NCBI GenBank assembly: GCA_036676455.1
Contig: JAKFCW010000101.1
Location: 5,211-69,210 of the forward strand
Length of the DNA stretch: 64,000 bases
Direction of reading: 5' to 3'
DNA from: Candidatus Sericytochromatia bacterium
GTDB taxonomy: Bacteria > Cyanobacteriota > Sericytochromatia > S15B-MN24 > UBA4093
In this document: in pieces, positions 1-64,000 of the stretch
Position numbering within the stretch: position 1 is the stretch's first letter
Layout: each line of letters starts with the position of its first letter
Made by a program: the position numbers and the translations under genes
The notes under the pieces: generated by a model
Seen by the model: only the letters and a program-made list of their open reading frames with translations
What the model was told of the DNA's origin: nothing
The model's database searches: none

Positions 1-437
1 TCGATCGAGAAGCACGAGACCACGTCCGCCGTGTTGCTCCGCCGGTGGAAGGCCAGCGATAGCTCCTGGAGGTGGGCGAAGACCTTGCGGCGCAGATCCC
101 GCTGGATCAGGCTGACGACCTTGGCGTACAGGTAGTCGCGCCCCAGGCTCGCCAGCGAGACCAGGACCAGGGCCCCCATGAGGGCGCTCAGGGTCCAGAC
201 GAGGGTCGCGTGCTGGTTCTTGGTGATCCCCTCGTCGATCAGGTGCTTGAAGCTCATGGGGATCAGCCCGGTGAAGCCCATCTCGAGCAGCAGCGCCAGC
301 AGGATGAGCAGCCCCTGGCCAGGATAGCGCGCGAAGGGCGCGCAGATGCGAGCGAGCGTCGCGCCCACACCGAGGACTTTCAGCGGCGCCGACTCGCCGT
401 CATGGCTGGCGGAAATCCGGAGGGGACCCGTGGACAT
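1..437 (-). CDS. ABC exporter, N-terminal transmembrane part (MsbA-like ABC_membrane region). The gene runs off the left edge.
   Basis: This ORF is absent from the track because it is open at the window edge. Reverse-strand reading from the ATG at 437 (AAGGAG 5 nt upstream) gives MSTGPLRISASHDGESAPLKVLGVGATLARICAPFARYPGQGLLILLALLLEMGFTGLIPMSFKHLIDEGI...LIQRDLRRKVFAHLQELSLAFHRRSNTADVVS. That is the typical start of a type-I ABC exporter membrane domain. Confidence 0.6.
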   Translation of the reverse strand, partial: MSTGPLRISASHDGESAPLKVLGVGATLARICAPFARYPGQGLLILLALLLEMGFTGLIPMSFKHLIDEGITKNQHATLVWTLSALMGALVLVSLASLGRDYLYAKVVSLIQRDLRRKVFAHLQELSLAFHRRSNTADVVSCFSI

Positions 438-555
438 GTGCGCTCCTTGCAGGGGGGATGGGGGACTACCAGCATATCATCGGGACCCTCTGGCCAACCG
501 GATGAAAACCGAGTAAAACATGTCAGTTCAGTAAACACCACGACGGCGCATCGCC

Positions 556-1242
556 ATGGGGGCAACCGTGATCCATCCGGCCACCGAGCTTCGCTTCATC
601 GACCCGGCCATCGGCTACGGGGTCTTCGCCACCCGCTTCATTCCCCGCGGAACCATCGTCTGGACCCTCGACGAGTTCGACCGCATCCTCAGCCGCGACC
701 AGGTGCGCGACCTGCCCGGCCTGCTGCGCGCCCAGGTGGAAACCTACGCCTACGTCGATTCGAACGGCCAGTTCATCCTCTGCTGGGATTTCGGCCGCTA
801 CATGAACCACTCCTGCGAGCCCACCAGCCGGAGCGTCGGAGAGGCCTTCGAGATCGCGGTCAGGGACATCCAGCCCGGCGAGCAGCTCACCTGCGAGTAC
901 GGCGTGCTCAACATGAGCGGCACGTTCGCCTGTGCCTGTGGCACGCCGTCGTGCCGGGGGAGAATCGGCGCGGAGGACCTCGCCTCGCACTGGCCGCGCT
1001 GGGATCAGGAGGCCGCGGAGGCCTTCCGCGCCTCCTTTGATGTCGAGCAACCCCTCCTGCCCTACGCCAAGCTGAGCTCGGGGGACCGGGCGATCGCCGA
1101 GGCCATCCGCGACGGCCGCCTGATCCCCCTGCCCAGCAGCCAGGACTACCAGGCCGAGGCCCCGGAGCGGGCGCCGGCGGGCGGCGGCCTCTGGGCCGTG
1201 GACGCTCCGGTCACGGCCTCCGAGCGATCGGCCTCCCGATGA
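556..1242 (+). CDS. SET-domain protein (putative lysine methyltransferase), 228 aa
   Basis: Contains GYGVFATRFIPRGTIV, the RYMNHSCEPT (NHSC) motif, GEQLTCEYG, and a post-SET-like Cys cluster FACACGTPSCRG. Confidence 0.75.
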   Translation: MGATVIHPATELRFIDPAIGYGVFATRFIPRGTIVWTLDEFDRILSRDQVRDLPGLLRAQVETYAYVDSNGQFILCWDFGRYMNHSCEPTSRSVGEAFEIAVRDIQPGEQLTCEYGVLNMSGTFACACGTPSCRGRIGAEDLASHWPRWDQEAAEAFRASFDVEQPLLPYAKLSSGDRAIAEAIRDGRLIPLPSSQDYQAEAPERAPAGGGLWAVDAPVTASERSASR

Positions 1243-1844
1243 TCCATCCCGATACCGCGCTCGTGCGGATCGATGAGACCGTCGGCTACGGCCTCGTCGC
1301 CACGCGCCCCCTGCCCCGGGGCACGATCACCTGGGTGCAGGACGCCCTCGACCAGGTCATGCCTCCCGAGCAATGGCGCCGCCTGCCGGCGGCCTACGCC
1401 GATCTGATCGACCGCTACACCTACGGAGACGCGCAGGACAACCGGATCCTGATCTGGGACCTGGGGCGCCAGATGAACCATTCCTGCGCGCCCAACTGCT
1501 TCGGCACGCTCTATGGCTTCGAGGTGGCCTTGCGCGACATCGCGGCCGGAGAGCAGCTGACCAACGACTACGGCACGCTCTTCCAGGAGCCCCACGAAGG
1601 CTTCGCCTGCACCTGCGGCGCCCATGGCTGCCGCGGAACCACCGGCGCCCCCATCACCCCGGATCAGCTCGCCCGGTTGCGCGCCATGCTGCGCGACTCC
1701 CTCGCGGAGCTGCCCTGGCGGCCCCAGCCCCTGGGCGTCCTGCTGCACCCGGATGCCCTGCTGAACGCTTGCCGCGATCTGGGCGCGGACGACGTCGTGA
1801 CGATGTCGGTCCGCGAGGCGCTCAGCGCCCGCCCCAGGTCGTGA
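1239..1844 (+). CDS. Second SET-domain protein, 201 aa, paralog of the upstream gene
   Basis: Contains GYGLVATRPLPRGTIT, RQMNHSCAPN, GEQLTNDYG and FACTCGAHGCRG. Its ATG overlaps the upstream TGA (ATGA at 1239-1242). Confidence 0.75.
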   Translation: MIHPDTALVRIDETVGYGLVATRPLPRGTITWVQDALDQVMPPEQWRRLPAAYADLIDRYTYGDAQDNRILIWDLGRQMNHSCAPNCFGTLYGFEVALRDIAAGEQLTNDYGTLFQEPHEGFACTCGAHGCRGTTGAPITPDQLARLRAMLRDSLAELPWRPQPLGVLLHPDALLNACRDLGADDVVTMSVREALSARPRS

Positions 1845-2640
1845 AGGTGGTGGACAGGGACGCGAAGGGACCCGGGGGATACGCGGACAGCGGGTCGTTG
1901 CCGAAGGCGTAGCCCGCAGCCAGGTAGGTGCCGCCGGCGGTCTGGAAGTGAAGCGCGACGTTGGTCCCGCTGTAATCGCTCTCGCCGCCGACGTGATCGA
2001 CCGCCAGGTACCACGGCCCAAGAGAGGGCGACTCGTAGCCCGCCATGAGCAGCGCCGTCGACGGGCCCGCGAACGGAAACGTCCCCAGGAAGCCGGCCGA
2101 CGCTCCCTGCAGGACCGCGGATCCGGCTCCCGCCGAGACGCGCCCCAGGTCGAGGTCCTTCCATGTCAGGGTCCTGGTGGCGGAGAGATAAATCAGGTTC
2201 AGGCTCTGGTCGGCCCGGCTCGGGTTGACCCCCATGAACCCCACGGCCAAGGCGGGCCAGAGGGCGTCCTCGCCCAGCAGCTGGCCCTTGAGGCTGAGCG
2301 CGACGCGGGCGTCGATGGGATCTCCGCCCCAGCCGATCAGGTCGGCCCCGAACTCCCAGCCCTCGAAGGCCTTGCCGGAGCCGCCATAGGCGAAGCCTCC
2401 TCCCAGGCCGAGGTTCAGGCCACCCCAGACCTGGTAGCCGTCAGGGTAGTAGGCGTCGTAAAGGAAGGCGCTCCCCTCGCCCGTGGCCTGGACCTCGCCG
2501 GTCGGGCAGGAGATGATGGAGGAGGGATAAGCACTCGCCTCTCGCGCCGGGGTGGCCAGCAACAGGCCCGCGAGCAGGAGGGCGCGACGCCGCACGCCGC
2601 ACGGCCGGAAGGGTTTCGACGCCAAGGCTTGGTCCTCCAT
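1822..2640 (-). CDS. Secreted Gly/aromatic-rich protein, probable outer-membrane beta-barrel
   Basis: Start is placed at the internal ATG at 2640 (MEDQALASKPFRPCGVRRRALLLAGLLLATPAREASA signal-like N-terminus). The rest shows alternating hydrophobic/aromatic strand patterns (GGFAYGG, WEFGADLIGWGG, YLAAGYAFG). The longer track ORF (to 2706) adds a non-signal extension. Confidence 0.5.
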   Translation of the reverse strand: MEDQALASKPFRPCGVRRRALLLAGLLLATPAREASAYPSSIISCPTGEVQATGEGSAFLYDAYYPDGYQVWGGLNLGLGGGFAYGGSGKAFEGWEFGADLIGWGGDPIDARVALSLKGQLLGEDALWPALAVGFMGVNPSRADQSLNLIYLSATRTLTWKDLDLGRVSAGAGSAVLQGASAGFLGTFPFAGPSTALLMAGYESPSLGPWYLAVDHVGGESDYSGTNVALHFQTAGGTYLAAGYAFGNDPLSAYPPGPFASLSTTFTTWGGR

Positions 2641-2802
2641 CTCTCGCTGTGTCGCTTGTCGCCTGGTGATGCCTCTAGGATGACACCGCGGGGGGTCAAC
2701 GGGCAAGGGTTTCGCCGGCGCTATCCATTCGGAGGGGGCGGGTATAAGTCCTGTAGCGATCGTCGTTGCCGCACGACCGCGCGCTCAGGAGGAAGAATCC
2801 CG

Positions 2803-3573
2803 GTGATCACGAATCTGCCTCTCAAGGACAACCCGAAGCTCGACGCCTTGATGGCCAAGCTGGAGGAGGACGGCTTCGTTCCGGCCTGCTGGAAGCTCGC
2901 CGACCTCAACTCGATCCGCGCGGGCGTCAACGACCATGGGCCCACCCACGTCAAGATCGTCGCCCACATCGCCTCGAAGCTGTACATGCTGCTGGCCGAG
3001 GCCGGCGTGCCCATGAGCGTCGTGACGGACCACGGCATGGATCCGCATGATGCCCAGGTGGTGGTCGTGATGGCCGCGTTGCTTCACGACATCGGCATGG
3101 ATGTGCACCGCGACAAGCACGAGGAGCACTCGCTCTTCATGGCCTACGAGTACCTCTTCGATCTCTACGACGCGGTCTACCCCGAAGCGCAGCGCATGAT
3201 CATGATCGGCGAGACCCTGCACGCCATGATTGGCCACAACTCCAGCAAGCGCTGCCTCACGATCGAGGCGGGCATCGTGAAGGTGGCCGACGCCCTCGAC
3301 ATGACCAAGTGGCGCTCGCGCTCGATCATCAAGACCGGCAAGGTCTCCATCCACGCGATCTCGGTCTCGGCGATCGACCGGGTCCAGATCGATCAGGGCA
3401 AGTCCAAGCCCATCGGCGTGGAGATCGTCATGAACTCCTCGGCGGGCATCTTCCAGGTGGACGATCTGCTCAAGCACAAGGTTCTCAAGAGTGGTATCCA
3501 CCCTTACATCGAGGTCTCGGCGCACATCGAGTCCGAGGCCGAGGACACGGTTCTGGGGGTCTACAACTTCTGA
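2803..3573 (+). CDS. HD-domain metal-dependent phosphohydrolase, 256 aa
   Basis: GTG at 2803 is preceded by AGGAGG at 2787-2792. Motifs are HVKIVAHIASK ... AALLHDIGMDVHR (H...HD). The 5' 855 nt of the track ORF 1948..3573 is antisense to the previous gene and lacks any motif. Confidence 0.75.
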   Translation: MITNLPLKDNPKLDALMAKLEEDGFVPACWKLADLNSIRAGVNDHGPTHVKIVAHIASKLYMLLAEAGVPMSVVTDHGMDPHDAQVVVVMAALLHDIGMDVHRDKHEEHSLFMAYEYLFDLYDAVYPEAQRMIMIGETLHAMIGHNSSKRCLTIEAGIVKVADALDMTKWRSRSIIKTGKVSIHAISVSAIDRVQIDQGKSKPIGVEIVMNSSAGIFQVDDLLKHKVLKSGIHPYIEVSAHIESEAEDTVLGVYNF

Positions 3574-3611
3574 TTCCACCCGCGCGAGCGTCGCTCCCGC
3601 TGCCCCATGAC

Positions 3612-3668
3612 CGTCACTCCCGCGAAAGCGGGAGTCCAGCCTGGATTCCCGCTTTCGCGGGAATGACG
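3612..3668. repeat. REP-like palindromic element, family 1 (double unit, head-to-head)
   Basis: Sequence is cgtcactcccgcgaaagcgggagtcc-agcct-ggattcccgctttcgcgggaatgacg. Each half is itself a hairpin. It lies between convergent genes, and translating it gives the tell-tale IPAFAGMT / SRESG(S/N)P peptides in the spurious ORFs 3309..3689 and 3561..3887. Confidence 0.85.
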
Positions 3669-3685
3669 ATCATGGGGTGTGGGTC

Positions 3686-5437
3686 TTAGACGGCCGATTT
3701 CTCGCGGCGGCCGACCCCCGCCGAGCGGCCCGAGGCCAGCCATGAGGCCTGGATCTCGCTTTGCAGGGACGTCGGAGCGGGAAGCGGCTCGATGACGTAG
3801 CGCTGATCGGCGCCCAGCCTCAGCATGGTCTCGCAGAGCTGATCGCCCCGGAAGAAGTGCACGGGCACCAGCTCGTCGGGCAGCCACTGCGCGGCGATCT
3901 GGGGCAGCAGCGCCTCGGTGGCGCGGTTCCCGCCAATGGCCACGACGTGGTCACCCGCCATGAGGCCGGCGGCTTGGGCGGCGCCGCCGGCCCGCACGTC
4001 CTCGACGTGAAGGCCGCCGTCGCGGCCCGTCAGGCGGGCCTGCAGGCTCGCCGTGCGGCTCGCGACCGCCAGGCCCAGGCCGGCATGCGCCAGGTACGGG
4101 GCCAGATCGGTCTCGCCCGGCGTGCGCAGGTGCAGCTCGAAGAACTCCGACAGGTCCACGCCGGCGACTTCCGAGGCGACAGCCTCCACGTCCGACGGGT
4201 GGTAGGGCATGTCCGTCTCGCCGAAGCGCGCCCACAGGGCCCGCATCACGTCATCGAGCGACTGGCGGTTCTCGGTGCGGTGCCGGATCTCAAGGTCGAG
4301 CGCGAGCCCCACCAGGGACCCCTTCAAGTAGTAGTTGATCGCCCCGTTCCAGCGGTCGTCCCCGAAGTTCCAGGTGATGAAGCTGGACTCCGAGAGGCTG
4401 GAGATTAGGCGGCCCGGCGATTGCTCGAGCATCTGCAGGCTGCCGGCCACGCCCCGGAGGTAGTCCGAGCGGTTCTGCAGGCCGGCGCGCAGGACCATCA
4501 GCTCGGTGTAGTACTCGGTCAGCCCTTCGACCACCCAGAGCGCCGTCGTGTGGGCCGGCTTCTGGTAATCGAACGGTCCCAGGCCCACCGGGCGCAGGCG
4601 CTTCACGTTCCAGGCGTGGAAGACCTCGTGGGCGGTCAGGGCGAAGAACCCGTGGGCATTGCCGTGCAGGTCCATCGGGCCGACGATCATCATCGAGTCC
4701 CGGTGCTCCAGGCCGTTGAGGAAGTTCTCGGGGCCGTGCTGGTACTGGAAGACGTAACGCGTGTAAGGCAGCTTCACGGCGTCAGCCTCCGGGCCCGACC
4801 AGAAGGCGGCTTCGGCCTCGACGATCCGCTTCAGGCCCTCGACCACCCGGTCGCGATCCATCGGGTAGGGCGCCTGCCAGGTGATCTCGTGCATCACGCC
4901 CAGCGCCTCGAAGCTGGCCCGCTCGAAGGTGCCGGCCTGGATCGGCGCGTCGATCAGGGCGTCGTAGCTGCTCGCCGTGTAGGTAAAGGGAGACGTCTCC
5001 TCCAGGGCCACGGAGATCTCCCAGCCCTCGGGCAGCGCGACATTGAGCTCGCAGGGCCAGTCCTGGCCGCCGGCGGGGTAGACGAAGATCGCCGCGCCGT
5101 TGATCATCGCATGGGTCGCGGTGACCTGGGCCTGGTGGATCTGGGGCTTGTCGCCGAAGACCTTGTAATCGACCGTGAAGTCGGCCCCGCCGTGGTGAAT
5201 CCGCCAGGTGTGCAGGTCGATCCGCTCGACCGGTAGGATCCCCTGGGGGCCCTTGGCGACCAGCGCGCGCAGGTTGCGGGCGTTGTCGACCAGCTTGTAG
5301 GCCCCGGGAGCCCAGCTCGGGAGCTTGAGGTCGATCGACGGTCCGGGAGCGTCCGCCACGTCGAGTTTCACCTCGAAGAGGTGGCAATGGGGCTGGGGCA
5401 TGGCGAGATGGTATCGCAAACGGGCGTGCTGAGGCAT
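3686..5437 (-). CDS. M61-family (glycyl aminopeptidase-like) zinc metallopeptidase with C-terminal PDZ domain, 583 aa
   Basis: The N-terminus YHLAMPQPHCHLFEVKL is typical of M61. The HEXXH motif is present as TAHEVFHAWN with a downstream E (VVEGLTEYY). A PDZ-like segment is LHVEDVRAGGAAQAAGLMAGDHVVAIGG. GGAGA RBS before the ATG at 5437. Confidence 0.8.
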   Translation of the reverse strand: MPQHARLRYHLAMPQPHCHLFEVKLDVADAPGPSIDLKLPSWAPGAYKLVDNARNLRALVAKGPQGILPVERIDLHTWRIHHGGADFTVDYKVFGDKPQIHQAQVTATHAMINGAAIFVYPAGGQDWPCELNVALPEGWEISVALEETSPFTYTASSYDALIDAPIQAGTFERASFEALGVMHEITWQAPYPMDRDRVVEGLKRIVEAEAAFWSGPEADAVKLPYTRYVFQYQHGPENFLNGLEHRDSMMIVGPMDLHGNAHGFFALTAHEVFHAWNVKRLRPVGLGPFDYQKPAHTTALWVVEGLTEYYTELMVLRAGLQNRSDYLRGVAGSLQMLEQSPGRLISSLSESSFITWNFGDDRWNGAINYYLKGSLVGLALDLEIRHRTENRQSLDDVMRALWARFGETDMPYHPSDVEAVASEVAGVDLSEFFELHLRTPGETDLAPYLAHAGLGLAVASRTASLQARLTGRDGGLHVEDVRAGGAAQAAGLMAGDHVVAIGGNRATEALLPQIAAQWLPDELVPVHFFRGDQLCETMLRLGADQRYVIEPLPAPTSLQSEIQASWLASGRSAGVGRREKSAV

Positions 5438-5561
5438 GGGTTCTCCGTTCTGGCTAGACGCGACCTCCTGATTTTAACCGAGTTCCAACGGCTTGTCCCC
5501 CCTTGCCGCATCGGCGCCCGCCCCGGCGGTGCTCGTCTCGGGGCTAAGCCATGCGCGAAGC

Positions 5562-5570
5562 GGGTATAAG
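5562..5570 (+). promoter_or_regulatory. Putative -10 element (GGGTATAAG)
   Basis: Member of the recurrent GGGTAwrAG motif, 27 nt upstream of the ATG at 5598. Confidence 0.3.
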
Positions 5571-5597
5571 ATCGCGCAAGAGAGGAGCCTCGTCTGC

Positions 5598-6371
5598 ATG
5601 CAGCTCAATCCCGACATCCTACTCGCCACCGAAGGAAGCCCGGAGCTTCTCAGCGGCGTCTCGGAGCGCCTCGACGCCGCCGCCCACTGGCTGGCTCCCT
5701 TGAGCGTCATCGGCTTCACCATCGAGGACCAAGGCCTCGACGGCAAGATTCCCCCCGAGCGTCTCGCCAAGATGGCCTCCCATGCCGAGCGTCTCATCAA
5801 GCGCTCGGTGCGCTCGGAGGCGACCGAGAAGCGCCGGGTCACCGACGCGCTATTCCGGGTGGGGCCCGTGCTCTTCCTGGTGCTCTACAACGCCGACCGG
5901 CAGAACTACCTGGTTCCGCTGGCCCGGATCATCGAGGCCTTGCGCCAGGAGGCCTACTCGGTGCTGGGCTCCACGGGGGCCGCTTATCGCCGGCGCATCG
6001 TGATCGGCTCCGCGACCTGGCTGCCCAAGCATGGCATGCTTTCCGCCGAAGCGGCGGTCGGCCGGGTGATCGAGGCGATGACCATGGCGCAGATCCTGCC
6101 GGCGACGGAAGAAGCCTACACGCGCCTGGGCATCACGGCCTCCGCCTCGGATGAGATTCGCTTGAACGAGTACGGCTGGGATGAGGCCCTGTTCCAGCTT
6201 CAGCTTGAGAAGGCGCAGGCTCCCGAGCCCCCGGGAGGCCGCGGCGCCAGGGCAGTCTCGGCCGAGAGCCGTGGAGCCGAGAAGAAGAAGTCCCCTGCCC
6301 AGAAGGCGGGTCGGAGCGCGCCCGCGAAGCCTCCGGCGCCGAAACCCTGGTGGCAGTTCTGGAAGCGCTGA
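5598..6371 (+). CDS. Hypothetical protein with Lys/Pro/Ala-rich basic tail, 257 aa
   Basis: ATG at 5598 is preceded by AGAGGAG at 5581-5587. No motif recognised. The C-terminus is AEKKKSPAQKAGRSAPAKPPAPKPWWQFWKR. Confidence 0.6.
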   Translation: MQLNPDILLATEGSPELLSGVSERLDAAAHWLAPLSVIGFTIEDQGLDGKIPPERLAKMASHAERLIKRSVRSEATEKRRVTDALFRVGPVLFLVLYNADRQNYLVPLARIIEALRQEAYSVLGSTGAAYRRRIVIGSATWLPKHGMLSAEAAVGRVIEAMTMAQILPATEEAYTRLGITASASDEIRLNEYGWDEALFQLQLEKAQAPEPPGGRGARAVSAESRGAEKKKSPAQKAGRSAPAKPPAPKPWWQFWKR

Positions 6372-6374
6372 ACG

Positions 6375-6404
6375 AAGAGGCCGGGCAATTGCCCGGCCTC
6401 TTCG
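6375..6404. terminator. Bidirectional hairpin terminator
   Basis: Perfect 13-bp stem gaagaggccgggc/gcccggcctcttc with an aatt loop, between convergent genes ending at 6371 (+) and 6477 (-). Confidence 0.7.
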
Positions 6405-6444
6405 ACTCCTGAGAATCGTCGGTGATTTTACCAGCGTGTCGCCC

Positions 6445-6479
6445 GGCTATCCGGCAACCGGCTATCCGGCAACCGGCTA
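6445..6479. repeat. Short tandem repeat (15-bp unit ggctatccggcaacc, about 2.3 copies)
   Basis: Direct reading of 6441-6480. It overlaps the stop codon of the small minus-strand ORF. Confidence 0.8.
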
Positions 6480-6686
6480 GCTGAAGGTGATGCCGCCACC
6501 CGGCTTGCTCGCGCGCTTCGCCTCGACCATGGCCAGGGCGAGGTAGGCGCAGTACTCTTCGTAGTCGGGATGGCCCTCGGGCGGCGTGTAATCCCGGAAC
6601 TTCTCCTGGAGCACCCGGTAGTGGTAAACCGTCGTCTTCTTGGTTGAACTCGTTGAACTTTGGGCTTGGGGGTCCTGCTCGTGCAT
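6477..6686 (-). CDS. Small hypothetical protein, 69 aa
   Basis: ATG at 6686 with GGGAG upstream. The composition (KFRDYTPPEGHPDYEEYCAYLALAMVEAKR) is protein-like, not Arg/Gly-rich antisense-like. No family recognised. Confidence 0.45.
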   Translation of the reverse strand: MHEQDPQAQSSTSSTKKTTVYHYRVLQEKFRDYTPPEGHPDYEEYCAYLALAMVEAKRASKPGGGITFS

Positions 6687-6818
6687 GCTTATACTCCCGC
6701 TCGACCAATGGTTGCCTAACCTGAACGTACCCGGTTTGCTTGCCTACCTAACGGTTTCTTCATCGCGCGTCTTGCCACCGGCAGGCAGGACGGATCGGCG
6801 AAGCAAGCCTATTTGCCT

Positions 6819-6827
6819 GGGTATAAA
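6819..6827 (+). promoter_or_regulatory. Putative -10 element (GGGTATAAA)
   Basis: Recurrent motif, upstream of the SLH gene with REP copy 6858..6912 in the leader. Confidence 0.25.
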
Positions 6828-6857
6828 CCCTTTGGATGGGCATCAGCCCTAGTAAGC

Positions 6858-6912
6858 CGTCACTTCCGCGAGAGCGGGAGTCCAGGGGATTCCCGCTCTC
6901 GCGGGAATGACG
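6858..6912. repeat. REP-like palindromic element, family 1 (double unit)
   Basis: Sequence is cgtcacttccgcgagagcgggagtcc-agg-ggattcccgctctcgcgggaatgacg, with the same architecture as 3612..3668. Confidence 0.85.
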
Positions 6913-6959
6913 AGCCTGGGGAAACCCGCGCATGTCGTCAACTCGGAAGGAGGGAGTCA

Positions 6960-7613
6960 TTGAGGGCTTGGGCTTTGCCGGCAGGCATGGTCGTGGCGGC
7001 GGGCGTGCTCGCTGCGGGTCTGGCGCCGGTCTGGGCGAAAGACGTCGGGGATGGCGATCGCCCCTTCACCCGCCGCGACCTCCTCGCGGCCTTGTACCCC
7101 TTGGTCAAGCGCATGGAGGCTCGGGGGGCGATCGCCCCGTCTACCATGCCGTCGATCATGACGTACGCGGATCTGGAGGGGCGTGACCGGGACTGGGCGG
7201 TCGAGCTGGCAAGCCAGTTCCACCTTTTCGTGGGCATGCCGGCCCTGACCACCGGGCGCTTCAATCCCTCGCTGCCTTTGACCCGCTGGGAAGCGAGCGT
7301 GGTGCTGGGAGAGCTGCTTGAGCGCACCCATCCGGAAGCCCGCAAGCTGCTGGCCTCGAACGAGCCCCGGGTCTTCTCGGATCTCACCCCCGCGGAGGGG
7401 CGGCGCCTGGAGCCGCTCGTCACGCAGGGCGTCTTGATCGGCTTTCCCGACCAGACCTTTCGCACACAGGAGCCGCTGACGCACGCGCAGTGGGCGCGCG
7501 TCTCGGAGCGGCTGGGCTCCCTCGACGCCTTCCAGGCCCCGGCCGCCGCTCCGCGCAAACCCCTCTCGCTGCAAGACGATTACCGGTTGCTCAATTCCGT
7601 GCGCGATCGTTGA
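6960..7613 (+). CDS. Secreted protein with two SLH (S-layer homology)-like domains, 217 aa
   Basis: TTG at 6960 lies 5 nt after GGAGGGAG. The signal peptide is LRAWALPAGMVVAAGVLAAGLAPVWA. SLH-like segments are YADLEGRDRDWAVELASQFHLFVGMPALTTGRFNPSLPLTRWEASVVL and FSDLTPAEGRRLEPLVTQGVLIGFPDQTFRTQEPLTHAQWARV. Confidence 0.55.
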   Translation: MRAWALPAGMVVAAGVLAAGLAPVWAKDVGDGDRPFTRRDLLAALYPLVKRMEARGAIAPSTMPSIMTYADLEGRDRDWAVELASQFHLFVGMPALTTGRFNPSLPLTRWEASVVLGELLERTHPEARKLLASNEPRVFSDLTPAEGRRLEPLVTQGVLIGFPDQTFRTQEPLTHAQWARVSERLGSLDAFQAPAAAPRKPLSLQDDYRLLNSVRDR

Positions 7614-7637
7614 CAGGTTTCGGACGCGCCGGGTTCT

Positions 7638-7646
7638 GGGTTTAAT
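7638..7646 (+). promoter_or_regulatory. Putative -10 element (GGGTTTAAT)
   Basis: Variant of the recurrent motif, about 70 nt upstream of the ATG at 7718. Confidence 0.25.
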
Positions 7647-7717
7647 GAGCATGACGCTTGCTTGCCCGGCATTTTGCCCGGCGGGCGGGAAACGTACACG
7701 CCGCAGAGGACTCCGTC

Positions 7718-8236
7718 ATGTTTGATTTCGGGGGCTGGTTCCAGAAGAAGCCGGAGCCGTCCAACCGCTACTCCGATCAGCTCAAGGAGCTTCGCAAGCA
7801 GGTTTCGACCGAGCACCGCCAGCGCTTCAAGCGCCTGCGCGAGGGTGCCGGTCTCTGGTTGACCACCGAGGACCGCAAGCAGGCTCAGTTGATGACCATT
7901 CGTGACATCGAGGCCTGGCTCGCGATGAAGCCCGCCGAATGTGAGGCCTGGTTCGAACGGGTAGAGACCTACATCCAGCAGAAGGATGCCAGCTGGCAGC
8001 GCTGGCAGCAGCACGAGGAGAGCCGGTCTGACCAGGACCCGGAGCCGGATCAGGGCGAGCTGGTGCGGGACATCCGCCATGCCGCCGAGCTGCTCGGAGT
8101 CGCCGTGGATGCCGACAAGACCGAGATCCGCCACGCCTATCGCGCTGCTAGCAAGCAGCACCACCCCGACATGGGCGGTGACGTCCGTCAGTTCACGGCC
8201 ATCCAGCATGCCTATGACGTCCTGATGAGCCGCTAG
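7718..8236 (+). CDS. Protein with C-terminal J domain (DnaJ-like co-chaperone), 172 aa
   Basis: ATG at 7718 follows AGAGGA. The C-terminus AAELLGVAVDADKTEIRHAYRAASKQHHPDMGGDVRQFTAIQHAYDVLMS carries the HPD motif. There is no Gly/Phe or zinc-finger region. Confidence 0.7.
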   Translation: MFDFGGWFQKKPEPSNRYSDQLKELRKQVSTEHRQRFKRLREGAGLWLTTEDRKQAQLMTIRDIEAWLAMKPAECEAWFERVETYIQQKDASWQRWQQHEESRSDQDPEPDQGELVRDIRHAAELLGVAVDADKTEIRHAYRAASKQHHPDMGGDVRQFTAIQHAYDVLMSR

Positions 8237-8252
8237 CCCAAACTAGCCTTTC

Positions 8253-8319
8253 GTTGCTACAGGTCAGCTTCGCTTTCCTCGTTGCCGGCCGCGGGCGCTC
8301 CGCAACAGCCGCGGCGCTC
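8253..8319. repeat. Intergenic repeat, family 2 (copy a, with a ~20-bp internal insertion)
   Basis: gttgctacaggtcagcttcgctttcctc...cgcaacagccgcggcgctc matches the copies at 16337..16380 (reverse complement) and 38354..38397. Confidence 0.7.
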
Positions 8320-8465
8320 ACCCTTCCGAAAAGTGAATCACCGCCGGGATCTGCGGGTACATGAAGGCACGTGACCGAGGTACCAGACACTCCCGCTGCG
8401 ACGCGCCATGATGGGGGCGTTGGGGCGAGCGCGCCTGCGGCTGGAAACGACGGGAAGGACGTGCC

Positions 8466-10448
8466 GTGCGAGATCTTCGAGGCAGACGATATTCCGTGGG
8501 GATCTTGCTCACCGGAGCGCTGATCCTGGCGGGTTTGCCCATGGGTACTCCGCTTTCCGGCATGTTTGCCGTCGGCTCCGCGCGGGCGAACGAGGATCCC
8601 GCGGCCTTCGACCGCTCCTACAAGGAGTCCGGGAAGCTGGCCGCTCAGCTGGCCCAGCGCTATGAGGGCGCCCTGCGGCAGACGGCGCTTCGCCTCGGTG
8701 AGGTGGCGCGGCAGGACGCGGGCGCGCTCGCCCGAAATCCCGTGGCGATCGAGACGTCGCGCTCTCCCTGGCCCATCGTGACCTACGTCCTGAATGGCGA
8801 TCGCCTCTCGCTGATCCCGGAAGGAAAGTCCCACCTCTCGCCCGAGGATCTCCAGGGCGTTTCCGGTCGCCAGCCTCATGTCTTCCTCAAGGGATCCACG
8901 GTCCTCGTGACGGTTCTGGCGGGCTCGAATCGCTACACGACCGCCGAGATCCCCCTGGAGGCCTTCACGGGGCCTCTGTCGAGCATCTCGCTGGGAGGCG
9001 ACTCCGCCCTGATGCTCCTCGATGATCAGGGCCGCAGCCTCGGCGCGAAGCCGCTGGGCTCCGAGGATCAGGAGCTGCTGAAGAGCGTCTCGACGGAGGC
9101 CGCGACCACCCTGGTTTCCAAGACCTCGGTCCTTTCACTGGCTCGGATCCCGTCGGCGGGGTGGACCGTGATCGTGCGCCTCCCGCTTGCCGAGGCCTAT
9201 CGCGGCATCGCCATGCCAGAACTCGACGAGCGCGCCCTCCCCAACCCCCTTTACCTCGTGAAACGGACCCCGGGTGCCTCGCTGGAAGGGGTCGGCCAGG
9301 GCATCCTCTTCTCGTTCGGTGGGTTGGCCCTGCTGGTCGTCGCGTTGCTTCTGCTCCGGAGGCGCCTGCGCGATCCCCGCCTCAAGTCCATCCGGATGCC
9401 TTTCTCCGAGCAGGGCCCCTTCAGCGCCCCGCTATCGGCCGCCCAGACGGGAGGCCTGGCGGTGCTCGAGGCCCTGGTGGGCGAGAAGGCCGGCGCCATG
9501 CCCGACGAGAGGCTCGCCACGGAGAGGCCCAGCACCGAGCGACGGCTTGACGAACGGGCGCTGTTGCCTGCTCCGGCTCCGGCGTCCTCCGAGGGGGCGG
9601 CCTCCGGCGTCTGGCGCGATACCATGAAAGCCGAGGTCGATTACCTGCAGGCCGAGCTCCGCAAGACCCAGGAGCAACTGCAGCAGCTGACCCAGCAGCC
9701 TCAGCTCGGAGCGCTGCAATCCCGCCTGGAGAGCGAGCTGAAAGAGGCCGAGCGTCGCCTCGCGGTTCAGCAGGAAGCCGAACTTCGCGAGTTCTCCGAG
9801 GCCCTGCGGCAGCGGCTGGACCTCGAAGCGCGGCGCCTACAGGCACTCGAGCAAAACTCACGGCAAGCCCTGGATGCTCTCGATCGCAAGGTCGTCCAGC
9901 AGGAAGGGCAGATCCGCTCGCACGTCGAGAGCCTCCAGTCCAAGTACGACGGGCTCTCGGATGGCCTCCGGCAGCGCTTCGAGCAGGATGACCAGCGACT
10001 GGAAGCGGTTCAAACCAAGTTTGATAGACTCTCGGAGGGTCTCCGGCAGCGCTTCGAGCAAGAGGATCAGCTGCTGGCGTCCCTGGATCAGGAGGTCGAT
10101 CGCACGCGGGTCGAGATCGAGGCCTTGCGCGCGCAACAGGCGGGTCTGGGCGAGCTGAGCGAGAGCAAGTTCGGCCTTCTCGAAAGCGAGTTGGAGAGCT
10201 ACCGCAACCAGGGCCAGCAGGCCGATCGCCAATCGAACGAGCGCATCGAGGTGATGGCGAAGGCGCTTCAAGAGCTGCATGCGGCCCTGGGCCAGGTCCA
10301 GTCGTCGAACGGCAAGCTGCGCCAGGAGGTCCAGGCCGCACTCGCGCAGGCCCATCAAGAGAACGCGAAGCTGCATGAGGAGCTAGGCACGCTGTCGGCG
10401 CGCGTGCACCGGGTGGTCCAGTTGCTGGCCAAGGGGCGACCGGCTTAG
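8466..10448 (+). CDS. Membrane-anchored protein: N-terminal signal/TM, about 260-aa periplasmic sensor-like domain, TM, long C-terminal coiled coil. 660 aa.
   Basis: Hydrophobic segments are VGILLTGALILAGL and ILFSFGGLALLVVALLLL followed by RRRLR. The C-terminal ~270 aa is heptad-like and Q/E/L/R-rich, with an internal duplication (GLSDGLRQRFEQDDQRLEAV / RLSEGLRQRFEQEDQLLASL). No kinase, GGDEF or MCP signalling motif seen. Confidence 0.65.
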   Translation: MRDLRGRRYSVGILLTGALILAGLPMGTPLSGMFAVGSARANEDPAAFDRSYKESGKLAAQLAQRYEGALRQTALRLGEVARQDAGALARNPVAIETSRSPWPIVTYVLNGDRLSLIPEGKSHLSPEDLQGVSGRQPHVFLKGSTVLVTVLAGSNRYTTAEIPLEAFTGPLSSISLGGDSALMLLDDQGRSLGAKPLGSEDQELLKSVSTEAATTLVSKTSVLSLARIPSAGWTVIVRLPLAEAYRGIAMPELDERALPNPLYLVKRTPGASLEGVGQGILFSFGGLALLVVALLLLRRRLRDPRLKSIRMPFSEQGPFSAPLSAAQTGGLAVLEALVGEKAGAMPDERLATERPSTERRLDERALLPAPAPASSEGAASGVWRDTMKAEVDYLQAELRKTQEQLQQLTQQPQLGALQSRLESELKEAERRLAVQQEAELREFSEALRQRLDLEARRLQALEQNSRQALDALDRKVVQQEGQIRSHVESLQSKYDGLSDGLRQRFEQDDQRLEAVQTKFDRLSEGLRQRFEQEDQLLASLDQEVDRTRVEIEALRAQQAGLGELSESKFGLLESELESYRNQGQQADRQSNERIEVMAKALQELHAALGQVQSSNGKLRQEVQAALAQAHQENAKLHEELGTLSARVHRVVQLLAKGRPA

Positions 10449-10462
10449 CGGTAGCCGGCACC

Positions 10463-10490
10463 CGTCATTCCCGCGGAAGCGGGAATCCAG
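10463..10490. repeat. REP-like element, family 1 (single unit)
   Basis: cgtcattcccgcggaagcgggaatccag, located immediately after the stop at 10448. Confidence 0.8.
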
Positions 10491-10506
10491 CGGATGAATA
10501 GCCAGA

Positions 10507-10544
10507 AGCACGAGGCCCCGTCCACTGGACGGGGCCTCGTGCTT
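10507..10544. terminator. Bidirectional hairpin terminator
   Basis: agcacgaggccccgtcc / ggacggggcctcgtgct forms a 17-bp stem between convergent genes (8466..10448 + and the pilin gene -). Confidence 0.7.
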
Positions 10545-10562
10545 TGCGGGGTGGAATCCGGC

Positions 10563-11105
10563 TTACTTGCCGCCGACCACGAAGTTGGGGCCTTCGCCCT
10601 TCCCGTTGTGGATCCAGACGGCGAAGTTGCGAACCGAGACGGTCGCTTCGCGCTGCATGTCGAAGATGTCGACCACGCTGGTGTTGGCGGACTTCCGGTA
10701 CTCGATGGCACCGACGAGGGTCGTGTCGGCCGCGGTGGCCGCGGCGACGCCGGCCAGCGAATTGCCGGCGCGAATGCCCTGGGCGTAGACGTCTCCGCCT
10801 GCTGCGGGAGTACCCGCCGCGCCGCCCCAGGGGCTGGACTTGAAGTCATCCGGACGGTTGCGCTGCCACATGGTGGAGAACTGGGCGGCGGTCGGGTAGA
10901 CGCCGAAGTTCTTGGCGGCAAACTCCTCGGCGGTTGCCGTTGCCGCGTTGACCTTGCTCTGGGCCGCGGTGTTGGCGGCGCTGTTCTTGGCCTGGTTATA
11001 GAGAACCGTGGCGCCCGCGATGACCACGACTCCGATAACGATTGCCAGCGTGACTTCGATCAGGGTGAAGCCGGATTCCGAGTGTTTGAGCCGATTTGCA
11101 GACAT
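10563..11105 (-). CDS. Prepilin-type pilin (candidate major pilin or pseudopilin), 180 aa
   Basis: ATG at 11105 follows AGGAGAGAGAAG. The leader MSANRLKHSES-G|FTLIEVTLAIVIGVVVIAG is the class III signal with the N-methylation motif. SPWGG motif present. The gene is monocistronic with its own terminator. Confidence 0.85.
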   Translation of the reverse strand: MSANRLKHSESGFTLIEVTLAIVIGVVVIAGATVLYNQAKNSAANTAAQSKVNAATATAEEFAAKNFGVYPTAAQFSTMWQRNRPDDFKSSPWGGAAGTPAAGGDVYAQGIRAGNSLAGVAAATAADTTLVGAIEYRKSANTSVVDIFDMQREATVSVRNFAVWIHNGKGEGPNFVVGGK

Positions 11106-11135
11106 CTTCTCTCTCCTACATTGGGGACCTTTCCC

Positions 11136-11144
11136 CATATACCC
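11136..11144 (-). promoter_or_regulatory. Putative -10 element (GGGTATATG on the minus strand)
   Basis: About 30 nt upstream of the pilin ATG. Same motif family as the others. Confidence 0.3.
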
Positions 11145-11197
11145 CTTGGTTGGCTGCCTAAACGCGCGAACCGCGTGAATTCTTGGTGAGCTTCCGA

Positions 11198-11851
11198 TCA
11201 AGGAGCAGGAAGCGGTTCACCAAGCTTTTCCAGGGACCGTTTCGCCACCTCCCGGATGCTCGGGTTGCCGGCCCGGAGGTAGATGGCGCGCCACGTGGCG
11301 ACCGCCAGCTCCGTGCGCGCGCCCCGCTCGTACATGCGCGCGGCGAAGTAGCCGGCCTCGGGCGGAGCGCCCGGGAGCTCTGCTGCGCGCTCGAAGTACT
11401 TGGCGGCCAAGAGGGGGTCGTCGCCAAAGAAGAAGAGGGTCATCCCTGCCTGATAGGGAAACCACCAGTTCGTCGGGTCGTGCTTGGCGCCCTTCGCAAG
11501 GAGGTCCACGGCCTTGAGGGACTCACCCGAATCTCCCAGTGCGAGCGCTCCGAGCTCGTAAGCGGCATGGAAGCGGGGATCCAGCTCGACGATGGCAGAC
11601 AGCAGCGGGTAGAGGTTGTGAAAGTTCCGGCCATGCGTGAGCTGATAGCCCCAGTAGCCGATGAAGCGCAGGTAGAGGGCATCGGCGGCCATGTTCCGGA
11701 AGCCCATGGAGCCCAGTTTCAGCGCGGCGGCCGGCGGCACGGAGAGGAGGCCGGCAGGCCGCGCGGCGGCTTCGGTCTCCCAGCGAACCAGCGAGCCCAG
11801 GGCGCAGCTGCCCGCGACCAGAAGGACGAGGACCGAGCGGAGGGGTTTCAC
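11198..11851 (-). CDS. TPR-like helical-repeat protein, possible lipoprotein (PilF/Tgl-like pilotin candidate), 217 aa
   Basis: GTG at 11851 overlaps the upstream TGA (GTGA). The N-terminus VKPLRSVLVLLVAGSC has a permissive lipobox. The rest is TPR-like (AAYELGALALGDSGESLKAVDLLAKGAKHDP, AAKYFERAAELP, YFAARMYERGART). The 550-aa track ORF 11198..12850 is a read-through of another frame. Confidence 0.55.
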   Translation of the reverse strand: MKPLRSVLVLLVAGSCALGSLVRWETEAAARPAGLLSVPPAAALKLGSMGFRNMAADALYLRFIGYWGYQLTHGRNFHNLYPLLSAIVELDPRFHAAYELGALALGDSGESLKAVDLLAKGAKHDPTNWWFPYQAGMTLFFFGDDPLLAAKYFERAAELPGAPPEAGYFAARMYERGARTELAVATWRAIYLRAGNPSIREVAKRSLEKLGEPLPAP

Positions 11852-12609
11852 GGGAGTTCCTTGCGCGCGAAGATCAGGTTGGCCAGGGTGAGGAGGACGA
11901 CGATCAGGCAGGCTCCGTAGGCGATCGCCCAGAGCCACTGCCCGAGGGCGAAGGTTTCGCCGTAGACCACCTGGTTCTTGAGGTTGAACGTTTCGAGGTT
12001 GGGCAGCCCGTAGTAAATCATGGTCGAGACGGCCTTGGCCACGGGATCCGCCTTCTCGCCGAACTGCTTGATGATCTCCGAGCCGTGCCCCAGGACGTAG
12101 AAGCCCAAGGCATAGAGGATGCTGAGCATGGGCGAGGTCATGGTGGTGAAGAGCATGGTCAGGCCGAGCATGACCATGGCCTCGAGGCCGAAGAGGACCA
12201 AGGGGCCGAGGTAGATCGGCTCGAAGCGGCGGGTGATGAGGGCCATCAGGCCGTAGAAGAGCAGTCCCAGCAGGGCCAGCAGGCACCAGAGCGCGGCCGA
12301 GGAGCCCAGGAATTTGCCCGTGAGGAACTGTCCCCGGGTGATGGGTTTGCTGAGGAGCGTGTAGACGATGCGCTGCTCGAGATCGCGCGAGATCAGGCGG
12401 GAGCCCAGGAAGACGGCGAGCAGGACCAGGAGGGCGTTGATGGTGCCCAGGCCGAAGTCCTGGATGATCTTGAGGTCCGCGCCGGCGGAGAGTCCGCCGA
12501 GCAGGAGGGTGAAGCCGATCAGCAGGGCTCCGAAGAGGGCGGCGACGTGGAGGAGTTTGTCTCGGAGGGCTTCCTTGAGGGTGATGGAGGCAATCGCGAG
12601 CGGGATCAT
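11848..12609 (-). CDS. ABC-2 type transporter permease (NosY/GldF-like), 253 aa
   Basis: Starts MIPLAIASITLKEALRDKLL and has six hydrophobic spans. No cognate ATPase gene is present in this window. Confidence 0.7.
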   Translation of the reverse strand: MIPLAIASITLKEALRDKLLHVAALFGALLIGFTLLLGGLSAGADLKIIQDFGLGTINALLVLLAVFLGSRLISRDLEQRIVYTLLSKPITRGQFLTGKFLGSSAALWCLLALLGLLFYGLMALITRRFEPIYLGPLVLFGLEAMVMLGLTMLFTTMTSPMLSILYALGFYVLGHGSEIIKQFGEKADPVAKAVSTMIYYGLPNLETFNLKNQVVYGETFALGQWLWAIAYGACLIVVLLTLANLIFARKELP

Positions 12610-12614
12610 CTTTC

Positions 12615-13175
12615 CTATTCGACTTCGACCGAGATGGGAACCGTGATTTGCCAGGTGATCGTGCTACCGAACTGGTTGCGGCCCTGGAAGGTGACATTGG
12701 CCTGGACGTCGATCTCGGGAATCTTGCTGCCCGAGTCCGGGTTGGTGGCATCGACCAGCTGGCTCGTGATGATTTGCCCCAGGTTGAGGGAAACCGGCGT
12801 CTCGCCCTGCAGGCGGGCCAGGAAGGGCATGATGGCGGTATCGACGCCATCGATGAAGAGCAGCTCGCCGTTCTCGAAGTCTCCGACCGGCGAGTAGTAA
12901 TCGACCTTGGCCATCTGGAGGTCCACGGGCGAGGAGCCGGGGATCAGCGCGACGCTGAGAACGGGGGCGGTCTTGGAGACCTCGTAGATCACGCTGCCGT
13001 CATCTTGCTCGGTCTGCTTCCAGGCGATCTTGCCCTTGGTGGTGACGGTGCCGTCGATCCCGGAGGTGTTGAGGAGCCCTCGCCAGTAGGAGGCCGTGCA
13101 GCCCGTGGCGAGCAGCATGGAGGCGAGCAGCAGGGTGGCGAGCAGGAGGGAAGGAAGCTTAAGCGGCCGCATCAT
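12615..13175 (-). CDS. Lipoprotein of unknown function immediately downstream of the secretin, 186 aa
   Basis: MMRPLKLPSLLLATLLLASMLLATGC has the lipobox LATGC. The start overlaps the secretin 3' end by 17 nt. The body is beta-rich. Confidence 0.7.
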   Translation of the reverse strand: MMRPLKLPSLLLATLLLASMLLATGCTASYWRGLLNTSGIDGTVTTKGKIAWKQTEQDDGSVIYEVSKTAPVLSVALIPGSSPVDLQMAKVDYYSPVGDFENGELLFIDGVDTAIMPFLARLQGETPVSLNLGQIITSQLVDATNPDSGSKIPEIDVQANVTFQGRNQFGSTITWQITVPISVEVE

Positions 13176-14868
13176 TGACGATCTCCGGAGTGATGAGGAT
13201 CTGAACCTCAGTGCGGGTCTGATCCACGACCGTGCGCTGGAAGAGCCTGCCGAGGAAGGGGATGTCTCCCAGGAGGGGGATCTTCTCGACCGTCTCGCGG
13301 CCGGAGTCCTGGATCAGGCCTCCGATGACGATGGTCTCGCCGTTGAGGACGCGGATCTCCTGGGTCTGGAATTCTCGCTTGCTCTTGAGCGTGGCCAGGA
13401 TGTCCTGGTTCGTCGCGCGCTCTTCCTTGCGCACGACGGAGATGACGGGGTGGACGTTCATGGTGATGCTACCCTGCGGGTCGATCCGGGGAGTCAGCTC
13501 GAGGGTGATGCCGACCTCGTCGAGTTCGACCGTGCGGGTGGTCAGGGTCTGGTTGGCGTTCTGGGTGATGGTGGTGGTGGTCTTGCCGACGATATCGTCG
13601 GTGATCTTGATGATCGACGAGCGGTTGTTCATGGCCAGGACCGAGGGGCTGGCGAGCACCTTCGCCTTGTTCTGCGAGACCAGGGCGTCCAGGGCCACCC
13701 GGAGGTTGGCGGCCTGATTGGTCGCGCTCTCGAAGGTGAAGCGGCCGTTGTCGGGGGAGTTGGTGTCGAAGTCGCCGCTGAACTGCTTGGAGCCGAGGCC
13801 GTAGCTGAGGCCGAGCCGCTGCAGGGCTCCCTGCTCGATCTGGACGATCTGCGTGCGGATCAGGACCTGCGGGGGCTTGCGATCCAGGACCTTCAGGATC
13901 TGCTCGGCCAGGGCCAGCTCCGACTGAGAGCCGACGGCCAGGAGGGCGTTACGGCTGCCGAGCGGGATGAAGCGGGGGGTCTGCTCGCCGATGGCGATGG
14001 TGTCCGTCTTCGTCGCGGGGAGCTGGCCGGGGGCGGTTCCCGCGAAGTCCCGGTAGGTGTTCTTGACGCTGGCGCCGGATCCGCTGCCGCCGGCGCTTGC
14101 TCCGCCAGCCGCCGCTCCGCTTGCCGCTGCTCCGCCGGACGGGGCTGCAGCAGTGGCGGGTGCGTAGAAGCTCGCCTTCAGGACCTCGATGGCCTCGCTG
14201 ACCGTGACGTACGAGAGCGGGAAGACGCGGTTGGGCAGGAGGACGTCCATGCGCTTGACCAGCTGCTCGACGACCTGCACGTTCGCTTCTTGACCCGAGA
14301 CGATCAGCGCGTTGCTGTTGGTGTCCGGGCGAACCTGGGTGGCGAAGAGCTTGGCGGACTCGCCGCCCGCTGCCGTGCCTCCGGAGGATTCGGCCAGGAC
14401 CGATTTGACCATGGTCGCGGTGTTGGCGGCGTTGGCGTAGGACAGAGGGATGAAGCGGATGACCGGGCGGCCGTAGCGGCCGCTGCGGTAGACGACGTAG
14501 GTCGAGCCGATCCGCTGCAGCTCCAGGCCGTTGGAGCTGATCAGGGTCTCGAGGATGTTGTTGAGCGGGGTGTTGAAGAAGTCGAGGTTGAGGTTCGCCG
14601 ACTTCTCGCTCGAGATGGAATCATCGAGCGTCAGGTTGAGGCGCTTCTGCTCGGCGATCAGCTGCAGGGCCTCACGCAGCGAGGTGTCGCGCAGGCGGAT
14701 GGTGAGCTTGTCCTCGCCTCCAGGAACGGAAATCTTGCTCTGGAGCGAGACGCCCTGCGCCATGGCGGGAGCCACGGATATGGCCGGCGCCCAGAGGGCG
14801 AGCAGCAGGGCGATGCTTTTGGTCCACTTTCTCACGCGAGTCCCCCATGGGCTTAAGCTAGGAGTCAT
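13159..14868 (-). CDS. Secretin (PilQ/GspD family), about 569 aa
   Basis: The C-terminal secretin domain ends in VLNGETIVIGGLIQDSGRETVEKIPLLGDIPFLGRLFQRTVVDQTRTEVQILITPEIV. N-terminal N0/N1-like repeats are present (LRDTSLREALQLIAEQ..., VFPLSYVTVSEAIEVLK). Start is ATG at 14868, or GTG at 14835 giving VRKWTKSIALLLALWAPAISVAPAMA. The track ORF start at 15054 is unlikely. Confidence 0.9.
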   Translation of the reverse strand: MTPSLSPWGTRVRKWTKSIALLLALWAPAISVAPAMAQGVSLQSKISVPGGEDKLTIRLRDTSLREALQLIAEQKRLNLTLDDSISSEKSANLNLDFFNTPLNNILETLISSNGLELQRIGSTYVVYRSGRYGRPVIRFIPLSYANAANTATMVKSVLAESSGGTAAGGESAKLFATQVRPDTNSNALIVSGQEANVQVVEQLVKRMDVLLPNRVFPLSYVTVSEAIEVLKASFYAPATAAAPSGGAAASGAAAGGASAGGSGSGASVKNTYRDFAGTAPGQLPATKTDTIAIGEQTPRFIPLGSRNALLAVGSQSELALAEQILKVLDRKPPQVLIRTQIVQIEQGALQRLGLSYGLGSKQFSGDFDTNSPDNGRFTFESATNQAANLRVALDALVSQNKAKVLASPSVLAMNNRSSIIKITDDIVGKTTTTITQNANQTLTTRTVELDEVGITLELTPRIDPQGSITMNVHPVISVVRKEERATNQDILATLKSKREFQTQEIRVLNGETIVIGGLIQDSGRETVEKIPLLGDIPFLGRLFQRTVVDQTRTEVQILITPEIVNDAAA

Positions 14869-14971
14869 GCCGTCATCGGGATGGTAGCAGGAGAGTGAGA
14901 CGCATGGCTGTGAGCGCTGCACGCCTCCCGTACCCGGGAAGCAAAGGCTTGAAACAACCTTGCCTTGAGGA

Positions 14972-15541
14972 TTAATCCCCGATCTCGCCTTCCACCTGGC
15001 CGCCGGTCTTGGCCTGGGCGCCGTTGACGTAGAAGTAGCGATCGCCGTTGGCATCTGCGATGGCGACCGCGTAGAAGCGGGTCTGGGTCTTGATGCCGCC
15101 CTTGGCCAGGTCCGTGAACGTCAGGAAGCCCTCGATGTCCGCGGGGGCGAGCTGGTAGTAGTAGAGGATGCCGGAGTCCCCTACGTTGGAGTCGTGGCTG
15201 GAGTAGTCGTCGCCGCTCAGCGTCCGCCCGCGGATGCCGTCCGCGGTCTCGCCTGCATCGCCTCCGATGGCGGGGCCGCCCCAGGGGCTGACGGCGTAGT
15301 CCAGCGGACGCTTGTTCTTCCAGACCACCCGCAACTCTTCGACCGTGGGGTAATTGCCGGCGTTGGCGACGGCCATGTCCTCGACCGTGGTCTGCAGCGC
15401 GAGGACTCGCTGCCAGGCGTTGGTGTGGCCGGAGTTGTTGCGCATCTGGTTGTACAGGGCCAGGGACGACCCCAAGAGGATAGCGCCGACCACCAGGACC
15501 AGCATGACCTCCGTCAGCGTGAAGCCGTCTTGCCGTTTCAT
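14972..15541 (-). CDS. Prepilin-type pilin, 189 aa
   Basis: MKRQD-G|FTLTEVMLVLVVGAILLG, with an SPWGG motif. AAGGA lies 7 nt before the ATG at 15541. An alternative ATG is at 15556. Confidence 0.85.
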   Translation of the reverse strand: MKRQDGFTLTEVMLVLVVGAILLGSSLALYNQMRNNSGHTNAWQRVLALQTTVEDMAVANAGNYPTVEELRVVWKNKRPLDYAVSPWGGPAIGGDAGETADGIRGRTLSGDDYSSHDSNVGDSGILYYYQLAPADIEGFLTFTDLAKGGIKTQTRFYAVAIADANGDRYFYVNGAQAKTGGQVEGEIGD

Positions 15542-15562
15542 CGGGTGTCCTTTCATGAGGCG

Positions 15563-16102
15563 CTACCTTCCGCTCTGCACGTGGAAGAAGAGGCGCCCTT
15601 GGCCGTTGATCGGTTTGTCGCCGGCGACCATGTAGGCGGTGGCGGAGACCGTCGCTCCGCGTGTGACGTCCCAGAAGTTCGCGGTGCCTGCTGCCCCGGC
15701 ATTGTCGATCCAGATGTAATGGAGCGCTCCACCGGTGCTCGAATCCTTCTCTTCTTCCTCGTAGTGCGTGGCGCCGTGGCTGATGGTCTGGGAGAGGATG
15801 CCCCGGTTGGCCTCGCTCGAGCCGATCACGGGACCGCCCCAGGGGCTGCTCTTGTAATCATCGGGCCGGCGCGCCTTCCAAGCGCTGCGCAGGGTATCGG
15901 GGGTCGGGAAGGCGCTGGTGGGGGCGTAAAGCTCCTCGACGAGCGTGCGGAGATCCTGGACCCTCTGGCGCATCGCGGCGTCTCCGCTCTGATCGCGCAG
16001 GGCCTTGTAGCCGTAGACGGCCGTGCCCGTGAGCAGGATGCCGATCGAAAGGGCCAGGCCCACTTCCATGAGCGAATAACCGCCTTCTTTTTTCCGATCC
16101 AT
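15563..16102 (-). CDS. Prepilin-type pilin-like protein, 179 aa
   Basis: MDRKKEG-G|YSLMEVGLALSIGILLTG, with an SPWGG motif. First gene of the minus-strand pilin-secretin operon. Confidence 0.8.
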   Translation of the reverse strand: MDRKKEGGYSLMEVGLALSIGILLTGTAVYGYKALRDQSGDAAMRQRVQDLRTLVEELYAPTSAFPTPDTLRSAWKARRPDDYKSSPWGGPVIGSSEANRGILSQTISHGATHYEEEEKDSSTGGALHYIWIDNAGAAGTANFWDVTRGATVSATAYMVAGDKPINGQGRLFFHVQSGR

Positions 16103-16158
16103 GCCTGACTCCCTTGCTCCGGCTACTGCCGCTCGTCGCCCGATCCGGCTTCCTCCTT

Positions 16159-16167
16159 ACTATACCA
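16159..16167 (-). promoter_or_regulatory. Putative extended -10 element (TGGTATAGT on the minus strand)
   Basis: About 55 nt upstream of the ATG at 16102, in the divergent intergenic region. Confidence 0.3.
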
Positions 16168-16336
16168 ACCAGCAATGCCCCTCTAACCAAGATGGCCGTT
16201 GGTGACCGATCTCTCAGACAAGCCTGGGGAGATCGGCGATAATCCGAACGGAAATCCAGTCGCCTTCAGCCTTCCGTGGGTTTCAGTCTCCTCGGCAACG
16301 GGTACTTTGTTGCTTGGTTCTGTCGGGATGCGATGT

Positions 16337-16380
16337 GCCCGCGGCTGTTGCGGAAGGCAGCGAAGCTGACCTAAAGCAAC
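16337..16380. repeat. Intergenic repeat, family 2 (copy b, inverted)
   Basis: The reverse complement reads gttgctttaggtcagcttcgctgccttccgcaacagccgcgggc. Confidence 0.7.
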
Positions 16381-16404
16381 GTTTGCGCAAGGAAGAGGCC
16401 TGCC

Positions 16405-17946
16405 TTGTCCAAGCTCTACGAGTGCGTCGTTCACTCGGGAAATGAATTGCGCCGGGAGTCTGTCGAAGCCGACAGCCTTCGGGACGTTCGCGCCATTCTC
16501 CGGGGACAGGGCCTCTTCCCGCTGGAGATCAAGGAGGCGAAGAAGCCGCGCCGCAACGTCATGGCCGAGCTGAAGGCCCAGCTCGCGACCGACAAGACCG
16601 AGCGCGAGGCGCTTCGCGAGAACAGCAAGCAGGCCAAGAAACGCAAGTATTACTTCGAGGCCGTTCCCGTCAACGGCGGTGAGCCGATCCAAGGGGACAT
16701 CATGGCCCCGGACATGAAGTCGGCCCGCCAGATGCTCCGGGATCAGGGGCTGAGCGTGGGACTGCTCGAGGTGAAGCAGTTCTGGCATGACTTCAAGCCC
16801 AAGGATGCCAAGGCCATGCTGCAGCTGGGGGACGAGGCGCGGGCCAAGGCCCCCAAGCGCACGGCAGCGCAGCAGTTCCAGGACCTCTTCATGCGGAAGA
16901 GGGTTCCGATGAAGGCCATGTCCTTCTATGCCCAGCAGCTGGCCACGATGCTGGATGCGGGGCTGTCGATCAACCAGACCCTCGATATCTTGCAGGAGGG
17001 CATCACGGACCCCCGGCTGATGATGATCAACCGGGAGGTCAAGCAGCGGATCATGGAGGGCGTCGGCATGGGCGAGGCGTACAGCACGTTCGACCGCTAC
17101 TTGCCGCCGATCTTCATCGACCTGATCTCCGTGGGTGAGCTCTCGGGTAACGTCGAGGAAACCTTGAAGCGCCTCTCGGAGTACTTCGAGAAGGAGCTGG
17201 AGATCCAGGCCAAGATCAAGTCCGCCCTCTCCTACCCGACCATCCTGGTGGTCCTGATCGTCCTCATCGTGATCGGAATGATGCTCTTCATCGTGCCGAG
17301 CTTCCTGGACCTCTTTGCGGAGTTCAACCTGACCTTGCCTTGGACCACGAAAACCCTGCTGGCCTCCAGCGCCTTCGTCTCCACCAAGTGGTGGACCCTT
17401 CCGCTCTTCGGCGGCGGGGCCTTCGTGGGCTGGCGCTGGTTCAGCTCCACGCGGTTCGGCTCGCTCGTCGTGGACTACTTCGAGTTCAAGGTGCCCTTGA
17501 TCGGCAAGCTCAAGTACAAGGTGCTGATTGCCAGGTTGCTTCACAACCTGGCGCTGATCCTGCGCTGCGGAGTGCCGATCATGGTCGCCCTGGATCAGGT
17601 GCGCCAGGGCGTGCAGAACCGCAACGTCGCCCTGAAGCTGGGCGAGATCCGCGCGGGCGTCGCCCAGGGCGTGCGGGTCGCCACGCTGTTCCAGGCCTCG
17701 GGGTTGTTTCCCCCGTTCATCATCCACCTGCTGGTGGCCGGCGAGGAATCGGGCTCAATCGACGGCTTGCTGGCCAAGGGAGCCAAGTACATGGACGCGG
17801 AGGTCGAGCAGGGAGTGAAGGCCATGACCACGGCCATCGAGCCCATCCTCACCGTCATGGTCGCCGGAACCGTCCTCTTCATCCTGGGCAGCCTCTACAT
17901 GCCCCTCATGGGCCTCATGGGCTCGGGAAGCAAGGTGCCGACATGA
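16405..17946 (+). CDS. Type II secretion / type IV pilus platform protein (GspF/PilC family) with duplicated N-terminal cytoplasmic domain, 513 aa
   Basis: Two T2SSF-like regions are present (FYAQQLATMLDAGLSINQTLDIL..., ARLLHNLALILRCGVPIMVALDQV...) with the usual TM segments. Two copies of the small F-Y/E-x-A...G...A...LR.QGL N-domain are present (YECVVHSGNELRRESVEADSLRDVRAILRGQGLFPLEI and YYFEAVPVNGGEPIQGDIMAPDMKSARQMLRDQGLSVGLLEV). Start codon is TTG. Confidence 0.9.
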   Translation: MSKLYECVVHSGNELRRESVEADSLRDVRAILRGQGLFPLEIKEAKKPRRNVMAELKAQLATDKTEREALRENSKQAKKRKYYFEAVPVNGGEPIQGDIMAPDMKSARQMLRDQGLSVGLLEVKQFWHDFKPKDAKAMLQLGDEARAKAPKRTAAQQFQDLFMRKRVPMKAMSFYAQQLATMLDAGLSINQTLDILQEGITDPRLMMINREVKQRIMEGVGMGEAYSTFDRYLPPIFIDLISVGELSGNVEETLKRLSEYFEKELEIQAKIKSALSYPTILVVLIVLIVIGMMLFIVPSFLDLFAEFNLTLPWTTKTLLASSAFVSTKWWTLPLFGGGAFVGWRWFSSTRFGSLVVDYFEFKVPLIGKLKYKVLIARLLHNLALILRCGVPIMVALDQVRQGVQNRNVALKLGEIRAGVAQGVRVATLFQASGLFPPFIIHLLVAGEESGSIDGLLAKGAKYMDAEVEQGVKAMTTAIEPILTVMVAGTVLFILGSLYMPLMGLMGSGSKVPT

Positions 17947-18380
17947 CGAAATCCCGAGGAATCTCGCTCCTGGAGGTCTCCCTGGCGGTCTCGGTGAGCT
18001 TGATGCTCACGGCGGGCGGAGTCTACGCCTACCGCCAGCACATGCAGTCCACCCGCGTCTCCCAGGCCAAGATCATGCTCGCGACCATGCGCCAGGGGAT
18101 CGAGATGCAACGCTACCGGACCGGGGCCTTCCCGACGGTCGCGTCGATCAGCGTGAACGTGGACGACACCGGCAGGGGGTTCTACGGCAAGGCCGGCTCG
18201 CCCTTGCGCGATCCCCTCAACCCGCCGATGGATGCGGCCGCCTTCTCGCGGATCATCGACTTGACGGCAGCCGCAACCGGCTCTCCCTGGGGAGGATGGG
18301 CGTATCATCAGGGGACGGGCTATCTTGAACCCAACCTGGATCCCGCGGCATTCCCGGGCGATCCGCCGAGTGCGTGGTAG
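17943..18380 (+). CDS. Prepilin-type pilin-like protein, 145 aa
   Basis: The ATG overlaps the upstream TGA (ATGA). MTKSR-G|ISLLEVSLAVSVSLMLTAG, with an SPWGG motif near the C-terminus. The track ORF 17340..18380 carries a spurious 5' extension. Confidence 0.8.
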   Translation: MTKSRGISLLEVSLAVSVSLMLTAGGVYAYRQHMQSTRVSQAKIMLATMRQGIEMQRYRTGAFPTVASISVNVDDTGRGFYGKAGSPLRDPLNPPMDAAAFSRIIDLTAAATGSPWGGWAYHQGTGYLEPNLDPAAFPGDPPSAW

Positions 18381-18392
18381 ACAGGAATAGGC

Positions 18393-20051
18393 ATGGGAGT
18401 GAAGAAGGTAAAACCTTTCGTTGGGCTCTACATCACGGCGGACCGCCTCGAGGCCGCCGTCGTCGGAGGCACGCCTGGCGAGCCCGTCATCGAGACGCAA
18501 TACCTGGCCGAGTTGCCGCCCGATCTGGTCGACGCGGACGGCGCCATCCAGGACGTCGCCGCCCTGGGCGCCGAGCTGAAGCGCTTCTGGAAGGAATCCG
18601 GCCTGCGCAACCGCCGGGTCGTGCTGGTCATCGACTCGCGCAAGGCCCTGCTGCGCCAGATCCGCCTGCCCAAGATGCCGATCAACAGCCTGGACCAGGC
18701 GATCCTGAGTGAGGCCGAGCAATTCGCGCTTTACCGCGACGAAGAGCCGCTGATCGACTACTTCGTGAACGAGCTCGAGCACGAGTTCATCCAGACGACC
18801 TACGGGGTGGTTCCCGAGGAGACCGTGAACGCCTACTCCAAGGCGCTCAAGACGGCGGGCCTGAACCTGATCGCCCTCGATCTCGCCCAGCTGGCGGGTC
18901 AGCGAGGCATGGAGTTCTACCACCCGCTGGAGGACGATCACTGGACGGGCGTCATGGTGCAGCCCCAGCGCCTGATCATCTCGTGCTGGATGGAGCGCCG
19001 CCTCTGGGTCATGCGCGAGATCATCCTGCCGGAGCGCATCTCCCACGACATGGCCATGCTGGCCCAGAGCTACCTGCCCAATATCGCGCACTCGGTCGCA
19101 AGTGACACCAACTCCTTCGACGATCCGCACATGGTGCTGGCCTGCGATCGCTTCGAGGACGCGCGCGTGCTGGCCGATCATGCCAAGAGCCTCCTCGAGG
19201 GCCGCATCAGCATCGCGGGCCCCGGAGAAGATTCCGACGACGACGAGGCCTCGGATCCCTGGGGCGATAGCGTCGACAGCGCCCTCGACGGAGCCTTTGG
19301 CGCGTCGGACGCGCTGGATCCCGAGGATGGCTTCGCGCTGACCGCCACGCTGCCCCAGGCGTCTCCTGGTGCGGACTCCGAGGAGGACGAGGACGGCGAG
19401 GACGACCTGGAGGACGATCTCGACGACGAGGGTCCGCAGATCTCCTATATCGCCCTGGGTGCCGCCCTCTGGGGGCGCCCTGGCGTCGTGCCCTCGCTCA
19501 ACCTCCTGCCCAAGGGCAAGTCCACTGCCAGGACGCTACCCAAGCTCGAGTTCGACCTGGATCGCCGCGTGCTGATGGGCCTGGCGGCGACCCTGCTGGT
19601 CGGCGCCGCCTTGACCGGCTGGCAGATCTGGCAGAAGGGCGAGCGCGAGGCCCAGGTGAAGATCCTGATGCGCCAGCTTGCCGACGCGCAGGTCCAGACG
19701 CAGGGCAACCAGCAGATGATGGACTCCCAGCCTCCCGAGGCAGAGCTGCTCAAGCAGTGGATCCCTCACCTGGAGGAGAACGTCTTCGCCCGCCAGTTCC
19801 TCGAGACCCTGCGCGAGACCACGCCTTCCGACGCCTGGATCTCCAAGGTCACGTACACGGCGGGCAAGGAGATGGTACTCTCGGGTGGGGCCTTAAGCCA
19901 GACCTCCTGCCTGTACTTCGCCGATCAGATCGCTGCCCTGGATCGCGTCCGCCAGGTCAAGATCCTCAAGATTGAGAAGAGCGGCGCCGCCTACACCTTC
20001 GAGATTCAAGCCGGTCTGGGCACGCAGACCGCAGGCCAGGCGCTGCCATGA
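18393..20051 (+). CDS. PilM-PilN fusion (actin-like ATPase fold + acidic linker + TM + PilN-like periplasmic domain; GspL-like architecture), 552 aa
   Basis: The N-terminus VGLYITADRLEAAVV...VVLVIDSRKALLRQIRLPKMP...AILSEAEQF is PilM-like. An Asp/Glu-rich insert follows (GEDSDDDEASD...SEEDEDGEDDLEDDLDDEG). The TM segment is VLMGLAATLLVGAALTGW, followed by a coiled coil and a C-terminal alpha/beta domain. Confidence 0.7.
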   Translation: MGVKKVKPFVGLYITADRLEAAVVGGTPGEPVIETQYLAELPPDLVDADGAIQDVAALGAELKRFWKESGLRNRRVVLVIDSRKALLRQIRLPKMPINSLDQAILSEAEQFALYRDEEPLIDYFVNELEHEFIQTTYGVVPEETVNAYSKALKTAGLNLIALDLAQLAGQRGMEFYHPLEDDHWTGVMVQPQRLIISCWMERRLWVMREIILPERISHDMAMLAQSYLPNIAHSVASDTNSFDDPHMVLACDRFEDARVLADHAKSLLEGRISIAGPGEDSDDDEASDPWGDSVDSALDGAFGASDALDPEDGFALTATLPQASPGADSEEDEDGEDDLEDDLDDEGPQISYIALGAALWGRPGVVPSLNLLPKGKSTARTLPKLEFDLDRRVLMGLAATLLVGAALTGWQIWQKGEREAQVKILMRQLADAQVQTQGNQQMMDSQPPEAELLKQWIPHLEENVFARQFLETLRETTPSDAWISKVTYTAGKEMVLSGGALSQTSCLYFADQIAALDRVRQVKILKIEKSGAAYTFEIQAGLGTQTAGQALP

Positions 20052-21211
20052 ACCAGACCGAGAAGATCCTGATCGCCGTCGCCCTCGTGCTGGCCCTGGC
20101 CGTCCCCGCGGGGATCCATTTCATGGGGGTGAAGGCTGCGGAGGGCAACCTCACGCGCCTGCGCCAGCAGATCGACCAGGCGATGCGCGATCGCGACTCC
20201 AGCGATCGCCTGCTCTCCCTGCGTCAGCAGGAATGGCAGAAGGTCACCACCGAGATCGAGCGTCTCCGGCTCTTCGACCTCCGCAAGGAGGAGCGCTACG
20301 AGACCGTGATGATCAACCGCTCGAACCTCGGGTTGATCGCCCTCTCGGAGATCTTCGAGAAGAACGGCATCGCCATCGACGCCCTGGAGCCCCAGCCCAG
20401 CGAGTACAAGCAGGTGATGATCGCCGAGGCCCCCCAGGCCGGCGTGGCGCGCCGGCGCTACGTGCTTCTGGCCCGGGGCCCCTACCAGAGCCTCTTGAAG
20501 GTCTACGACGCCCTGAAGACCCTGCCTCCCACCCTGGAGGTCAGCGGCTACGAGGTCTCCTACCTCGACTCCAGCGCCCAGCGCGCCACGGTCTCCCTGA
20601 AGCTGGATCTCGCCTTCAACTACCTGCTGACGCCCGAGCAGCTGAACCAGGCCCAGGCCGCCGAGCAGACGCCGGGCGCCGCTCCGCCGCCGCCGATCAG
20701 CTGGCATCCGGGAGAGGCGTGGAAGGTCGTGATGGACTGGGTCATGCCGCCGGCATGGGCGCAATCGCCCGCCCCGGAGAAGCTTTACACCATTCCCGTC
20801 CGCAAGACTCCGCAGATGGGACGTTCGGAGCCCTTCCTGCCGCTGGCTCCCACGGGAACCGAATCCCTGGGGGTCAAGGCCGCGCCGAAGCCCACCTTGC
20901 AGGTTGCCTTGATCGGTGTCTTGCTCGGAGGGGACGGCCTTCCCGGCGCCATTCTCAGCTCGGGCGGGCAGCGGATCCGCGTGCGGCCGGGAAGCGTCCT
21001 GCCCTCTGGAGCCGAGGTGCTGGCCATCGGGGATGGCTACGTGTTGATCCGCTATTCGGGATCCATCCACCGGGTGGGCTTGAGCCGGGACATGCGCGCC
21101 CCGGAGCCGGCGGAGCCGACTCTCGGCGTACCGAACACGCAGCCTCCTCCGATCCCGGGCCTTCCCCTCCCGGGGTCGCCCCTGGATTCCTTGTTGCCGC
21201 GTGGAGAGTGA
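20048..21211 (+). CDS. PilO-like N-terminal half fused to a PilP-like C-terminal beta domain, 387 aa
   Basis: The ATG overlaps the upstream TGA. The N-terminal TM ILIAVALVLALAV is followed by a coiled coil and a ferredoxin-like region (PilO/GspM pattern). A Pro-rich linker leads to LIGVLLGGDGLPGAILSSGGQRIRVRPGSVLPSGAEVLAIGDGYVLIRYSG (PilP / GspC-HR-like). Confidence 0.55.
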   Translation: MNQTEKILIAVALVLALAVPAGIHFMGVKAAEGNLTRLRQQIDQAMRDRDSSDRLLSLRQQEWQKVTTEIERLRLFDLRKEERYETVMINRSNLGLIALSEIFEKNGIAIDALEPQPSEYKQVMIAEAPQAGVARRRYVLLARGPYQSLLKVYDALKTLPPTLEVSGYEVSYLDSSAQRATVSLKLDLAFNYLLTPEQLNQAQAAEQTPGAAPPPPISWHPGEAWKVVMDWVMPPAWAQSPAPEKLYTIPVRKTPQMGRSEPFLPLAPTGTESLGVKAAPKPTLQVALIGVLLGGDGLPGAILSSGGQRIRVRPGSVLPSGAEVLAIGDGYVLIRYSGSIHRVGLSRDMRAPEPAEPTLGVPNTQPPPIPGLPLPGSPLDSLLPRGE

Positions 21212-21215
21212 GCTG

Positions 21216-22994
21216 ATGGAAACGAACGAACGGGCTCTGATCCCGACCAACCAGATCGAACGCCGGCAGACGCAAGACGGCCCCATCAAGAAGCTCCGCG
21301 TCGGCGAGTGGCTCAAGAGCCTCGGCTTCATCTCGGAGTTCCAGCTTTCCGAGGCCCTGACCATCCAGATGGAGACGGGCAAGAAGCTGGGTGAGATCCT
21401 GGTCGCCAAGGGCTATGTCGCCGCCAAGGAGCTGCAGGAGATCCTCAACCTGCAAGAGGTGCTATCCAGCAAGTCCACGCTCGCTGATTTCGTGGTCGAT
21501 GCGGGAATCCTGGCCATGGTGCCCGAGACCTTTGCCCGCCAGCACCTGGTCATTCCCCTGGTCAAGGTGGGCCGCCGCCTGGTCGTGGCCGTGAACCGCG
21601 CCGACGACACCAAGCTGCTCGACCATCTTTCGCTTCTGACGGGCCACTTCATGGTGCCCCTGGCCTTCCGCAAGGAGGACCTCGAGGGCGCGCTCACGAC
21701 GTTCTACGACAGCCGCCACCGCAGCAACACCAGCGCCATCGAACGGGCCATCAAGTCCGGTACCCATGAGACCGGGCAGCCGCAGCGCCAGGTCCAGGAG
21801 ATCAACGCGACCGGCAACTCCGACGCTCCGATCATCGAGCTGGTCAACGCCATGCTCTCCGAGGCGGTCGAGCGCGGGGTCAGCGACATCCACATCGAGC
21901 CCCGCGAGACCTTTATGGAGATTCGCTTCCGGATCGACGGCGTCCTCAGCAAGTACCTGGACGTTCCCAAGGCCATCGAGAACTCCGTCGCCACTCGCCT
22001 CAAGGTCCTGGGCAACATGAACATCACCGAGAAGCGCCGCCCCCAGGACGGCCGCTTTGGGGCCAGCTTCGCGAACGGCGAGAAGGTGGACTTCCGCGTC
22101 TCCTCCATCTCCACCCACTGGGGCGAGAAGCTGGTCCTGCGCCTGCTGCGCCAGAAGTCCATCGCGCTCGGCATGGAGAAGCTCGGCTTCGAGGAGGACC
22201 ATGCGAAGCTGATCGATCGCCTGCTTCACAGCCCCACGGGCATCATCCTCGTCACCGGCCCCACGGGTTCGGGCAAGACCACGACCCTATACGCGGCCCT
22301 GCAGAAGTTCGATCGCGAGACCGACTCGATCGTCACGATCGAGGACCCGGTCGAGTACCCGGTGGAGGGCATCGCCCAGATCGGCATCAACAACAAGATC
22401 GACCTCAACTTCGCCGGGGCCCTGCGCACCATCCTGCGCCAGGATCCGGACGTCATCATGCTCGGTGAGATCCGCGACCACGAGACCCTGGAGACCGCCA
22501 CCCACGCGGCCATGACCGGCCACCTGGTGCTCTCGACCCTGCACACGAACGACGCGGTCTCCACCGTGGGCCGCATCGTCGAGATGGGGATCCCCCCTTA
22601 CGTCGTCTCCTCGACGGTGATGGGAGTCATCGCCCAGCGCCTGGTCCGGAGGATCTGTCCGGGCTGCACCGAGGAGTACGAGGCCACGCCTGAGGACCGC
22701 GCCTTCCTGGGAGTCGCCCCGGATCGCCCCCTCACTCTCGCGCGCGGCAAGGGCTGCGACCTCTGCAACATGACCGGCTACAAGGGTCAGCTGGGCGTCT
22801 ACGAGATCCTCATGATCTCCCGGCCGCTTCAGGCGATCATCAACCGGGGAGGCTCGACCATGGAGCTGGCCGAGGAGGCCCACAAGGGCGGCTTCCGCAC
22901 GATGATCTTCGACGCCAAGCGCAAGGTCATCCGACGGATGACCAACGTTCCCGAGGTCATCCGCGTGCTGGGTTACGGCACCGACGGCTTCTAA
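21216..22994 (+). CDS. Type II/IV secretion assembly ATPase (GspE/PilB family), about 592 aa
   Basis: Contains an N-terminal T2SSE_N-like helix pair (LGEILVAKGYVAAKELQEILNLQ), Walker A GPTGSGKTTT, an Asp box / Walker B DPDVIMLGEIRD, a His box GHLVLSTLHTN, and a tetracysteine motif CPGC...CDLC. An alternative GTG start is at 21201. Confidence 0.92.
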   Translation: METNERALIPTNQIERRQTQDGPIKKLRVGEWLKSLGFISEFQLSEALTIQMETGKKLGEILVAKGYVAAKELQEILNLQEVLSSKSTLADFVVDAGILAMVPETFARQHLVIPLVKVGRRLVVAVNRADDTKLLDHLSLLTGHFMVPLAFRKEDLEGALTTFYDSRHRSNTSAIERAIKSGTHETGQPQRQVQEINATGNSDAPIIELVNAMLSEAVERGVSDIHIEPRETFMEIRFRIDGVLSKYLDVPKAIENSVATRLKVLGNMNITEKRRPQDGRFGASFANGEKVDFRVSSISTHWGEKLVLRLLRQKSIALGMEKLGFEEDHAKLIDRLLHSPTGIILVTGPTGSGKTTTLYAALQKFDRETDSIVTIEDPVEYPVEGIAQIGINNKIDLNFAGALRTILRQDPDVIMLGEIRDHETLETATHAAMTGHLVLSTLHTNDAVSTVGRIVEMGIPPYVVSSTVMGVIAQRLVRRICPGCTEEYEATPEDRAFLGVAPDRPLTLARGKGCDLCNMTGYKGQLGVYEILMISRPLQAIINRGGSTMELAEEAHKGGFRTMIFDAKRKVIRRMTNVPEVIRVLGYGTDGF

Positions 22995-22998
22995 GGGC

Positions 22999-23052
22999 CG
23001 TCACTCCCGTGACAGCGGGGACCACTGGATTCCCGCCTGCGCGGGAATGACG
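22999..23052. repeat. REP-like palindromic element, family 1 (double unit, diverged)
   Basis: cgtcactcccgtgacagcggggacc-act-ggattcccgcctgcgcgggaatgacg, between convergent genes. Confidence 0.8.
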
Positions 23053-23059
23053 CCACTCG

Positions 23060-24205
23060 TCACGCGGTCGGCTCGCGCCGCCGTAGCAGCCGTGCACTCC
23101 AGGCGGTGACGAGCAGCGTGGCGACCATGCCGATCAGGCCGGATTCCCAGGCCAGCATCACCGAGACGAAGTAGTCGTAGTTGAAGAGCCGAACCAGCGA
23201 GACCTTGATGGAGGTCACGTCGCCCAGGCGTGTGATCAGCAGCAGGGAGAGCGAGAGCCCGAAGTACATGAGGCCGGTGCCAATCGCGAGTGCAGGCAAG
23301 ACCTTGCGGCCTTCCCGTAGGCCGGCTTCCAGAGCGTCCTCCTGCGGGTGTTGGGTGATCGCCCGCGCTGTCACCAGGCTCGCCAAGATCAGCCCCCCGA
23401 GAGTGGTCAGGACGGACCCGGCCAGCCAGAGCTGGCGGTAGTCGAGCGTGCGGGACTGGTTGACCTGCGTGTACAACACCAGGGCATCCGGGGTCGCGAG
23501 CCCGCTGACGTGTCCGGTCGCGTAGGCGATCGCCATGACGGCAATCGTTACGACCAGCCCCGCTCCCAGGCCCAGCATGGCGGCTCGAAGTGCCGTCGAA
23601 CGCTTTTCCAGTGCGAGGCGGAGGGCGCCCAGGCCGATGGCCAGGCCAGCGAGGCCGCTCAGCGCGGCCGGAGAAACGCCGCGGATCAAGAGGGGGAGCA
23701 CGACGACGTAGAGCCCGCCGAAAACCGCGATGACCATGGCCAGGGCCTTCAGGCCTGCCTGCCGGCCGACCAGCAGCAGGGCCAGGGCGCTCAGGGCCGA
23801 AACCCAGGCCAGGGCTGGCCGGCGGTCGTAGTCGACCACCCGGTAGAGCATGCGCCCATCGGAGAGCCGGCTTTCGGCCACGATGACTCGCTCACCGAGG
23901 CGCGGATCGACATCGACGCTGGGGTTGCCGAAGAGGTAGTGCTCGACCGTGACGCGCTGGCCGTGGTGTGCGCCGCTCAGCAGCTCGACCGTCAGTGAGA
24001 GCTGGGGAGGCTCCTGGAACAGCCCGCCTGGCATTCGCGGGAGAGCGTCCGGGGCGAACGTAGCGGGGATCTCGACGATCACGCCCGATACGTAGGTTTC
24101 CGCCCCCTGGAAGAGCTGGATCGGCATGTGGGCCTGGGCCTCGCGGGGCATGAGCGCCGCGAGCAGGACGATCGCCAGGGCGATCAGGGCTCGGAGGAGG
24201 CTCAT
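23060..24205 (-). CDS. YibE/F-like integral membrane protein, 381 aa
   Basis: ATG at 24205 overlaps the upstream TGA (ATGA). The order is an N-terminal signal/TM, a ~130-aa extracytoplasmic beta domain (QLSLTVELLSGAHHGQRVTVEHYLF...YRVVDYDRRPAL), then 6-7 TM segments, which is the YibE/F arrangement. The 962-aa track ORF is a frame read-through into the upstream gene. Confidence 0.6.
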   Translation of the reverse strand: MSLLRALIALAIVLLAALMPREAQAHMPIQLFQGAETYVSGVIVEIPATFAPDALPRMPGGLFQEPPQLSLTVELLSGAHHGQRVTVEHYLFGNPSVDVDPRLGERVIVAESRLSDGRMLYRVVDYDRRPALAWVSALSALALLLVGRQAGLKALAMVIAVFGGLYVVVLPLLIRGVSPAALSGLAGLAIGLGALRLALEKRSTALRAAMLGLGAGLVVTIAVMAIAYATGHVSGLATPDALVLYTQVNQSRTLDYRQLWLAGSVLTTLGGLILASLVTARAITQHPQEDALEAGLREGRKVLPALAIGTGLMYFGLSLSLLLITRLGDVTSIKVSLVRLFNYDYFVSVMLAWESGLIGMVATLLVTAWSARLLRRREPTA

Positions 24206-26796
24206 GGGGTCCAGTTGACCTGCGCATAGTCGAGGGTCGGGGCGAGGCCTGCGGCCTGCTTGAGCATGAGGATCTTCAGCCTCAGCTCGGGGTAGGCGAT
24301 GGTCGACAGGCCGGCGAGCGAGACAGGGGTCGTGCTGAAGCCGGAGGAGTTGTTGGGCAGGACGGTGTCGGGCAATGCCACGCCGTCCTTGGAAAGCACC
24401 TGGATGCGGACAGCGCTTCCGGCGGGCGTTGCGGCCGAATAGCTGAGATCGCCCCACGCGGTGAGGGAGTTGGGGGCGATCGCCAGGGTCGTCGCCGTCG
24501 AGGCGGTCGAGCCGATGTCCACCCGGCTGAGCAGGGGCTTGGATTCGATGCTGTTGGTCGTCAGAGTCGCCTTGTAGCGCAGGTAGCGCCCGGTGACCCC
24601 GGCAGGCACCGCGCCTGGAGCCGAGTACGAGGTGCCGGCCGTTCCGTCGGGTCCCTTCCACGCGAGGTCCGTGGCGCCCGCATCGTCGGTCGCGGCCACC
24701 TGGAAGCTGATCTTGGTATCGGTGCTGGGATGCGCCGAGACCCAGCTGAGGCGGGTGCCGGCCCAGTTGTAGCCATTGGCCCCCGAGTTGAAGGCGCGCG
24801 AGGTGAAGCTGCCCGAGACCGAGGTGCCGCGGTCGAAGGTGTAGTACATCGAGTTGATCATGGCCTTGGCCTCGAACTCGCTGGGCACCGCCTGCGTGTG
24901 GCCGTAGCTGAAGAAGGCCGCGTTGGAGTTGGCCGTCGTGAACGTGGTCCAGTAGGGGTAGGCCTTGGCATCGGCCTCGGTCGTCACCTTGAAGGCATAC
25001 CAGACTGTCGCGGGATTCGCCACGTGGTTCGAGGAATGGGAGTTCTGGATCGAGAACTGGCTGACGGCCGAGAGGTTGAAAGGCTTGTTGAGCACGGGGC
25101 TGGACGTGTTGACCCCCGGAGCCTGGTAGACGGTGGTGGCTGTGAGGGCGCTGCCTCCGGCGGTCATGCCGTGCAGGTCGGTGAGCGAGAAGAAGTTGGG
25201 CCGGCTGGTCGGCAGGGTATCGTGGGTGAAGACGATGCCCCGTCCCAGCAGCGCGAAGCTGCGCGTGAGATCCCGCGAGTTGGTCGTGAGGTCCATGCCG
25301 CCGCCGCCGAAGGCGGCCGACTTGGCGTAGGAGTCGGCCACGCCGAAGTAGAGGATGTCGTAGTCCTGCAGGGTGCGCGTCACGGTGCCGCCCAGGGTGG
25401 CGGTGGCCGGGGCGACGGTGCCGGACTTGTTGACCACCGTCACCGAGAAGGTCGCGTCGAGCGTGGTCAGGGTGTTGTAGGTGGTGACGGGCAGGGTGTC
25501 GAACGAGAAGAGATCCGGCCGCCAGTTGTAGACCCCCTGGGCCGCCACGATCTGGCTCTGGCCGTCGGGGTAGACCTGCAGAACCCGCAGGGCACCGATC
25601 TGAAGCGTCACCGCACCGTCTCCGCCGTCGACCGGGTCGGGCACGTCCTTGCTCACGGGGCCGCTCACGGCGCCCGCGGCGAAGTCGGCGTTCGTCGTGT
25701 CGACGAAGCCCAGGCCGGTGCCTCCCTGCATGGTCAGCGCTCCACTGCTGACGGTGGTGTTGAAGAGGTCCTTGAGGTCGTTGGAATCGTCGTAGGGATC
25801 CTTCCAGCCGGTTTGCGTCCAGACCGGGCCGGTCTTGAGCAGGCCTCCGACCTGGACGGAGATCGGGCCCGACAGGCCCAGGCGGCGGGGCACCTTCACG
25901 GAGAGGACCTCGCGATCGGCGCTCACGGAGAGGACCTCGCCCTTCCAACCGTTGAACTTCACCACGTTGTTGGACGGGATGGGATCGAAGGCATACCCCG
26001 CGAGAGTCACCGTGTCCTGCGACATGCCGGTGGTCGGAGTCACGCTCTGGATCGAGAAGCCCTGCTCCGTGCGCAAGTACCGGCGCGGGGGGCCCATGTC
26101 CATCGAGACGGCGAAGACGGGATCCACGTCGCGATCCAGCGCCTCGTTGACCAGGGCGAAGACCTGGTGGTACTCGTCATTGCCGATCTGCGAGGCTCCC
26201 GGCTGGAACGTGTCGGACGTGGCGGGGCTCAGCGAGGAGTCGGGGAAGCCGACGTTGAGCGCGTTGATCATGCCCTCGGTGTTTACGGTCTGGCCCGCCG
26301 CGTTGCGGAGGTTCGTGATGATCGAGAGGGCCGTGGTCGAGCGGTTGACGATGATTCCCTGGCGGGAGATGCTCTTCCAGGTGCCGCTGCGCCAGTAGAT
26401 CAGCGTGCGCACGCGAGCGAGCGATGCCCCGGCCCGGTTGGAGTCTCCCCCGGCCGAGAGGCCCTTGGCTGCCTCGAGGAAATAGGCGGCCGTGCGGCTG
26501 GGGCGGAAGGAGCTGCCGAACTTGAGGCTGAAGATGCCGTCCACGTCCGTCACCGAGGAGGCGATCGTCTCGTTGGTGGCGGCGTTGATCAGGCTGACCG
26601 TCGCGCTGACGGCGACCTCTCGCATGTCGGCCTGGACGGAGCGCTCGGCGAAGCGGACGCTTCCCGTCAGCTCGGGGGTCGGGCCGTTCTCCTCGGGCGC
26701 CTGGGTCGGGACGATCGGGCGGGTGCAGCCCACCAGCACGAAGAGCGCCAGTAGAACGGAGAGTACCGTCCTCGCCGATTGCGTGATTCCGCGCAT
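24202..26796 (-). CDS. Large lipoprotein with the shared N-module (CarboxypepD_reg-like + linker + IPT/TIG) and a unique ~550-aa C-terminal region, about 864 aa
   Basis: MRGITQSARTVLSVLLALFVLVGC lipobox. Family motifs are VSATVSLINAATNETIASSVTDVDGIFSL, AYFLEAAKGL, NRAGASLARVRTLIYW, STTALSII and LDRDVDPVF. The IPT-like segment is IQSVTPTTGMSQDTVTLAGYAFD...VKFNG...LSVKVP...SGPISVQVGG. ATG at 26796 (GGGG 5 nt upstream), or GTG at 26802. Confidence 0.8.
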   Translation of the reverse strand: MRGITQSARTVLSVLLALFVLVGCTRPIVPTQAPEENGPTPELTGSVRFAERSVQADMREVAVSATVSLINAATNETIASSVTDVDGIFSLKFGSSFRPSRTAAYFLEAAKGLSAGGDSNRAGASLARVRTLIYWRSGTWKSISRQGIIVNRSTTALSIITNLRNAAGQTVNTEGMINALNVGFPDSSLSPATSDTFQPGASQIGNDEYHQVFALVNEALDRDVDPVFAVSMDMGPPRRYLRTEQGFSIQSVTPTTGMSQDTVTLAGYAFDPIPSNNVVKFNGWKGEVLSVSADREVLSVKVPRRLGLSGPISVQVGGLLKTGPVWTQTGWKDPYDDSNDLKDLFNTTVSSGALTMQGGTGLGFVDTTNADFAAGAVSGPVSKDVPDPVDGGDGAVTLQIGALRVLQVYPDGQSQIVAAQGVYNWRPDLFSFDTLPVTTYNTLTTLDATFSVTVVNKSGTVAPATATLGGTVTRTLQDYDILYFGVADSYAKSAAFGGGGMDLTTNSRDLTRSFALLGRGIVFTHDTLPTSRPNFFSLTDLHGMTAGGSALTATTVYQAPGVNTSSPVLNKPFNLSAVSQFSIQNSHSSNHVANPATVWYAFKVTTEADAKAYPYWTTFTTANSNAAFFSYGHTQAVPSEFEAKAMINSMYYTFDRGTSVSGSFTSRAFNSGANGYNWAGTRLSWVSAHPSTDTKISFQVAATDDAGATDLAWKGPDGTAGTSYSAPGAVPAGVTGRYLRYKATLTTNSIESKPLLSRVDIGSTASTATTLAIAPNSLTAWGDLSYSAATPAGSAVRIQVLSKDGVALPDTVLPNNSSGFSTTPVSLAGLSTIAYPELRLKILMLKQAAGLAPTLDYAQVNWTP

Positions 26797-26870
26797 CGTC
26801 ACCCCCTGTGTCGCGACTGTCGTGACCCGCTGGCCACCCCTTGGTTCTTATTCCCGCCGGCGAGCGATCG

Positions 26871-27965
26871 TTACGGGACGAAGACGTGGACCCGGTGGCC
26901 CGTCTCGTCCGTCACCCAGAGCCGGCCGCCCGGAGCGAAGGCCAGGCCATGGGGCCGTAGGCCGATGGTGTAGTTCTTGACGAATGCGCCCGACGCGTTG
27001 AACTTCTCGACCTTCCCGGCGGCCGGGACGCTGACCCAGGCGTTGCCGGAAGCGTCGATGGCCATGTCCGCGGGGGCGCCGCTGAGCCCCCGGTTCAGGG
27101 TCTCGTCCGTCGCGGGGTCGATCCGCCAGACGCTGTTGCCGCTGTGGTTGAGCACCCAGATGGCGTCCGCGGACGCGCGGATCACGCCGGGGTTGCTCCC
27201 GACGGGGATCGTGCGATCGGGGTTGCCCTGGCCGTCGTAGACCTCGACCCGGTCATTCTCCGTGTCGGTGACCCAGATCTTCCCGCCATGAACGGCGACT
27301 CCGCCGGCGGCGAGGGTGGCGACGGACTGGGTCGCGTTGTTCTGGGTTGCCAGCTTGACGAGGGCGCGAGCGCCCTCCAGGGCCACCCAGAGGTTCCCGT
27401 CGTTGTCCGCGGCGAGATCGCGGGGGCCGGCGCCGACCTGGACCTGGGACATGGTTCCGCTGGCAGTGAACTTGGTGAGGGTGTTGCCGGAGCGATTGGC
27501 CACCCAGATGTTGCCCGACTTGTCGGCCACGACCGCCGAGGGAGCGTCTCCGGTCGGCGGGTCGCCGAGGAGCTGGCCGGTAGAGTCGACTTTTGCCACG
27601 TTCCCGGACTCGTTCAGGGCGACCCAGGCGTTACCGCTCCAGTCGAAGGCCAGGCCGCGCGGGTCGCCGTACCCGATGGTGACGGCGAAGGCGACGCTCT
27701 CGGAGGGAGGAGGCGTCGGGGTGGGCGTGGGCGTGGGAGTGGGGGAGGCGACCACGGGAGGCGGGCTCTCCTGGCCGCCGATGTTGCCGCCGAGGTTGCT
27801 GCCGTCGGGAGTTGGCGTGCTGCCGTCCGTTCCGGACGTGCCGCCGGGTCGGGTGCCGGTGCGGCCTCCGATGAGCAGACTGTCATCCTCGGCACAGCCC
27901 ACTCCGATCATGGTGAGGGCGAGCCCCAGGGCCACCGCGGAAATCAGCTGTCGGCTCGCGACCAT
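26871..27965 (-). CDS. Lipoprotein: S-type leader (GCAEDDSLL) + Pro/Thr linker + single NHL-type beta-propeller, 364 aa
   Basis: The leader is LALTMIGVGC-AEDDSLLIGG and the linker is [13 protein letters not shown]. About six repeats of the G-N-(I/L)-W-V-A pattern follow (GNAWVALNESGNVAKV, GNIWVANRSGNTLTKF, GNLWVALEGARALVKL, GKIWVTDTENDRVEVY, DAIWVLNHSGNSVWRI, GNAWVSVPAAGKVEKF, GRLWVTDETGHRVHVF). Confidence 0.8.
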   Translation of the reverse strand: MVASRQLISAVALGLALTMIGVGCAEDDSLLIGGRTGTRPGGTSGTDGSTPTPDGSNLGGNIGGQESPPPVVASPTPTPTPTPTPPPSESVAFAVTIGYGDPRGLAFDWSGNAWVALNESGNVAKVDSTGQLLGDPPTGDAPSAVVADKSGNIWVANRSGNTLTKFTASGTMSQVQVGAGPRDLAADNDGNLWVALEGARALVKLATQNNATQSVATLAAGGVAVHGGKIWVTDTENDRVEVYDGQGNPDRTIPVGSNPGVIRASADAIWVLNHSGNSVWRIDPATDETLNRGLSGAPADMAIDASGNAWVSVPAAGKVEKFNASGAFVKNYTIGLRPHGLAFAPGGRLWVTDETGHRVHVFVP

Positions 27966-28004
27966 CGCTCCTCCAAGACCTCAAGCGCCGGGATTGCTGG
28001 GGAG

Positions 28005-28013
28005 ATCATACCC
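28005..28013 (-). promoter_or_regulatory. Putative -10 element (GGGTATGAT on the minus strand)
   Basis: About 40 nt upstream of the ATG at 27965, in the divergent region shared with the 28092 gene. Confidence 0.3.
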
Positions 28014-28044
28014 CCTGCCCGTCTGGCATAAACAGGCGCATGGT

Positions 28045-28053
28045 CGGGTATAA
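28045..28053 (+). promoter_or_regulatory. Putative -10 element (GGGTATAAA)
   Basis: About 40 nt upstream of the ATG at 28092. Confidence 0.3.
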
Positions 28054-28091
28054 AGCGCTCGAGTCGATGCCGGATGAGGGAGGGTTGCCTG

Positions 28092-30206
28092 ATGTCGCGG
28101 ACGAGGTTTCGGGGAACTGACGCGAAACGAATCGCCGGCGTGCTGCTCGTCCTCTCGATGCTGGCGCTCGCGGGCTGCCCCCGGCCGATGCTCTCCACCA
28201 CCGGGGACATGGCTCCGCCCGTCGTGGGCGCGATCGACTTCACCTCGGAGCTATCGACCCAGGCCACCATGGCCGAGATCGCCCAGGCGGCGACCGTGAG
28301 TCTGATCGACCCTTTCCAGGGGCAGACGGTCGCGACCTCGATCACCGATTCCAACCGTCAGTTCCGTTTGACCTTCGACTCCACCTTCAAGCCGGGCAAC
28401 GCGCCCTACTACCTCGAGGCGGTCAAGGGCCTCCAGGTGGGCGGGGCGGCCAACCGGGCGGGCGCGCCCGCCGCGCGCATCCGGACGCTGATCCAGTGGA
28501 CCGACGCCGGCTGGCAAAGCGTCTCCTCGGGCTCGATCACCGTCAGCGCGACCACCACCGCCCTCAGCGTGATCGCGAGCCTGCGCTCCGACGATGTCTC
28601 CCGGCCTGCGCTCATCAACTCGCTCGTGATGGATACGCCCGACACGTCCGTTCTGCCGCAAACCCCGGACACCTTCGCGCCGGGCGCCTCCGGGGTCACC
28701 AACGCCGAGTTCCACCGCGCCTACGAGCTGGTCTCCAACGCCCTCTCGCTCGATCAGGATCCCCTGCAGGTGATCTACCGGGCCGAGGACGGCAGCTACC
28801 AGCGCGTGACCCAGGGCTCGACCGTGCAGCGGGTCAGCCCCACGAACGCCGCGATCGGGGCGGCCGTGACCATCGTGGGGCACGGCTTCGCCACGCCGGC
28901 GGCCAACAACGTGGTCACCTTCACCGGGGGCGTCACGGCCGTCCCCACGGCCGTGAACGCCGATCGCACGCAGCTCACGGTGACGGTGCCCGCCGGAGCC
29001 GGCACGGGCCCCGTGGCCGTCTCCTCCACGACGGGGGAGCTCTCGGTATCGGGCGGGTTTTTGGCGATCGCCAACGCTCCTTTAGCCGGCACCCGCTTCA
29101 TCGGTCTGAATGCCGGCGACATCGACCCGACGGGACGCGACCTCGGCAACTTCGCCCGGATCGTCGCCCTGCACCCGAACACCCGGATCACCCTCCACAC
29201 CATCCGGAGCACCGGCGCGGTCGATCATACGGAGAGCCGACTTCTCATCTCGGCCGGCAGCGTCTGGGAGCCCGCCCTGCTCGCTGACCGGATCGGCATG
29301 TTCCAGATTCTCAGCGACAAGCCCGTGCTCGCCAGCTACGACGCGATGGCCTACGACGCTCTGGCCACCGGCCATGCCAGCGACGACGAGTGGGCCACCC
29401 AGACCGGAACCGATTACTATATCCGGGTGCCGCGGACCCATGGCGAGTACCAGATCATTTCGCATGCCTCCAACAACACGGTGTCGCTCACCTGCGCGAT
29501 CGACCCCACCCTCAACGAGACCCAGACCCTGGCGGAAGGCGGAACCCTCAGTCGCACCAGCGTCCCGAGCGGAGCCACCAGCTACTGGTTCCGGGTCCAG
29601 AGCACCCATCCCACCACCGCGATCTACGGGATCTTCGCCGACAACGCCTCCACCCAGGTCTTCTCGGCCGACATGAAGACCTTCTACGCGGCGCACCTGA
29701 GCGGAGGAGCGGCGGCCAAGTACCAGCTCGTCGGCTACGAGGACGGCACCTCGGTGACGGTCACCAACCTCATGACCGGCGTCCCGGAAACCATCGCGCT
29801 CAACGCCGGCCAGCTCGCCGCACGGCCCTACGGCACCACGGGCCTGGTCAAGACGCGGGTCGTCTCGAACAAGCCGCTCGGCTTCTACGTGACCGACTAC
29901 GGCATCTACTACGAGAACAACCAGCACGGCAGCGTGGACCAGCCCGGATCCATCGGCAAGACCTACCGGATCGTCGCGCCCGGCACGACGGCGACCAACG
30001 TCTACGTGCTGTCGCTCTCGGGTTCCAACACGGTGACGCTTACCGGCGGCCTGACCGGAACCCAAGCCCTTGGAGAGCTCCAGTGGAAGAACGTGGGCTC
30101 GCTTGCCCCCAACACGGTCCTCACCCTGAGCGCCGATGAGCCGATCGCCGTCTTCACGGCCGATAACTACCCCAACGAGTTCAACTACACGCTGTTGCCT
30201 TACTAG
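28092..30206 (+). CDS. Large lipoprotein with the shared N-module and a unique repetitive beta-rich C-terminal region, about 704 aa
   Basis: ATG at 28092 follows GAGGGAGGG. The lipobox is LALAGC-PRPM. Family motifs are AATVSLIDPFQGQTVATSITDSNRQFRL, PYYLEAVKGL, NRAGAPAARIRTLIQW, TTTALSVIASL and LDQDPLQ. The IPT-like segment is VQRVSPTNAAIGAAVTIVGHGF...VVTFTG...LTVTVPAGAGTGPVAV. Confidence 0.8.
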   Translation: MSRTRFRGTDAKRIAGVLLVLSMLALAGCPRPMLSTTGDMAPPVVGAIDFTSELSTQATMAEIAQAATVSLIDPFQGQTVATSITDSNRQFRLTFDSTFKPGNAPYYLEAVKGLQVGGAANRAGAPAARIRTLIQWTDAGWQSVSSGSITVSATTTALSVIASLRSDDVSRPALINSLVMDTPDTSVLPQTPDTFAPGASGVTNAEFHRAYELVSNALSLDQDPLQVIYRAEDGSYQRVTQGSTVQRVSPTNAAIGAAVTIVGHGFATPAANNVVTFTGGVTAVPTAVNADRTQLTVTVPAGAGTGPVAVSSTTGELSVSGGFLAIANAPLAGTRFIGLNAGDIDPTGRDLGNFARIVALHPNTRITLHTIRSTGAVDHTESRLLISAGSVWEPALLADRIGMFQILSDKPVLASYDAMAYDALATGHASDDEWATQTGTDYYIRVPRTHGEYQIISHASNNTVSLTCAIDPTLNETQTLAEGGTLSRTSVPSGATSYWFRVQSTHPTTAIYGIFADNASTQVFSADMKTFYAAHLSGGAAAKYQLVGYEDGTSVTVTNLMTGVPETIALNAGQLAARPYGTTGLVKTRVVSNKPLGFYVTDYGIYYENNQHGSVDQPGSIGKTYRIVAPGTTATNVYVLSLSGSNTVTLTGGLTGTQALGELQWKNVGSLAPNTVLTLSADEPIAVFTADNYPNEFNYTLLPY

Positions 30207-30712
30207 TCGAGGCCCAGTCGCCGTTTGATTCGCTGCCAGAGGCTTTCCGGCTGCAGGCGGGGCGTCGGGCCGAAGCGCGCATCGGTGACGGCAAGCATCG
30301 GCCAGTGATCCATGGTGCTGAGCCGGTGGATCCGGCCCGCGAGGTCGATCGTCACGATGAACGGAGTCTCTTCCACCTGCAGGCGCGCGACCTGCGCCGG
30401 GAGGATCCAGCCCGCCTTCACGATCCCCCCGCCGTAGGGAGTCACCCCGGCGGCCCTGCCCTCGCGGATTTGTAGTGACAGGGCACTCACGTTCGGGCGG
30501 CTGCCGACCAGCTCAACCAGCTTCGCCTCGCCGAACCTGCGCTTGGTCGTGCCATCCTGGGCATGCCAGACCAGCAGGGCGGCGGGCGGCTGAATGGCCA
30601 GCTCTGCTGCCAGGGGGAAGGCCCGGTTGGTGAGGGGATGGGAGCCGTCGGCATCCGCCCAGGCCGGCGCCGCCAGCAGCAGGAAGGCGAGAAGGGTGTG
30701 GATCGGAAGCAT
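30203..30712 (-). CDS. Secreted hypothetical protein, 169 aa
   Basis: MLPIHTLLAFLLLAAPAWA signal peptide. The stop codon overlaps the convergent gene's stop (CTAG at 30203-30206). Confidence 0.55.
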   Translation of the reverse strand: MLPIHTLLAFLLLAAPAWADADGSHPLTNRAFPLAAELAIQPPAALLVWHAQDGTTKRRFGEAKLVELVGSRPNVSALSLQIREGRAAGVTPYGGGIVKAGWILPAQVARLQVEETPFIVTIDLAGRIHRLSTMDHWPMLAVTDARFGPTPRLQPESLWQRIKRRLGLD

Positions 30713-30809
30713 GCGGTTTCCTCCTGGGCTTGCGATGCCGGGGCGAGTGCATCATGCCCTCTAGGGGCTTGAAATCACCCGATCGCGCGGATTCAAGGAG
30801 GGGGCGCCC

Positions 30810-30818
30810 GGGTACAAG
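30810..30818 (+). promoter_or_regulatory. Putative -10 element (GGGTACAAG)
   Basis: About 50 nt upstream of the A1 start at 30869. Confidence 0.25.
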
Positions 30819-30868
30819 CTTGATATGACTTCGAGCGAGAAACCGATTCGATGCCTGAGGAGGCCTTG

Positions 30869-33800
30869 ATGATCGATATCAGGCTCCTGCCGGCTTTCCG
30901 GCGCTTCCTTGCGTTCGCGCTGATCATGACCCTCGCTCTGGCCTTGACGGCTTGTCCTCGTCCGCTCACGCCTCCCATGGGCCTGCCGGGCGACGGCTCG
31001 GTGATCCAGGCGGCCGATCACGTGGAAGGCCGCATCAGCTTCGGCTTCCGCCACACCCAGGCCGGCATCAAGGAAGACGTGGCTCCCGGCGCGACCGTCT
31101 CGCTGATCGAGCTGACCACGGGCAACACCGTGAGCACCACGCGCACGGACGCGGACGGCAAGTTCCTGCTCACCTACTCCAACGGCTTCAAGCCGAAGTC
31201 CGGAGATCTCTACTACTTCGAGGCGGTCAAGGGGCTTTCGGGTGGGACGAGCGCGCCCAACGCGGCCGGCTCCGACGCCGTGAGAGTCCGCACCATCGCG
31301 AGCTACTGGAGCGGCGGCTGGGTCACCCTGACCAGCGGCAACCCCGGGACGTCCATCCTGATCTCTCCGATGACCACCGCGCTCTCGGTGGTGGTGAGCC
31401 TGCGCCAGGCCACCTCCAAGAAGCTCGATCCCACGGCCCTCTTCGGGGCCATCAAGGCGGGGCGGCCCGCGGGCGGCTACCCGGACACCGTGCAGATGTC
31501 GAGCCCGGAGCTCGTCCAGATGGTTCAGCGGGCCTACGACCTGGTGGTCGGCTCCCTGGAGAAGGATCGCGACCCCCTGCGCTGGATCCAGCTGTCGAGC
31601 GCGGACCTGGACTTCAACACCGTCACGCTGCCGGAGCTTCCCTTCTCGATCTCGTACCTCGACCCGCCGAACGCGGTCGCCCTGGAGACCATCGATCTCG
31701 TGGGCAGCAACTTCGAGGGCGAGCCGGTGGTGGACTTCCAGGCCGACGGAGGCCAGCTGGCGCGCGCGACCGAACTCAGCGTGAGCTCGGACCTCACGCG
31801 GATCACGGTCCGGGTGCCCCCGACCGCCGTCACCGGCCATGTCCGCCTGAGCATCGGCGAGCGCACCCTCACCGGCCCCATCTTCCGGCTTGACACCCGG
31901 GACGGCCACTCCGTGGTGGACGCCCGGGGCAACCTCTACGCGGCGAACCGGGGTCTCGGCACCGTGGCCATCCTCGAGCCGGTGAGCGGCTCCGACCGCA
32001 CCAGCGTGCGCTCGCTGATCACCGATCTCGGAGAGCCCTCGGCGTTGACGTTCGGCCTCTCGGGCTTCGGCGCCCTGTTTGTCGCCAGCACCGGCGGAGT
32101 CGTCTGGAACGCCTCGCTCGACGTGCCACTGGACGCCGCCACCCCCATCTCCTTCCTCTCGAAGGCCTCTTATTCGACGGGCGGGGCCGCGGATCCGGGC
32201 GGCATGGCCTTCCGGAACAAGCCCGGCGATCCTGGCCACGGCGTCCTCTACGTGACGGACGCGGCCAACCACAAGCTTTACGCCGTGCGGGCGGGGGGCG
32301 GCGTCGCCCAGCTCGTGACGTTGACCGGGGTGGCGTTGTCCCAGCCCCGGGGGCTCTCGTTCGGGCCTGACGGCCGCCTCTACGTCGCCAACGCGGGCGC
32401 CAACAACGTCGTGGCCATCACCCTGACCTCGGATACGACCGGCACCTCCGAGGATTTCGTGAGCGGCTTCAGCATGCCCTGGGGCATCGCGTTCGACAAC
32501 CGGGGCAACTGCTACGTCAGCAACCACCGGGGCAACTCGGTCTACCGCGTGCCGGTGACCTCGGAGCCCGGCGTTACCCCGATCGCCTACGGAAACGTCG
32601 GCGCCTTCTCGAGCATTCCCAGCCCCGCGGGCCTGGATGCCGACGCATCGGGTTACCTCTACGTCGCCGATCGCTTGACCAACGGGGTCTACCGGATCAA
32701 CACCCTGGCGGAGAGCCAGCAGATCGCCTTCGGGATGAACGCGCCCACGTCGACCTGGGTGGATGCGGACGGCCTCTTCCTGCTCACGGATTCCGGCCGG
32801 CTGCTTCACTCGAACAAGCTCGACAGCACGGGCGTCCTCAAGGTCGTGGCCCAGGGGTTGCTCACGGCCAAGGGCCTGGTTCGGGACACCGACGGCAACT
32901 TCTACACCCATCAGGCGGCCCTCGACGCCATCACCCAGATTCGCCCGGACGGCTCCACCGTCCAGGTGGTGGTCGGCGTCAGCACGTCGGACGGCGCGGG
33001 CCTCTCCATCCGCGGAGACAAGCTCTACCTGCGTTCGAACACCAGCTTCGATCCGGGCGGCGACTCCTACGCGGTGCAAGGCGAGGTCCTGGAGTTCACC
33101 CTGGTGCGAGGCGGAGACGGCAAGGTCTCGCACGTCTCCGGTCCGACGGCACGCCTCCGGACCCCCGTCGACAAGCTCACGGGCCTGAGTGGCGGCGGCG
33201 GCACGCTCTACACCATGAACCCGCGAACCAAGACCTTCTTCGCGATGACGGTGGCCGGCACCACGAACCAGAGCGTCGGCCGCAGCTCGACCATGACGCG
33301 CCTGAAGTCGGATCCCTCCCTGGCGGATCCCAAGAACCTCCTGGTCGTGAACGGCAAGATCTGGGTGGCGGATTACGCCGGCGGAGGCAACGGCAGCATC
33401 CGGGTCTATGGGCTCGACGGGACCTTCGAGCAGGAGATCGCGGACATCGAGACCCCGACTCACCTGGCCTACGACGGGACCTACGTCTACGCCAACTCGT
33501 ACACGGGCGGCTACCTGCGGGCCTTCGAAACGACGGCGCCGTACGCCAAGGTCGCCGCGCGCGAGCGCACGGGCTTCAGTAACCCTCGCCCATTCGCCTT
33601 CGAGGGAACCACGCTCTACGTCAACGAGTGGGGCCCCAACCGGATCTCGAAGATCGACAACTACGCCGCGAGCACGGTGATCACTCCCCTGCTCACGCAG
33701 TCCGACCGCAATGATCTCGCGGTCATGGCGGGGACGATCTACGTCACCTCGGGGGCCAGCGTCTACCGGATCACCGATGACGGGAGCGGCTGGACCCAGG

Positions 33801-34378
33801 AGGGCGTGGCGTGGAAGGACTACGACCGGACCCTGAGCACCCTCAGCGTGATCGACGGGGCGCTCTATGCCGTCAGCGACAGCGCCCGGATCCATGACCT
33901 GCGGGAGTCCTCGTACCGGGCGATCGCCACCAGCCTCTACTACCAGTTCGGCCTGTACGGCTACTCGGGCATCCATGGGGATCCGTCGGGCTGGGGCCTC
34001 GTGAAGGGGACGGACCTCGTCTCGTACGGCCGGGGGGATTCGCACTCGACCTACGTCGTCGAGACGGCGCTCGACGGCTCCATGCATCGAACCTACCGGT
34101 TGATCGGCATCACGCTCGGAGGCATGGTGGATGACGGAGCGGGGACCGTTTATCTGACGCACGTCGGCCACGGCACGATCTACCGCCTGGCAGGCAACAG
34201 CTTCGCGCAGTTCGCCTCGGGGCCGTACGGCTCGCTGGATCGCATGTACGGCGGGATCTCGTATCACGGCGGCAAGATTTACCAGGCCATCTACACCAGG
34301 CACTGGATCGACCAGATCGACGCCACCAGCGGCGCCCGGACGACCCTGAAGCTGGGCCTGGTTACCCCGGAGTTGTAG
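30869..34378 (+). CDS. Giant lipoprotein, class A (A1): lipobox-CPRPL + CarboxypepD_reg-like + linker + IPT/TIG + about 800 aa of NHL-type beta-propeller repeats. About 1169 aa.
   Basis: ATG at 30869 lies 6 nt after GAGGAGG. The leader is MIDIRLLPAFRRFLAFALIMTLALALTAC-PRPL. Motifs are GATVSLIELTTGNTVSTTRTDADGKFLL, LYYFEAVKGL, RVRTIASY, MTTALSVVVSL, DRDPLRW, an IPT segment (ISYLDPPNAVALETIDLVGSNF...RITVRVPPTAVTGHVRL), then DGHSVV. NHL-like blades follow (LYVTDAANHKLYAV, LYVANAGANNVVAI, CYVSNHRGNSVYRV, LYVADRLTNGVYRIN). It ends LGLVTPEL. Confidence 0.85.
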   Translation: MIDIRLLPAFRRFLAFALIMTLALALTACPRPLTPPMGLPGDGSVIQAADHVEGRISFGFRHTQAGIKEDVAPGATVSLIELTTGNTVSTTRTDADGKFLLTYSNGFKPKSGDLYYFEAVKGLSGGTSAPNAAGSDAVRVRTIASYWSGGWVTLTSGNPGTSILISPMTTALSVVVSLRQATSKKLDPTALFGAIKAGRPAGGYPDTVQMSSPELVQMVQRAYDLVVGSLEKDRDPLRWIQLSSADLDFNTVTLPELPFSISYLDPPNAVALETIDLVGSNFEGEPVVDFQADGGQLARATELSVSSDLTRITVRVPPTAVTGHVRLSIGERTLTGPIFRLDTRDGHSVVDARGNLYAANRGLGTVAILEPVSGSDRTSVRSLITDLGEPSALTFGLSGFGALFVASTGGVVWNASLDVPLDAATPISFLSKASYSTGGAADPGGMAFRNKPGDPGHGVLYVTDAANHKLYAVRAGGGVAQLVTLTGVALSQPRGLSFGPDGRLYVANAGANNVVAITLTSDTTGTSEDFVSGFSMPWGIAFDNRGNCYVSNHRGNSVYRVPVTSEPGVTPIAYGNVGAFSSIPSPAGLDADASGYLYVADRLTNGVYRINTLAESQQIAFGMNAPTSTWVDADGLFLLTDSGRLLHSNKLDSTGVLKVVAQGLLTAKGLVRDTDGNFYTHQAALDAITQIRPDGSTVQVVVGVSTSDGAGLSIRGDKLYLRSNTSFDPGGDSYAVQGEVLEFTLVRGGDGKVSHVSGPTARLRTPVDKLTGLSGGGGTLYTMNPRTKTFFAMTVAGTTNQSVGRSSTMTRLKSDPSLADPKNLLVVNGKIWVADYAGGGNGSIRVYGLDGTFEQEIADIETPTHLAYDGTYVYANSYTGGYLRAFETTAPYAKVAARERTGFSNPRPFAFEGTTLYVNEWGPNRISKIDNYAASTVITPLLTQSDRNDLAVMAGTIYVTSGASVYRITDDGSGWTQEGVAWKDYDRTLSTLSVIDGALYAVSDSARIHDLRESSYRAIATSLYYQFGLYGYSGIHGDPSGWGLVKGTDLVSYGRGDSHSTYVVETALDGSMHRTYRLIGITLGGMVDDGAGTVYLTHVGHGTIYRLAGNSFAQFASGPYGSLDRMYGGISYHGGKIYQAIYTRHWIDQIDATSGARTTLKLGLVTPEL

Positions 34379-34388
34379 GAGGAGGCCC

Positions 34389-37300
34389 GTGGTGAGAACG
34401 CTTTTCGTGATGCTGCTCGCCCTGGTGCTGGCAAGCTGCAAGCTGCCTTCCCTCGTGCCGCCGCTTTCCTCGTCGGGAGTGGCGCCCGCGCGCCTGGCCA
34501 GCTCGACGCAGATCGCGGGCCGGATCGCCGCGTCGAGCGGAGTGCAGGCGAGCATCCTGGACATCGCCAAGGGCGCTTCGGTCGCCCTCATCGACGCGGC
34601 CACGGGCCTCACGCTCTCCACCACGGTCACCAATCCCGATGGCACCTTCTTCCTGCAGTTCGCAGAGGGCTTCGTCCCGGTGGACGGTCGGTCCTACATC
34701 CTCGAGGCGTTCAAGGGCATCAAGGGGGCGAATCCGGATTACAACCAGGCGGGCGCCGACACCATGCGCCTGCGGACGCTGCTCACCTACCGCGAGGCGG
34801 AGAAGGGCTGGGTGAGCCTGGCCAACGCCGTGCCGGGGCCGATCGACCTGACGATGTCGACCACGGCGGTTTCGGTGGCGATCGCCCACATGAGCCAGGC
34901 CGGCACTCCCGTGGATCCTACCCTCTTCATCGGCTGCTTGAACGGCGATGCCTACGACGAGGCTGCCCGCCCGCTCTCGCTGGTCGCCTTCACGGCCCTG
35001 CGCGCGGAGGTGGAGAAGGCCATCACCGAGGACCGCGACCCCCTTCACTACGTGGTCTACGACAGCAAGACCGGCTCGTTCCTGAGCTCGTTCGTGGCCT
35101 TCGCGGTCTCCGAGATCACTCCGAGCAGCGGCAACATCGGGACCCTGCTCGACATCCGGGGCGACGGCTTCACCTCCGGTCCGCTCGAGATGGTCACCAT
35201 CAACGGGACCCAGGCCGAGATCCAGCCCGGTACCCTCGCGGAGGACCGGGTGGTCGTCAAGGTCCTTCCTGGCACGCGCACGGGCCCCGTCTCGATCGTG
35301 ATCAACGGCGTCGTCCAGGCGGGCCCGACCTTCACCGTCACGATGACCGACGGCCACCGCTCGGTCCGCGGCGAGACCCTCTACGTGGCCAACCCCGCCT
35401 GGGGAACCGTGGCCGAGGTCAAGCCGAACGGCGAGATCCGGACCCTGAGATCCGGGCTTTCGACCCCGCGGCAGGCCGTCGTGGGCCCCGACGACCTGAT
35501 CTACGTCTCCAACGAGGGGGACAACACCGTCGTCCGCTTCGACGCGGCCGGGGGCGCCTTCGAGACCTTCTCGACGGCCGTCACCAAACCCTACGGGCTG
35601 GCCTTCGACGGCGCCGGCAAGCTGCATGTCTCGAGCCGGCAGGCCGCGGGCTCGGTGGTCAAGCTCGATGCCGCGGGCAATGCGGCCGCCACCGTCACGG
35701 GCCTCGCCCTGCCCGAGGCGATCGCCTTCAACGCGGGGGGCGACCTCTTCGTCGCCGAGGACGCCGGCTCCATCCGCCGCGTTCCCGCCGGAAGCCTCAC
35801 CCCGGAGGCCTACTCCTTCGTCGCGACCCCCATGGGCCTGGCGGTCGACTCGGCGGGTGACCTCTACGTCGCCAGCAACGACAACTCCGTCGTCTACCGG
35901 ATCGGGGCCAACCGGGCGCTCACGGTCTTCGCCATGCTCAACCGTCCCGGCGGTCTGACCTTCGATCCGAACGGCAACCTCTACGTGTCGGATACCGAGC
36001 GCAACCTCATCAACCGCGTCTCGCCCTCGGGCGACGTCCGGGTGCTCGCCTACGGCATCAGCATGCCGCGCGGCCTCGCGGTCGATCCGACGACCCACAA
36101 GGTCTACGTCTCCCTCAACCGCTCCAATGCCATCCTGGAAATCGACGGGGATGTCCTGCGGCCCTTCGTCACCGGCATCGCCAACCCGTTGACCCTCACC
36201 TACCGCGGGAGCGGCCTGTACATCGGCCAGCCCGAGATCGACACCATCTCCTTCGTCACCACGCCGGGAGGCCGCCTCTCCACCGTCGCGAGCGGCATCT
36301 CCGAGGCCAGTGGCGCGGATGCCTCCGCGGACGGCACGGTCTACGCCGGTCGCTGGGGACGCGAGGACGCATGGCAGCCCAACCGCAACCCCATCTACGA
36401 GGGCGGCTTCCAGAGCCTCGATCCGCTGGGCGTCCTCCAGCCCATCCGCTATCCCTACGTCCGAAAGACCCGCTTCCGGGCCATCGCGCCGGACGACACC
36501 GTCTACGAATCGAGCCACGACGAGCGGACGATCGCGAAGATCACCCCGCATGCCAACGGCTCGCGCACGGTCGAGCAGCTTTGGCGCTCGGACACCGAGC
36601 GCCCTCGCCACATCGTCCTGGACGCCTCCGGCAACCTCTACGTCTCCTTCCTCGATCAGGACAAGGTCGTGCGCTTCCGCCCGCCAGCCTACGCTCCGGA
36701 AGCGATCACGGGCTTCAGCCAGCCCTTCGGCCTGGCCTTGCACCCGGGGGCCGACGCCGTCAGCCTCGCGGACGACAAGCTCTACGTCTACAACCGCGGC
36801 AATGGGTTCCTCTCCTGGATCAACAACCCGTCGGTCGCCGCGACCAAGACCGCCGACTCGGCCGGCCCCTCGACCGGCATCGCCACCGCCGGGGACACCT
36901 ACGGGCTCGCGCTCGCCCTGAAGCCCGGAGACGACGGCGTCTACCTCGCGGCCCAGAGGAAGGTCGTGCGCTACGACATCGGCGACGGGCTCTTCGCGTC
37001 CTACCTCACCAAGGACCTACCGATCGCGATCACCGAGATCAAGGCCTGGCCCGACGGCACGCTCTTCGCTCGCCCGGAGAACGAGGACTTCGTGACCATC
37101 TCGCCCTCCCTGGTCGTGACCCAGTCGAGGCTGCGCAGCTATGGCGGAGCCAAGAACTGGAAGGACGACGTGGGGCGCACCCTCTTCCAGGGTGATACCT
37201 ATGGCCACCAGATCTGGAGAGGCTCCGAGACCTTCCTCGGCGCGCTCGGCCGGACCTTCGAGGTCGCGGTCGACGGCTCGAGCTACCTCTATCTCGCCGG

Positions 37301-37661
37301 GGCCGGGACCCGCGGGGACACGGGCACCGACTACGGCGGCCTGTTCCGCTACGAGCTCTCCGGGGCCTCTCCCAAGGAGCTCTACGTCCCGATCGGCAAG
37401 GGGCGGGTCTACTCTCTGGTCGTGGCTTCCGACCGCACGGTCTACGCCGGCTCCGGGGATCAGAAGATCTACCAGGTCGACCTGAACGGAGCCGTCACGC
37501 CCAAGTGGTCGCTAGGCACCCTCCCCTACGGCCTCGATCGCGATGGCGACACCCTCTGGGTGGTGGGAGAGAACAACCGCATCTTCTCGTTCGCGCGGAC
37601 CCTGTCCGAGGCGCTGACCCCGCCGTCCCAGACCTACGGCATCATGGAGCCCGTCTTCTGA
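34389..37661 (+). CDS. Giant lipoprotein, class B (B1): [15 protein letters not shown] + the same N-module + NHL-type beta-propeller repeats. 1090 aa.
   Basis: GTG at 34389 follows AGGAGGAGG, 10 nt after the A1 stop. The leader is [24 protein letters not shown]. Motifs are [60 protein letters not shown], an IPT segment ([22 protein letters not shown]...[17 protein letters not shown]), then DGHRS. Blades include [42 protein letters not shown] and [14 protein letters not shown]. It ends YGIMEPVF. Confidence 0.85.
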
Positions 37662-38032
37662 TGCGCATGCTCGTCACCCGCCTCGCCCTCGTCTCCCTCT
37701 GCCTGCTCCTCGGCTGCGCCGAGGATGACGGCTTGCTCGCGGGCCGCCCCTCCGCCCGGGCCTCGAGCCTCCCGGCTGACGGCTCGCCGACCCCCACCCC
37801 CACCCCGACCCCCACTTCGGACGCCACGGCGACGCCCACTCCGGCGCCGACACCGACTCCCACCCCGTCGCCTAGCCCCTCGCCCAGCCCGTCTGCCAGT
37901 CCGTCCCCCCCGCCGAGTCCCGCGGTGAATCCCACCCCGCCCGCGACTCCCGACCCGGAGCCCAGCGAGTTCCAGCCGGGCGAGGACGACGGGGGGATCG
38001 TCGGAGACGGCGACGTCGGCGGCGGGGCCTGA
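37661..38032 (+). CDS. Small Pro/Thr-rich lipoprotein (S1), 123 aa
   Basis: The ATG overlaps the B1 stop by 1 nt (TGATG). The leader is [38 protein letters not shown] / SPSPSPSP low-complexity region follows, then an acidic tail. Confidence 0.75.
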
Positions 38033-38192
38033 GCTCGTCGAAGCCCGCTCCCGAGGGACTCGCGTTCGCCGGAAGGACCTGCAATCAAGAAACTTCCGCT
38101 TTCAGCCTAAGAGGGCCCTAGTAGCCTGTCTGTTACCCCCTCGAACGTGTTGATGGCGCTGCGGAGTCTGGCGACCCCGGCGGGAGGAAATC

Positions 38193-38339
38193 ATGCGAGC
38201 CATCGCGTCATCGGGTCTCGCCGGCCGCGTCCTGAGGGGGGTGCTGGCGGCTTGCCTGCTGGCATTCGTGACGGCGTGTCCCCGCCCCCTGACCCTCGAC
38301 ACGACGCCCACCCCCGGTGAGGAGCTGCTGCCGTTCTAG
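38193..38339 (+). pseudogene. Orphan 48-codon ORF encoding only a class-A-type signal peptide and lipobox (possible gene remnant or leader peptide)
   Basis: ATG at 38193 follows GGGAGGA. It translates as MRAISSGLAGRVLRGVLAACLLAFVTAC-PRPLTLDTTPTPGEELLPF-stop. It is below the ORF-track size cutoff and was read directly from the sequence. Repeat family 2 copy c follows immediately. Confidence 0.5.
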
Positions 38340-38353
38340 ATCGCTAGCCGGTG

Positions 38354-38397
38354 GTTGCTACCGGTCAGCTTCGCTGCCTTCCGCAACAGCTGCGGGC
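38354..38397. repeat. Intergenic repeat, family 2 (copy c)
   Basis: gttgctaccggtcagcttcgctgccttccgcaacagctgcgggc. Confidence 0.7.
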
Positions 38398-38430
38398 GCT
38401 TCTCCTGCGAGGTGTATTCCTCCTCTCGCT

Positions 38431-38439
38431 GGGTATGAG
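38431..38439 (+). promoter_or_regulatory. Putative -10 element (GGGTATGAG)
   Basis: About 100 nt upstream of the A2 ATG at 38541. Confidence 0.25.
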
Positions 38440-38540
38440 AAAGTTAGCGCTTGTCCGGATCACGGACGTCAAACCGGCCACTCCTTCTTCCACCCTCTGG
38501 AACCTTGCATGGGAGTCGCCGGTACCATGCGGGAGGGTGC

Positions 38541-41500
38541 ATGCGAACTTTCGCCTCAGCGATCACTTCACGGCGAACCTGGCGGATCGTTCTAACGGTC
38601 TGCCTGCTGGCACTGCTGACGGCGTGTCCTCGCCCCCTCGTTCCCCCCGCCTCGACTCCCGGCCTCGGTGCTGATCCCAGCCTCTCGGCCACCGAGCAGG
38701 TCCTGGGCCAGGTGGACTTCGGCGGCCAAACAGTGCAGGCCGATATCTCGGACGACATCGCCCCGGGCGCCACCGTCGCTCTGATCGACGTGCAGACCGG
38801 GCAGACCCTGAGCACCACCCGCACGGACGAGAACGGCCGCTTCGTGCTCGTGTACTCCAACGGCTTCAAGCCGGTATCGGGAGGGCTCTACTACTTCGAG
38901 GCCCTCAAGGGCCTGAAGGGTTCCAGCGGGCTTCCCAACGCCGTAGGCGCGGACGTGGTTCGGGTCCGGACCATCGCCAGCTATCGCAACGGCGGCTGGG
39001 TCACCCTCACCAGCCGGACTGTCACCACCTCGATCCTCATCAACCCCATGACCACGGCCCTGTCGGTCATCGTCAGCCTGCGGCAGGGCTCCGTCGCTCC
39101 TCTCGACGTCAGCACCCTCTTCGGCACGATCAAAGCGGGCCGTCCGGAGGGGAGCTATCCCGACACGCTGGACCTGCCGGATCCCTCGCTGGTACCGCTG
39201 GTCCAGAGCGCCTACGACCTGGTCATCGACGCCCTTGCCAAGGAACGGGACCCCGTCCGCTGGATCACGCTCGATAGCGAGAACCCCAACGTCGTCCGCT
39301 TGCCGGACATCCCCTTCTCGATCAAGTTCCCGGATCCCGGCGTCCAGGAGATCGGCAAGGAACTCGATCTGGTCGGGGTCAACTTCGCCCCGGAAGCCGC
39401 ACAGAACCTGGTCTCTTTCCGCACCGACGGCGGCTGGATCCCCGCCACGGTCGTCTCGGTCCTGCCTGACCTGACCCGCCTCAAGGTCATCGTCCCCGAC
39501 GGCGCGGTCAACGGTCCCATTCGCCTGCAGATCGGCGACAAGATCCTGGTCTCGGATTTCAACTTCCAGCTCGCCGTCGTCGACGGCCACAGCGTCGTGC
39601 GCCCCTTCGGAGGCATTTCCTACCTCTTCGTCGCCAATGCCAGCCTCGGCACCATCGCCTACGTCTCCCCTTCGGGCGAGGCCACTCCGCTGATCAAGAA
39701 CCTCTCGAGCCCGCAGGCGCTGACCTTTGGCCCGGATGGATTCCTCTACGTCGCATGTGGCGGCACCACGAAGCGCGTCGTCCGCTTCGACGTCACCCTC
39801 GACGGCAACGGCAACCTCGTGCCGGGCATCCCAACCGATTACTCCGGCTTGCTTTCCAATCCCTCGGGCATGGCCTTTGATCTCTCCGACCCCAACCCCG
39901 ATCCCAGTCAGCGGCTCTATCCGCTTTACGTCGCGGACCGTGGCCTCAACCAGTTGCACCGGGTGGAGTGGACGGCGAACCGCACCGCGGTCCAGCCCAC
40001 CGCGCTCTTCCCCGTGGCAGGGCTCAATGAGCCGCGCGGCCTCTCCTTCGGTGCCGATGGCCGCCTCTACGTGGCCAACGCCGGGGCCAACAACGTCCTC
40101 GCCGTGTCCAAGCTGAGCGGCGAGAGCGAACCCTACCTCTCGGGTCTCGGCAAACCCTGGTCCGTGGCCTTCGACAGCAAGGGCAACTTCTACGTCAGCA
40201 GCAACACCGGCAACTCCATCTTCCGGCGCGACGCCGTCTCGGGAGTCCTCTCGGCCTTCGCGAGCGTCCCCAGCCCCGGTGGCCTGGACGCCGACGCCTC
40301 GGGTTACATCTACTGCGGAGACAACGTCAGCAACCAGATCTACCTGGTCAACTCGCTGGGCGAGACGCGCATGGTCGCCACGGGCATCAGTTCTCCGATG
40401 GGCATCCACGTCGACGCGGACGGCCTCTTCGTGGTGACCGGCAGCGGCCAGTTGCTCAAGGTCACCCACGACACCGGCTCTCTCTCCGTGCTCGCGGATG
40501 GCCTCACGGGCGCGGGCGACCTGGGCCGCGACTCCGCGGGCAACTTCTACGTCTTCCAGAAGAGCCTCGGTCGCATCTCCCGGATCACCCCCGCGGGGAT
40601 CATCAGCGTCTTCCTCAACGTCACGAACACCTCCGACATCTACGTCAAGGGCAACAAGCTCTACCTCAAGAAGACCAACACCCTACGCCCTGACGGCAAC
40701 TGGTCCGGCATGGGAGGAGTCGAGGTCCGGGATCTCTCCGACCGGGAAGTCGTGCAGGACTTGAAGGTCAGCTACATGCGCGATGCTATCGGCATGGCCT
40801 TCGATACCACTCCGGCCGGCGCCTACCGCGATTGGCTCTACGTGGCCAACCTCGACGATCGCTCGGTCGTGAGGCTCAAGCCGGAAGGCGACGGAGACCT
40901 CAAGCGGCACAAGGTCCATCGCTTCCTCGACCGCGTCAACGCCCCCGAGCTGGATCGGCCATGGGACGTCTGGGTGGATCCGGCCAGCGGCAACGTCTGG
41001 GTCTCGGATCAGGGCACGTCCACCGCCGATGATGGCCTTTACGTCTACAACTCAGCCGGTACCCGGATCGCGGACTATTCGGGCATCGTCGATCGCCCGC
41101 TGAAGTTCGGTTACGACGGCTCGCGCCTCTACCTCGCGAACTACGGAGGCCACGAGGTCATCCGGATCGACCCGACCAGCGGGGCCGAACTGGGGGCGAT
41201 CGCCGTCCCCTACCCCCGCTCGATCGCCTTCGACACGGCCAGCAACCGCATGTTCATCGGGACCTGGGACGGCTCGAGCGGCAGCCGCCCGATCAAGAAG
41301 GTCGACGCTTACGCCACCGCGCCGGTGATGGCGGACTACTACGACCTGCTGGCCTACGACCTGGTCTTCGAGAACGGCAACCTCTACACCGCCGCCGGCT
41401 CCTCCTACAAGATCTCCGCCGACCTGACCCGCCACGATCGCTTCATGTCCTCGCGATCCACCCTCTACGACTTCGCGCGCCGCGCCGACGGCAAGATCTA

Positions 41501-42035
41501 CCACATCACCCGCGACGGCCGCCTGGGCCGCTGGACCACGGACTGGGACGGGGAGATCGCCGCCATGATCGAGTACGCGGGAGGCGGCCCCGTGGTGGTG
41601 GATGGCCTCGGGAACTGGATCTCGGCCTTCATGACGGGCTGCTCGGCCAAGGACATCCTGCTGGGCCGGCTCGACGACTCCGACCCCGCCAGCTTCCAGA
41701 TCACGCCGATCCGCTTCGGAACGGACGACTGCTGGGTGCCGGAGGCCAACATGGCCAGCGACGGAGGCGACCTGGTCTTCATCACGGCCAACCCCAAGGC
41801 GGAGCTGGTCCGCTTCAACACCACGACCTACGCCTTCCATCGCCTCGGCAAGCGTTTCGGCATGACGGATCGCAGCCACGGCGTCAGCGTCTACAACGGC
41901 AAGGTCTACCAGACCATCATGACCCGCCACCAGATCGACGTCTACGACGCCAACGGAGCGTCCGGAGGGGAAGGGTCCAACCCGCCGGCATACCTCGAGA
42001 CCCTGCCCGTCGGGCTGGTCGCACCGGAGCTTTAG
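38541..42035 (+). CDS. Giant lipoprotein, class A (A2). About 1164 aa.
   Basis: ATG at 38541 follows GGGAGGG. The leader is MRTFASAITSRRTWRIVLTVCLLALLTAC-PRPLVPP. It has the same module order as A1 (GATVALIDVQTGQTLSTTRTDENGRFVL, LYYFEALKGL, VRVRTIASY, ERDPVRW, IPT, DGHSVV, NHL-like blades such as LYVANAGANNVLAV, FYVSSNTGNSIFRR and IYCGDNVSNQIYLVN). It ends VGLVAPEL. Confidence 0.85.
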   Translation: MRTFASAITSRRTWRIVLTVCLLALLTACPRPLVPPASTPGLGADPSLSATEQVLGQVDFGGQTVQADISDDIAPGATVALIDVQTGQTLSTTRTDENGRFVLVYSNGFKPVSGGLYYFEALKGLKGSSGLPNAVGADVVRVRTIASYRNGGWVTLTSRTVTTSILINPMTTALSVIVSLRQGSVAPLDVSTLFGTIKAGRPEGSYPDTLDLPDPSLVPLVQSAYDLVIDALAKERDPVRWITLDSENPNVVRLPDIPFSIKFPDPGVQEIGKELDLVGVNFAPEAAQNLVSFRTDGGWIPATVVSVLPDLTRLKVIVPDGAVNGPIRLQIGDKILVSDFNFQLAVVDGHSVVRPFGGISYLFVANASLGTIAYVSPSGEATPLIKNLSSPQALTFGPDGFLYVACGGTTKRVVRFDVTLDGNGNLVPGIPTDYSGLLSNPSGMAFDLSDPNPDPSQRLYPLYVADRGLNQLHRVEWTANRTAVQPTALFPVAGLNEPRGLSFGADGRLYVANAGANNVLAVSKLSGESEPYLSGLGKPWSVAFDSKGNFYVSSNTGNSIFRRDAVSGVLSAFASVPSPGGLDADASGYIYCGDNVSNQIYLVNSLGETRMVATGISSPMGIHVDADGLFVVTGSGQLLKVTHDTGSLSVLADGLTGAGDLGRDSAGNFYVFQKSLGRISRITPAGIISVFLNVTNTSDIYVKGNKLYLKKTNTLRPDGNWSGMGGVEVRDLSDREVVQDLKVSYMRDAIGMAFDTTPAGAYRDWLYVANLDDRSVVRLKPEGDGDLKRHKVHRFLDRVNAPELDRPWDVWVDPASGNVWVSDQGTSTADDGLYVYNSAGTRIADYSGIVDRPLKFGYDGSRLYLANYGGHEVIRIDPTSGAELGAIAVPYPRSIAFDTASNRMFIGTWDGSSGSRPIKKVDAYATAPVMADYYDLLAYDLVFENGNLYTAAGSSYKISADLTRHDRFMSSRSTLYDFARRADGKIYHITRDGRLGRWTTDWDGEIAAMIEYAGGGPVVVDGLGNWISAFMTGCSAKDILLGRLDDSDPASFQITPIRFGTDDCWVPEANMASDGGDLVFITANPKAELVRFNTTTYAFHRLGKRFGMTDRSHGVSVYNGKVYQTIMTRHQIDVYDANGASGGEGSNPPAYLETLPVGLVAPEL

Positions 42036-42044
42036 GAGGCCGCC

Positions 42045-45000
42045 ATGAAGAAGCTGATCGGATGGAGCCTCCTGCTGGCCGTACTCGTCACGGGCTGCCG
42101 CCTGCCGTCGCTGCTGCCGCAGACGCCGACGGGCTCGCCCCAAGCCCTCGCCTCCGCCCATGTCCTCCAGGGCCGCCTGGAACCCCCCAGCCGCCTGCAG
42201 GCGGAGTCCGAAGAGGACCGCAAGCTCCGCGAGATCGCCGAGGCCGCCACCGTCACCTTGATCGACGGCGTCACGGGCCACACCGGCGCAACCACCGTCA
42301 GCAACCCGGACGGCACCTTCGTCATGCGCTTCCAGGACGGCTTCGCGCCCATCGAGGGCCGTCCCTACTTCCTGGAAGCCATCAAGGGCATCAAGGGCCG
42401 TGGCCCGAACACGACCCCCAACGACCTCTTCAACCAGGCCGGTGCCGATGCCGTCCGCCTGCGCACCATCCTTTACTACCAGGATTCGCCCTCGGGCTGG
42501 ATCAGCCCGTCCAACGCCTCGCCCGCCGGCATCACCATCAGCCGGCAGACGACGGCCCTGGCGCTCGCGCTCTTCCTGAAGCAGCACACCATTCCCATCA
42601 ATTACGCGGACTTCATCGGCTGCCTGGCGACCGAGACCTACCAGCCGGTGGCCGGCCTCACGGCGCCTGAGTTCGACAGCGCCTTGCTGATCGTCAAGGA
42701 AGCGATCCTCCAGGACCGCGACCCCATCCAGTTCCTGGCCTACGATTCCAGCTCGCAGTCCTTCATGAACCTCTACAACGGTCACTCGATCGACACCCTG
42801 GTCCCGAGCAGCGGAGGCATCGGCGAGGAGGTCACGATCATCGGCGACGGCTTCGACCTTCCCGGCGAGCTCACCGTGAAGTTCAACGGGGTCGAGGCCT
42901 TCCTGACCGCGCCTCCCACCAAGGACCGCCTCAAGGTGAAGGTCCCCCTCGGCGCTCGCTCGGGCCCGGTTTCCGTCCGCATCGGCACGGTCACCCAGGG
43001 CGGCGGCGAGTTCCGGGTCGACTCCTTCGACGGTCACCGCGCCATGCTCGACGGAGTGCTTTACGTCGCCAACTACGACCGCTCCAAGATCGTCAAGGTC
43101 TTCAGCGACACGATCGACGGAGCGCGCGTCGACGGCATCGTCGAGGACGTCGCCGACGTCCCGGCGGGTCCCACCCAGCTCGCCCTCTACACCACGGAGG
43201 CGGATCCCTCGGTGAAGCGGCTCTTCGTGGCCTGCCGCACCGCCGGGAAGATCGTCACGCTCGACCTGAGCGCCCCCGCCCCGCTCGCCACCGACTTCGT
43301 CGCCTTCTCCGAGCCCACCGCCATGGCCTTCATGGGCAACGTCCTGTACGTGGCCAGCAACACGGGCAAGATCTCGCGCTTCAACCTCGACGGGTCCTCC
43401 GCGGGGCCCGACCTCACCGGCCTCACCGCCCCGACGGCCCTGGCGTTCGACTATGCCGGCAACCTCTTCGTGGCCCTGGACGGGGCCGAGGACCGGATCA
43501 AGCGCATCGAGTTCAACCCGGACGCCTCGATCAAGGCCATGCAGGACTGGGCCTACCTCACCGATCCCAGGGGCCTCGCCATCGACTCGGGCGGCGCCCT
43601 CTACGTGGCCAGCTACACGGACGCTCTGGTCTACCGGATCCTGCCCAGCCTCGCCATGTCGGTCTTCGCGCGGGTCCCCGCTCCCGCGGGCGTCATGCTC
43701 GACGAGGAGGGCTTCCTCTACGTCGCCTCCGACACGCAGCACCAGATCTACCGCGTCTCCACGCTGGGCGACATCAAACCCTACGCCTTCGGCATCAGCC
43801 ACCCGCGCGGGGTCGCCGTGGACGGCAACGGCACGCTCTACGTCTCTTTGAGCGAATCGAACGCCATCCTGAAGGTGGAGGACCGCGGAGCCGCCGGCTA
43901 CCGCACCCGGCCCTTTGTCACCGGCATCGCCAACCCGCACTCCATCACCTGGCGCAATGATCGCCTCTACATCGCCCACCGCGAGGCGGGCGTCATCTCC
44001 TCGGCGGACGCCTTCGGCAGCATGCGCACCGAGGCGACGGGCTTGACCATCCCCGGCGGCGTGGACCTGGGGCCCGACGGCACCCTCTACGCGGGGCGCT
44101 ACGGTGCGAGCGGGCATGCGGCGACCGTCCCCCCCAACGTTCCCTGGCACCAGCGCGGAGACGACGGAGGCATCGAGATCGTCGGGCCCGACGGCCTGGT
44201 CACGGTCAAGCGGCGGATCCTCAGGACCAGTGATCGCGCGATCACCGGCCTCAACGACGGGACCCGCTTCGCCATCAACACGGGCACGGACCAGCTCGTC
44301 ATGTACCAGGCCACCAACGGCCACAACTCGAGCTACCGCTACCGCACGATCCGGCAGTTCGGCGCCAACCCCTTCGCCCTCGAACGCGACGCCACCGGCG
44401 CCAACCTCTTCGTCGTCACCGAGAACACCCCGAGCGTCTATCGCTTCACCGGCGCCGGAGCCGCCTGGACCGAGACCGTCATCGCGATTCCCGGTGTCAC
44501 CGACCCCGAGGCCCTGACCTACGATGCCGATAACGACCGGCTCTACGTCCTGCATGGCACCACCACGATCAAGCGCGTCCTGAACGCCACGCAGCCCACG
44601 GCCGCGCTCGACGGCGCCTGGTCGGCCACGGTCTCCAGCGTCTACGACCTCGCCTACCGCGCGGGCACGCTCTTCCTGGCCCGTAGCACCAAGGACGTGC
44701 AGCAGATCGACCTCACGGCCCCGACGCCCACGCCTACCCTCTACGTGGACGGCTTCGGCGAGACCCCGCGCAACATCGTGGCCCATCCGACCAACGGCGA
44801 GCTTTACGTACGCTCCAGCAACAACCAGTATGCCTACCGGGTGACCGCCACCAAGGTCCTCCAGCTCGACGCCGACTACACCGGTTGGGGGCGCCTCACG
44901 GCCTACGGCATCGCGCCGGACGGCAACCGCATGCGCTCGGAAAGCACCTTCCCGAACTACTACTTCCAGGGCAAGACCACGATCTCGAGCCTGATCCAGA

Positions 45001-45422
45001 GCCACGAGGTGGCCTTCCACGACAACCGCGTCTTCGTCGGCTCGTACATGGGAGGCGGCTACACCGGGGTCTACGCCTACAACCTCGCCGACGGCACCGA
45101 GATGTTCATCCGCGGCACCTTCGACTCCGGCGACGATGCCACCGGAGCCGGAGTGCTCGCCGTGAACCCGGAGGCCAACCAGCTCTACGTGGGAACGGCC
45201 AAAGGCAAGATCTTCAACGTGGATGTCGCCGCCGGGGCCACCGAGGGACAGGTCTCGTCCTTCGCGACGCTCAAGAGCGGGGAATGGCTCTACGGCCTCG
45301 ACATCACCAGCACCCGGGACAAGCTCTGGGCGGTGGGTGGATCTCGTAGCCTCTTCTCGCTCCGTCTGAGCGACAAGGTGGTCACCGAGGTCAAGCCCGG
45401 CCTTTCCCAGCCGAGATTCTAG
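42045..45422 (+). CDS. Giant lipoprotein, class B (B2). 1125 aa.
   Basis: ATG follows AGGAGG, 9 nt after the A2 stop. The leader is MKKLIGWSLLLAVLVTGC-RLPSLLP. Motifs are ATVTLIDGVTGHTGATTVSNPDGTFVM, PYFLEAIKGI, NQAGADAVRLRTIL, QDRDPIQF, IPT, DGHRA. The propeller core includes FGISHPRGVAVDGNGTLYVSLSESNAILKV and [16 protein letters not shown]. It ends KPGLSQPRF. Confidence 0.85.
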   Translation: MKKLIGWSLLLAVLVTGCRLPSLLPQTPTGSPQALASAHVLQGRLEPPSRLQAESEEDRKLREIAEAATVTLIDGVTGHTGATTVSNPDGTFVMRFQDGFAPIEGRPYFLEAIKGIKGRGPNTTPNDLFNQAGADAVRLRTILYYQDSPSGWISPSNASPAGITISRQTTALALALFLKQHTIPINYADFIGCLATETYQPVAGLTAPEFDSALLIVKEAILQDRDPIQFLAYDSSSQSFMNLYNGHSIDTLVPSSGGIGEEVTIIGDGFDLPGELTVKFNGVEAFLTAPPTKDRLKVKVPLGARSGPVSVRIGTVTQGGGEFRVDSFDGHRAMLDGVLYVANYDRSKIVKVFSDTIDGARVDGIVEDVADVPAGPTQLALYTTEADPSVKRLFVACRTAGKIVTLDLSAPAPLATDFVAFSEPTAMAFMGNVLYVASNTGKISRFNLDGSSAGPDLTGLTAPTALAFDYAGNLFVALDGAEDRIKRIEFNPDASIKAMQDWAYLTDPRGLAIDSGGALYVASYTDALVYRILPSLAMSVFARVPAPAGVMLDEEGFLYVASDTQHQIYRVSTLGDIKPYAFGISHPRGVAVDGNGTLYVSLSESNAILKVEDRGAAGYRTRPFVTGIANPHSITWRNDRLYIAHREAGVISSADAFGSMRTEATGLTIPGGVDLGPDGTLYAGRYGASGHAATVPPNVPWHQRGDDGGIEIVGPDGLVTVKRRILRTSDRAITGLNDGTRFAINTGTDQLVMYQATNGHNSSYRYRTIRQFGANPFALERDATGANLFVVTENTPSVYRFTGAGAAWTETVIAIPGVTDPEALTYDADNDRLYVLHGTTTIKRVLNATQPTAALDGAWSATVSSVYDLAYRAGTLFLARSTKDVQQIDLTAPTPTPTLYVDGFGETPRNIVAHPTNGELYVRSSNNQYAYRVTATKVLQLDADYTGWGRLTAYGIAPDGNRMRSESTFPNYYFQGKTTISSLIQSHEVAFHDNRVFVGSYMGGGYTGVYAYNLADGTEMFIRGTFDSGDDATGAGVLAVNPEANQLYVGTAKGKIFNVDVAAGATEGQVSSFATLKSGEWLYGLDITSTRDKLWAVGGSRSLFSLRLSDKVVTEVKPGLSQPRF

Positions 45423-45430
45423 GAGGACCC

Positions 45431-45760
45431 ATGTCGCGCAAGGCGTTGCCGCTACTGCTCTTACTCGTCGCGCTGGCCATCGGCTGCGCGGAGGAGGACG
45501 GCCTGATCGGTGTCGGGCGACCGGGCGACCCGTCTCGGACCGCGGACGCGTCGGCGACTCCCGCCGCGTCGGCGACTCCGAGCCCCGGGGCCTCTCCCGA
45601 GGCCACGCCCTCTCCGGCATGGACTCCCAAGCCCTCGCCCACCCCGGAGCCTCAGCATTCGATCGAGCCGCCTCCCCAGCCCACGGAATCCGAAGCTCCA
45701 GTTGAAAGTCCGTCGCCGGATAGCTATACTTCCCCCGATCCCGATAGCGTTAACGGGTGA
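45431..45760 (+). CDS. Small Pro/Thr/Ser-rich lipoprotein (S2), 109 aa
   Basis: AGGAGGA RBS. The leader is MSRKALPLLLLLVALAIGC-AEEDGLIGVG, followed by a low-complexity P/S/T/A/E region. Confidence 0.75.
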   Translation: MSRKALPLLLLLVALAIGCAEEDGLIGVGRPGDPSRTADASATPAASATPSPGASPEATPSPAWTPKPSPTPEPQHSIEPPPQPTESEAPVESPSPDSYTSPDPDSVNG

Positions 45761-45782
45761 GGTCACGATGAAAGAGGAAACC

Positions 45783-45971
45783 ATGAGATCCAGCTTCCCG
45801 ATCCTGGGCATCGCGTTGGCGGCTCTGTTGGCCTTCGGGGCCGGTTGCGCGGAGGAGGACGGCCTGTTCGGCGTTGGCGGCACCGGAGGCAAGAAGGCCA
45901 CGGCTTCCCCCACGAACGGCACTCCGACGCCCACTCCGAGCGGCAGCGGCTTCTCCGGCGGCATCAAGTAG
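45783..45971 (+). CDS. Very small lipoprotein (S'2), 62 aa
   Basis: ATG at 45783 follows AAAGAGGAAA. It translates as MRSSFPILGIALAALLAFGAGC-AEEDGLFGVGGTGGKKATASPTNGTPTPTPSGSGFSGGIK, a clear paralog of 55078..55269. Confidence 0.65.
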   Translation: MRSSFPILGIALAALLAFGAGCAEEDGLFGVGGTGGKKATASPTNGTPTPTPSGSGFSGGIK

Positions 45972-45990
45972 CCTCGCCCTCGCTCAACAA

Positions 45991-46053
45991 AAAAGCCATC
46001 GGCTCCAGCCTCCCCGCCTCTCGGCGGCAGGACGGCTGGAGCCGATGGCTTTT
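45991..46053. terminator. Strong bidirectional rho-independent terminator
   Basis: A 20-bp perfect stem aaaagccatcggctccagcc / ggctggagccgatggctttt is flanked by an A-run and a T-run, between the converging S'2 gene and the minor-pilin operon. Confidence 0.85.
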
Positions 46054-46061
46054 ATCAGGTG

Positions 46062-46646
46062 CTAGGGGATGTTGCGCAGGAAGACGGTCGTCGTCAGGTA
46101 GCGCGGAGGGGACTCCGGCTTGGACTGGATGACCATGTAGATCTCGATGCGCCGGACGTTCGCGAGCAAGGCGGTGGGGTTGCCCGCTGCATCCAGGTAG
46201 GTGAAGAGGCTGATCGGCGTGGTGGCCTTGCTGCCGTCTCGCCGGCGCAGCGAGAGTGCGCCGGGGTTATGGTTCTGGATCAGGCGCTCCGAGCTGATGG
46301 GTAGCGCTCCGCTGCCCAGGTCGAGCCGCAAGGGGCGGAGGCGGGGATCGGCGGCAATGGCGGGTGCCAGGGAGATCTGCCGGGCGGTGGCGCCGTTGTC
46401 GACGACCGAGGTGTAGCTTATCGAGCTGGTGGCGATCGCCGTCAGGCTCCGCGCGTTCGCGAGCTCCTGGCTGATCAGGGACAGGGGTTGCATGGCCTGG
46501 CGGGCGCCCTTGAACTCCCCGACCACCGTCGTGACGGTTTGCTGCTGGCTGCGGAACAGCATGAACAGCCCCGTCATGAAGCCCGCCATCAGCGTCAGGG
46601 CCAGGGTCGTCTCCAGCAGGCTCATGCCCTTCTGAGCGCGGTTCAT
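46062..46646 (-). CDS. Minor pseudopilin (GspJ/PilW-like), 194 aa
   Basis: MNRAQK-G|MSLLETTLALTLMAGFMTGLF prepilin motif. The start overlaps the upstream stop by 1 nt. Confidence 0.75.
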   Translation of the reverse strand: MNRAQKGMSLLETTLALTLMAGFMTGLFMLFRSQQQTVTTVVGEFKGARQAMQPLSLISQELANARSLTAIATSSISYTSVVDNGATARQISLAPAIAADPRLRPLRLDLGSGALPISSERLIQNHNPGALSLRRRDGSKATTPISLFTYLDAAGNPTALLANVRRIEIYMVIQSKPESPPRYLTTTVFLRNIP

Positions 46647-47068
46647 CAGAGCCCCCCCTTCGCGGGGCCGACGATCTTGTCGAATAGCACGGTGCCCACC
46701 ACGGCCTTCGCTGCACCGATAGCCTCGTACTCGGCCGTCGCGGTGTAAGTGGCCTTGCTGAAGCCGTTGACGGGCCCGACGAGGGCCGTGCGATCGGCGC
46801 GCACCGAGTAGGTCGCCCCCGACATGACCAGCACCGCGCCCGTGTGCAGCACATCGGCGGCCGGGCGCGCGCGCATGGTCTCGACCTCGTCGCGCAGCAG
46901 GTGATCGACGATCTCGGGGTGAGGCAGGGGCCCCCGATTGGCAGGCGAGACGCTGGCCACCATGCTACGCGTCAGCTGCGTGATCCCGACGACGCCCGCC
47001 ATCAGGATGAGGACGGCCAGCATGGCCTCCAGCAGCGAGAACCCTTGCTGACGCTTACTTCTGTTCAT
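46646..47068 (-). CDS. Minor pseudopilin (GspI/PilV-like), 140 aa
   Basis: MNRSKRQQ-G|FSLLEAMLAVLILMAGVVG prepilin motif. It overlaps the upstream gene by 14 nt. Confidence 0.75.
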   Translation of the reverse strand: MNRSKRQQGFSLLEAMLAVLILMAGVVGITQLTRSMVASVSPANRGPLPHPEIVDHLLRDEVETMRARPAADVLHTGAVLVMSGATYSVRADRTALVGPVNGFSKATYTATAEYEAIGAAKAVVGTVLFDKIVGPAKGGL

Positions 47069-47537
47069 AGCGCTGTATCACCCAGTGGCTTCCGGTGGCG
47101 ACATCGACGAGGATCTTGCGGGTGGCCTTGGGCCAGTTCGTCGATCCCCCGACCGGCCGAGCCTCGCCCGTCACCTCGAACCGGTAGACGTTCGGGGCGG
47201 GATCGGGAGGGACCGAGACGACCCGGTAGACGACGTTCTGGGTCACTGCGCCCTCCGGGTAGGGTATCACGCGGTTCGGCAGGGCGGAGGCGGGCGGAAT
47301 CTCCAGCGGCGCGTTGCGGGTGGCCTTGGAGTTGTTGCGGTACATCAGGTCGTTGACCCCCATCTCGGCGGCATACAGCGCCTGGGTGCCCGGGTAGCCC
47401 GCGTACTTCATGCCGGCCGCATCGGAGGCATGTCGGCGCAGGAACTGGCTGGCCCCGAGGCTCAGCAGCGTCATGCCGAGGATCAGCACCATGACGATCA
47501 GGAGGGTGTTTCCGCGTTCGGAGGATCGTTCTCGCAT
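47055..47537 (-). CDS. PilX/GspK-like minor pilus protein (hydrophobic N-helix, no canonical G|F cleavage motif), about 160 aa
   Basis: Start is placed at ATG 47537 (MRERSSERGNTLLIVMVLILGMTLLSLGAS), which resembles PilX_N-type N-termini. The track ORF start at 47690 is unlikely. Confidence 0.55.
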   Translation of the reverse strand: MRERSSERGNTLLIVMVLILGMTLLSLGASQFLRRHASDAAGMKYAGYPGTQALYAAEMGVNDLMYRNNSKATRNAPLEIPPASALPNRVIPYPEGAVTQNVVYRVVSVPPDPAPNVYRFEVTGEARPVGGSTNWPKATRKILVDVATGSHWVIQRYEQK

Positions 47538-47661
47538 ACCGCCTGCATACCCGCCATTGGCCAAAATGCACCTCTGACGGGCTGACGGGGGCTTCTCGCA
47601 CGAAAGCTTGAATGAAGAATTGGTGAGCCCTGGCGAGGTGGTGCAGATCTGCTGCAATTCT

Positions 47662-47670
47662 GGGTAAAAC
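47662..47670 (+). promoter_or_regulatory. Putative -10 element (GGGTAAAAC)
   Basis: About 70 nt upstream of the A1' ATG at 47739. Confidence 0.2.
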
Positions 47671-47738
47671 GTGCTCACAGTCGCTCGCAACCTGAGGGGG
47701 CGCTCGCTCTAGTCGCGCGTGGGGAAAGAAGGCCAGTC

Positions 47739-50700
47739 ATGAGAATCACGTCGTTCATCCAGGCGCTAGCCCGCTTAAACGCCCTGGTACTCGCGGCCGT
47801 GCTGCTGCTCGTCCTGACGGCCTGCCCTCGGCCGCTGGTCCCGCCGATCGGCCTGGGGGGGGCGCAAAGCCTCACGTTGGACGCGGAGAGCGGCGTGACG
47901 GGCCGCGTGGAGTTCGGCGCGCGCGCCACCCAGGCCACCATCAAGGACGACGTCGCCCCTGGCGCCACCGTCTCCTTGATCGAGGTGGCCACCGGCAACA
48001 CGGTGACCACCACCCGGACGAACGCCGATGGCACCTTCGTGCTCAAGTACTCCAACGGCTTCAAGCCGGTGAACGACTCCATCTACTACTTCGAGGCGAT
48101 CAAGGGGCTTTCCGGCGGTACGGACCAGCCGAACGCGGTCGGAGCGGACGCCGTGCGCGTGCGCACCATCGCGAGCTACCGCCGGGGCGGCTGGGTGACC
48201 CTGTCGAGCCGGGGCGTCTCCACGGCCATCTCGATCACCCCCATGACCACCGCCCTCTCGATCGTGGTCAGCCTGCGCTCCACCACCAACCGCCCGCTCG
48301 ACGTGAACACCCTCTTCGGCACCATCCGCCTGGGCCAGGCCTCGGACGGCTTCAACGATACCGTGGACATCGCCGATCCCGCGCTGGTCGCCATGGTTCA
48401 GAGCGCCTACAACCTCGTCCTGGACTCCTTCAACAAGGACCGGGACCCGCTGCGCTGGATCCTCCTCAACGCGGCGGATGCCTCGCATAACTCGGTGCTC
48501 CTGCCCGACGTCCCCTTCTCGATCGTCAGCCTCTCGCCCGCCGAGCAGGAAGCCGGCGGCGAGATCCAGCTGATCGGCAGCAACTTCGCCTCCGTCCTCG
48601 CGGACAACGAGGTCGCCTTCCAGACCAATAACGACGCCACCGTCTCCGCCTCGGTCCTCGCCGTCAGCCCCGACCTGGCCCGCCTCACGGTCAAGGTCCC
48701 GCTGACGGCCGTCAACGGCCCCGTCACCCTCACCATCGGGCAGGGCGATAAGCGCAAGACCCTCTTGGGCCCCGCCTTCCGCGTGGCGACGCGCGACGGC
48801 CACAGCGTGGTCGATGCCGCCGGCAAGGTCTACGTGGCCAACCGCGACCTCGGGACGGTGGCGGTGATCGGCCCCAACGCGACCACGGGCAAGACCGAGA
48901 TCCGGGCCTTGATCGAGAGCCTCGACAAGCCGGGTGCGCTCACCTTCGCCCCGGGCGACTACAAGACCCTCTACGTCGCCCTGGGCGGCACCACTCGCAA
49001 GGTCAGGAAGTACGACATCACGGCCCAGCCCATCACCGGCGTGGATTACTCCGGGGCGGGCGGCGTGGCCAACCCCTCGGGCGTCGCCTTCCAGGTCTCG
49101 ACCGGCGCCCTTTACCTCACGGACGCGACCGCCAACAAGCTATACGTGGTCGCCGCGGAGGGCGGAGCGGCCCAGGAGGTCGCACTTACCCTTCCCCTCG
49201 GCGTCAGCCTGAACGGCCCGCGCGGCCTCTCGTTCGGTCCCGACGGCAAGCTCTACCTGGCGAACTCCGGCGCGAACAACGTGCTCGCGATCGACCTGAG
49301 CGCCGCCGCCATCGGCAGCGGGGCCGTCTACCAGACGGGCCTGAGCTCGCCGTGGGGCCTGGCCTTCGACAACAAGGGCTCCTTCTACGTCAGTAACAAC
49401 AAGGGCAACTCGATCTTCACGGTCCCCGTCACCTCGGAGCCGGGCGTCATCCCGCTTGTCTACGCCTCCCTGACCTCCTTCGCGAGCATCCCCAACCCCG
49501 GGGGCCTCGATGCGGACTCCTCGGGCTACCTCTACGTGGCCGACAACGTCAGCAACGGCGTCTACCGCGTCAACCCGGCCGCCGAGTCCCGCCAGATCGG
49601 CTTCGGCATCAGCTACCCCGTGGCCACCTGGGCGGATGCCGAGGGCGTCTTCACCCTTACCCAGGAAGGCCGACTGCTGCAGATCGACACCCAGAACGCC
49701 CTCTCCGTCTATGCCGAGGGCCTCACGGCCTCGGCCGGCCTGGTGCGCGACATTCGCGGCAACTTCTACACCTACAACACCGTCCTCAAGACGCTGATCC
49801 TCGTCCGACCGGACGGCTCGAGCGTGCAGGTCATGTCGGCCCTCGACGCCTACTACCCCGAGCTGTCGATCAACAACGCGCGCGATCGGATCTACTTCCG
49901 CCGCCGCAACTCCGACATCTCCGCCATGGGCCAGGTCGACGCCTATGATCTCAACCTCGACGCCGGGGCTCCATACATGCCCCACTTCAACGTCGGACCC
50001 GATCTCCTCGCCGCTCCCAATCAGGTCTACAAGTCCCCCATGCGCCGCGTGATCGCCATCGCGGCCGACCGCACGGCCGCCGGCCCCCGCCGAGGCGAGT
50101 ACTACGTGCTGCAGGACAACACCAACTCCGAGCAGGCCGTCATGCGCGTCACCTCCGTGGATTCCAACACCTACGACGCCGTCCGGATCGTCAACAACGC
50201 CGACGGACGCCTCAAGGACCCCTCCGACATCGCCATCGATTCCGAAGGCAAGATCTGGGTGGCCGATCGCATCGGCGCCTCCGGGACCGGCGGCCTGATC
50301 ATCTACGACGCCAACGGAGCCTACCTCGACGAGATCGCCGTCGCGCGCCCTGTCCGCCTCGCGTACAACGGGACCCATGTCGTCGCGAGCTGCTACGACT
50401 CGGGCGAGGTCCGCTTCTACAACGCCGACAAGACCCTGGCCCAGAACCTGTCGGGTATCCCCAACCCCGTCGGCGTGGCCTTCTCCAACACCGCTCCCCA
50501 TGTGAACGCCATGTTCGTCAACTCCCACTCGACCGGAAAGGTCTACAAGTTCGACAACTACGCCGCCCTGGGCACCGCCAACGTCGCGGCCTCCCTGGCC
50601 GCGAACGACTACTACGACACGGGCAACAACAACGACATCGAGATGGTGGGCAACGCCCTGATCTTTACCAGCGGCGGCCAGGCGCGCCGGCTCGAGGCCG

Positions 50701-51284
50701 ATCGCCTCACGCGCAACGACTCCTGGATGAACCAGTACTCCTCCTACCTGCGCTTCAACGTCGATCACAACGGCTCGCGCATCTTCGTCACGGACAACTC
50801 CTGGTCCCACCTCGCTCACAACGGCTCGTACAGCGCCGCTTTCGCGGGGCTGCGCGGTTACTCCGCCTCAGGCATCGGCACCCCCATCGTCCTCAACAAC
50901 TCCATGGTGTCGTACGCCCACATCGGCTACAGCGCCAACGCCATCGTCGTCGACTCCGAGCACGATGGGATCAACCAGCGCACCCGCAACGGCCTGGGCT
51001 ACCTCGGAGCGGCCACCAGCAACGGTACGGACACCGCCTTCTTCGCCTCCACGACCGGCGGCACCATCTACAAGTGGAAGAAGGACGCCGTCACCGGCAA
51101 GGGCGTCGCCACCACGGTCGTCAGCGGAGGCTACTCGGGATTCGACTACGTCCGCGGTCTCAGCTACTACAACGGCTACCTTTACCAGCCGATCCGCGAG
51201 AAGCACGTGATCCGGAAGGTCAATGCCGACAACGGGGCCGACAAGGTCGAACTCAAGGTGGGCGTCGTCGCCCCCGAGCTCTAG
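47739..51284 (+). CDS. Giant lipoprotein, class A (A1', closest to A1). 1181 aa.
   Basis: The leader is MRITSFIQALARLNALVLAAVLLLVLTAC-PRPLVPP. Motifs are GATVSLIEVATGNTVTTTRTNADGTFVL, IYYFEAIKGL, VRVRTIASY, DRDPLRW, IPT, RVATRDGHSVVDAAGKVYVANRDLGTVAV (compare A1: RLDTRDGHSVVDARGNLYAANRGLGTVAI). It ends VGVVAPEL. Confidence 0.85.
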   Translation: MRITSFIQALARLNALVLAAVLLLVLTACPRPLVPPIGLGGAQSLTLDAESGVTGRVEFGARATQATIKDDVAPGATVSLIEVATGNTVTTTRTNADGTFVLKYSNGFKPVNDSIYYFEAIKGLSGGTDQPNAVGADAVRVRTIASYRRGGWVTLSSRGVSTAISITPMTTALSIVVSLRSTTNRPLDVNTLFGTIRLGQASDGFNDTVDIADPALVAMVQSAYNLVLDSFNKDRDPLRWILLNAADASHNSVLLPDVPFSIVSLSPAEQEAGGEIQLIGSNFASVLADNEVAFQTNNDATVSASVLAVSPDLARLTVKVPLTAVNGPVTLTIGQGDKRKTLLGPAFRVATRDGHSVVDAAGKVYVANRDLGTVAVIGPNATTGKTEIRALIESLDKPGALTFAPGDYKTLYVALGGTTRKVRKYDITAQPITGVDYSGAGGVANPSGVAFQVSTGALYLTDATANKLYVVAAEGGAAQEVALTLPLGVSLNGPRGLSFGPDGKLYLANSGANNVLAIDLSAAAIGSGAVYQTGLSSPWGLAFDNKGSFYVSNNKGNSIFTVPVTSEPGVIPLVYASLTSFASIPNPGGLDADSSGYLYVADNVSNGVYRVNPAAESRQIGFGISYPVATWADAEGVFTLTQEGRLLQIDTQNALSVYAEGLTASAGLVRDIRGNFYTYNTVLKTLILVRPDGSSVQVMSALDAYYPELSINNARDRIYFRRRNSDISAMGQVDAYDLNLDAGAPYMPHFNVGPDLLAAPNQVYKSPMRRVIAIAADRTAAGPRRGEYYVLQDNTNSEQAVMRVTSVDSNTYDAVRIVNNADGRLKDPSDIAIDSEGKIWVADRIGASGTGGLIIYDANGAYLDEIAVARPVRLAYNGTHVVASCYDSGEVRFYNADKTLAQNLSGIPNPVGVAFSNTAPHVNAMFVNSHSTGKVYKFDNYAALGTANVAASLAANDYYDTGNNNDIEMVGNALIFTSGGQARRLEADRLTRNDSWMNQYSSYLRFNVDHNGSRIFVTDNSWSHLAHNGSYSAAFAGLRGYSASGIGTPIVLNNSMVSYAHIGYSANAIVVDSEHDGINQRTRNGLGYLGAATSNGTDTAFFASTTGGTIYKWKKDAVTGKGVATTVVSGGYSGFDYVRGLSYYNGYLYQPIREKHVIRKVNADNGADKVELKVGVVAPEL

Positions 51285-51296
51285 AGGAGAACGCCG

Positions 51297-54200
51297 ATGA
51301 AACGCCTGACCACTCTCGTTCTGCTCGCGTTCCTCCTCACGAGCTGCCGGCTGCCCTCCCTGCTTCCGACTTCCATGACGTCCGGGGATGGCGCCGGCGG
51401 TACCGCGGCCCGGCAGACCGTCGTCCTCAAGGGCCGCATCGAGGAGCCGCGCTCCGTCATGGCCACTCCCGCCGACATCGCCAACGGCGCCACCATCGCC
51501 CTGATCGATGCGGAATCCGGCCTGACGCTCGGCACCAGCCTCTCGGATCCCCTTGGTAACTTCTTTCTCAGTTTCGGTGACGGCACGAACCTGGTGGACG
51601 GCCGCGCCTACTACCTCGACGTCATGAAGGGCGTCCGCCTCGACGCCAATCAACCCGATTCCCCCTTCAACCAAGCCGGCGCGGATACCCTGCGGCTGCG
51701 CAACATCCTCTTCTACCAGGAGGCCTCGATGGCGGGCTCCGCGGGCTGGAAGAGCCTGATGAACGGCACCGCCGGCAACGTGGTCAACGTAGGCAACCGC
51801 TCGACCACCATGAGTATCGCGCTCGCCCTCAAGCGCCAGGCCGGCGAGACCGTCGTCCTCTCCGACTTCGCGGGCGCCCTCGAGGCGGATATCGAGAACG
51901 ATCCCGCCTGGACCATGGGAGGGCTGACCCAACCCGTTTACACCACCCTGAAGTCGATCGTCCTGGAGGCCATCGCCAACGACCGCGATCCGATCCAGTA
52001 CGCGGTCTACGACGAGGGAAGCAAGACCTTCATGAACCCCTGGATCGGCTTCTCCATCGCCTCCGTCACCCCCGCCGAGGGACCCATCAACCAGGTGATC
52101 ACCATCTCGGGGGAGGGCTTCGACCTCGGCGACCCGACCGTCGCGGTCAACGGCCGCGAGGCCCAGGTCCTCACCCGGACCGCCCAGGTGATCACGGCCA
52201 AGGTCATGCCCGGATCCCGGACCGGCCCCGTCTCCGTCAAGATCGGGACCACCCTGCAGGCCGGCAACACCTTCAAGGTCAACTTCCACGACGGCCACAG
52301 CGCCCTCTACGATCGCACCGTGCTGGGCCAGCCCGTTCGCATGCTCTACGTGGCCAATCCCGCGTGGAACACCATCGTCGAGGTCTCCCCGGACGGCGCC
52401 ATCACCAAGGTCTGGGACGACACCACCATCCCCGAGCTGAAGACCCCTCGCCAGGTCGCCGTCTGGAACGGCAAGCTCTACGTCTCGTGCGATCCCTCCG
52501 GGACGGCCAACGACAAGATCCTCCAGCTCGATCCGACGAATCCCGCCGCCAAGGTCGTCTACAGCACGGCGGTCCAGCACCCCTACGGCCTGGCCTTCGA
52601 CCTCGATGGCTTCCTGCACGTCTCGAGCTATCAATCGGCCGGATCGGTCGTCAAGCTCGATGCCGCGGGCGCCGTCGTCGCCCAGTACGCCGGCCTGGCG
52701 TCGCCCCGTGGCCTCGCCTTCGATTACCTCGGCAACCTCTTCGTCGCCGAGGAGGGCGGTAGGGTCGTCAAGCTCACCGCTCCCGCCATGACCGCCGAGA
52801 CCTGGGGCCTGCTGCCGTCTCCGCTTGGCCTCGCCGTGGACTCGGCAGGAGATCTCTTCGTCGCCAGCAACACCAACGACGTCATCTACCGCATCAGCAG
52901 CCTGCGCGCCATGTCGGTCTTCGCCATGCTCAACAAGCCCGGCGGCCTCACCATCGACGAGCGGGGCTACCTCTACGTCTCGGATACCAGCCAGAACCTG
53001 GTGCGCCGCATCTCGCCCTCGGGAGACGCCAAGATCTACGCCTACGGCATCAGCAACCCGCGCGGCCTCGCCGTGGATCCCACCAACGGCACCCTCTTCA
53101 TCTCGCTCAACAAGTCCAACGCCATCCTGAAGGTGGAGAATGGGGCGCTCAAGCCCTTCGTCACGGGCATCGCCAACCCCATGACCATCACCTTCCGCGG
53201 CAAGGGCCTCCTGATCGCCCATCCGGAGACCCATACCATCTCCTACGCGGAGCGCGACGGCAAGATCAGCACGCTGGCGACGGGCCTGGAGTACCCCGGC
53301 GGAGCCGATCAGGCTGCCGACGGCGCCGGCAACCTGACGGGGCCTCTCTACGCCGCACGCTTCGGCGACATGGAGAGCCCCTTCTCGGCCCGCCTGCCGC
53401 GCTACGACTCCTACGAAGTTTCTAACGGCTCCCACAACGGGGTCGACGTGATCGGCGGCGCCTCGCCTGGCCTCCGGCGCTGGCTCTACCGCCAGCAACT
53501 CAACTACATCGCCGTCGACGCCGCCAAGAACATCTACGCCATCCACTCCGGCGATCGCACCCTGACCAAGATCGCGGCCGAGCCCGGCGGCGGCAACGCG
53601 TCGCGCAAGGTCACCCGGATCGCCGGCCCCCGCTCCCCCTACACCTTCGGAGGCAATCCCGGCTGGGTCTCGGTCGACGCCAACTCCAACATCTACGTCG
53701 TGGTGCCCAGCGAGCACTTGATCTACCGCTTCAAGCCCACGGGCGGCACCTACGCCATGGACACGATCACGGGCTTCAACAGCCCCTGGGGCATCGCCTT
53801 CTCGGATACCACGCCTCAGGCCATGTTCGTCTCCAACACGGCGGACGGCAAGATTCGCCGGGTCCTCGACGCCGTCAACGACGCCGCAGCCCAGCCGACC
53901 ACGACCTTCGAGATCCCGGCCAGCACCGGGGTCCGGGGCCTCGCGTACATGGCCTCGGGCGTGGCGGGCACGGGCACCCTCTACATGGCCAACGGGACCA
54001 GCATCATGATGGCCGGGATCTCCGGCAACGCCTACACGGCCGCCTCCTATGCGACCTACTTCTCGGGCCTGCCGGGCTCTTGCTCGTACCTCTACGCGAA
54101 GCCTTTGACCGGCGAGGTCTTCGCCTGGGCAAACGCGACGTTTGCCTACGTGGTGCCGCCGGATCTTCCCCTGGTGCCGTACGTATTCAAGGATTACACC

Positions 54201-54710
54201 GGCTGGAGCCGCTTCCGTGGCTTCACCTTCGATCCGTCGTTCAATACGTCCACTAACCGCAACACCGGCTACTACGCGATCGAAGATCAGTACTCCGGAT
54301 TATCGACCTTCCGCTCGCAGACGACGACCCGCGAGGTGCAGCTCAAGCCCGATCCCGATCCCCTCAAGTCCGGCGTCCTCTACGTCGCCTCGCCGGATAG
54401 TGAGGGTGCCGGCGGCATCCTGCGCATCGATCTCGACACCCAGGAGGAGCTGATGATTCCCCTGCGGACCTACTCGATCGGCCTGTACGGCGCCGACCTC
54501 TACGCGGGAGCCTCCGACAACTGGATTTACCACGTCGACGCGGCCGGCAAGCATACCTCGAAGTGGAATCTCTCGACCCTCCCGTACGGGCTCGACATCT
54601 ACGGGGACACCGTCTGGGCGGTGGGAGCGAACTCGCTGGTCTTCGAGCGCCCCATCGGGGCGGGAGTGGCCAAGGATCACAAGTTCGGCATGATGGGACC
54701 GGTGTTTTAG
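51297..54710 (+). CDS. Giant lipoprotein, class B (B1', closest to B1). 1137 aa.
   Basis: The leader is MKRLTTLVLLAFLLTSC-RLPSLLP. The core [66 protein letters not shown] parallels B1. It ends FGMMGPVF. Confidence 0.85.
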   Translation: MKRLTTLVLLAFLLTSCRLPSLLPTSMTSGDGAGGTAARQTVVLKGRIEEPRSVMATPADIANGATIALIDAESGLTLGTSLSDPLGNFFLSFGDGTNLVDGRAYYLDVMKGVRLDANQPDSPFNQAGADTLRLRNILFYQEASMAGSAGWKSLMNGTAGNVVNVGNRSTTMSIALALKRQAGETVVLSDFAGALEADIENDPAWTMGGLTQPVYTTLKSIVLEAIANDRDPIQYAVYDEGSKTFMNPWIGFSIASVTPAEGPINQVITISGEGFDLGDPTVAVNGREAQVLTRTAQVITAKVMPGSRTGPVSVKIGTTLQAGNTFKVNFHDGHSALYDRTVLGQPVRMLYVANPAWNTIVEVSPDGAITKVWDDTTIPELKTPRQVAVWNGKLYVSCDPSGTANDKILQLDPTNPAAKVVYSTAVQHPYGLAFDLDGFLHVSSYQSAGSVVKLDAAGAVVAQYAGLASPRGLAFDYLGNLFVAEEGGRVVKLTAPAMTAETWGLLPSPLGLAVDSAGDLFVASNTNDVIYRISSLRAMSVFAMLNKPGGLTIDERGYLYVSDTSQNLVRRISPSGDAKIYAYGISNPRGLAVDPTNGTLFISLNKSNAILKVENGALKPFVTGIANPMTITFRGKGLLIAHPETHTISYAERDGKISTLATGLEYPGGADQAADGAGNLTGPLYAARFGDMESPFSARLPRYDSYEVSNGSHNGVDVIGGASPGLRRWLYRQQLNYIAVDAAKNIYAIHSGDRTLTKIAAEPGGGNASRKVTRIAGPRSPYTFGGNPGWVSVDANSNIYVVVPSEHLIYRFKPTGGTYAMDTITGFNSPWGIAFSDTTPQAMFVSNTADGKIRRVLDAVNDAAAQPTTTFEIPASTGVRGLAYMASGVAGTGTLYMANGTSIMMAGISGNAYTAASYATYFSGLPGSCSYLYAKPLTGEVFAWANATFAYVVPPDLPLVPYVFKDYTGWSRFRGFTFDPSFNTSTNRNTGYYAIEDQYSGLSTFRSQTTTREVQLKPDPDPLKSGVLYVASPDSEGAGGILRIDLDTQEELMIPLRTYSIGLYGADLYAGASDNWIYHVDAAGKHTSKWNLSTLPYGLDIYGDTVWAVGANSLVFERPIGAGVAKDHKFGMMGPVF

Positions 54711-55040
54711 ATGATGACGCGCAAACCTCAGTTCGTGATGTTGGGACTCGTGGCCTTGAGCCTCCTGATCGGCTGTGCGGCCGACGAGGATGGCTTGACC
54801 GGGGTGAGCGGCTCCGGGCGTCGCACCGCCTCGCCCAGCCCCCAGGTCACGGCCACGCCGACTCCCACTCCGAGCGCGGGCTCGGCGACGCCGACCCCGA
54901 AGCCTACCCTGACGCCGTGGCCCAGCCCGACGCCCACCCCCACGCCTTCGCTGGCTCCCCTGCCGGATCCGGTCGGAGGCCCCTCCACCGGCGACCTTGA
55001 ACCGCCACCCGACTCCACCGAGTCCATCGGGGTCGAGTGA
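54711..55040 (+). CDS. Small Pro/Thr-rich lipoprotein (S3), 109 aa
   Basis: The ATG directly abuts the B1' stop (TAGATG). The leader is MMTRKPQFVMLGLVALSLLIGC-AADEDGLTGV, followed by a PTPTP-rich region. Confidence 0.75.
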   Translation: MMTRKPQFVMLGLVALSLLIGCAADEDGLTGVSGSGRRTASPSPQVTATPTPTPSAGSATPTPKPTLTPWPSPTPTPTPSLAPLPDPVGGPSTGDLEPPPDSTESIGVE

Positions 55041-55077
55041 CGCGCATGCGTCGAGTTCCGTCCAGAAAGAGGTTCGC

Positions 55078-55269
55078 ATGAAATCCCTGTTTCCCATCCT
55101 CGGTCTGATCCTGGCGACCGCCATGGCCTTCGGGGCCGGGTGCGCGGACGATGGCGCACTCTTTGGCGTGGGGGGCAGCGGAGGCAAGAAAGCGTCCGCC
55201 GCTCCCCAGGCGAGCCCGGCCCCATCGGCCAGCCCGTCGGGCACCGGAGGCTCGATCGTCAACGATTGA
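55078..55269 (+). CDS. Very small lipoprotein (S'3), 63 aa
   Basis: AAAGAGG RBS. It translates as MKSLFPILGLILATAMAFGAGC-ADDGALFGVGGSGGKKASAAPQASPAPSASPSGTGGSIVND. Confidence 0.65.
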   Translation: MKSLFPILGLILATAMAFGAGCADDGALFGVGGSGGKKASAAPQASPAPSASPSGTGGSIVND

Positions 55270-55297
55270 GTTTGGGCTCCCCGCTCACGATCAACGC

Positions 55298-55345
55298 GCG
55301 AAGCAGCCCCCGCCGCCGGCGGGAAGGGCTGCTTCGCTCCTTTTG
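55298..55345 (+). terminator. Rho-independent terminator
   Basis: A 12-bp stem gcgaagcagccc / gggctgcttcgc is followed by tcctttt. Confidence 0.7.
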
Positions 55346-55366
55346 GTGCGTATTTCGGTGGTTTCC

Positions 55367-55375
55367 GGGTAAGAG
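55367..55375 (+). promoter_or_regulatory. Putative -10 element (GGGTAAGAG)
   Basis: About 60 nt upstream of the A2' start. Confidence 0.25.
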
Positions 55376-55436
55376 AACCTCGATTACTCGCTTGCTCTCG
55401 AAGGGCCCTCGCGCGTCCCGGTGGAAAGGAGCTCGA

Positions 55437-58400
55437 TTGCTCGCAAGTGCACATGCTCGACGCTCGAGCCTCGCCATCGTCTACGTGCTGCTGGCCGCGC
55501 TGGTTGCGCTGCTGACGGCCTGTCCCCGTCCGCTGCTCGCTCCGACCGGAGCCGGGGGCGCGCAGGGCATGGCCCTGGATCCGGAGGCGGCCGTTTCCGG
55601 GCACGTGGATTTCGGCGCCCGAAAGACGCAAGCCACCATCAAGGACGACGTCGCCCCCGGGGCCACCGTCTCGCTCATCGAGGTCACCTCCGGCCAAACC
55701 CTCGCGACCACCTTCTCTCAGCCGGATGGTCGCTTCGTGCTACAGTTCTCGAATGGCTTCAAGCCCGTCTCCGGGGGGCTCTACTACTTCGAGGCCGTCA
55801 AGGGCCTCTCGGGGCCGACCGGCCAGCCCAACGCCGTGGGGGCGGATGCCGTCCGGGTCCGGACGATCGCGAGCTATCGGAGGGGCGGTTGGGTGACCCT
55901 CAGCACGAAAGGCGTCACCACCAGCATCTCGCTCTCCCCGATGACCACCGCCCTCTCGGTCGTCGTCAGTCTGCGCACCGGCACCGCCAAGAGCATCGAT
56001 CCCACCACGCTTTTCGGAGCGGTCCGGGCGGGCCAGGGTGAGGGCAGTTATCCCGATGCCCTCACCCTTCCGGACCCGACCCTCGTCCCACCCTCCATGG
56101 TCTACGAGGCGTACGATCTGGTGGTCGACGCGCTGGCCAAGGAGCGGGATCCGATCCGCTGGATCACCCTGGATAGCGCTGATTTGACGTCCTTGAGCTT
56201 GCCGACGATTCCCTTCTCGATCAAGTACCTCGTGCCGTCGATGCAGGAGGTCGGCCAGAAGCTGGACCTCGTGGGCGTCAACTTCGCCCAGAACCCGGCC
56301 GATAACAAGGTCTCCTTCACGACGGACGGCGGCTGGGTCCCGGTCACCGAGATCGGCCCCGTCTCGGCGGACCTGACGCGCCTGACCGTCACGGTGCCGA
56401 ACGGGGCCATCAGCGGCCCGGTTCGCCTCGAAATCGGCGGCAAGATGCTCTCCACGGACCCGGACAAGTCCTTCAGCCTCGCCGTCATCGACGGTCATAG
56501 CGTCGTACGGGTCCTGGACCGAAAAGCCTATCTCTTCGTGGCGAATCCGGCGAAGGGCACGATTTCCAAGGTCACCCCCGAGGGCGAGGTGGTTCCTTTC
56601 CTCTCGGGCTTGACGAGCCCTCAGGCCCTGACCTTCGGGCCGGATGGCTGCCTTTACGTCGCCTGCGGAGGGGCCAAGAACCAGATCGTGCGCATCACGC
56701 TCACGGCGGCCCTGACGGCTGCGAGCAGCGACGTCCGGGATTACTCGACCCCCCTCGTCAATCCGACGGGTCTGGCCTTCGACATGACCCAGGTCTCGAC
56801 GCAGGCCACGGTCGCCAGCGCTCCGTTGTACGCAGTGACGGGCGACGGCCAGCTTTATCGCTTGCCGTGGACCGGAGCGCTCGAGAACGTGGTGCCGGTC
56901 CTGGTTCCGCTCCAGGGGGCCAGCTTGAGCGGCCCCCGGGGGATCTCCTTCGGTTACAAGGACGACGACTGGCGCTTGTGGATTCCCAACGCGATCGCCA
57001 ACAACGTCGTGATCGTCGATCCGGCCACCGGTCAAGCCACCGTCGAGCTTTCCGGCATCGGGAAACCCTCCGGCGTCGCCTTCGACAGCAAAGGCAACCT
57101 CTACATCTCCAGCAACACCGGTAACTCCATCTTCAGAAGGGAAGCCGGCCAGAGCGAGCTGAAGCCCTTCTCGAGCGTACCCACTCCCGCGGGCCTGGAT
57201 GCCGACGCCTCGGGCTACATCTACTGCGCCGACAACGTCAGCAACCGCATCTACATGGTCAACTCCCAGGGTGAGAGCCGCATGCTCGCCACCGGCATCA
57301 GCTACCCGCTGGGGGTTCACGCCGACGCCGACGGCATCTTCGTCGTCACCGAGATCGGCCAGATCCTGAGAATCTCGCACGGCAGCGGCGTGGTCTCGCT
57401 CTTTGCCGACGGCCTCTCGAATCCCATGAGCCTGGGACGCGACGCGGACGGCAACTTCTACGTGCATCAGCCCGCCCTGAAGCAGATCACCCGCCTGGCC
57501 ACGGTCACGGATGCCTCCGGCCGACTCACCGGCATGATCGACTCCTACCTCCCCGTCTCCAACGTCCGCGACATCCACGTCGCGGGCCGCAAGCTCTATC
57601 TCCAGAAGACCCTCATCAAGAATCCCCAGGGCGAGGACGAGGGCCGAGGCGGCGTCGAGATCCGGGATCTCTCCGACTGGGGAACCACGGAGTCCCTCTA
57701 CACGGGCTTCATCCGGGACGGCGTCGGCATGAGCTTCGACAACTCCACGGGGCCCTTCCAGGGCGCCCTCTACCTCGCGAACTTCACCGACAACTCGATC
57801 GTGCGCATGGACGCAGACGCGGCCAACCCCCCGCGAGGCAAGATCCGGCCCTTTCTCAACGGCACCCAGAACCCCAAGCTGGTGCGCCCGAACGACGTCT
57901 GGGTTGACCCTGCCAACGGCAACGTCTGGGTTTCCATTCAAGGCATCAACACGGATACGGATGGCTTGATCGTCCTCGACTCGGCCGGCGTCGAGCTCAA
58001 GGACTACTCGACGCTGGTCAATCGTCCGCGCAAGCTCGGCTTCGACGAGACCCACCTCTACCTCACCAACGAGGGCGGAAACGAGGTCATCCGGATCGAC
58101 CGCACCACGGGCGCCAAGCTCGCCTCGTACGCGGTGCCCAAGCCGCTTTCGCTTGCCTTCGATACGGCCACCGACACCATGTACGTGGGCTCCAACGATG
58201 GCCAGATCTACCGGATCACCGGGTACCGCACCGCGACGCCCGCTGCGGCCGCTCCCTTCCATGCGCTCCATGCCTACGATCTGTATTTCCACACCGATAA
58301 CTACCTTTACGCGGCGAACTCCTCGACCTGGAAGATCGAGAAGGACGGGTCCACCCGCTTCGTCTACCGCCGGCATTACGGGCAGATCTACGACTTCGCG

Positions 58401-58937
58401 AAGCGCGCCTCGGACGGCAAGATCTTCCACCTCACGCGAGATGGCCGCTTCGATGCCTGGACCAACAACTATGTCACCTCCTCGGGGACCATGTTCACGG
58501 GAGGCAGCTCGGCCGTTCCGGACGGCAAGGGCAACTGGGTCTCGGTCTTCGAGACGATCTGCGGAGGCAAGAGCCTCATCGTCGGCGACCTGGCCGGCAC
58601 GTTCCAGCAGTATGCGGGCAGCCGGATCGGCATGACGCAGTGCTGGGTCACGGTCGGGTCGATGACCAGCGATGGCGACGGGAAGGTCTTCGTGGTGAGC
58701 AATCCGCAAGGTCGCCTGCATCGTTACGACGTGGCGACGGGAGTGCTCGAGCACCTGCCCAAAACCGGCGGAGCCTACAACGACGGGGACCAGGGGCTCG
58801 GCGTCGCGGCCTACAACGACAAGGTCTACGTGACGATGCGCAACCGGCACGTGGTCGACGTCTTCAACGCCGATGCGGCGGCGGACGGCGCCTTCATCGA
58901 GACGTTGAACGTCGGCCTGGTCAACCCCGAGCTTTGA
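55437..58937 (+). CDS. Giant lipoprotein, class A (A2', closest to A2). About 1166 aa.
   Basis: TTG at 55437 lies 5 nt after AAAGGAG. The leader is LLASAHARRSSLAIVYVLLAALVALLTAC-PRPLLAP. The track ORF start at 55140 would span the terminator hairpin. Motifs match A2 (LYYFEAVKGL, ERDPIRWITLDS, LAVIDGHSVVR, TSPQALTFGPDGCLYVACGG, IYCADNVSNRIYMVN). It ends VGLVNPEL. Confidence 0.8.
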   Translation: MLASAHARRSSLAIVYVLLAALVALLTACPRPLLAPTGAGGAQGMALDPEAAVSGHVDFGARKTQATIKDDVAPGATVSLIEVTSGQTLATTFSQPDGRFVLQFSNGFKPVSGGLYYFEAVKGLSGPTGQPNAVGADAVRVRTIASYRRGGWVTLSTKGVTTSISLSPMTTALSVVVSLRTGTAKSIDPTTLFGAVRAGQGEGSYPDALTLPDPTLVPPSMVYEAYDLVVDALAKERDPIRWITLDSADLTSLSLPTIPFSIKYLVPSMQEVGQKLDLVGVNFAQNPADNKVSFTTDGGWVPVTEIGPVSADLTRLTVTVPNGAISGPVRLEIGGKMLSTDPDKSFSLAVIDGHSVVRVLDRKAYLFVANPAKGTISKVTPEGEVVPFLSGLTSPQALTFGPDGCLYVACGGAKNQIVRITLTAALTAASSDVRDYSTPLVNPTGLAFDMTQVSTQATVASAPLYAVTGDGQLYRLPWTGALENVVPVLVPLQGASLSGPRGISFGYKDDDWRLWIPNAIANNVVIVDPATGQATVELSGIGKPSGVAFDSKGNLYISSNTGNSIFRREAGQSELKPFSSVPTPAGLDADASGYIYCADNVSNRIYMVNSQGESRMLATGISYPLGVHADADGIFVVTEIGQILRISHGSGVVSLFADGLSNPMSLGRDADGNFYVHQPALKQITRLATVTDASGRLTGMIDSYLPVSNVRDIHVAGRKLYLQKTLIKNPQGEDEGRGGVEIRDLSDWGTTESLYTGFIRDGVGMSFDNSTGPFQGALYLANFTDNSIVRMDADAANPPRGKIRPFLNGTQNPKLVRPNDVWVDPANGNVWVSIQGINTDTDGLIVLDSAGVELKDYSTLVNRPRKLGFDETHLYLTNEGGNEVIRIDRTTGAKLASYAVPKPLSLAFDTATDTMYVGSNDGQIYRITGYRTATPAAAAPFHALHAYDLYFHTDNYLYAANSSTWKIEKDGSTRFVYRRHYGQIYDFAKRASDGKIFHLTRDGRFDAWTNNYVTSSGTMFTGGSSAVPDGKGNWVSVFETICGGKSLIVGDLAGTFQQYAGSRIGMTQCWVTVGSMTSDGDGKVFVVSNPQGRLHRYDVATGVLEHLPKTGGAYNDGDQGLGVAAYNDKVYVTMRNRHVVDVFNADAAADGAFIETLNVGLVNPEL

Positions 58938-58941
58938 GGAG

Positions 58942-61900
58942 ATGACCATGCCCTTCATGCGCGTTTTGAACTTGCTCTTGGTCGTGCTGCTCGCGGGGTG
59001 CCGCCTGCCGTCGCTACTGCCGCATGCCGCTACCCCGCTTGACGGAACCTCCGCCGCCATGCCGGCGCATGTGCTGCAAGGGCGAATCGTGTCGCCGCCT
59101 CAGGTGCAGGCTTCCCTGACCGACATCGCCTCGTTCGCGAGCATCGCCCTGATCGACTCCGAGACGGGCTACACGGCCGCGACGACCGTCAGCGGCGCGA
59201 ACGGCACCTTTACCCTGAGGTTCGAGGCCGGCTTTTCGCCGGTCGATGGCCGTGCCTACTACCTCGATGCCATCAAGGGCATCAAGGAGACCGGGCCCGC
59301 CACCGACCCCAACCCCCTCTTCAATCAGGCGGGCGCTGATGCCGTGCGGCTGCGCACGGTCCTCTTTCATCAAAGCATGCCCGAAGGCTGGGTGAGCCTC
59401 AAGAACGCCGCGCCAGGCGCGATCTACATCAGCCGGGGCACCACGGCGATCGCCATGGCGGTCTTCCTCAAGCAGCAGTCCCAGGCCATCGCCTGGAGTT
59501 CCCTCATCGGGGCCCTGCACGTGGAGACCGACGCCTATACCGAGGTCCCGGCTTCACTGACCTCCACCGAGTTCCAGGATGCCTACGCCATCGTGGACGA
59601 GGCGATCACCCAGCATCGCGACCCGCTTCAGTTCCTCGCCTTCGACTCGGCCGTCGGCTTCGTCAACCTTTACAACGGCCACTCGGTCGATTCCCTGGAG
59701 CCCGATCACGGCGCGATCAACCAGCAGATCGTGATCAAGGGGGACGGCTTCCTGACCCCCGGCGACGTGACGGTCACCTTCAACACGACCGAGACGGTCC
59801 CCCCGACGGGAGCCAACCGCACCAAGGACAGGCTCGTGGTGACGGTTCCCCCGGGAGCCCGAACCGGGCCGGTGCTCGTCAAGATCGGCACGGTGACCCA
59901 GGCCGGCCCGGCTTTCACGGTGGATTCCTACGACGGGCATCGCGCCAAGCTGGGCGACACCCTTTACGTCGCGAACTTCGACCGCGCCAAGATCGTCAAG
60001 GTCTCGCCGGACGGCGTGGTCGAGGATTTCGCCGACGTGCCGGCCGGTCCCACGCAGCTTGCGATCTACACGGACGACTCCGATCCCCTTCAGCCGATCG
60101 AGCGCTTGTTCGTTGCCTGTGAGACCGCCGACCAGATCGTGACCCTCGACCTGCGCGAGCCCGCTCCGATCGCCCAACCCTTCGTGAACCTCACCAAGCC
60201 TGCAGGCCTGGCCTTCCTCGGAAACGTCCTCTACGTCTCCAGCAAGTCCCTCAAGACCGTCTCGCGCTTCAACCTCGACAAGTCCTCGGCAGGGGACGCG
60301 CTCACGGGCTTCGAGGCTCCAGCAGCCCTGGCGTTCGACTTCGAGAGCCAGCTCTTCGTCGCGGACGGCAACAAGGTCCTCCGGGTCAACCTGACGACGG
60401 GAACGTCGCTGGTCTGGATCTACCTCTCCAGCCCCCGGGGCCTGAGCGTCGATTCCGGCGGCACGCTCTACGTGGCCAACTACGACGACGGCGTGATTTA
60501 CCGGATCCTCGTCATCCCGCCCACCAACCGCCGGGCGGCCTACGTCTTCGCCCGCGTCCCCAATCCCACCGGCATCATGCTGGATGCCGCCGGGTACATG
60601 TTCGCCGCCTCGGAGACGCAGCATCAGATCTCGCGGATCTCTCCGCTGGGCGACATGAAGCCCTACGCCTACGGCATCGCGAACCCCCGCGGCCTGGCCG
60701 TGGATGGCGCCGGGAACCTCTACGTCTCCCTCAGCCAGTCGAACGCCGTCTTGAAGGTGGAGCAGAACGGATCCTATCGAACCCGGCCCTTCGTCACGGG
60801 GATCCCCAACCCGCATTCCATCACGTGGCGCAACGACAAGCTCTACCTCGCCCACCGGGATGCCGGCGTGGTCTCCTCGGCGACCGCCGCGGGGAGCATG
60901 AAGACGGAGGCCGTGGGGTTCACCATGCCCGGCGGCGCGGACGTGGCGGCCGACGGCACGATCTTCGCGGGGCGCTACGGCGCGAGCTGGCACCTGGAGG
61001 TCTGGCCGCCCGATCCCACCCATGTCCACTACAACCGGGGTGGCCTGGAGTCCTACGCCAACGGAGTGATTTCCCTCGACCGCGGCTTCGTCAGGACCAG
61101 CCTCAAGGGCCTGGTGGGCCTGGACGACGGCACACGCTACGTCCTGACCTCCCAGAACACCTTGCTGGAACTCAAGGCCACCAACGGGCCGTCGTCATCC
61201 TACCGGTATCGCCAGCTGGATGCCTACGCCCAGACCCCGCTCCGGATCGAGCGGGATGGAGCGGGCAACCATCTCTACGTGCTCCTGGAGGGCTCGAAGG
61301 ATGTCCTCCGTTACGAGAAACTAGGCGACTCCTGGGTCAAGTCCGTGCTCGACCTCGATCCCGCGCTCGACAAGACGGGTTTCACCAATCCGACGCGGAT
61401 GACCTTCGATGCGGCCGGTGACCGCCTCTATGTGCTCGATGGCGGAGTGCTGAAGCGCGTCGAGGGCGCCACGACCGCGACTCCGGCGCTTTCCACGAAG
61501 GCGCCCGGAGAGCTTTGGTCGGTCTCCTTGACCGGAGCGAACAGTATTTCCTACAAGAACTCCCGGATTTACGTGACCTATGGCAACACCTGGATTCGCT
61601 CTCTCGATTCGACCCTGGCTTCCCCGACCGTCTCGGACTACGCCCAGGGACCGGTCAACCTGACCGGGGTCATCGCCCATCCCGTGAGCGACTATCTTTT
61701 CGCTTACCAGGGTGAAGACGGCTACAAGGTCCCGCCCAGCGGGGTCTTCGAGTACCTCACCGGATACGGCGGCACGGCCTTCGCCTACACGCCGGACGGC
61801 ACCTTCATGCGGGACTACGTCAGTTACATGCCGCTTTATTTCGGCAAGACCACGCTGCCGGGCTTGGTCCAGACCCACGAAGTGGCGGTCGACGGTGACC

Positions 61901-62271
61901 GGGTCTACGTCGGAAGCTCGATGAACGATGAGTACACCGGGGTCTATCGCTTCGATCGCGATACCGGCGAGCAATGGCTCATCCGGGGTCTGGGATCCTC
62001 GGGGGCCAGCGCCATCGCCGTCGGGCCTGACCGGACGCTCTACGTGGGTGGGGGCAACGGCAAAATTTACCAGGTGGACGGCAACGGCGCGGCCTCGGCA
62101 GCCTGGGTGACGACTCCCGCCATTCCAAGCGATCGCCTCTACGGCCTTGACATCACGGCCAACGGCACCAAGCTCTGGGCGATCGGCAGTTCGCGCACCA
62201 TCTACGGCATCACGGTGGCCGGCAAGACCGTCGAGCTGGTCAAGCCGGGCCTCTCGTCGCCACGCTTCTAG
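58942..62271 (+). CDS. Giant lipoprotein, class B (B2', closest to B2). 1109 aa.
   Basis: The leader is MTMPFMRVLNLLLVVLLAGC-RLPSLLP. Motifs match B2 (AYYLDAIKGI, NQAGADAVRLRTVL, QHRDPLQF, VDSYDGHRAKLGDTLYVANFDRAKIVKV, YGIANPRGLAVDGAGNLYVSLSQSNAVLKV). It ends KPGLSSPRF. Confidence 0.85.
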   Translation: MTMPFMRVLNLLLVVLLAGCRLPSLLPHAATPLDGTSAAMPAHVLQGRIVSPPQVQASLTDIASFASIALIDSETGYTAATTVSGANGTFTLRFEAGFSPVDGRAYYLDAIKGIKETGPATDPNPLFNQAGADAVRLRTVLFHQSMPEGWVSLKNAAPGAIYISRGTTAIAMAVFLKQQSQAIAWSSLIGALHVETDAYTEVPASLTSTEFQDAYAIVDEAITQHRDPLQFLAFDSAVGFVNLYNGHSVDSLEPDHGAINQQIVIKGDGFLTPGDVTVTFNTTETVPPTGANRTKDRLVVTVPPGARTGPVLVKIGTVTQAGPAFTVDSYDGHRAKLGDTLYVANFDRAKIVKVSPDGVVEDFADVPAGPTQLAIYTDDSDPLQPIERLFVACETADQIVTLDLREPAPIAQPFVNLTKPAGLAFLGNVLYVSSKSLKTVSRFNLDKSSAGDALTGFEAPAALAFDFESQLFVADGNKVLRVNLTTGTSLVWIYLSSPRGLSVDSGGTLYVANYDDGVIYRILVIPPTNRRAAYVFARVPNPTGIMLDAAGYMFAASETQHQISRISPLGDMKPYAYGIANPRGLAVDGAGNLYVSLSQSNAVLKVEQNGSYRTRPFVTGIPNPHSITWRNDKLYLAHRDAGVVSSATAAGSMKTEAVGFTMPGGADVAADGTIFAGRYGASWHLEVWPPDPTHVHYNRGGLESYANGVISLDRGFVRTSLKGLVGLDDGTRYVLTSQNTLLELKATNGPSSSYRYRQLDAYAQTPLRIERDGAGNHLYVLLEGSKDVLRYEKLGDSWVKSVLDLDPALDKTGFTNPTRMTFDAAGDRLYVLDGGVLKRVEGATTATPALSTKAPGELWSVSLTGANSISYKNSRIYVTYGNTWIRSLDSTLASPTVSDYAQGPVNLTGVIAHPVSDYLFAYQGEDGYKVPPSGVFEYLTGYGGTAFAYTPDGTFMRDYVSYMPLYFGKTTLPGLVQTHEVAVDGDRVYVGSSMNDEYTGVYRFDRDTGEQWLIRGLGSSGASAIAVGPDRTLYVGGGNGKIYQVDGNGAASAAWVTTPAIPSDRLYGLDITANGTKLWAIGSSRTIYGITVAGKTVELVKPGLSSPRF

Positions 62272-62284
62272 CACGGGGGATCCC

Positions 62285-62632
62285 ATGAGACGAGACCTGT
62301 TGCCGACCCTTTTCATTGCCCTTGCGCTCGCCCTGGCGGCCGGCTGCGCCGGCGAGGACGACCTGCTCGGCGGAGCGGGAGCACGGAAGCCGGCTTCCGG
62401 CACGGCCGTGGAGGGTGCGGCGAGCGATACCGGGGCGGGATCGCAAACTCAGACCCCCACCCCCACCCCCACGCCGACTCCCTCGCCCACCGCGACCCCG
62501 ACGCCCGTGCCGACGCCGACGGAATATGCGACCATGCAGCCGCCGCCGGTCAACGATGAACCGGAGGGCCCCGAAGCGAGCCCGCCGCCGATCGATCAGA
62601 CCGAGCCGATCGAGGATGAGAATACCGTCTAG
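62285..62632 (+). CDS. Small Pro/Thr-rich lipoprotein (S4), 115 aa
   Basis: The leader is MRRDLLPTLFIALALALAAGC-AGEDDLLGG, followed by [22 protein letters not shown] and an acidic tail. Confidence 0.75.
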   Translation: MRRDLLPTLFIALALALAAGCAGEDDLLGGAGARKPASGTAVEGAASDTGAGSQTQTPTPTPTPTPSPTATPTPVPTPTEYATMQPPPVNDEPEGPEASPPPIDQTEPIEDENTV

Positions 62633-62705
62633 TCACCCTCGCCCTCCCGAAAACGCTTGCCTGTGCCCGATGCTGCGGGGACGTCGTTACCCGCGTTGAG
62701 CAAGC

Positions 62706-62714
62706 GGGTATACG
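62706..62714 (+). promoter_or_regulatory. Putative -10 element (GGGTATACG)
   Basis: About 50 nt upstream of the ATG at 62761. Confidence 0.25.
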
Positions 62715-62760
62715 AGGGGTAAACGGGCGGCCGAGCAAAGGAGAGCAGGAGCGAAAAAGC

Positions 62761-64000
62761 ATGAGGAAGCGGGGAAATCTCTGGCTGACGTTGCTGATGG
62801 CCGTGCTGCTGGCAGGATGCCCTCGTCCCCTCGTTCATCCCCCCACCTCCGTGCCTCAGTCTCCCCCGGCGTTCGGCGTCCAGGTCATGGTGCCTCCGCT
62901 CCAGGGAAAGGTCGCCACCACCCCGCGCCAGATCCAGGCCGGCATGGAGGACATCGCCGTGGGGGCCACCGTCGCCCTCATCGACACCGGGACCAACAAC
63001 ACCGTCTCGAGCACGGTCACGGATAACGAGGGGCGATTCGTCCTCACGTTCAGCTCGGGATTCGTGCCGCAATCCGGCAAGACCTACTATCTGGAAGCTC
63101 TCAAGGGCCTGCCGGTCAACGGGCAGCCAAACCGCGCCGGCGCCTCGGCCGCTCGCGTGCGGACCCTCATCGCCTGGGAGCCGGCCGGCTGGATGAGCCT
63201 GACCAACGCCGATCCGGCCGGCGGGATCATCATCAGCCGCGCCACGACGGCGATCGGCATCATCTCCTCGCTTCGCACCGCCGCCAACGACGCCCCGACC
63301 CTCGCGCAGCTGATTGGCAACGTCGTCGACGGCACCACCTTCACCCCCTCCGGGGGGATCCAGGCCTCGGAGTTCGACACGGTCCTGGGCTTCGTGAACG
63401 ACGCGCTGTCCCAGAACATTGATCCCCTCTACTACGTCGCTTACGATGCCCTGAGCCGGCAATACCTGCCGCAGCCTCCCGGCGTGGATATCAAGCCTCC
63501 CAGCCCGCTGAAGGGGGGGATCGGGACCGCCGTTTTCATCGAGGGTACCGACATGGGCGCGAATCCGGAGGTGCGCTTCAACGGCGTCCTGGGCACGGAC
63601 ATGGTCGTGAGCCACTCAGGGGTCACGGTCAAGGTTCCCGCCGGCGCCACCAGCGGTCCCCTGACGATCCTGATCGACTCGCTGGCCTTCAACATCGGCA
63701 ACTTCGCCGTCACCAACTGGGATGGTCACAATCCCTTCGACTCCCAGGACAACCTCTATGTCGCGAGCGCCCTTTCCGACCAGATTCTCCGCATCACGCC
63801 CGCGGCGGACCCCAGCGTCTTCGCCGAAGACGCCCGGCTCGCCTACCCACGCGGCATCGTGGTCGACGCGCAGGACAACGTCCTCGTCTCGAGCTGGAAC
63901 GGCAACCAGATCCTCAAGGTCAGCCCGCTCGGAGTCATCACCGACTTCTCCACCCAGGGCGGCTTGATCTACAACCCCTGGCACCTCACCATGGACGGAG
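62761..64000 (+). CDS. Further family member (class-A-like lipobox CPRPL, N-module + start of NHL propeller). Open at the right edge.
   Basis: This ORF is absent from the track because it has no stop in the window. Reading from ATG 62761 gives MRKRGNLWLTLLMAVLLAGC-PRPLVHP...GATVALIDTGTNNTVSSTVTDNEGRFVL...TYYLEALKGL...NRAGASAARVRTLIAW...QNIDPLYY...IPT-like (GIGTAVFIEGTDMG...VTVKVPAGATSGPLTI)...NWDGHNPF...LYVASALSDQILRI...VLVSSWNGNQILKV. Confidence 0.8.
   Translation, partial: MRKRGNLWLTLLMAVLLAGCPRPLVHPPTSVPQSPPAFGVQVMVPPLQGKVATTPRQIQAGMEDIAVGATVALIDTGTNNTVSSTVTDNEGRFVLTFSSGFVPQSGKTYYLEALKGLPVNGQPNRAGASAARVRTLIAWEPAGWMSLTNADPAGGIIISRATTAIGIISSLRTAANDAPTLAQLIGNVVDGTTFTPSGGIQASEFDTVLGFVNDALSQNIDPLYYVAYDALSRQYLPQPPGVDIKPPSPLKGGIGTAVFIEGTDMGANPEVRFNGVLGTDMVVSHSGVTVKVPAGATSGPLTILIDSLAFNIGNFAVTNWDGHNPFDSQDNLYVASALSDQILRITPAADPSVFAEDARLAYPRGIVVDAQDNVLVSSWNGNQILKVSPLGVITDFSTQGGLIYNPWHLTMDG

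Follow-up and report, generated by a model that had tools for sequence, protein, structure and literature searches.

Which kind of type IV filament (T4F) machine is encoded by a gene cluster at positions 10563–22994 of a 64-kb stretch of DNA (hereafter the window, the whole 64,000 nucleotides analysed) from a Candidatus Sericytochromatia bacterium? Sericytochromatia are uncultured, non-photosynthetic relatives of cyanobacteria. A first-pass annotation had concluded that the system was neither a textbook T4aP nor a textbook T2SS, and this view held, since no core component reached either the T4aP or the T2SS equivalog cut-off. The best matches were mixed, with a T4aP-like look to PilM, PilN, PilO and the architecture of the full-length ATPase and a T2SS-like one to the HR domain, secretin and platform HMM. 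The cluster is real, and all parts of a T4F machine are present except the prepilin peptidase; it encodes a known machine type in an unusual variant and not a new kind of machine. The explanation that we prefer, at roughly even confidence, is a lineage-specific (Sericytochromatia-type) T4F machine derived from a pilMNOPQ-type (T4aP-like) ancestor, in which adjacent genes were fused pairwise, so that four scaffold proteins that are normally separate became two, and for which a surface pilus is the most likely output. Judging from its sequence, the machine is probably under c-di-GMP control.

Organization and conservation of the cluster

Gene layout and domain searches revealed 12 genes in two divergent operons, with the core parts tightly packed. 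In ascending coordinates, the (−) operon comprises a pilin, a helical protein, an ABC-2 permease, a lipoprotein, the secretin and two further pilins, and the (+) operon runs from the platform protein through a pilin, a PilM-PilN fusion and a PilO-PilP/GspC fusion to the ATPase. The operons diverge from an intergenic region (16103–16404) that is presumed from the layout to be the promoter site; promoter-like matches in it were no commoner than chance and no Rfam match was obtained. Synteny of the 12 genes extends to about 11 loci (cited as L001 and so on), with ATPase identity ranging from 92% down to about 50%; 10 of these loci carry annotations as Sericytochromatia, Tanganyikabacteria or other cyanobacterial MAGs.

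The synteny comparison identified the helical protein, the permease and the lipoprotein as conserved cluster members too. The first (11198–11860, − strand), conserved and 220 aa long, has a hydrophobic segment near its N terminus and was syntenic in L001, L005 and L008 at 45–84% identity; its TPR/Sel1 matches were weak (E 0.15–1.3) and its helical-repeat character was not significant. The ABC-2 family permease (11848–12609, −; PF12679, 9e-11), with about six hydrophobic segments, was syntenic in the same three loci, and no ATPase partner for it was found in the cluster. The lipoprotein (12615–13175, −), recognized from its LLATGC lipobox and encoded directly downstream of the secretin, is a candidate pilotin; profile searches gave no family match, a homologue occurs in L001 and L003, and L008 has a lipoprotein at the same position.

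The secretin (13159–15054, −) matched Pfam Secretin (2e-40), two Secretin_N domains and, weakly, STN. Its ORF reaches 15054, but translation probably begins at Met63 (14868), giving the protein a signal peptide. Scores of 201 bits against GspD (cut-off 351) versus 184.9 bits against PilQ TIGR02515 (cut-off 284) were both below cut-off, and in the PDB comparison GspD 6i1x gave 120 bits and PilQ 89 bits. Neither an AMIN domain match nor a C-terminal S domain was found in this protein; AMIN domains occur in the PilQ-type secretins of many lineages.

The platform protein, a 513-aa member of the GspF/PilC family (16405–17946, +), contains two T2SSF domains (1.4e-48). GspF scored 288 bits (cut-off 424), with the alignment starting from residue 84, and PilC 262 bits, again below cut-off. 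Two tandem copies of the N-terminal domain had been noticed at first pass, and we indeed found an internal repeat: copy 1 spans residues 5–44 (16417–16536, +) and copy 2 residues 83–124 (16651–16776, +), the two being 33% identical (pairwise E 8e-5), and both copies were kept in all relatives, L011 included.

The PilM-PilN and PilO-PilP fusion proteins

The 552-aa product of 18393–20051 (+), here called MN, had been described as a PilM-like actin fold fused to a PilN-like domain, and profile searches, a PDB match and an AF2 model searched with Foldseek all agreed with this. Residues 1–278 form the PilM-like actin fold (PilM_2, 4.7e-7; TIGR01175, 6e-13, below cut-off; PDB 2ych, 2e-13), followed by an acidic insertion (residues 279–348, 19227–19436), the last PilM helix with the PilN 'SLNLLP' motif (residues 349–373, 19437–19511), a moderately hydrophobic TM segment (residues ~392–413, 19566–19631), a coiled coil and a PilN-like ferredoxin fold (residues 469–545, 19797–20027). 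The PilN-like domain reached 22.4 bits against PF05137 (1.3e-4) versus a gathering score of 22.8, and precomputed Pfam matches exist in homologues. The acidic stretch, with 29 Asp/Glu and no Lys/Arg within 70 residues, had been taken for the linker between M and N. This assignment had to be corrected: the stretch is a variable insert that interrupts the PilM module ahead of its last helix, and the true M-N junction lies just before the retained PilN 'NLLP' motif. With concatenated E. coli HofM and HofN aligned to MN, the gene junction fell between 'IALGAALWGR' and 'SLNLLP'. MN shares the domain architecture of GspL, as noticed at first pass, but the GspL model TIGR01709 gave 24 bits (cut-off 65), and by fold the best Foldseek match was PilM 2ych (E 2e-18), with EpsL (GspL) far weaker at 5e-8.

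The 387-aa product of 20048–21211 (+), here called OP, comprises a TM segment (residues 7–29), a coiled coil, a PilO-like fold (residues 84–194, 20297–20629), a conserved 'WxMPPAWAQ' (residues 231–239), 'GRSEPFLPL' (residues 258–266, 20819–20845) and an HR beta domain (residues 281–345, 20888–21082). Profile searches and an AF2 model with Foldseek thus bear out the earlier reading of a PilO/GspM-like half fused to a PilP/GspC-HR-like beta domain. The PilO-like half was recognized by fold only (Foldseek 3jc8_O, 3e-5; 2rjz, 2e-4). The HR domain gave no PilP match by HMM or fold and matched GspC instead (T2SSC, 3e-5, 24.2 bits, gathering score 27; OutC, 4e-5; Foldseek 3oss_C, TM 0.84, rmsd 2.5). 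A PilP-type R-D/E-P-F motif is kept ahead of this domain, and in an alignment of concatenated E. coli HofO and HofP, 'GMRDPF' fell onto the 'GRSEPF' of OP. These residues, 'IALGAALWGR'/'SLNLLP' in MN and 'GRSEPF' in OP, are invariant within the fusion families, which are tiny (21 and 28 sequence clusters, respectively, among billions of proteins).

The source sequence is evidently metagenome-assembled, and the fusions might be artefacts of assembly or gene calling, such as frameshifts that merge adjacent genes. However, the fused frames are kept in the 21 MN and 28 OP clusters, which are independent and were drawn from diverse samples and sources, at identities as low as 30–35%, and GC3 stays evenly high throughout both ORFs. 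Because the frames are conserved across independent assemblies, the artefact explanation is effectively refuted and its probability is close to nil. Since MN keeps the PilM C-terminal helix and 'NLLP', and OP keeps R-D/E-P-F, at the sequence level both look like head-to-tail pilM-pilN and pilO-pilP fusions rather than orthologues of GspL, GspM and GspC. PilM, PilN and PilO are regarded as T4aP-specific (PMC6916266, PMC3169554). The idea that fusions of this kind are T2SS hallmarks was rejected on account of precedents in ordinary T4aP, namely the fused PilM-PilN of C. difficile (PMC6916266) and PilO-PilP fusions such as P. putida Q88CU9 (PMC3169554).

The ATPase and the pilin-like proteins

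The extension-type ATPase (597 aa, 21201–22994, +; T2SSE, 3e-127, plus MshEN) aligns full-length to PilB and carries a CPGC...CDLC zinc motif. NF053729 and motif reading predict an N-terminal MshEN pair of c-di-GMP-binding motifs at residues 31–85 (21291–21455, +); the score against this MshE-type c-di-GMP model, 55.5 bits, was above the cut-off of 38, and two tandem motifs were seen. PilB TIGR02538 (538.9 bits, cut-off 675.65) and GspE (534 bits, cut-off 630) both fell short. A phylogenetic placement had been called for at first pass, and in our tree the family formed a well-supported clade of its own, outside that of proteobacterial GspE (GspE monophyly, 98% bootstrap); none of the sampled PilB sequences grouped with it with support, and deep nodes were unresolved. 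The nearest ATPases outside the family are Clostridia-type PilB (40–44% identity full-length, about 46–50% in the core); an Acaryochloris homologue with 44% core identity did not group with the cluster ATPase.

Four pilins had been reported, and all four are in the cluster; the window holds seven, with three more at 46062–47537. The four share G↓(F/Y/I)(T/S)L(I/T/M/L)E N-termini and an SPWGG motif. Pilin A (10563–11105, −; 180 aa from MSANRLKHSESG↓FTLIEV; Pfam N_methyl, 2.5e-6), conserved in L001, L005 and L008, has an RPxDY..SPWGG motif and is a paralogue of B (14972–15556, −; RQDG↓FTLTEV; N_methyl, 2e-7; TIGR02532, 3e-6) and C (15563–16102, −; EGG↓YSLMEV), the latter with weak prepilin HMM matches. 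Pilin D (17943–18380, +; 145 aa, SRG↓ISLLEV) shares 4 nt with the platform gene at its stop codon and matched a prepilin HMM (8.6e-5) and, weakly, N_methyl and ComP; it is syntenic in L001–L005, L007, L008 and L009 and was not detected in L006 or L010. The minor-pilin-like products, all on the (−) strand, are QKG↓MSLLET (46062–46646, 194 aa; sequence reading, weak prepilin match), QQG↓FSLLEA (46646–47068; N_methyl, 8e-6; PilV TIGR02523, 5e-6, below cut-off) and ERG↓NTLLIVMV (47055–47537; sequence reading, no HMM match), in which Glu5 is absent. The best pilin score against GspG was 20 bits (cut-off 88.85), so that no GspG-like major pseudopilin was found; the GspG and GspH-K matches were driven by the N-terminal helix only, and no match to known major pilins extended beyond that helix.

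The window contains no PilT and no prepilin peptidase, as had been noted earlier: tblastn found no second T2SSE-type ATPase in the 64 kb, and Peptidase_A24 matched none of its sizeable ORFs. Nor did any of the ~11 loci have pilT within 10 kb of the cluster. Little follows from the lack of pilT and pilD in 64 kb, because genes for T4aP are usually dispersed and the prepilin peptidase is handled as a 'loner' gene (PMC6668835).

Proposed working and competing explanations

For the T4aP-derived machine that we favour, we infer the subunit contacts, a 1:1 stoichiometry, the c-di-GMP control and the pilus output, taking the assembly logic from homologous machines. Cleavage of the seven prepilins at their conserved Gly would fall to a prepilin peptidase with its gene outside the window. 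The hexameric PilB-like ATPase would dock on the cytoplasmic PilM module of MN and on the platform protein; through the covalent PilM-PilN link, with the 'NLLP' peptide of PilN probably bound in cis, the cytoplasmic ring is proposed to be membrane-anchored at a fixed 1:1 ratio. In the periplasm, the PilN-like domain of MN would pair with the PilO-like domain of OP, whose C-terminal HR domain may contact the secretin N0, joining the inner-membrane motor to the outer-membrane pore at 1:1. Binding of c-di-GMP to the MshEN domain would probably turn on ATP hydrolysis, upon which the platform would add pilins to a fibre that is primed by the minor pilins and passes through the secretin. The output would most likely be a surface pilus of one SPWGG pilin, with a short cargo-pushing pseudopilus as the main alternative.

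Several observations run against a T4aP-derived pilus. These include the lack of pilT near the ~11 loci, the single locus, the GspC-like HR domain, a secretin without AMIN, the slight preference of secretin and platform for GspD and GspF, pilins unlike known major pilins, the missed cut-offs and the unresolved deep ATPase nodes.

The secretion-type pseudopilus machine suggested by the first-pass annotation is possible, if rather unlikely. It would be a T2SS-like exporter in which a short non-retractile SPWGG pseudopilus, with the three minor pilins at its tip, drives folded proteins, periplasmic or lipid-anchored, out through the secretin; its likely cargo would be the neighbouring arrays of large NHL/TIG lipoproteins, much as the Klebsiella T2SS secretes the lipoprotein pullulanase. 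At least 10 large lipoproteins, paired and in arrays, flank the cluster in the window, and such genes adjoin it in four of the ~11 loci (here, in L001, where a pair directly follows the ATPase, and in L002 and L011), but lipoprotein neighbours were not found at L003, L005, L006, L008 or L010. The HR domain, secretin and platform matches lean towards T2SS, a single locus characterizes T2SS or MSH more than it does T4aP (PMC6668835), and T2SS itself was derived from T4aP via PilT loss and PilM-PilN fusion (PMC10191384). Against an exporter, however, stand the lack of a GspG-like major pseudopilin, the missed GspE, GspF, GspD and GspL cut-offs, the position of the ATPase outside the GspE clade, and the PilM, PilN and PilP signatures of the fusions. 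The minor pilin without Glu5 resembles GspK, but such minor pilins exist in T4aP too (PilX-type).

We also consider it unlikely that the cluster encodes a T2SS-like exporter that originated independently of, or branched before, the proteobacterial T2SS in this non-photosynthetic sister group of the cyanobacteria, and that stands at an intermediate stage while placing the neighbouring paired lipoproteins on the surface. Features of an intermediate kind are a PilM-PilN fusion like GspL yet with 'NLLP', the PilO-PilP fusion, and an HR domain and secretin resembling GspC and GspD; if true, relatives of cyanobacteria would possess a second class of T4F, and the cluster would offer a living model of the T4aP-to-T2SS transition. 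An MSH-like or other specialized adhesive, non-retractile pilus under c-di-GMP control, serving attachment or biofilm and not motility or secretion, appears improbable. The ATPase motif pair, the possibly TPR-like accessory protein and the single locus without PilT, as in MSH (PMC6668835, PMC10191384), would suit it, but the secretin matched MshL at 127 bits (cut-off 250), worse than GspD or PilQ, profile searches detected no MshM or MshN homologue, the TPR signal was not significant, and MSH has been reported in a few Proteobacteria only (PMC10191384).

Comparison with known systems

Cyanobacterial T4aP have a pilMNOQ cluster, pilP elsewhere and pilB-pilT-pilC (PMC12288463). The present cluster belongs to the same phylum-level lineage (Cyanobacteriota) and encodes the same general machine, but in Oxyphotobacteria M, N and O are separate beside pilQ and a long PilP is encoded elsewhere, and the nearest outside relatives of the cluster ATPase are not cyanobacterial. 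With T2SS the cluster shares the GspL plan (cytoplasmic actin-like, TM, periplasmic ferredoxin-like), GspD-like secretin N-domains, a single locus, the lack of a retraction ATPase in the window and a GspC-type HR domain; GspC with this domain is mandatory in the TXSScan T2SS model (PMC6668835). It differs in having no GspG-like pseudopilin, a cytoplasmic MN domain much closer to PilM than to GspL, an HR domain that lacks a PDZ or coiled-coil tail and is fused to a PilO/GspM-like protein, and an ATPase outside the proteobacterial GspE clade. Canonical GspL and GspC are not known to carry PilM, PilN or PilP signatures.

Relative to T4aP, the differences are the presence of both fusions together, a secretin gene in the divergent operon and not downstream of the P module, the lack of AMIN, an HR domain nearer GspC than PilP, the duplicated platform motif, the acidic insertion in the PilM module, no pilT nearby, the conserved ABC-2 permease and lipoprotein, and equivalog HMM cut-offs that were all missed. 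In common with T4aP, however, the cluster has the same modules in the order M-N-O-P, a PilM-like actin fold, a PilO-like fold, a secretin, the retained 'NLLP' (PilN) and 'R(D/E)PF' (PilP) motifs, and a full-length PilB-type ATPase with MshEN.

Gene organization of the cluster

The layout of the cluster (10563..22994), in a window of about 67% G+C, was worked out from the listed ORFs, GC at third codon positions and family scans, and every gene listed in the first-pass annotation was found where it had been placed. Two divergent operons are separated by a 300-bp spacer (16103..16404). The leftward operon encodes pilin C (15563..16102), pilin B (14972..15556), the secretin (13159..15054, with a probable start at 14868 that would yield a signal peptide), a lipoprotein (12615..13175), an ABC-2 permease (11848..12609), a helical protein of 220 aa (11198..11860) and pilin A (10563..11105). 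The rightward operon encodes the platform protein (16405..17946), pilin D (17943..18380), the PilM-PilN fusion or MN protein (18393..20051), the PilO-PilP/GspC fusion or OP protein (20048..21211) and the ATPase (21201..22994), with overlaps of 4 to 11 nt or a 12-nt gap at the junctions.

Since its TPR match was not significant, the helical protein was not named PilF, PilW or MshN. The permease, which lacks an ATPase partner, is kept in the pilus/secretin operon of three distant relatives (L001, L005 and L008). Directly upstream of the cluster, 8466..10448(+) encodes a protein of 660 aa whose N-terminal region is weakly Cache-like and which also has a TM segment and a very long coiled coil; it is conserved in the closest relative, L001, only. 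No riboswitch or other RNA was found in the window, and promoter and terminator scans gave matches at chance level.

A tblastn search with the ATPase found no paralogue in the window, and Pfam scans of all sizeable ORFs found no prepilin peptidase, in agreement with the first-pass annotation, which had reported neither PilT nor a peptidase in the 64 kb. These absences carry little weight: the genes of a T4aP usually lie at several separate places, and models of the system treat the peptidase as a gene on its own (PMC6668835).

The MN protein carries PilM and PilN modules

The first 278 residues of the MN protein match PilM (PF11104, 4.7e-7; TIGR01175, 6e-13; Thermus PilM 2ych, 2e-13) and its C-terminus matches PilN (PF05137, 1.3e-4). 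An AlphaFold2 model computed from an alignment of 12 family sequences showed both domains with confidence and a disordered part between them. PilM structures headed the Foldseek results (2ych, 2e-18; P. aeruginosa PilM, ~1e-17), followed by FtsA and the cytoplasmic domains of GspL/EpsL (5e-8). The proposed M-N fusion is upheld by both sequence and predicted structure.

The connecting region had been described as an acidic linker. Its acidity is evident, with 29 Asp/Glu and no Lys/Arg in 70 residues, but its position as a linker did not hold. A literature search found no match for an 'INLLP' motif, and E. coli HofM/N/O/P were taken as references in its place. When concatenated HofM+HofN was aligned to the MN family, the C-terminal helix of HofM ('IALGLALGKAY') fell on 'ISYIALGAALWGR' (residues 349-362) and the N-terminus of HofN ('PPINFLPWR') on 'VPSLNLLPKGK'. 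This alignment places the M|N junction at about residue 365 and the acidic stretch as an insertion within the PilM module. The stretch is short or missing in more distant family members. The MN protein still has the conserved peptide of the PilN N-terminus: S368, N370 and L371 are invariant in the family, and residues 351-370 are modelled with a pLDDT of ~90. In systems with separate genes, the PilN N-terminus is bound by PilM (PMC4471445, PMC6916266).

The OP protein carries PilO-like and GspC-HR-like modules

The OP protein (387 aa) begins with a TM helix followed by a long coiled coil, and the first-pass annotation had divided the protein into a PilO/GspM-like half and a PilP/GspC-HR-like beta domain. 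Foldseek supported this division: the alpha/beta domain following the coiled coil matched PilO (M. xanthus 3jc8_O, 3e-5; P. aeruginosa 2rjz, 2e-4) and the beta domain matched the HR domain of GspC (3oss_C; TM 0.84, rmsd 2.5 Å, 31% identity), with a linker predicted at low confidence between them. Sequence searches with the C-terminal domain retrieved T2SSC (3e-5, just below the gathering score) and OutC (6hcg, 4e-5), and no PilP.

With concatenated HofO+HofP as reference, the HofP motif 'GMRDPFKP' aligned on the invariant 'GRSEPFLPL' of the OP protein, and the HofP signal peptide aligned on a conserved 'W(L/V)MPPAWAQ' (residues 231-239, 20738..20764) located between the PilO-like and HR halves. 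This peptide ends in an A-x-A-like sequence and may be what is left of the signal peptide that pilP had when it was a gene of its own.

In distant relatives the OP protein is longer yet still fused, reaching 599 aa in L005 and, in L011, a further divergent variant of the locus, 953 aa. The latter protein (7076..9937 of JAKFEW010000021) has a weak AMIN match in addition to T2SSC. AMIN is a peptidoglycan-binding domain usually found on PilQ; in L011 it may be carried by the scaffold protein instead.

Platform protein and ATPase

The platform protein was confirmed to contain the short N-terminal GspF/PilC motif twice, at residues 5-44 and 83-124 (33% identity), a duplication proposed from the first reading. 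Alignment of the GspF model starts only at residue 84. Both copies are readable in all relatives, including the most divergent, and the L011 protein has a precomputed 'T2SSF_N' Pfam match on record. The ATPase aligned end to end with the PilB model and possesses a tetracysteine motif together with a tandem pair of MshEN motifs; it passes the c-di-GMP-binding domain model at 55.5 bits (cut-off 38).

Mixed affinities to T4aP and T2SS

No component reached the NCBIfam equivalog cut-offs of either T4aP or T2SS, and the leanings were mixed, consistent with the view that the system is a textbook case of neither. The PilM, PilN and PilO modules and the full-length plan of the ATPase lean towards T4aP. 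The HR domain (GspC) leans towards T2SS, as do the secretin (GspD 201 vs PilQ 185 bits; 120 vs 89 bits against PDB; no AMIN) and the platform HMM (GspF 288 vs PilC 262 bits), whereas the platform PDB matches lean towards PilC. Placement of the ATPase by HMM (PilB 539 vs GspE 534 bits) or by the PDB scores of its core (Geobacter PilB 375 vs Vibrio GspE 365 bits) ended in a tie.

A neighbour-joining tree of the ATPase (385 core columns, 200 bootstraps, references from plasmid records) recovered the family as monophyletic (100%) and outside a separate clade of four bona fide proteobacterial GspE (98%). These were the two relationships resolved, as deeper nodes had 4-36% support; phylogenetic placement hence separated the ATPase from proteobacterial GspE but did not fix its deeper position. 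The closest sequences outside the family are PilB of the Clostridia type (40-44% identity).

Distribution and conservation

Among 5.8 billion sequences, only 21 relatives of the MN protein were found, all 21 of them fused, and 28 of the OP protein. An exhaustive OP profile search of 1.84 billion representatives likewise gave 28 proteins at E<=1e-10, most matching over both halves; past this threshold came only weak matches, mostly short proteins matching the HR end alone. An assembly artefact was rejected as the source of the fusions, because the fused frames are conserved over many independent assemblies.

With each species represented by one genome, a scan yielded ten loci, six annotated as Candidatus Sericytochromatia, one as Tanganyikabacteria, two under cyanobacterial names, of which one is a 5-kb contig with the label Stenomitos, and one from an unclassified MAG. 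The entire gene order is kept, permease, lipoprotein and helical protein included, and the L011 variant keeps the platform-MN-OP-ATPase core. On this evidence, the origin of the window is almost certainly a genome of the Sericytochromatia type. Sericytochromatia have no known cultured members. A literature search on their pili, secretion, T2SS or PilT returned nothing relevant, and apart from this cluster we could find no type IV filament system described or detectable for the lineage.

Further pilins and the lipoprotein array

Four pilins are encoded in the cluster, as first described, but the total for the window is higher, with three extra pilin-like genes at 46062..47537(-). One is PilV-like in its N-terminal region (TIGR02523, 5e-6) and another lacks Glu5 (GNTLLIVMV), as in GspK and PilX-type minor pilins. 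Regarding pilin fold and class, there were no PDB matches past the N-terminal helix.

This second locus is embedded in a long array (24202..64000) of at least 10 large predicted lipoproteins of about 720-1300 aa with CarboxypepD_reg-like, TIG and NHL/beta-propeller parts. They form two alternating subfamilies, mostly in tandem pairs, with conserved post-cysteine sequences, 'ACPRPLxPP' and 'SCRLPSLLP'; the subfamily patterns read 'ACPRPLxPP...PEL*' and 'SC(R/K)LPSL(L/V)P...P(R/V)F*'. The motif 'GCAEEDGL(I/F)GVG' is common to two small lipoprotein ORFs (45431..45971(+) and 26871..27980(-)); in the latter, an NHL-repeat protein, a motif of this type follows the lipobox. Elsewhere in the window, two overlapping or tandem ORFs (535..1844(+)) each encode a SET domain of the lysine methyltransferase type (1e-14 and 4e-12), a domain uncommon in bacteria.

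Discussion

What the modules are and that they are conserved is shown directly. We interpret the cluster as a type IV filament machine that derives from T4aP and has a scaffold of two polypeptides. A pilin fibre would be assembled through the secretin, with presumed contacts between the subunits, and the machine is probably switched by c-di-GMP.

As to output, we give a surface pilus about an even chance. A T2SS-like exporter, for which the neighbouring lipoproteins would be possible cargo, is a lesser prospect. The HR domain, secretin and platform HMM lean in its direction; the PilM, PilN and PilO modules lean the other way, and the ATPase falls outside the proteobacterial GspE clade. The same lipoprotein pair lies directly 3' of the ATPase in L001, and L002 and L011 likewise have large lipoproteins beside the cluster; five other loci have none there, and a consistent linkage was rejected. 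An adhesive pilus of the MSH type seems improbable; the tandem MshEN motifs of the ATPase speak for it, but the TPR match that might have pointed to MshN was not significant.

If the reading of a T4aP-derived machine is right, a diderm can make do with two polypeptides in place of the four scaffold proteins of PilMNOP. Both M:N and O:P would be fixed at 1:1, which would support equimolar-ring models of these proteins, and the peptide motifs kept from PilN and PilP would make the family a natural case of the way in which a protein of the GspL type can originate from PilM plus PilN.

The first-pass annotation had assigned the MN protein the architecture of T2SS GspL. The domain plan is indeed the same, but in sequence the protein bears PilM/PilN-like signatures. 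In T2SS, GspL corresponds to PilM and PilN (PMC4471445, PMC10191384) and is regarded as their fusion (PMC10191384). Within T4aP, C. difficile has a fused PilM-PilN (PMC6916266), and earlier arguments for 1:1 stoichiometry drew on PilO-PilP fusions such as P. putida Q88CU9 (PMC3169554). Given these precedents, neither fusion is new in itself. What is new is the occurrence of both together in a diderm, the duplicated platform motif, the acidic insertion of the PilM module, the conservation of accessory genes with the cluster and the Sericytochromatia lineage. The original finding is real and was correctly described; it represents a variant of a known machine and leaves the general understanding of type IV filament machines unchanged.

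Follow-up and report, generated by a model that had tools for sequence, protein, structure and literature searches.

Within a 64,000-nucleotide stretch of DNA (the window), eleven large open reading frames (ORFs) that begin alike lie within 40 kb of one another and end in different ways. We asked what such an array is built from, how it arose and what its products might do. The source bacterium is related to Candidatus Sericytochromatia. The segment from 24.2 to 64 kb forms an island of lipoprotein genes, and an ORF check of the window located all 11 ORFs, here named A to K, at the coordinates given below.

One N-terminal module in eleven lipoproteins

All 11 proteins share a positionally homologous N-terminal module (N-module) of ~320 to 350 aa, which runs from a lipobox through a short disordered tether (~20 residues) to a beta-sandwich domain (D1), a helical domain (D2) and one IPT/TIG domain. 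Alignment of the 11 N-modules with MAFFT gave 28 invariant columns in register, including the lipobox Cys, the K-G of "EAxKG", N..G....R.R(T), W, T(TA), D-P and the G(P) closing the TIG domain; the ordered motif set that an initial annotation had described recurs in this alignment in the same order in every ORF. Pairwise BLASTP of the N-modules without signal peptides, with composition-based statistics and SEG, was significant for 55 of 55 pairs. The alignments covered 221 to 317 aa, and the weakest pair scored 55.8 bits (E = 4e-7 for a 1e9-residue database). The top score among 220 shuffled control queries was 29 bits. A hidden Markov model of the N-module matched exactly the 11 ORFs in the window and nothing else, and homologues were found in other genomes at E = 1e-21 to 1e-30. 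The notion that the motifs merely reflect the composition of a genome of high G+C content (67%), with Ala/Gly/Val/Pro-rich and numerous spurious overlapping ORFs and no homology, can be dismissed, as it is refuted by the composition-corrected scores, the shuffled controls, the invariant columns, the outside homologues and a confidently predicted D1-D2 fold. The lipobox [LVI][ASTVI][GAS]-C was present within about 40 residues, with its Cys at position 10 to 37, in 11/11 window proteins and in nearly all N-complete relatives. These data demonstrate true homology among the 11 ORFs, each of which is built on the same N-terminal module.

We analyzed the D1-D2 pair (~190 aa) of protein G by structure prediction. 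Modelled alone (pLDDT 88.9, pTM 0.87), it is compact, with the D1 beta-sandwich packed against the helical D2. No Pfam or NCBIfam model reached its cut-off on D1-D2, and the N-module gave a single NCBIfam match, below threshold, in the TIG part of B (18.6 bits; cut-off, 200). No PDB sequence matched D1-D2; the profile of all 11 N-modules matched PDB chains only in the TIG part, with a best E of 2.5e-7. Foldseek searches of PDB and BFVD returned nothing at E<0.001, with a weak transthyretin- or pilin-like likeness (query-normalised TM <=0.3, E >=0.02). The carboxypeptidase-regulatory-like label (PF13620) first given to the beta-sandwich could not be upheld, as matches were confined to about 35 residues of C (17.5 bits) and E (18.2 bits), below the cut-off of 32.3. 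The TIG domain was recognised by PF01833 (gathering cut-off, 20.9 bits) in B (21.9 bits), F (23.6 bits) and H (30.9 bits), with A slightly below the cut-off at 18.6 bits, and an all-beta domain occupied the TIG position in the model of G (aa 261 to 349; positions 48519-48785). D1-D2 thus gives these proteins a previously undescribed front end.

D1-D2 was also detected in at least ~70 other proteins from Sericytochromatia metagenome-assembled genomes (MAGs) and compost metagenomes; these counts are lower bounds from an incomplete census, the exhaustive profile search having been flooded with multi-TIG proteins. Among the matches listed (~80 members including the window), D1-D2 is always N-terminal, directly after the lipobox. 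It is followed by tandem propellers, a single NHL propeller, TIG arrays, Kelch-like repeats, heads of the A or B type, or no head at all, as in an N-module-only protein; assembly GCA_017744355.1 carries single-propeller versions in tandem. The proposal of a conserved module with exchangeable heads is well supported by these head architectures (at least six) and by one real head replacement, that of G in locus L014, described below. Source annotations of family members ("sugar lactone lactonase YvrE," "glucose/arabinose dehydrogenase," "PknD kinase") are automatic, and "PknD kinase" is clearly wrong.

Three-gene cassettes and the age of the copies

Eight of the 11 genes belong to a conserved, compact three-gene cassette that is present four times on the forward strand and consists of a type 1 gene (T1), a type 2 gene (T2) and a small lipoprotein gene (S1). 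T1 proteins carry CPRPL after the lipid-modified Cys position and end in GLVxPEL, T2 proteins carry C[RK]LPSL after the lipobox and end in P[RV]F, and S1 is a Pro/Thr-rich lipoprotein of ~110 aa with "CAEDDGL," sometimes with a second small gene (S2, ~65 aa) behind it. Each subtype pairs its own residues after the Cys with its own C-terminus, and both tails are strictly conserved within their subtype. The duplication unit is this cassette of T1, T2 and a small lipoprotein, which the initial annotation had overlooked.

Cassette 1 comprises C (30869..34378; 1169 aa; CPRPL, ending GLVTPEL; N-module, 30869-31900), with tandem propeller regions and a 92% identical orthologue, P0171; D (34389..37661; GTG start; 1090 aa; CKLPSL, ending GIMEPVF; N-module, 34389-35348); and an S1 (37661..38032; 123 aa) whose start overlaps the stop of D and in which "GCAEDDGL" precedes a Pro/Thr-rich part with tandem PT-coding repeats. 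A 48-aa orphan ORF downstream on the same strand (38193..38339), with a type-1-like signal peptide and CPRPL and a gene call in Logan contigs too, may be the 5' remnant of a type 1 gene. Cassette 2 comprises E (38541..42035; 1164 aa; N-module, 38541-39581), F (42045..45422; 1125 aa; N-module, 42045-43028), S1 (45431-45760; 109 aa) and S2 (45768-45971; 67 aa; FGAGCAEEDGLFGVGG). Their orthologues in L014 are 93%, 94%, 82% and 96% identical, respectively, and F is identical to database protein P0061. In cassette 3, the modelled protein G (47739..51284; 1181 aa) consists of a signal peptide with Cys29, a tether (aa 30 to 50), D1 (aa 52 to 166) and D2 (aa 168 to 240; D1-D2 together, 47892-48458), the TIG domain and two propeller regions (aa 355 to 740 and 760 to 1181); it is followed by H (51297..54710; 1137 aa; N-module, 51297-52289) and by S1 and S2 (54711-55040, 109 aa, and 55078-55269, 63 aa; full span, 54711..55269). 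Cassette 4 comprises I (55437..58937; 1166 aa; TTG start uncertain; N-module, 55437-56489), of which database protein P0001 is a near-identical N-terminal fragment, J (58942..62271; 1109 aa; N-module, 58942-59931) and S1 (62285..62632; 115 aa). The cassette is kept at six other loci (L007, L010, L011, L012, L013 and L014), and some other genomes hold it as a single copy. A mirror-tree comparison of T1 and T2 gave r = 0.96, which was matched by 4 of 5000 permutations. T1 and T2 thus co-diverge, as is expected from co-inheritance alone, so that the correlation is no proof of physical interaction.

Three paralogues lie outside the cassettes. A (24202..26796, reverse strand; ATG start; 864 aa; N-module, 25825-26796) has the lipobox VGC followed by TRPIV and a 540-aa head that is not a propeller, with 54% head identity to its orthologue P0115. 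B (28092..30206, forward strand; 704 aa; N-module, 28092-29033) has CPRPM after the lipobox Cys and a beta-rich head of 390 aa (60% head identity to its orthologue P0194). As first reported, the two heads are unrelated to the propellers and to each other by BLAST; Pfam and PDB searches returned no match for either. K (62761..64000, forward strand; N-module, 62761-63720; CPRPL, DGH) is cut by the window end and represents an outlier subtype, with a 90% identical orthologue of at least 1046 aa in L014. Between A and B, on the reverse strand, lies a stand-alone lipoprotein gene without D1-D2 (26871..27965; 364 aa), in whose product a PTPTPT linker joins an S1-type N-terminus (GCAEDDSLLIGG) to a single NHL propeller (80.7 bits with Pfam NHL and 72.1 bits with Vgb_lyase). 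Next to the first cassette, a gene for a secreted 169-aa protein without a Pfam match (30203..30712, reverse strand) is conserved as a neighbour, with a 59% identical homologue upstream of the cassettes in L013.

The array had been described as an extreme local expansion, a wording that suggests a recent burst of 11 equivalent copies; the sequences show otherwise. Synonymous sites were saturated in all paralogue pairs (pS about 0.4 to 0.7), and N-module identity between window paralogues was at most 63%. All fully read paralogues (n = 10) except H had their own orthologue elsewhere at 55 to 94% identity, and H has its own in L014 at 62%. The window copies are thus ancient and individually maintained.

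Comparison with L014, from a close relative, revealed where the island changes. The flanking DNA is 92% and 88.5% identical (pS 0.10 to 0.25), whereas the head of G, H, S1/S2 and a pseudopilin trio embedded in the array differ at pS 0.37 to 0.62. Codons 1 to 200 of G remain near background (pS 0.24 to 0.36) and those beyond 200 are saturated, which places the breakpoint inside the N-module of G; in L014, the head of G, H and the trio have been swapped for a deeply divergent version. The whole I-J cassette is absent from L014, with no orthologous DNA there. Whole cassettes are therefore gained, lost or replaced between close relatives. The eleven copies within 40 kb, the one mosaic gene with a breakpoint in the shared N-module and the variable presence of cassettes might also be read as a recently amplified contingency locus, in which gene conversion reshuffles near-identical copies and so produces phase or antigenic variation. 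We consider this very improbable given the saturated synonymous sites, the ceiling of 63% on N-module identity and the separate orthologues of nearly every copy; moreover, no conserved upstream DNA or repeat elements were found.

Propeller heads and neighbouring filament genes

In nine of the 11 proteins (C to K), the TIG domain is followed by DGH and then by NHL, SGL or Vgb_lyase matches, as first noted. All nine are propeller proteins, but they do not form one set: two subfamilies alternate, and K is an outlier. Two large NHL/YWTD-like regions are present in each of the eight complete proteins, and K ends soon after its propeller starts. NHL (PF01436; cut-off, 20 bits) scored 23.9 to 55.8 bits in C to H and J; SGL (PF08450; gathering cut-off, 26.3 bits) scored 30.7 to 46.1 bits in D to J, with 46.1 bits in I; and Vgb_lyase was at its cut-off in D (50.7 against 50 bits). 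ScyE_fam (NF033206; cut-off, 80 bits) was exceeded in D (82.1 bits) and E (93.9 bits) and scored 55.8 to 68.8 bits in C, F, G and H, whereas ScyF (NF035926) reached 24 to 43 bits against a cut-off of 350, and no scytonemin (scy) genes were present among the window genes scanned. The structure prediction that had been proposed was carried out on G: the AlphaFold2 model (pLDDT 87.5, pTM 0.71) has 34 and 36 strands in its two propeller regions, and Foldseek agreed in identifying tandem YWTD-type propellers, with LRP2, LRP6 and ROS1/Sevenless as the best matches (E = 1e-25 to 1e-13). Conservation falls along the protein. Window type 1 proteins are 67 to 78% identical in D1 and 23 to 29% identical in the last ~420 aa, and dN climbs along the length of the protein.

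A type IV filament or type II secretion system (T2SS)-like cluster lies upstream of the island (10563..22994, mixed strands; Pfam and NCBIfam assignments). It contains pseudopilin genes (10563-11201, 14972-15556 and 15563-16102) and a secretin gene (13159-15054) on the reverse strand, and genes for GspF/PilC-like (16405-17946), PilM/N-like (18393-20051), faintly GspC-like (20048-21211) and MshEN domain-containing GspE/PilB-like ATPase (21201-22994) proteins. The three genes of the pseudopilin trio (46062..47690, reverse strand; 46062-46646, 46646-47068 [PilV-like] and 47055-47537/47690) lie between cassettes 2 and 3. Their products have N_methyl and PilV matches and the N-termini KG|MSLLE, QG|FSLLE and, in the third, a GspK/PilX-like one without Glu5. 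The window thus holds a secretin, an ATPase, a platform protein, a PilM/N-like fusion, a faint T2SSC match and six prepilin-type genes, and no PilT was seen in it. The NCBIfam equivalogs GspD (201 against 351 bits), GspF (288 against 424) and GspE (534 against 630) all fall below cut-off, and PilQ, PilC and PilB score similarly, leaving the cluster ambiguous between a T2SS and a type IV pilus. Type IV filament genes are linked to cassettes in the window and at L007, L013 and L014: the same cluster, at 80 to 92% amino acid identity, lies directly upstream of the cassettes at L007 (Sericytochromatia MAG LC028), and the trio adjoins cassettes in L013 (36 to 38% identity) and L014 (40 to 44% identity; pS 0.52 to 0.58). 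No secretion genes lie within 10 kb of the isolated cassettes at L010, L011 and L012, nor are pilin genes nearby, and the T2SS link is therefore not obligatory.

The best explanation of the whole, to which we assign a probability of roughly 55%, is a modular lipoprotein island that combines a shared stalk or docking N-module, T1-T2-S1 complexes and variable binding heads. The N-module would be a stalk or docking piece near the membrane that every member shares, an anchoring role that the initial annotation had also read from the architecture. Its conservation, the highest in the protein, and its invariant polar residues (K, N, R, R and D) make contact with one shared envelope partner probable. 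T1, T2 and S1 may function as one envelope-anchored complex. Ligand specificity would be set by the distal propeller, where variation is greatest, and the island would then be a repertoire of binding platforms. Surface display of the lipoproteins is probable, possibly aided by the neighbouring T2SS-like machinery and by the pseudopilins encoded within the array. From sequence, then, we infer envelope-anchored binding platforms that are possibly linked to the adjacent T2SS-like system.

That link could be closer if the proteins were partners of a type IV filament, either as cargo lipoproteins that dedicated tip pseudopilins pass on to the T2SS-like machine, like PulA and InvL, or as tip propeller adhesins, like PilC and PilY1, with the trio as cognate adaptor. 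The trio lies inside the array and also beside cassettes in the distant genome of L013, L014 has exchanged it together with the adjacent G, H and S1 while the flanks are still ~90% identical, and the T2SS-like cluster abuts the cassettes directly in L007. The strictly conserved, subtype-specific tails of T1 and T2 recall the short tail by which PilC and PilY1 dock. However, the trio is on the opposite strand and hence not in one operon with T1 and T2, isolated cassettes exist, and the PilC/PilY1 family differs in the respects given below, so that we regard this alternative as quite unlikely. Similarly doubtful is the specific proposal that T1-T2-S1 form heteromeric, lipid-anchored surface receptors or adhesins that are displayed via the T2SS-like filament machine through dedicated, co-evolving tip pseudopilins, with docking by D1-D2 or the C-terminal tail and a swappable repertoire. 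If true, cassette gain, loss and head replacement through recombination within the N-module would give Sericytochromatia swappable specificities, and a lipoprotein family would be coupled to a type IV filament system in a previously undescribed way.

The matched propeller families (SGL, Vgb_lyase and ScyE_fam) include enzymes, and the heads may therefore be catalytic rather than binding. They would then be Ca-dependent hydrolases or lyases, periplasmic or surface-tethered, akin to SMP-30/gluconolactonase, Vgb lyase or ScyD/E. The paralogues would differ in the small molecules or polymers that they act on in compost or soil, and the N-module would be no more than a tether. The above-cut-off scores in D to J and the lactonase and dehydrogenase source annotations favour such a role, although those annotations are automatic. 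However, the matches are scattered over many propeller families, as generic blade motifs would give; the residues invariant across T1 and T2 heads are typical blade residues (P, G and D in turns), with no catalytic constellation found among them; and extreme variability of the distal propeller would be odd for a conserved active site. We therefore judge enzymatic heads to be unlikely and retain the modular island of binding platforms as the preferred reading.

Comparison with known systems

The Bacteroides IPT/TIG and propeller proteins (PDB 3KYA, 3TC9, 4HW6 and 3HRP) are likewise envelope proteins with an N-terminal Ig-like TIG domain followed by a propeller, and the window TIG profile matched them at E = 2.5e-7 to 0.13, with similarity confined to the TIG domain. 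They are about 410 to 500 aa long and have a single propeller and a TIG domain close to the N-terminus, whereas the window proteins place the ~190-aa D1-D2 ahead of TIG and two large propeller regions behind it. A Bacteroidota Sus-like polysaccharide utilisation locus was rejected, as no SusC (TonB-dependent transporter) or SusD genes were seen among the Pfam matches of the context genes scanned. The ScyD, ScyE and ScyF proteins (NF033206 and NF035926) are cyanobacterial periplasmic propellers, and propeller region 1 of D and E exceeds the ScyE_fam cut-off; ScyD and ScyE each consist of one propeller of about 330 residues (the model has 333), and the window proteins are far larger. The window lineage is related to cyanobacteria. 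LRP2, LRP6 and ROS1/Sevenless share with G an arrangement of consecutive propellers, which in those receptors are six-bladed, of the YWTD/NHL kind, and serve as ligand-binding platforms, but they are eukaryotic, have EGF spacers and show 8 to 16% identity and low whole-chain TM, so that the likeness is one of fold class only.

The large propeller proteins PilC and PilY1 use a short C-terminal tail for docking to a minor pilin (bioRxiv 10.64898/2026.09.18.752573). Like the window proteins, they are large non-pilins with a C-terminal propeller, a conserved tail, adjacent minor pilins and variable adhesive parts (PMC7541494; bioRxiv 10.64898/2026.09.18.752573). However, they have an ordinary signal peptide in place of a lipobox, PilC is conserved in its C-terminal part and variable in its N-terminal part, the reverse of the window proteins, and no window protein has a Pfam match to the PilY1/PilC propeller family (IPR008707). 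The T1 tail of G is predicted to be ordered and packed (pLDDT about 94 for its final ~10 residues), whereas the PilC plug is disordered. We therefore do not place the window proteins among the PilC/PilY1 tip adhesins, with which they share adjacency to minor pilins only.

T2SS-dependent surface lipoproteins are established in Klebsiella PulA and Acinetobacter InvL (PMC12802150). The window proteins have no homology to these, their neighbouring cluster is ambiguous between a T2SS and a type IV pilus, and some cassettes lie far from such genes. They do resemble PulA and InvL in their lipobox and in adjoining a secretin, ATPase, platform and pseudopilin cluster, and by analogy the conserved residues immediately after their Cys could act as a sorting signal.

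Homology of the N-modules and the D1-D2 domain pair

Many spurious ORFs overlap the real genes of the window because its G+C content is high (65 to 69%). In the reading frames named by the initial annotation, GC3 was 0.86 to 0.93, as expected of real genes. The eleven ORFs so named, here called A to K, had been proposed to open with one ordered set of motifs (A, 24202-26796 on the minus strand; B, 28092-30206; C, D, E, and F, starting at 30869, 34389, 38541, and 42045; G, 47739-51284; H, 51297-54710; I, 55437-58937; J, 58942-62271; and K, from 62761 to past the window end). The translations bear this out, with the same order of signal peptide, lipobox Cys, and motifs in all eleven. Alignment of their N-modules (the N-terminal 314 to 352 residues, comprising lipobox, tether, domains D1 and D2, and one IPT/TIG domain) contained 28 columns that are invariant and 17 that are nearly so. 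After the signal peptides had been taken off, and under composition-based statistics and SEG filtering, all 55 pairs matched over 221 to 317 residues; the weakest pair scored 55.8 bits (E = 4e-7 for a search space of 1e9 residues), and the top score among 220 shuffled controls was 29 bits. Since every pair was significant, no shuffled control exceeded 29 bits, and an HMM of the N-module matched exactly these eleven ORFs and no others in the window, the objection that the motifs are shared merely through composition fails, and this explanation is effectively refuted with a negligible residual probability; the homology is positional.

An AlphaFold2 model of G (input of 44 homologues; pLDDT 87.5, pTM 0.71) placed the signal helix at aa 4-27 and a disordered tether at aa 28-50, with D1 (aa 52-166) predicted as a beta-sandwich, D2 (aa 168-240) as helical, and the TIG domain (aa 261-349) as all-beta, followed by two all-beta propeller regions of 34 strands (aa 355-740) and 36 strands (aa 760-1181) separated by a short, low-confidence linker (aa 741-752). 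From these strand counts, each propeller region was estimated to contain roughly 8 to 9 four-stranded blades.

When modelled alone, D1-D2 formed a compact unit (pLDDT 88.9, pTM 0.87). The carboxypeptidase-regulatory-like label that D1 had been given was not sustained, as CarboxypepD_reg matched only below threshold (17.5 and 18.2 bits versus a cut-off of 32.3). NCBIfam holds no model for the N-module, and its single match there was sub-threshold and lay over the TIG stretch of B; in a profile search of PDB sequences, the TIG part alone of the N-module was matched. Foldseek searches with D1-D2 against PDB and viral models returned nothing at E < 0.001, the best matches being a weak likeness to transthyretin and to Gram-positive minor pilins. 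D1-D2 is a new element: no Pfam or NCBIfam model reaches its cut-off over the pair, and no PDB structure matches it significantly. Taken together, the Pfam, NCBIfam, PDB, and Foldseek comparisons also speak against the possibility, raised by the initial annotation, that the N-module is a common and already annotated domain combination.

Two types of propeller lipoprotein in a three-gene cassette

Identity matrices divided the propeller proteins into type 1 (T1; C, E, G, and I) and type 2 (T2; D, F, H, and J). N-module identity was 54 to 63% within type 1, 42 to 59% within type 2, and 31 to 40% between types, and A, B, and K were outliers. T1 and T2 genes alternate along the DNA, with 9 to 12 nt between partners. 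Family-wide, type-1 proteins carry C-P-R-P-L after the lipobox and end in ...G-L-V-x-P-E-L, and type-2 proteins carry C-[RKQ]-L-P-S-[LM] and end in ...P-R-F or ...E-P-V-F. The C termini of C to J (e.g., 51261-51281 and 54687-54707) are strictly conserved and subtype specific, the type-2 forms being ...GLSxPRF or ...G[IM]MEPVF, with G at -7 and P at -3 invariant in both types. The C-terminal plug of PilC docks to a minor pilin (bioRxiv 10.64898/2026.09.18.752573); a PilC-type plug reading of these C termini was set aside, because the AlphaFold2 model of G predicts an ordered tail.

Directly after each type-2 gene lies a gene for S1, a Pro/Thr-rich lipoprotein of ~110 aa (37661-38032, 45431-45760, 54711-55040, and 62285-62632) with the N terminus GCAEDDGL (GC-A-E/D-E/D-D-G-L), whose start overlaps the type-2 stop in one cassette. 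In cassettes 2 (E-F) and 3 (G-H), S1 is followed by S2, a lipoprotein of ~65 aa with the motif FGAGCAEDGxLFGVGG (45768-45971 and 55078-55269). The acidic residues just after the Cys of S1 and S2 may resemble the lipoprotein export signal of Bacteroidota. Small lipoproteins of the S1/S2 type are conserved in related loci of other assemblies (L007 and L010 to L014). The order T1-T2-S1 recurs in Sericytochromatia LC028 (L007), as single isolated cassettes amid housekeeping genes in LC003 (L010) and two compost assemblies (L011 and L012), and as two cassettes in tandem in L013. Pairwise distances within T1 run parallel to those within the partner T2 proteins (r = 0.96; 4 of 5,000 permutations reached this value). 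The three-gene cassette, overlooked in the initial annotation, is therefore the unit of inheritance and duplication, and it is amplified in some genomes. Promoters, terminators, RNA families, repeats, and conserved DNA upstream of the genes were also sought at the locus, and the PT-coding repeats in the S1 genes were the sole find.

Three further ORFs lie in the same island. A stand-alone 364-aa lipoprotein (26871-27965, minus strand) has an S1-type N terminus, a PTPTPT linker, and one NHL propeller, and appears to be anchored in a second, more flexible way. Upstream of E, an orphan 48-aa ORF (38193-38339, plus strand) consists of little more than a type-1-like signal peptide and CPRPL; it may be what is left of a type-1 gene that was lost or rearranged. 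A 169-aa secreted protein with no family assigned (30203-30712, minus strand) adjoins the first cassette, and its counterpart in L013 (670-1125; 59% identity) has the opposite orientation relative to the cassette.

Distribution of the family, age of the copies, and exchange

Sericytochromatia, a lineage sister to cyanobacteria that does not photosynthesize, have been little studied; in the literature searched, we found nothing on their envelope lipoproteins and no description of this lipoprotein family. Some 70 further D1-D2 proteins were retrieved from databases. In these relatives D1-D2 begins 15 to 25 residues after the lipobox Cys, except in N-terminally truncated gene calls and in four full-length proteins without a match to the lipobox pattern used. 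Their heads include two propellers, a single ~300-aa NHL propeller, A-type or B-type regions, three TIG domains with NHL repeats or with Kelch-like repeats, or arrays of 7 to 16 TIG domains, and P0003 (326 aa) is headless. Five N-module genes stand in tandem in GCA_017744355.1 (L001, 10001-19850), one encoding the N-module alone (326 aa) and four the N-module with a single ~300-aa NHL propeller (627 to 642 aa). Named sources are the Candidatus Sericytochromatia MAGs LC028 and LC003, a MAG labelled Stenomitos, "bacterium," and compost metagenomes, and all loci carrying the family have a G+C content of 64 to 69%. In a profile search with the whole N-module, the TIG part drew thousands of multi-TIG proteins, and only about 26 of the 150 proteins listed match the whole module, so the result is no census of the family. 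A word-indexed search with a D1-D2-only alignment gave six short proteins, a number that reflects candidate selection and not rarity; a type-1-only alignment searched against genomes gave three loci. Family members (P0163, P0179, P0185, P0068, P0087, and others) are labelled "Serine/threonine-protein kinase PknD" in compost metagenomes and "sugar lactone lactonase YvrE" in JGI data, automatic and unreliable names that were evidently transferred from the NHL propeller alone. Given these labels, many metagenomes would be better annotated if the family were properly defined.

Synonymous differences between paralogues in the window are saturated (pS about 0.4 to 0.7 at a GC3 of about 0.9), so dN/dS ratios between them are meaningless and were discarded; divergence was assessed from the gradient of dN and from the contrast in pS with L014, a JGI contig from a close relative. 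Non-synonymous divergence climbs from the N-module to the distal propeller, and in type-1 proteins conservation is highest in D1 and lowest over the last ~420 residues. Nearly every paralogue has its own orthologue elsewhere (55 to 94% identity) that is nearer to it than any copy in the window. Together with the saturated pS, this shows that the expansion is old and the copies are individually maintained; a recent contingency locus is very improbable, indeed effectively refuted.

L014 is collinear with the window, with DNA identity of 92.3% over E-F-S1-S2 and 88.5% at K (pS 0.10 to 0.25). The I-J-S1 cassette (window 55270-62650) is absent from L014 (17166-17900), where K directly follows the G-H cassette. 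Deep divergence (pS 0.37 to 0.62; 40 to 66% amino acid identity) affects the G head, H, S1, S2, and a trio of prepilin-type genes between cassettes 2 and 3 (46062-47690, minus strand); in L014, the G head, H, S1, and the trio (for the trio, 40 to 44% amino acid identity and pS 0.52 to 0.58) are jointly replaced by divergent versions. Over its first ~200 codons, G stays near background (pS 0.24 to 0.36, pN 0.05 to 0.07). G is therefore a mosaic whose breakpoint falls within the conserved N-module; heads have really been exchanged in this case, and the exchangeability of heads foreseen by the initial annotation is seen here once. The deep allele replacement and the presence or absence of genes suggest selection on an exposed structure. 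These comparisons demonstrate a lineage-specific lipoprotein family with a shared N-module, variable heads, cassette organization, and cassette-level flux between relatives.

Neighbouring filament genes, proposed roles, and known systems

A type IV filament cluster lies upstream at 10.5 to 23 kb, with a secretin, a GspF/PilC-like platform protein, a PilM/N-like fusion, a faint GspC-like protein, three prepilin-type genes, and a GspE/PilB-like ATPase with an N-terminal MshEN-type c-di-GMP-binding domain (21201-22994, plus strand; MshEN 41.3 bits, NF053729 55.5 bits). This domain suggests that c-di-GMP controls the filament system. All scores in this cluster are below NCBIfam equivalog cut-offs and do not discriminate a type II secretion system (T2SS) from a type IV pilus. 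The secretion-system proteins are 80 to 92% identical to those of LC028, in which the secretion cluster abuts the first cassette (L007); from this likeness, the window probably derives from the class Sericytochromatia as well. A homologous pilin trio flanks cassettes in L013 (36 to 38% identity) and in L014; isolated cassettes have no filament, secretion, or pilin neighbours. Within the secretion cluster, 660- and 550-aa ORFs and a small lipoprotein-like ORF without Pfam match (8466-10448, plus strand; 11198-12850 and 12615-13175, minus strand) may be lineage-specific parts of the filament machine. Elsewhere in the window, two adjacent, overlapping SET-domain genes (556-1242 and 1239-1844, plus strand; 54.9 and 47.8 bits) are followed by an HD-domain protein and an M61 glycyl aminopeptidase on the opposite strand.

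We propose that the N-module would form a membrane-proximal stalk, probably docking to a common envelope partner, because no other part is as conserved and because K, N, R, R, and D residues are invariant in it. T1, T2, and S1 would act together, as suggested by how tightly their genes are packed, by the overlap of start and stop codons, by the constant gene order, and by co-divergence, and the distal propeller would set specificity. We put the probability of this overall reading, drawn from sequence and predicted models, at roughly 0.55.

In Foldseek comparisons, the G heads matched the tandem YWTD/NHL propellers of LRP2, LRP6, and ROS1 (E = 1e-25 to 1e-13); Pfam matches in the propeller heads are NHL, SGL, and Vgb_lyase, and for the A and B heads, searches of Pfam, NCBIfam, and PDB sequences gave no match even at E = 1. 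That the heads are enzymatic is, in our judgement, unlikely. The lipoproteins might also be coupled directly to the type IV filament, either as T2SS cargo, as are the lipoproteins PulA and InvL (PMC12802150), or at its tip like PilC/PilY1. Such coupling is favoured by the way the pilin trio co-varies with G/H and by the conserved tails at the C terminus; the lipobox, the lack of a PilY1-type propeller, and the tail predicted to be ordered speak against membership of the PilC/PilY1 family. We consider direct coupling quite improbable.

The proteins, if surface exposed, would probably be major determinants of binding to substrates, partners, prey, or phages, and variable heads could naturally be displayed on such a scaffold. 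As a clean and well-defined family in a poorly known lineage, they yield testable hypotheses about their putative roles. The island gives a concrete case of head replacement and cassette insertion or deletion between close relatives, alongside a co-varying pseudopilin set.

By sequence, the nearest known architecture is that of Bacteroides TIG-plus-propeller proteins solved by structural genomics (3KYA, 3TC9, 4HW6, and 3HRP), which, in contrast, lack D1-D2, have one propeller, and occur in another genomic context. Envelope lipoproteins with Ig-like stalks and propeller heads are a known kind; new are the D1-D2 pair, the T1-T2-S1 operon, and the exchange of cassettes and heads linked to a co-varying pseudopilin set.

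Follow-up and report, generated by a model that had tools for sequence, protein, structure and literature searches.

What is encoded by a locus that devotes more than 32 kb of coding sequence to repeated lipoprotein genes, and does it belong to any system already named? The stretch of DNA analysed here (the window, 64,000 nt) carries on its + strand, by ORF listing and translation, four complete units of a class A gene, a class B gene and a small S gene, and two of the four include an extra short S paralog, S'. An initial annotation had described these A-B(-S, S') units and their tight junctions with RBS-like gaps, and both units and junctions are as it gave them. It had also placed the four cassettes 'in a row', which holds for the four units on the + strand, but three minus-strand prepilin-like genes (46062-47690) interrupt them.

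30869..34378, + strand: A1, class A triple-propeller lipoprotein, 1169 aa, lipobox LTAC-PRPL
34389..37661, + strand: B1, class B triple-propeller lipoprotein, 1090 aa, LASC-KLPSL
37661..38032, + strand: S1, acidic Pro/Thr-rich disordered lipoprotein, 123 aa, GC-AEDDGL; 1-nt overlap between its start and the B1 stop
38193..38339, + strand: relic ORF, 48 aa, class A signal peptide and CPRPL motif
38541..42035, + strand: A2, class A, 1164 aa
42045..45422, + strand: B2, class B, 1125 aa, TIG match above the Pfam cut-off
45431..45760, + strand: S2, 109 aa
45783..45971, + strand: S'2, short S paralog, 62 aa, GC-AEEDGLFGVGG
46062..47690, - strand: three prepilin-like genes between cassettes 2 and 3, namely m3 (47055-47690, prepilin-like), m2 (46646-47068, N_methyl, weak PilV match) and m1 (46062-46646, prepilin-like)
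47739..51284, + strand: A3, class A, 1181 aa, the protein used for modelling
51297..54710, + strand: B3, class B, 1137 aa
54711..55040, + strand: S3, 109 aa; start abuts the B3 stop
55078..55269, + strand: S'3, 63 aa
55437..58937, + strand: A4, class A; TTG start at 55437 likely, with GGAAAGGAG just 5' of the start
58942..62271, + strand: B4, class B, 1109 aa
62285..62632, + strand: S4, 115 aa

Cassette structure and evolution

The genes of each cassette are closely packed, with A-to-B gaps of 10, 9, 12 and 4 nt in cassettes 1-4, each holding a GGAGG-like sequence, and B-to-S junctions of TGATG (1-nt overlap), 8 nt, TAGATG (abutting) and 13 nt. The coding status of the + strand frames is marked by a third-codon-position GC of 0.85-0.93, and the long antisense ORFs are high-GC by-products; the 48-aa relic ORF is probably the remnant of an A-gene 5' end. 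A lipobox is present in every A, B, S and S' product. The class signatures proposed at the outset hold throughout, with L-T-A-C-P-R-P-L around the acylated Cys of all A proteins, C-[RK]-L-P-S-L in all B proteins and G-C-A-[EDG]-[ED]-D-x-L in all S and S' proteins. Conservation of these post-Cys motifs is 90% or more; the linker that comes next is variable and of low model confidence. In S, the acidic motif and disordered Pro/Thr linker lead to a C-terminal segment of about 45 residues that is kept within each cassette type, whereas the middle is not conserved; that of S2 is shared by same-type cassettes from other contigs.

Across the cassettes of the window, A proteins share 37-52% identity over their full length and B proteins 33-50% (all E = 0 to 1e-127). 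The two are not unrelated classes: hhalign aligns A with B over about 850 columns (probability 100, E 1e-104), and on this sequence comparison they are ancient paralogs. Conservation of gene adjacency and order in relatives had been set beforehand as a neighbourhood test, and the arrangement does recur: B lies directly 3' of A in each of 26 cases, from 16 contigs, at a distance of 1 to ~16 nt, and S directly 3' of B in ~21 of 24, the divergent exceptions having an S-like gene just 5' of A. Among 5.8 billion clusters there are ~36 full-length homologs of A and ~34 of B, on the same contigs, and all come from uncultured Candidatus Sericytochromatia MAGs and from compost or soil metagenomes. Sericytochromatia are non-photosynthetic relatives of cyanobacteria.

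For ten cassettes the identity matrix of the A proteins is nearly equal to that of the B proteins (r = 0.987, Mantel p = 1e-4), and the cassette therefore duplicates and evolves as a single unit; the earlier proposal that A and B are not independent is supported as far as a common duplication history goes. An A:B(:S) complex would be consistent with the tight spacing and the co-duplication but is not proven by them; co-duplication would be equally expected for two non-interacting genes sharing an operon. The description of the array as a 'diversifying' surface layer was overstated. Ortholog dN/dS values of 0.14 for A2 and 0.15 for B2 indicate purifying selection at the sequence level, no long identical DNA tracts were found between cassettes, and the variety of cassettes is old paralogy, not active variation. 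Residues 50-700 are conserved and residues 700-1150 variable; the cassettes fall into several old diverged types, of which the window has three or more, and their main differences are in propellers 2 and 3.

Domain architecture and fold matches

The AlphaFold model of A3 comprises a signal helix (3-27), a disordered linker (28-47), a beta-sandwich (52-166), helices (168-240), an Ig/TIG domain (261-349), propeller 1 (~355-635) and propellers 2 and 3 (~636-1181), and the AF2 models have pLDDT values of 88.7 and 89.7. The predicted plan of A and B is accordingly an acylated Cys with its class motif, a disordered linker of ~20 residues, a beta-sandwich/helix module, a TIG domain and three six-bladed propellers. 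The first propeller has six blades of the NHL type (PF01436, 33-56 bits against a cut-off of 20) and matches the extracellular sensor domain of PknD (1rwi) in a profile search at E 1.7e-23. The name 'Serine/threonine-protein kinase PknD' in the source annotation is a misnomer derived from this NHL repeat; A and B have neither a kinase nor a transmembrane segment. For propellers 2-3 (A3 660-1181) the best fold matches are the tandem ligand-binding YWTD propellers of LRP2 and LRP6. As in LRP5/6 and LRP2, the consecutive six-bladed propellers are rigidly packed, which in those receptors provides a ligand-binding platform, but the LRP proteins are eukaryotic, have EGF domains between propellers and share only 10-13% identity; we regard the likeness as an architectural analogy and make no claim of homology.

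A Foldseek search with the N-terminal 700-residue A3 model, a check that had been suggested, found its best matches over TIG and propeller 1 (~260-635) in 3hrp, 3tc9 (BT_3476), 4hw6 and 3kya. These are Bacteroides TIG+NHL lipoproteins encoded in polysaccharide utilisation loci, in which a TIG domain likewise precedes a six-bladed NHL-type propeller; they differ in being only ~400-470 aa long, with a single propeller and without the N-terminal sandwich/helix module. The claim that the unit corresponds to no named system stands: neither the Pfam and NCBIfam families, nor the PDB sequences, nor the papers searched include a match to it. 'Something new' applies to the A-B-S arrangement and to the N-terminal module, which is lineage-specific, and not to the fold repertoire: the domains themselves (lipobox, CarboxypepD_reg-like sandwich, TIG, NHL-type propellers) are ordinary.

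The neighbouring machine and candidate functions

The adjacency to a pilus/T2SS-like machine noted in the initial annotation is present in the window and recurs in two other genomes (L003 and L090).

10563..22994, both strands: divergent T2SS/type IV pilus-like cluster, from family scans
10563-11201, - strand: pilin-like gene
13159-15054, - strand: secretin
14972-15556, - strand: pilin-like gene
15563-16102, - strand: pilin-like gene
16405-17946, + strand: GspF/PilC
18393-20051, + strand: PilM/N
20048-21211, + strand: GspC-like
21201-22994, + strand: GspE/PilB ATPase with MshEN c-di-GMP motif

No component reaches its curated cut-off for T2SS or T4P, and the cluster is therefore too divergent to call either, while the MshEN motif of the ATPase is above its own cut-off. 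We tentatively favour the reading that A, B and S assemble into a lipid-anchored, hetero-oligomeric binding complex that this machine displays. The array is probably a family of surface binding complexes, and exposure at the cell surface is the most likely location, ahead of a periplasmic one; the physical A:B:S complex, the dependence on a T2SS and the binding or adhesive role are what we infer from the arrangement. The conserved three-gene operon would encode a lipid-anchored envelope complex in which A and B act as a hetero-pair, the C-terminal segment of S may dock on its cognate pair, and the differing propellers 2 and 3 would give a repertoire of binding specificities. The divergent machine, whose tip-type minor pseudopilin genes would be those placed within the array, could export the lipoproteins, already folded, through the outer membrane, in the manner known for PulA (Klebsiella) and InvL (Acinetobacter).

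PulA and InvL reach the surface via a T2SS and require a sorting motif directly after the lipobox Cys (PMC12802150). They too are large (~1100-aa) lipoproteins with a lipobox and a short conserved post-Cys motif, but the motifs of these proven T2SS substrates are GGG or ND(N/D) (PMC12802150), unlike CPRPL, C[RK]LPSL and CAEEDGL here. Their genes are likewise linked to a secretin/GspE/GspF/pseudopilin machine; that of the window is too divergent for a T2SS or T4P call, and secretion here is predicted only. Scans of ~20 of the larger neighbouring ORFs against Pfam and NCBIfam named no GspN/AsmA-like gene; several of these ORFs match nothing. The many paralogous pairs with a disordered partner also set the present system apart.

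A possible, though less than even, alternative is that the products have an envelope role, enzymatic (as lactonase- or lyase-like propellers) or binding, unlinked to the T2SS-like cluster, the arrays being operon duplication. About half of the cassette-bearing contigs have no secretion genes within 10 kb (those of L002, L077, L080, L087, L091 and L093 have housekeeping neighbours), and the acidic post-Cys residues of S resemble the inner-membrane retention signals of Enterobacteria. Propeller 1 weakly matches SGL/gluconolactonase, Vgb_lyase and ScyD/E/F families, but most of these matches are below curated cut-offs and track the generic NHL repeat, and SGL/gluconolactonase, though above its Pfam cut-off (up to 42.9 against 26.3 bits), covers only scattered repeat-sized segments. 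Moreover, five domains in a row with three propellers, as modelled, would be very long for the periplasm, and arrays in independent genomes again lie beside the machine or the pilin triplet.

It is rather doubtful that A and B are pilus-associated adhesins, functional analogues of PilY1/PilC acting with m1-m3 at a type IV pilus tip or base, with the cassette type setting adhesive specificity. The minor-pilin-like triplet directly adjoins cassettes inside the arrays of four contigs (the window and three others), A and B resemble PilY1 in size (~1100 aa) and C-terminal propellers, the ATPase motif is as in attachment pili, and multiple sets of minor pilins and PilY1 are known in Myxococcus. PilY1, however, is not a lipoprotein, and a lipid anchor is ill-suited to a tip location; its distinct propeller family is unmatched in Pfam/NCBIfam scans of A and B. 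It shares an operon with four minor pilins, whereas the three prepilin-like genes here run opposite to the cassettes, with one set per array rather than per cassette, and many cassettes have no pilin genes nearby.

Capture of nutrients (glycans), as by the lipoproteins that Bacteroidetes polysaccharide utilisation loci encode, either SusE/F-like or of the 'auxiliary nutrient binding' kind (so named for 3tc9), is improbable: the top fold matches and the compost and soil origin of the relatives point that way, but identities are 14-16%, target-normalised TM-scores are 0.34-0.49, and the SusC/SusD-type transporters that accompany the Bacteroides proteins are absent beside every cassette inspected, as are glycoside hydrolases and a regulator. 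A structural coat resembling an S-layer, with lipid anchors and S stalks fixing it to the outer membrane, has a similarly slim chance, given the several diverged paralog pairs in place of one abundant dominant protein, unusual for an S-layer, and a Pfam/NCBIfam scan without SLH or other S-layer anchoring domains, despite the very large coding investment, a PDB sequence match to the Methanosarcina surface-layer beta-propeller 1l0q (E 3e-14) and the likeness of S to Pro/Thr-rich stalks, which are typical extended spacers and often glycosylated.

Further family members around the array

The array had been given an end at 62632; S4 does end there, but another CPRPL lipoprotein of a different class begins at 62761.

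24202..26802, - strand: g15, 866-aa lipoprotein, GC-TRPIVP, A/B-type N-terminal module, differing C-terminal part
26871..27965, - strand: g16, 364 aa, S-type anchor GC-AEDDSLL and Pro/Thr linker fused to a six-bladed NHL propeller
28074..30206, + strand: g17, 710-aa lipoprotein, GC-PRPML, N-terminal module and TIG, without propellers
62761..64000, + strand, runs off the window: further CPRPL lipoprotein with the N-terminal module, AGC-PRPLV

The gene at 62761 probably does not open a fifth cassette: its N-terminal module is only 34% identical to that of A3, and in L076 the gene after its ortholog (88% identical) is another copy of that class instead of a B. Between the secretion cluster and A1 lie three more family members, g15, g16 and g17 (24202-30206), and the S-type anchor and linker joined to a propeller in g16 are found again in L081_8812.

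Gene order and history of the A–B–S unit

The array is built from an operon-like unit of three lipoproteins, in which a class A and a class B triple-propeller lipoprotein are followed by a small Pro/Thr-rich lipoprotein (S) and in two cassettes by a second one (S'). The four units reported in the initial annotation, together with their junctions and lipobox motifs, are accurate on translation. The G+C content of the window is about 67%, and the long + strand frames from 30.8 to 62.3 kb are taken as coding because their third-codon-position G+C reaches 0.85–0.93, the antisense ORFs of equal length being by-products of base composition. From cassette 1 to cassette 4 the gaps between A and B are 10, 9, 12 and 4 nt, containing a GGAGG-type sequence, while B is joined to S by TGATG, an 8-nt gap, TAGATG and a 13-nt gap. 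Between cassettes, predicted promoters and terminators are no more frequent than in shuffled sequence and so carry no information.

Features of the array and its surroundings, with A, B, S and S' genes (numbered by cassette) read from translation
21201-22994, + strand, GspE/PilB-like ATPase with an N-terminal MshE-type c-di-GMP-binding motif (NF053729, 55.5 bits; cut-off 38)
24202-26802, - strand, g15, 866 aa, N-module and a non-propeller C-terminal region with no family match
26871-27965, - strand, g16, S-type anchor (GC|AEDDSLL), Pro/Thr linker and six-bladed NHL propeller in one chain
28074-30206, + strand, g17, 710 aa, N-module and a non-propeller C-terminal region with no family match
30203-30712, - strand, g18, secreted protein of 150-170 aa lacking any family match, directly before the first cassette
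30869-34378, + strand, A1
34389-37661, + strand, B1
37661-38032, + strand, S1
38193-38339, + strand, A-type relic ORF of 48 codons: A-type signal peptide and TACPRPL, then a stop; aligns to the 5' ends of A1-A4
38541-42035, + strand, A2
42045-45422, + strand, B2
45431-45760, + strand, S2
45783-45971, + strand, S'2
46062-47690, - strand, prepilin-like triplet m1-m3, breaking up the cassette array
47739-51284, + strand, A3
51297-54710, + strand, B3
54711-55040, + strand, S3
55078-55269, + strand, S'3
55437-58937, + strand, A4, TTG start with GGAAAGGAG before it
58942-62271, + strand, B4
62285-62632, + strand, S4
62761-64000, + strand, extra CPRPL lipoprotein (AGC|PRPLV, the class A motif), running past the window end

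The proposed tandem array therefore needs qualifying: its four units stand, with the - strand triplet at 46062-47690 interrupting them and extra relatives at 24202-30206, 38193-38339 and 62761. The second of these is probably the relic of a cassette lost or rearranged between S1 and A2. The gene at 62761 was considered as a fifth A–B–S cassette and downgraded, since its 88% identical ortholog on L076, the contig of the closest relative (17900-21359, ending ...HYGTF), has another gene of its own class 45 nt further on and no B; such genes look like a separate tandem class, and the N-terminal beta-sandwich/helix module (N-module) of the 62761 product is just 34% identical to that of A3. Equivalents of g18 also lie just before the first cassette on two further contigs (L078, 670-1125; L079, 782-1276), with 59–60% identity across the three and the strand varying by contig.

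Searching 5.8 billion protein clusters yields only about 36 full-length homologs of A and about 34 of B, every one of them from a metagenome or a metagenome-assembled genome (MAG). Among 185,579 species genomes, full-length relatives were found only in the Candidatus Sericytochromatia MAGs LC028 and LC003 and in one MAG labelled Stenomitos. Where such proteins are labelled at all they are called 'PknD' or 'YvrE', names derived from the NHL repeat, which are the sole annotation of the A–B–S unit and are misleading. Gene order was counted over 16 contigs, the window included, drawn from species-genome loci, contigs found by looking up exact protein matches or by scanning metagenomes. B directly follows A in all 26 A genes with readable downstream sequence, at a distance of 1–14 nt where gene calls exist. 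An automatic rule finds a small lipoprotein, Pro/Thr-rich and acidic in its post-Cys motif, after B in 20 of 24 cases, and inspection adds one more. Relatives therefore show conserved adjacency and order rather than scattered homologs. Two divergent exceptions, L080 and L087, have an S-like gene immediately before A instead, as does the A at the end of contig L086. Copy number ranges from a single cassette amid housekeeping genes (L002, L077) to at least four in a row, and the array takes up more than 32 kb of coding sequence in the window alone. On L080 (5862-9417), just upstream of the S-like gene and the A–B pair, there are four consecutive lipoproteins with a repeated N-terminal domain (...TTYRI.ARAY...), the last with an NHL propeller, which form another lineage-specific lipoprotein family.

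A and B are ancient paralogs that are never found apart. Full-length identity is 37–52% among the A proteins and 33–50% among the B proteins, and A is about 29% identical to B across the first 650 or so residues; profile-profile comparison of 36 A with 37 B sequences (probability 100, E 1e-104, A columns 10-957) indicates one common architecture. The closest cassettes pair consistently, A1 with A3 as B1 with B3, and A2 with A4 as B2 with B4. In a mirror-tree test on ten cassettes from six contigs, with L002 left out, the A–A and B–B identity matrices correlate at r = 0.987 (Mantel p = 1e-4) with a mean absolute difference of 3.6 percentage points, and from this correlation it follows that A and B share every duplication and an equal evolutionary rate.

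The unit is under purifying selection. The cassettes had been suggested to form a diversifying layer, and in the one testable ortholog pair ongoing diversifying selection is rejected for A2 and B2, whose dN/dS values between the window and L076 (93–94% amino-acid identity) are 0.14 and 0.15; S2 gives 0.47 and S'2 0.14. A DNA repeat search revealed no long identical tracts between cassettes able to drive recombination or phase variation, the tracts being 60–83% identical, and the cassettes owe their variety to old, constrained paralogy rather than to active variation. Cassette content nevertheless differs among close relatives, because L076 has A2B2S2S'2, the pilin triplet, A3B3(S)S'3 and then directly the ortholog of the 62761 gene, without cassette 4 (A4-B4-S4; 55437-62632), of which a 66% identical A4/B4 pair is found in L091. 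A gene of the HupE/UreJ type (nickel/cobalt transporter family) sits between two cassettes in the related contigs L078 (8828-9847) and L079 (8766-9854), and not at the matching site of the window.

Architecture of the A, B and S proteins

All four kinds of protein begin with a signal peptide and lipobox (LTAC in A, L[AT][SG]C in B, I/L/A-G-C in S and S') and fit a pattern for signal peptidase II substrates, that is bacterial lipoproteins, defined by a basic N-terminus, a hydrophobic stretch and [LVI][ASTVI][GAS]C within about 15–35 residues; in the AlphaFold2 (AF2) model of A3 a disordered linker comes directly after the signal helix. The residues following the cysteine are class-specific and at least 90% conserved, reading C-P-R-P-L in A, C-[RK]-L-P-S-L in B and C-A-[E/D/G]-[E/D]-D-x-L in S and S', and precede a variable disordered linker. 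The C-terminal ends are conserved as well (GLVxPEL in A; G[IM]MxPVF or GLSxPRF in B).

A and B share a long multi-domain build ending in three propellers. A3 (1181 aa) was modelled with family alignments as two overlapping fragments, 1-700 (pLDDT 88.7) and 660-1181 (pLDDT 89.7, pTM 0.89), the latter all-beta with about 44 strands, which the model resolves into two further propellers set in a fixed orientation to each other.

Segments of A3 in the AF2 model (residues)
3-27, signal helix
28-47, linker, low confidence
52-166, beta-sandwich
168-240, helices
261-349, Ig-like sandwich
about 355-635, propeller 1, six four-stranded blades
from about 636, further propeller begins

Both the Pfam score and the modelled six-blade fold place these proteins among the NHL beta-propellers, the NHL repeat (PF01436) scoring 32.6–55.8 bits in all six A/B proteins scanned (gathering cut-off 20) and PknD and Pizza matching the propeller with target-normalised TM scores of 0.6–0.77. 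The IPT/TIG domain (PF01833, cut-off 20.9 bits) is found in B2 (23.6) and B3 (30.9); the A proteins have no TIG match in Pfam, and the Ig-like sandwich modelled in A3 aligns with the TIG of B. Otherwise propeller 1 draws Pfam matches only to NHL and its related propeller families, and the first sandwich matches CarboxypepD_reg below threshold. NCBIfam matches to ScyD/E/F, PQQ_ABC_repeats and Rcas_1661 lie far under their cut-offs and were set aside as generic repeat or low-complexity matches. For the N-terminal A3 fragment the nearest structures by Foldseek are Bacteroides lipoproteins encoded in polysaccharide utilisation loci (PULs), with a TIG and one NHL propeller (3hrp, 3tc9, 4hw6, 3kya), of which 3tc9 is named 'auxiliary nutrient binding protein', followed by the Lin41 filamin-NHL and PknD; the C-terminal fragment matches tandem propellers such as those of LRP2 and LRP6. 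Residues 50-700 are conserved and 700-1150 most variable, with conservation returning at the final residues.

The third lipoprotein is disordered, with a conserved tail. Mature S proteins consist of 64–75% Pro, Thr, Ser, Ala and Gly, with a pI of 4.1 and almost no hydrophobic residues, a composition predicting disordered stalks. S proteins of one cassette type are well conserved in the post-Cys motif and over their last 45 or so residues, with a variable middle, and five type-2 cassettes, whose A proteins are 67–93% identical, share the pattern WTPKPTPTPEPQ...ESEAP.ESP.PDSYT.PDP..VNG. The S proteins are thus more than mere spacers, and this pattern would suit a tether that binds, through its C-terminal segment, a partner particular to the cassette type, for which the cognate A/B pair is the obvious candidate.

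The adjoining machine and possible surface display

The pilus- or T2SS-like machine that the initial annotation saw next to the array is there, and the linkage recurs: in LC028 (L003) the machine adjoins the array, its ATPase gene leading directly into A-B-S-S'-A-B, and on the compost contig RCUQ01000097 (L090) the order is ATPase, g17, g16, g15, g18 and then cassettes. Upstream of the array it comprises a secretin, three pilin-like genes, a GspF/PilC homolog, a PilM/N fusion, a GspC-like protein and a GspE/PilB ATPase. The core components all fall well below the curated equivalog cut-offs of NCBIfam for a canonical T2SS or T4aP (GspD 201/351, PilQ 185/284, GspF 288/424, GspE 534/630, PilB 539/676), and the machine counts as divergent among type IV filament systems. 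It is probably under c-di-GMP control, as the MshE-type motif of its ATPase scores above cut-off, and no PilT-like retraction ATPase was seen among the larger window ORFs scanned. A 186-aa lipoprotein without a family match (LATGC|TASYW; 12615-13175, - strand), directly upstream of and overlapping the secretin gene, may be a pilotin-like accessory protein. Linkage to tip-type pseudopilins is likewise recurrent, the m1–m3 triplet, with two prepilin-type N-termini and one PilX/GspK-like N-terminus (the N_methyl match and a weak PilV match belong to m2), standing beside cassettes on four contigs.

The precedent comes from PulA and InvL, lipoproteins that a T2SS brings to the cell surface in a process needing a motif right after the lipobox cysteine, plus GspN (PMC12802150). 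The principle of a conserved post-Cys motif is common to both, whereas the sequences are unlike: PulA/InvL-type lipoproteins combine the lipobox with GGG or ND(N/D) at P2'–P4', and A, B and S carry PRP, [RK]LP and A-E-E/D instead. Export in the known case requires the secretin GspD and the AsmA-like GspN; here secretin, GspE/F-like and pilin-like genes are adjacent, and the AsmA/GspN model found no match among the neighbouring ORFs scanned, several of which matched nothing. By analogy, the A–B–S unit may work like this display route without being a member of it.

On that analogy we tentatively favour a reading, a little short of even in our judgement, in which A and B would form a hetero-pair onto which S docks, the post-Cys motifs would act as sorting signals, the adjoining machine would carry the complex to the cell surface and propellers 2–3 would give type-specific ligand binding. 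A bolder version, which we hold to be doubtful, makes A–B–S the cargo or working end of a surface-display system, type IV filament/T2SS-like and so far undescribed, in basal non-photosynthetic Cyanobacteriota, with N-module and post-Cys motifs routing lipoproteins through the secretin and heterotrimeric A:B:S propeller complexes, on two lipid anchors and a disordered stalk, serving as an exchangeable adhesin or receptor repertoire. Set against the recurrent linkage, other cassettes have no secretion machine or pilin triplet within 10 kb, and products that stay in the periplasm, unconnected with the machine, are an unlikely alternative of about the same standing as the bolder version. It is more improbable that A and B are PilY1-like pilus adhesins; PilY1/PilC proteins share an operon with minor pilins, and here a pilin-like triplet is present but divergently oriented, while the A/B proteins have no PilY1/PilC-type propeller match in Pfam or NCBIfam. 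Glycan capture as in PULs is less probable still, the likeness of Sus-like lipoproteins to A3 being in fold only and no SusC-type TonB-dependent transporter or SusD occurring in the window or in related loci with Pfam-annotated neighbours. A structural coat built by the cassettes is equally improbable, the array's size notwithstanding, SLH domains being absent from six A/B proteins (Pfam E <= 0.01). The Pfam matches of those six include no RHS/YD repeats, autotransporter beta-barrel or Por_Secre_tail CTD either.

The C-terminal half of A3 is modelled as propellers, with no C-terminal beta-barrel, and the defining families and genes of Sus-like, Rhs/YD, autotransporter, T9SS cargo and S-layer systems, from which the unit had been set apart, were not found. 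Lipoboxes, Ig-like domains, NHL-type propellers and large surface lipoprotein families, some moved by a T2SS, are already known; none of the curated families, solved structures and searched papers describes the A–B–S unit or the N-module, and in the literature searched on Sericytochromatia NHL proteins, pili, lipoproteins and secretins nothing on the unit was found.

Sericytochromatia are an uncultured sister lineage of the oxygenic cyanobacteria, and to our knowledge almost nothing is known of their cell surface and lifestyle. The strict pairing, the large genomic investment and the linkage to a divergent secretion machine are of note in so unstudied a lineage. If display by the adjoining secretin machine is real, T2SS-type lipoprotein display and a post-lipobox sorting code would extend to a distant phylum, and the unit would also supply surface markers for enriching or imaging Sericytochromatia; if it is not, A and B would still be a clean, obligately paired paralog system for hetero-oligomer evolution.

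The N-module family beyond A and B

A profile of the N-module (residues about 50–256, eleven window copies), searched against 1.84 billion representatives, matched 629 proteins at E <= 0.001, of which 515 also pass E <= 1e-10. The A–B–S unit marks out a family, at least 629 sequence clusters in size, in which this new N-terminal lipoprotein module is shared. No PDB sequence matches the module, even at E <= 10, and Pfam has no family for it, only the weak CarboxypepD_reg match. It always lies at residues 40–240 or so, in proteins whose lengths cluster near 330, 630, 700–880 and 1050–1200, and the few named sources are 'Cyanobacteria bacterium', 'Stenomitos' MAGs and 'bacterium'. Most of the 12 proteins inspected have a lipobox near the N-terminus, then a TIG and a variable C-terminal part, which may be one propeller, several TIGs, Kelch-like repeats or other sequence.

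In a more distant genome (GCA_017744355.1; L081, 3977-13826), N-module lipoproteins of about 630 aa with a single propeller give a scaled-down form of the three-part plan: they occur in duplicated pairs, in the order X(628)-Y(637), a 395-aa protein and X'(627)-Y'(642), with identities of 56% between X and X', 60% between Y and Y' and 38% between X and Y. The 395-aa protein (8812-9999) joins its S-type anchor (GGC-ASEDDGLF) through a Pro/Thr linker to a propeller, the same layout as g16. Together, this array and the g16 layout indicate that an arrangement of two N-module paralogs and one acidic-anchor lipoprotein predates A/B proteins with three propellers. The short S proteins resemble the third partner minus its propeller, and the layout of g16 hints that they are derived from, or substitute for, a third propeller subunit.
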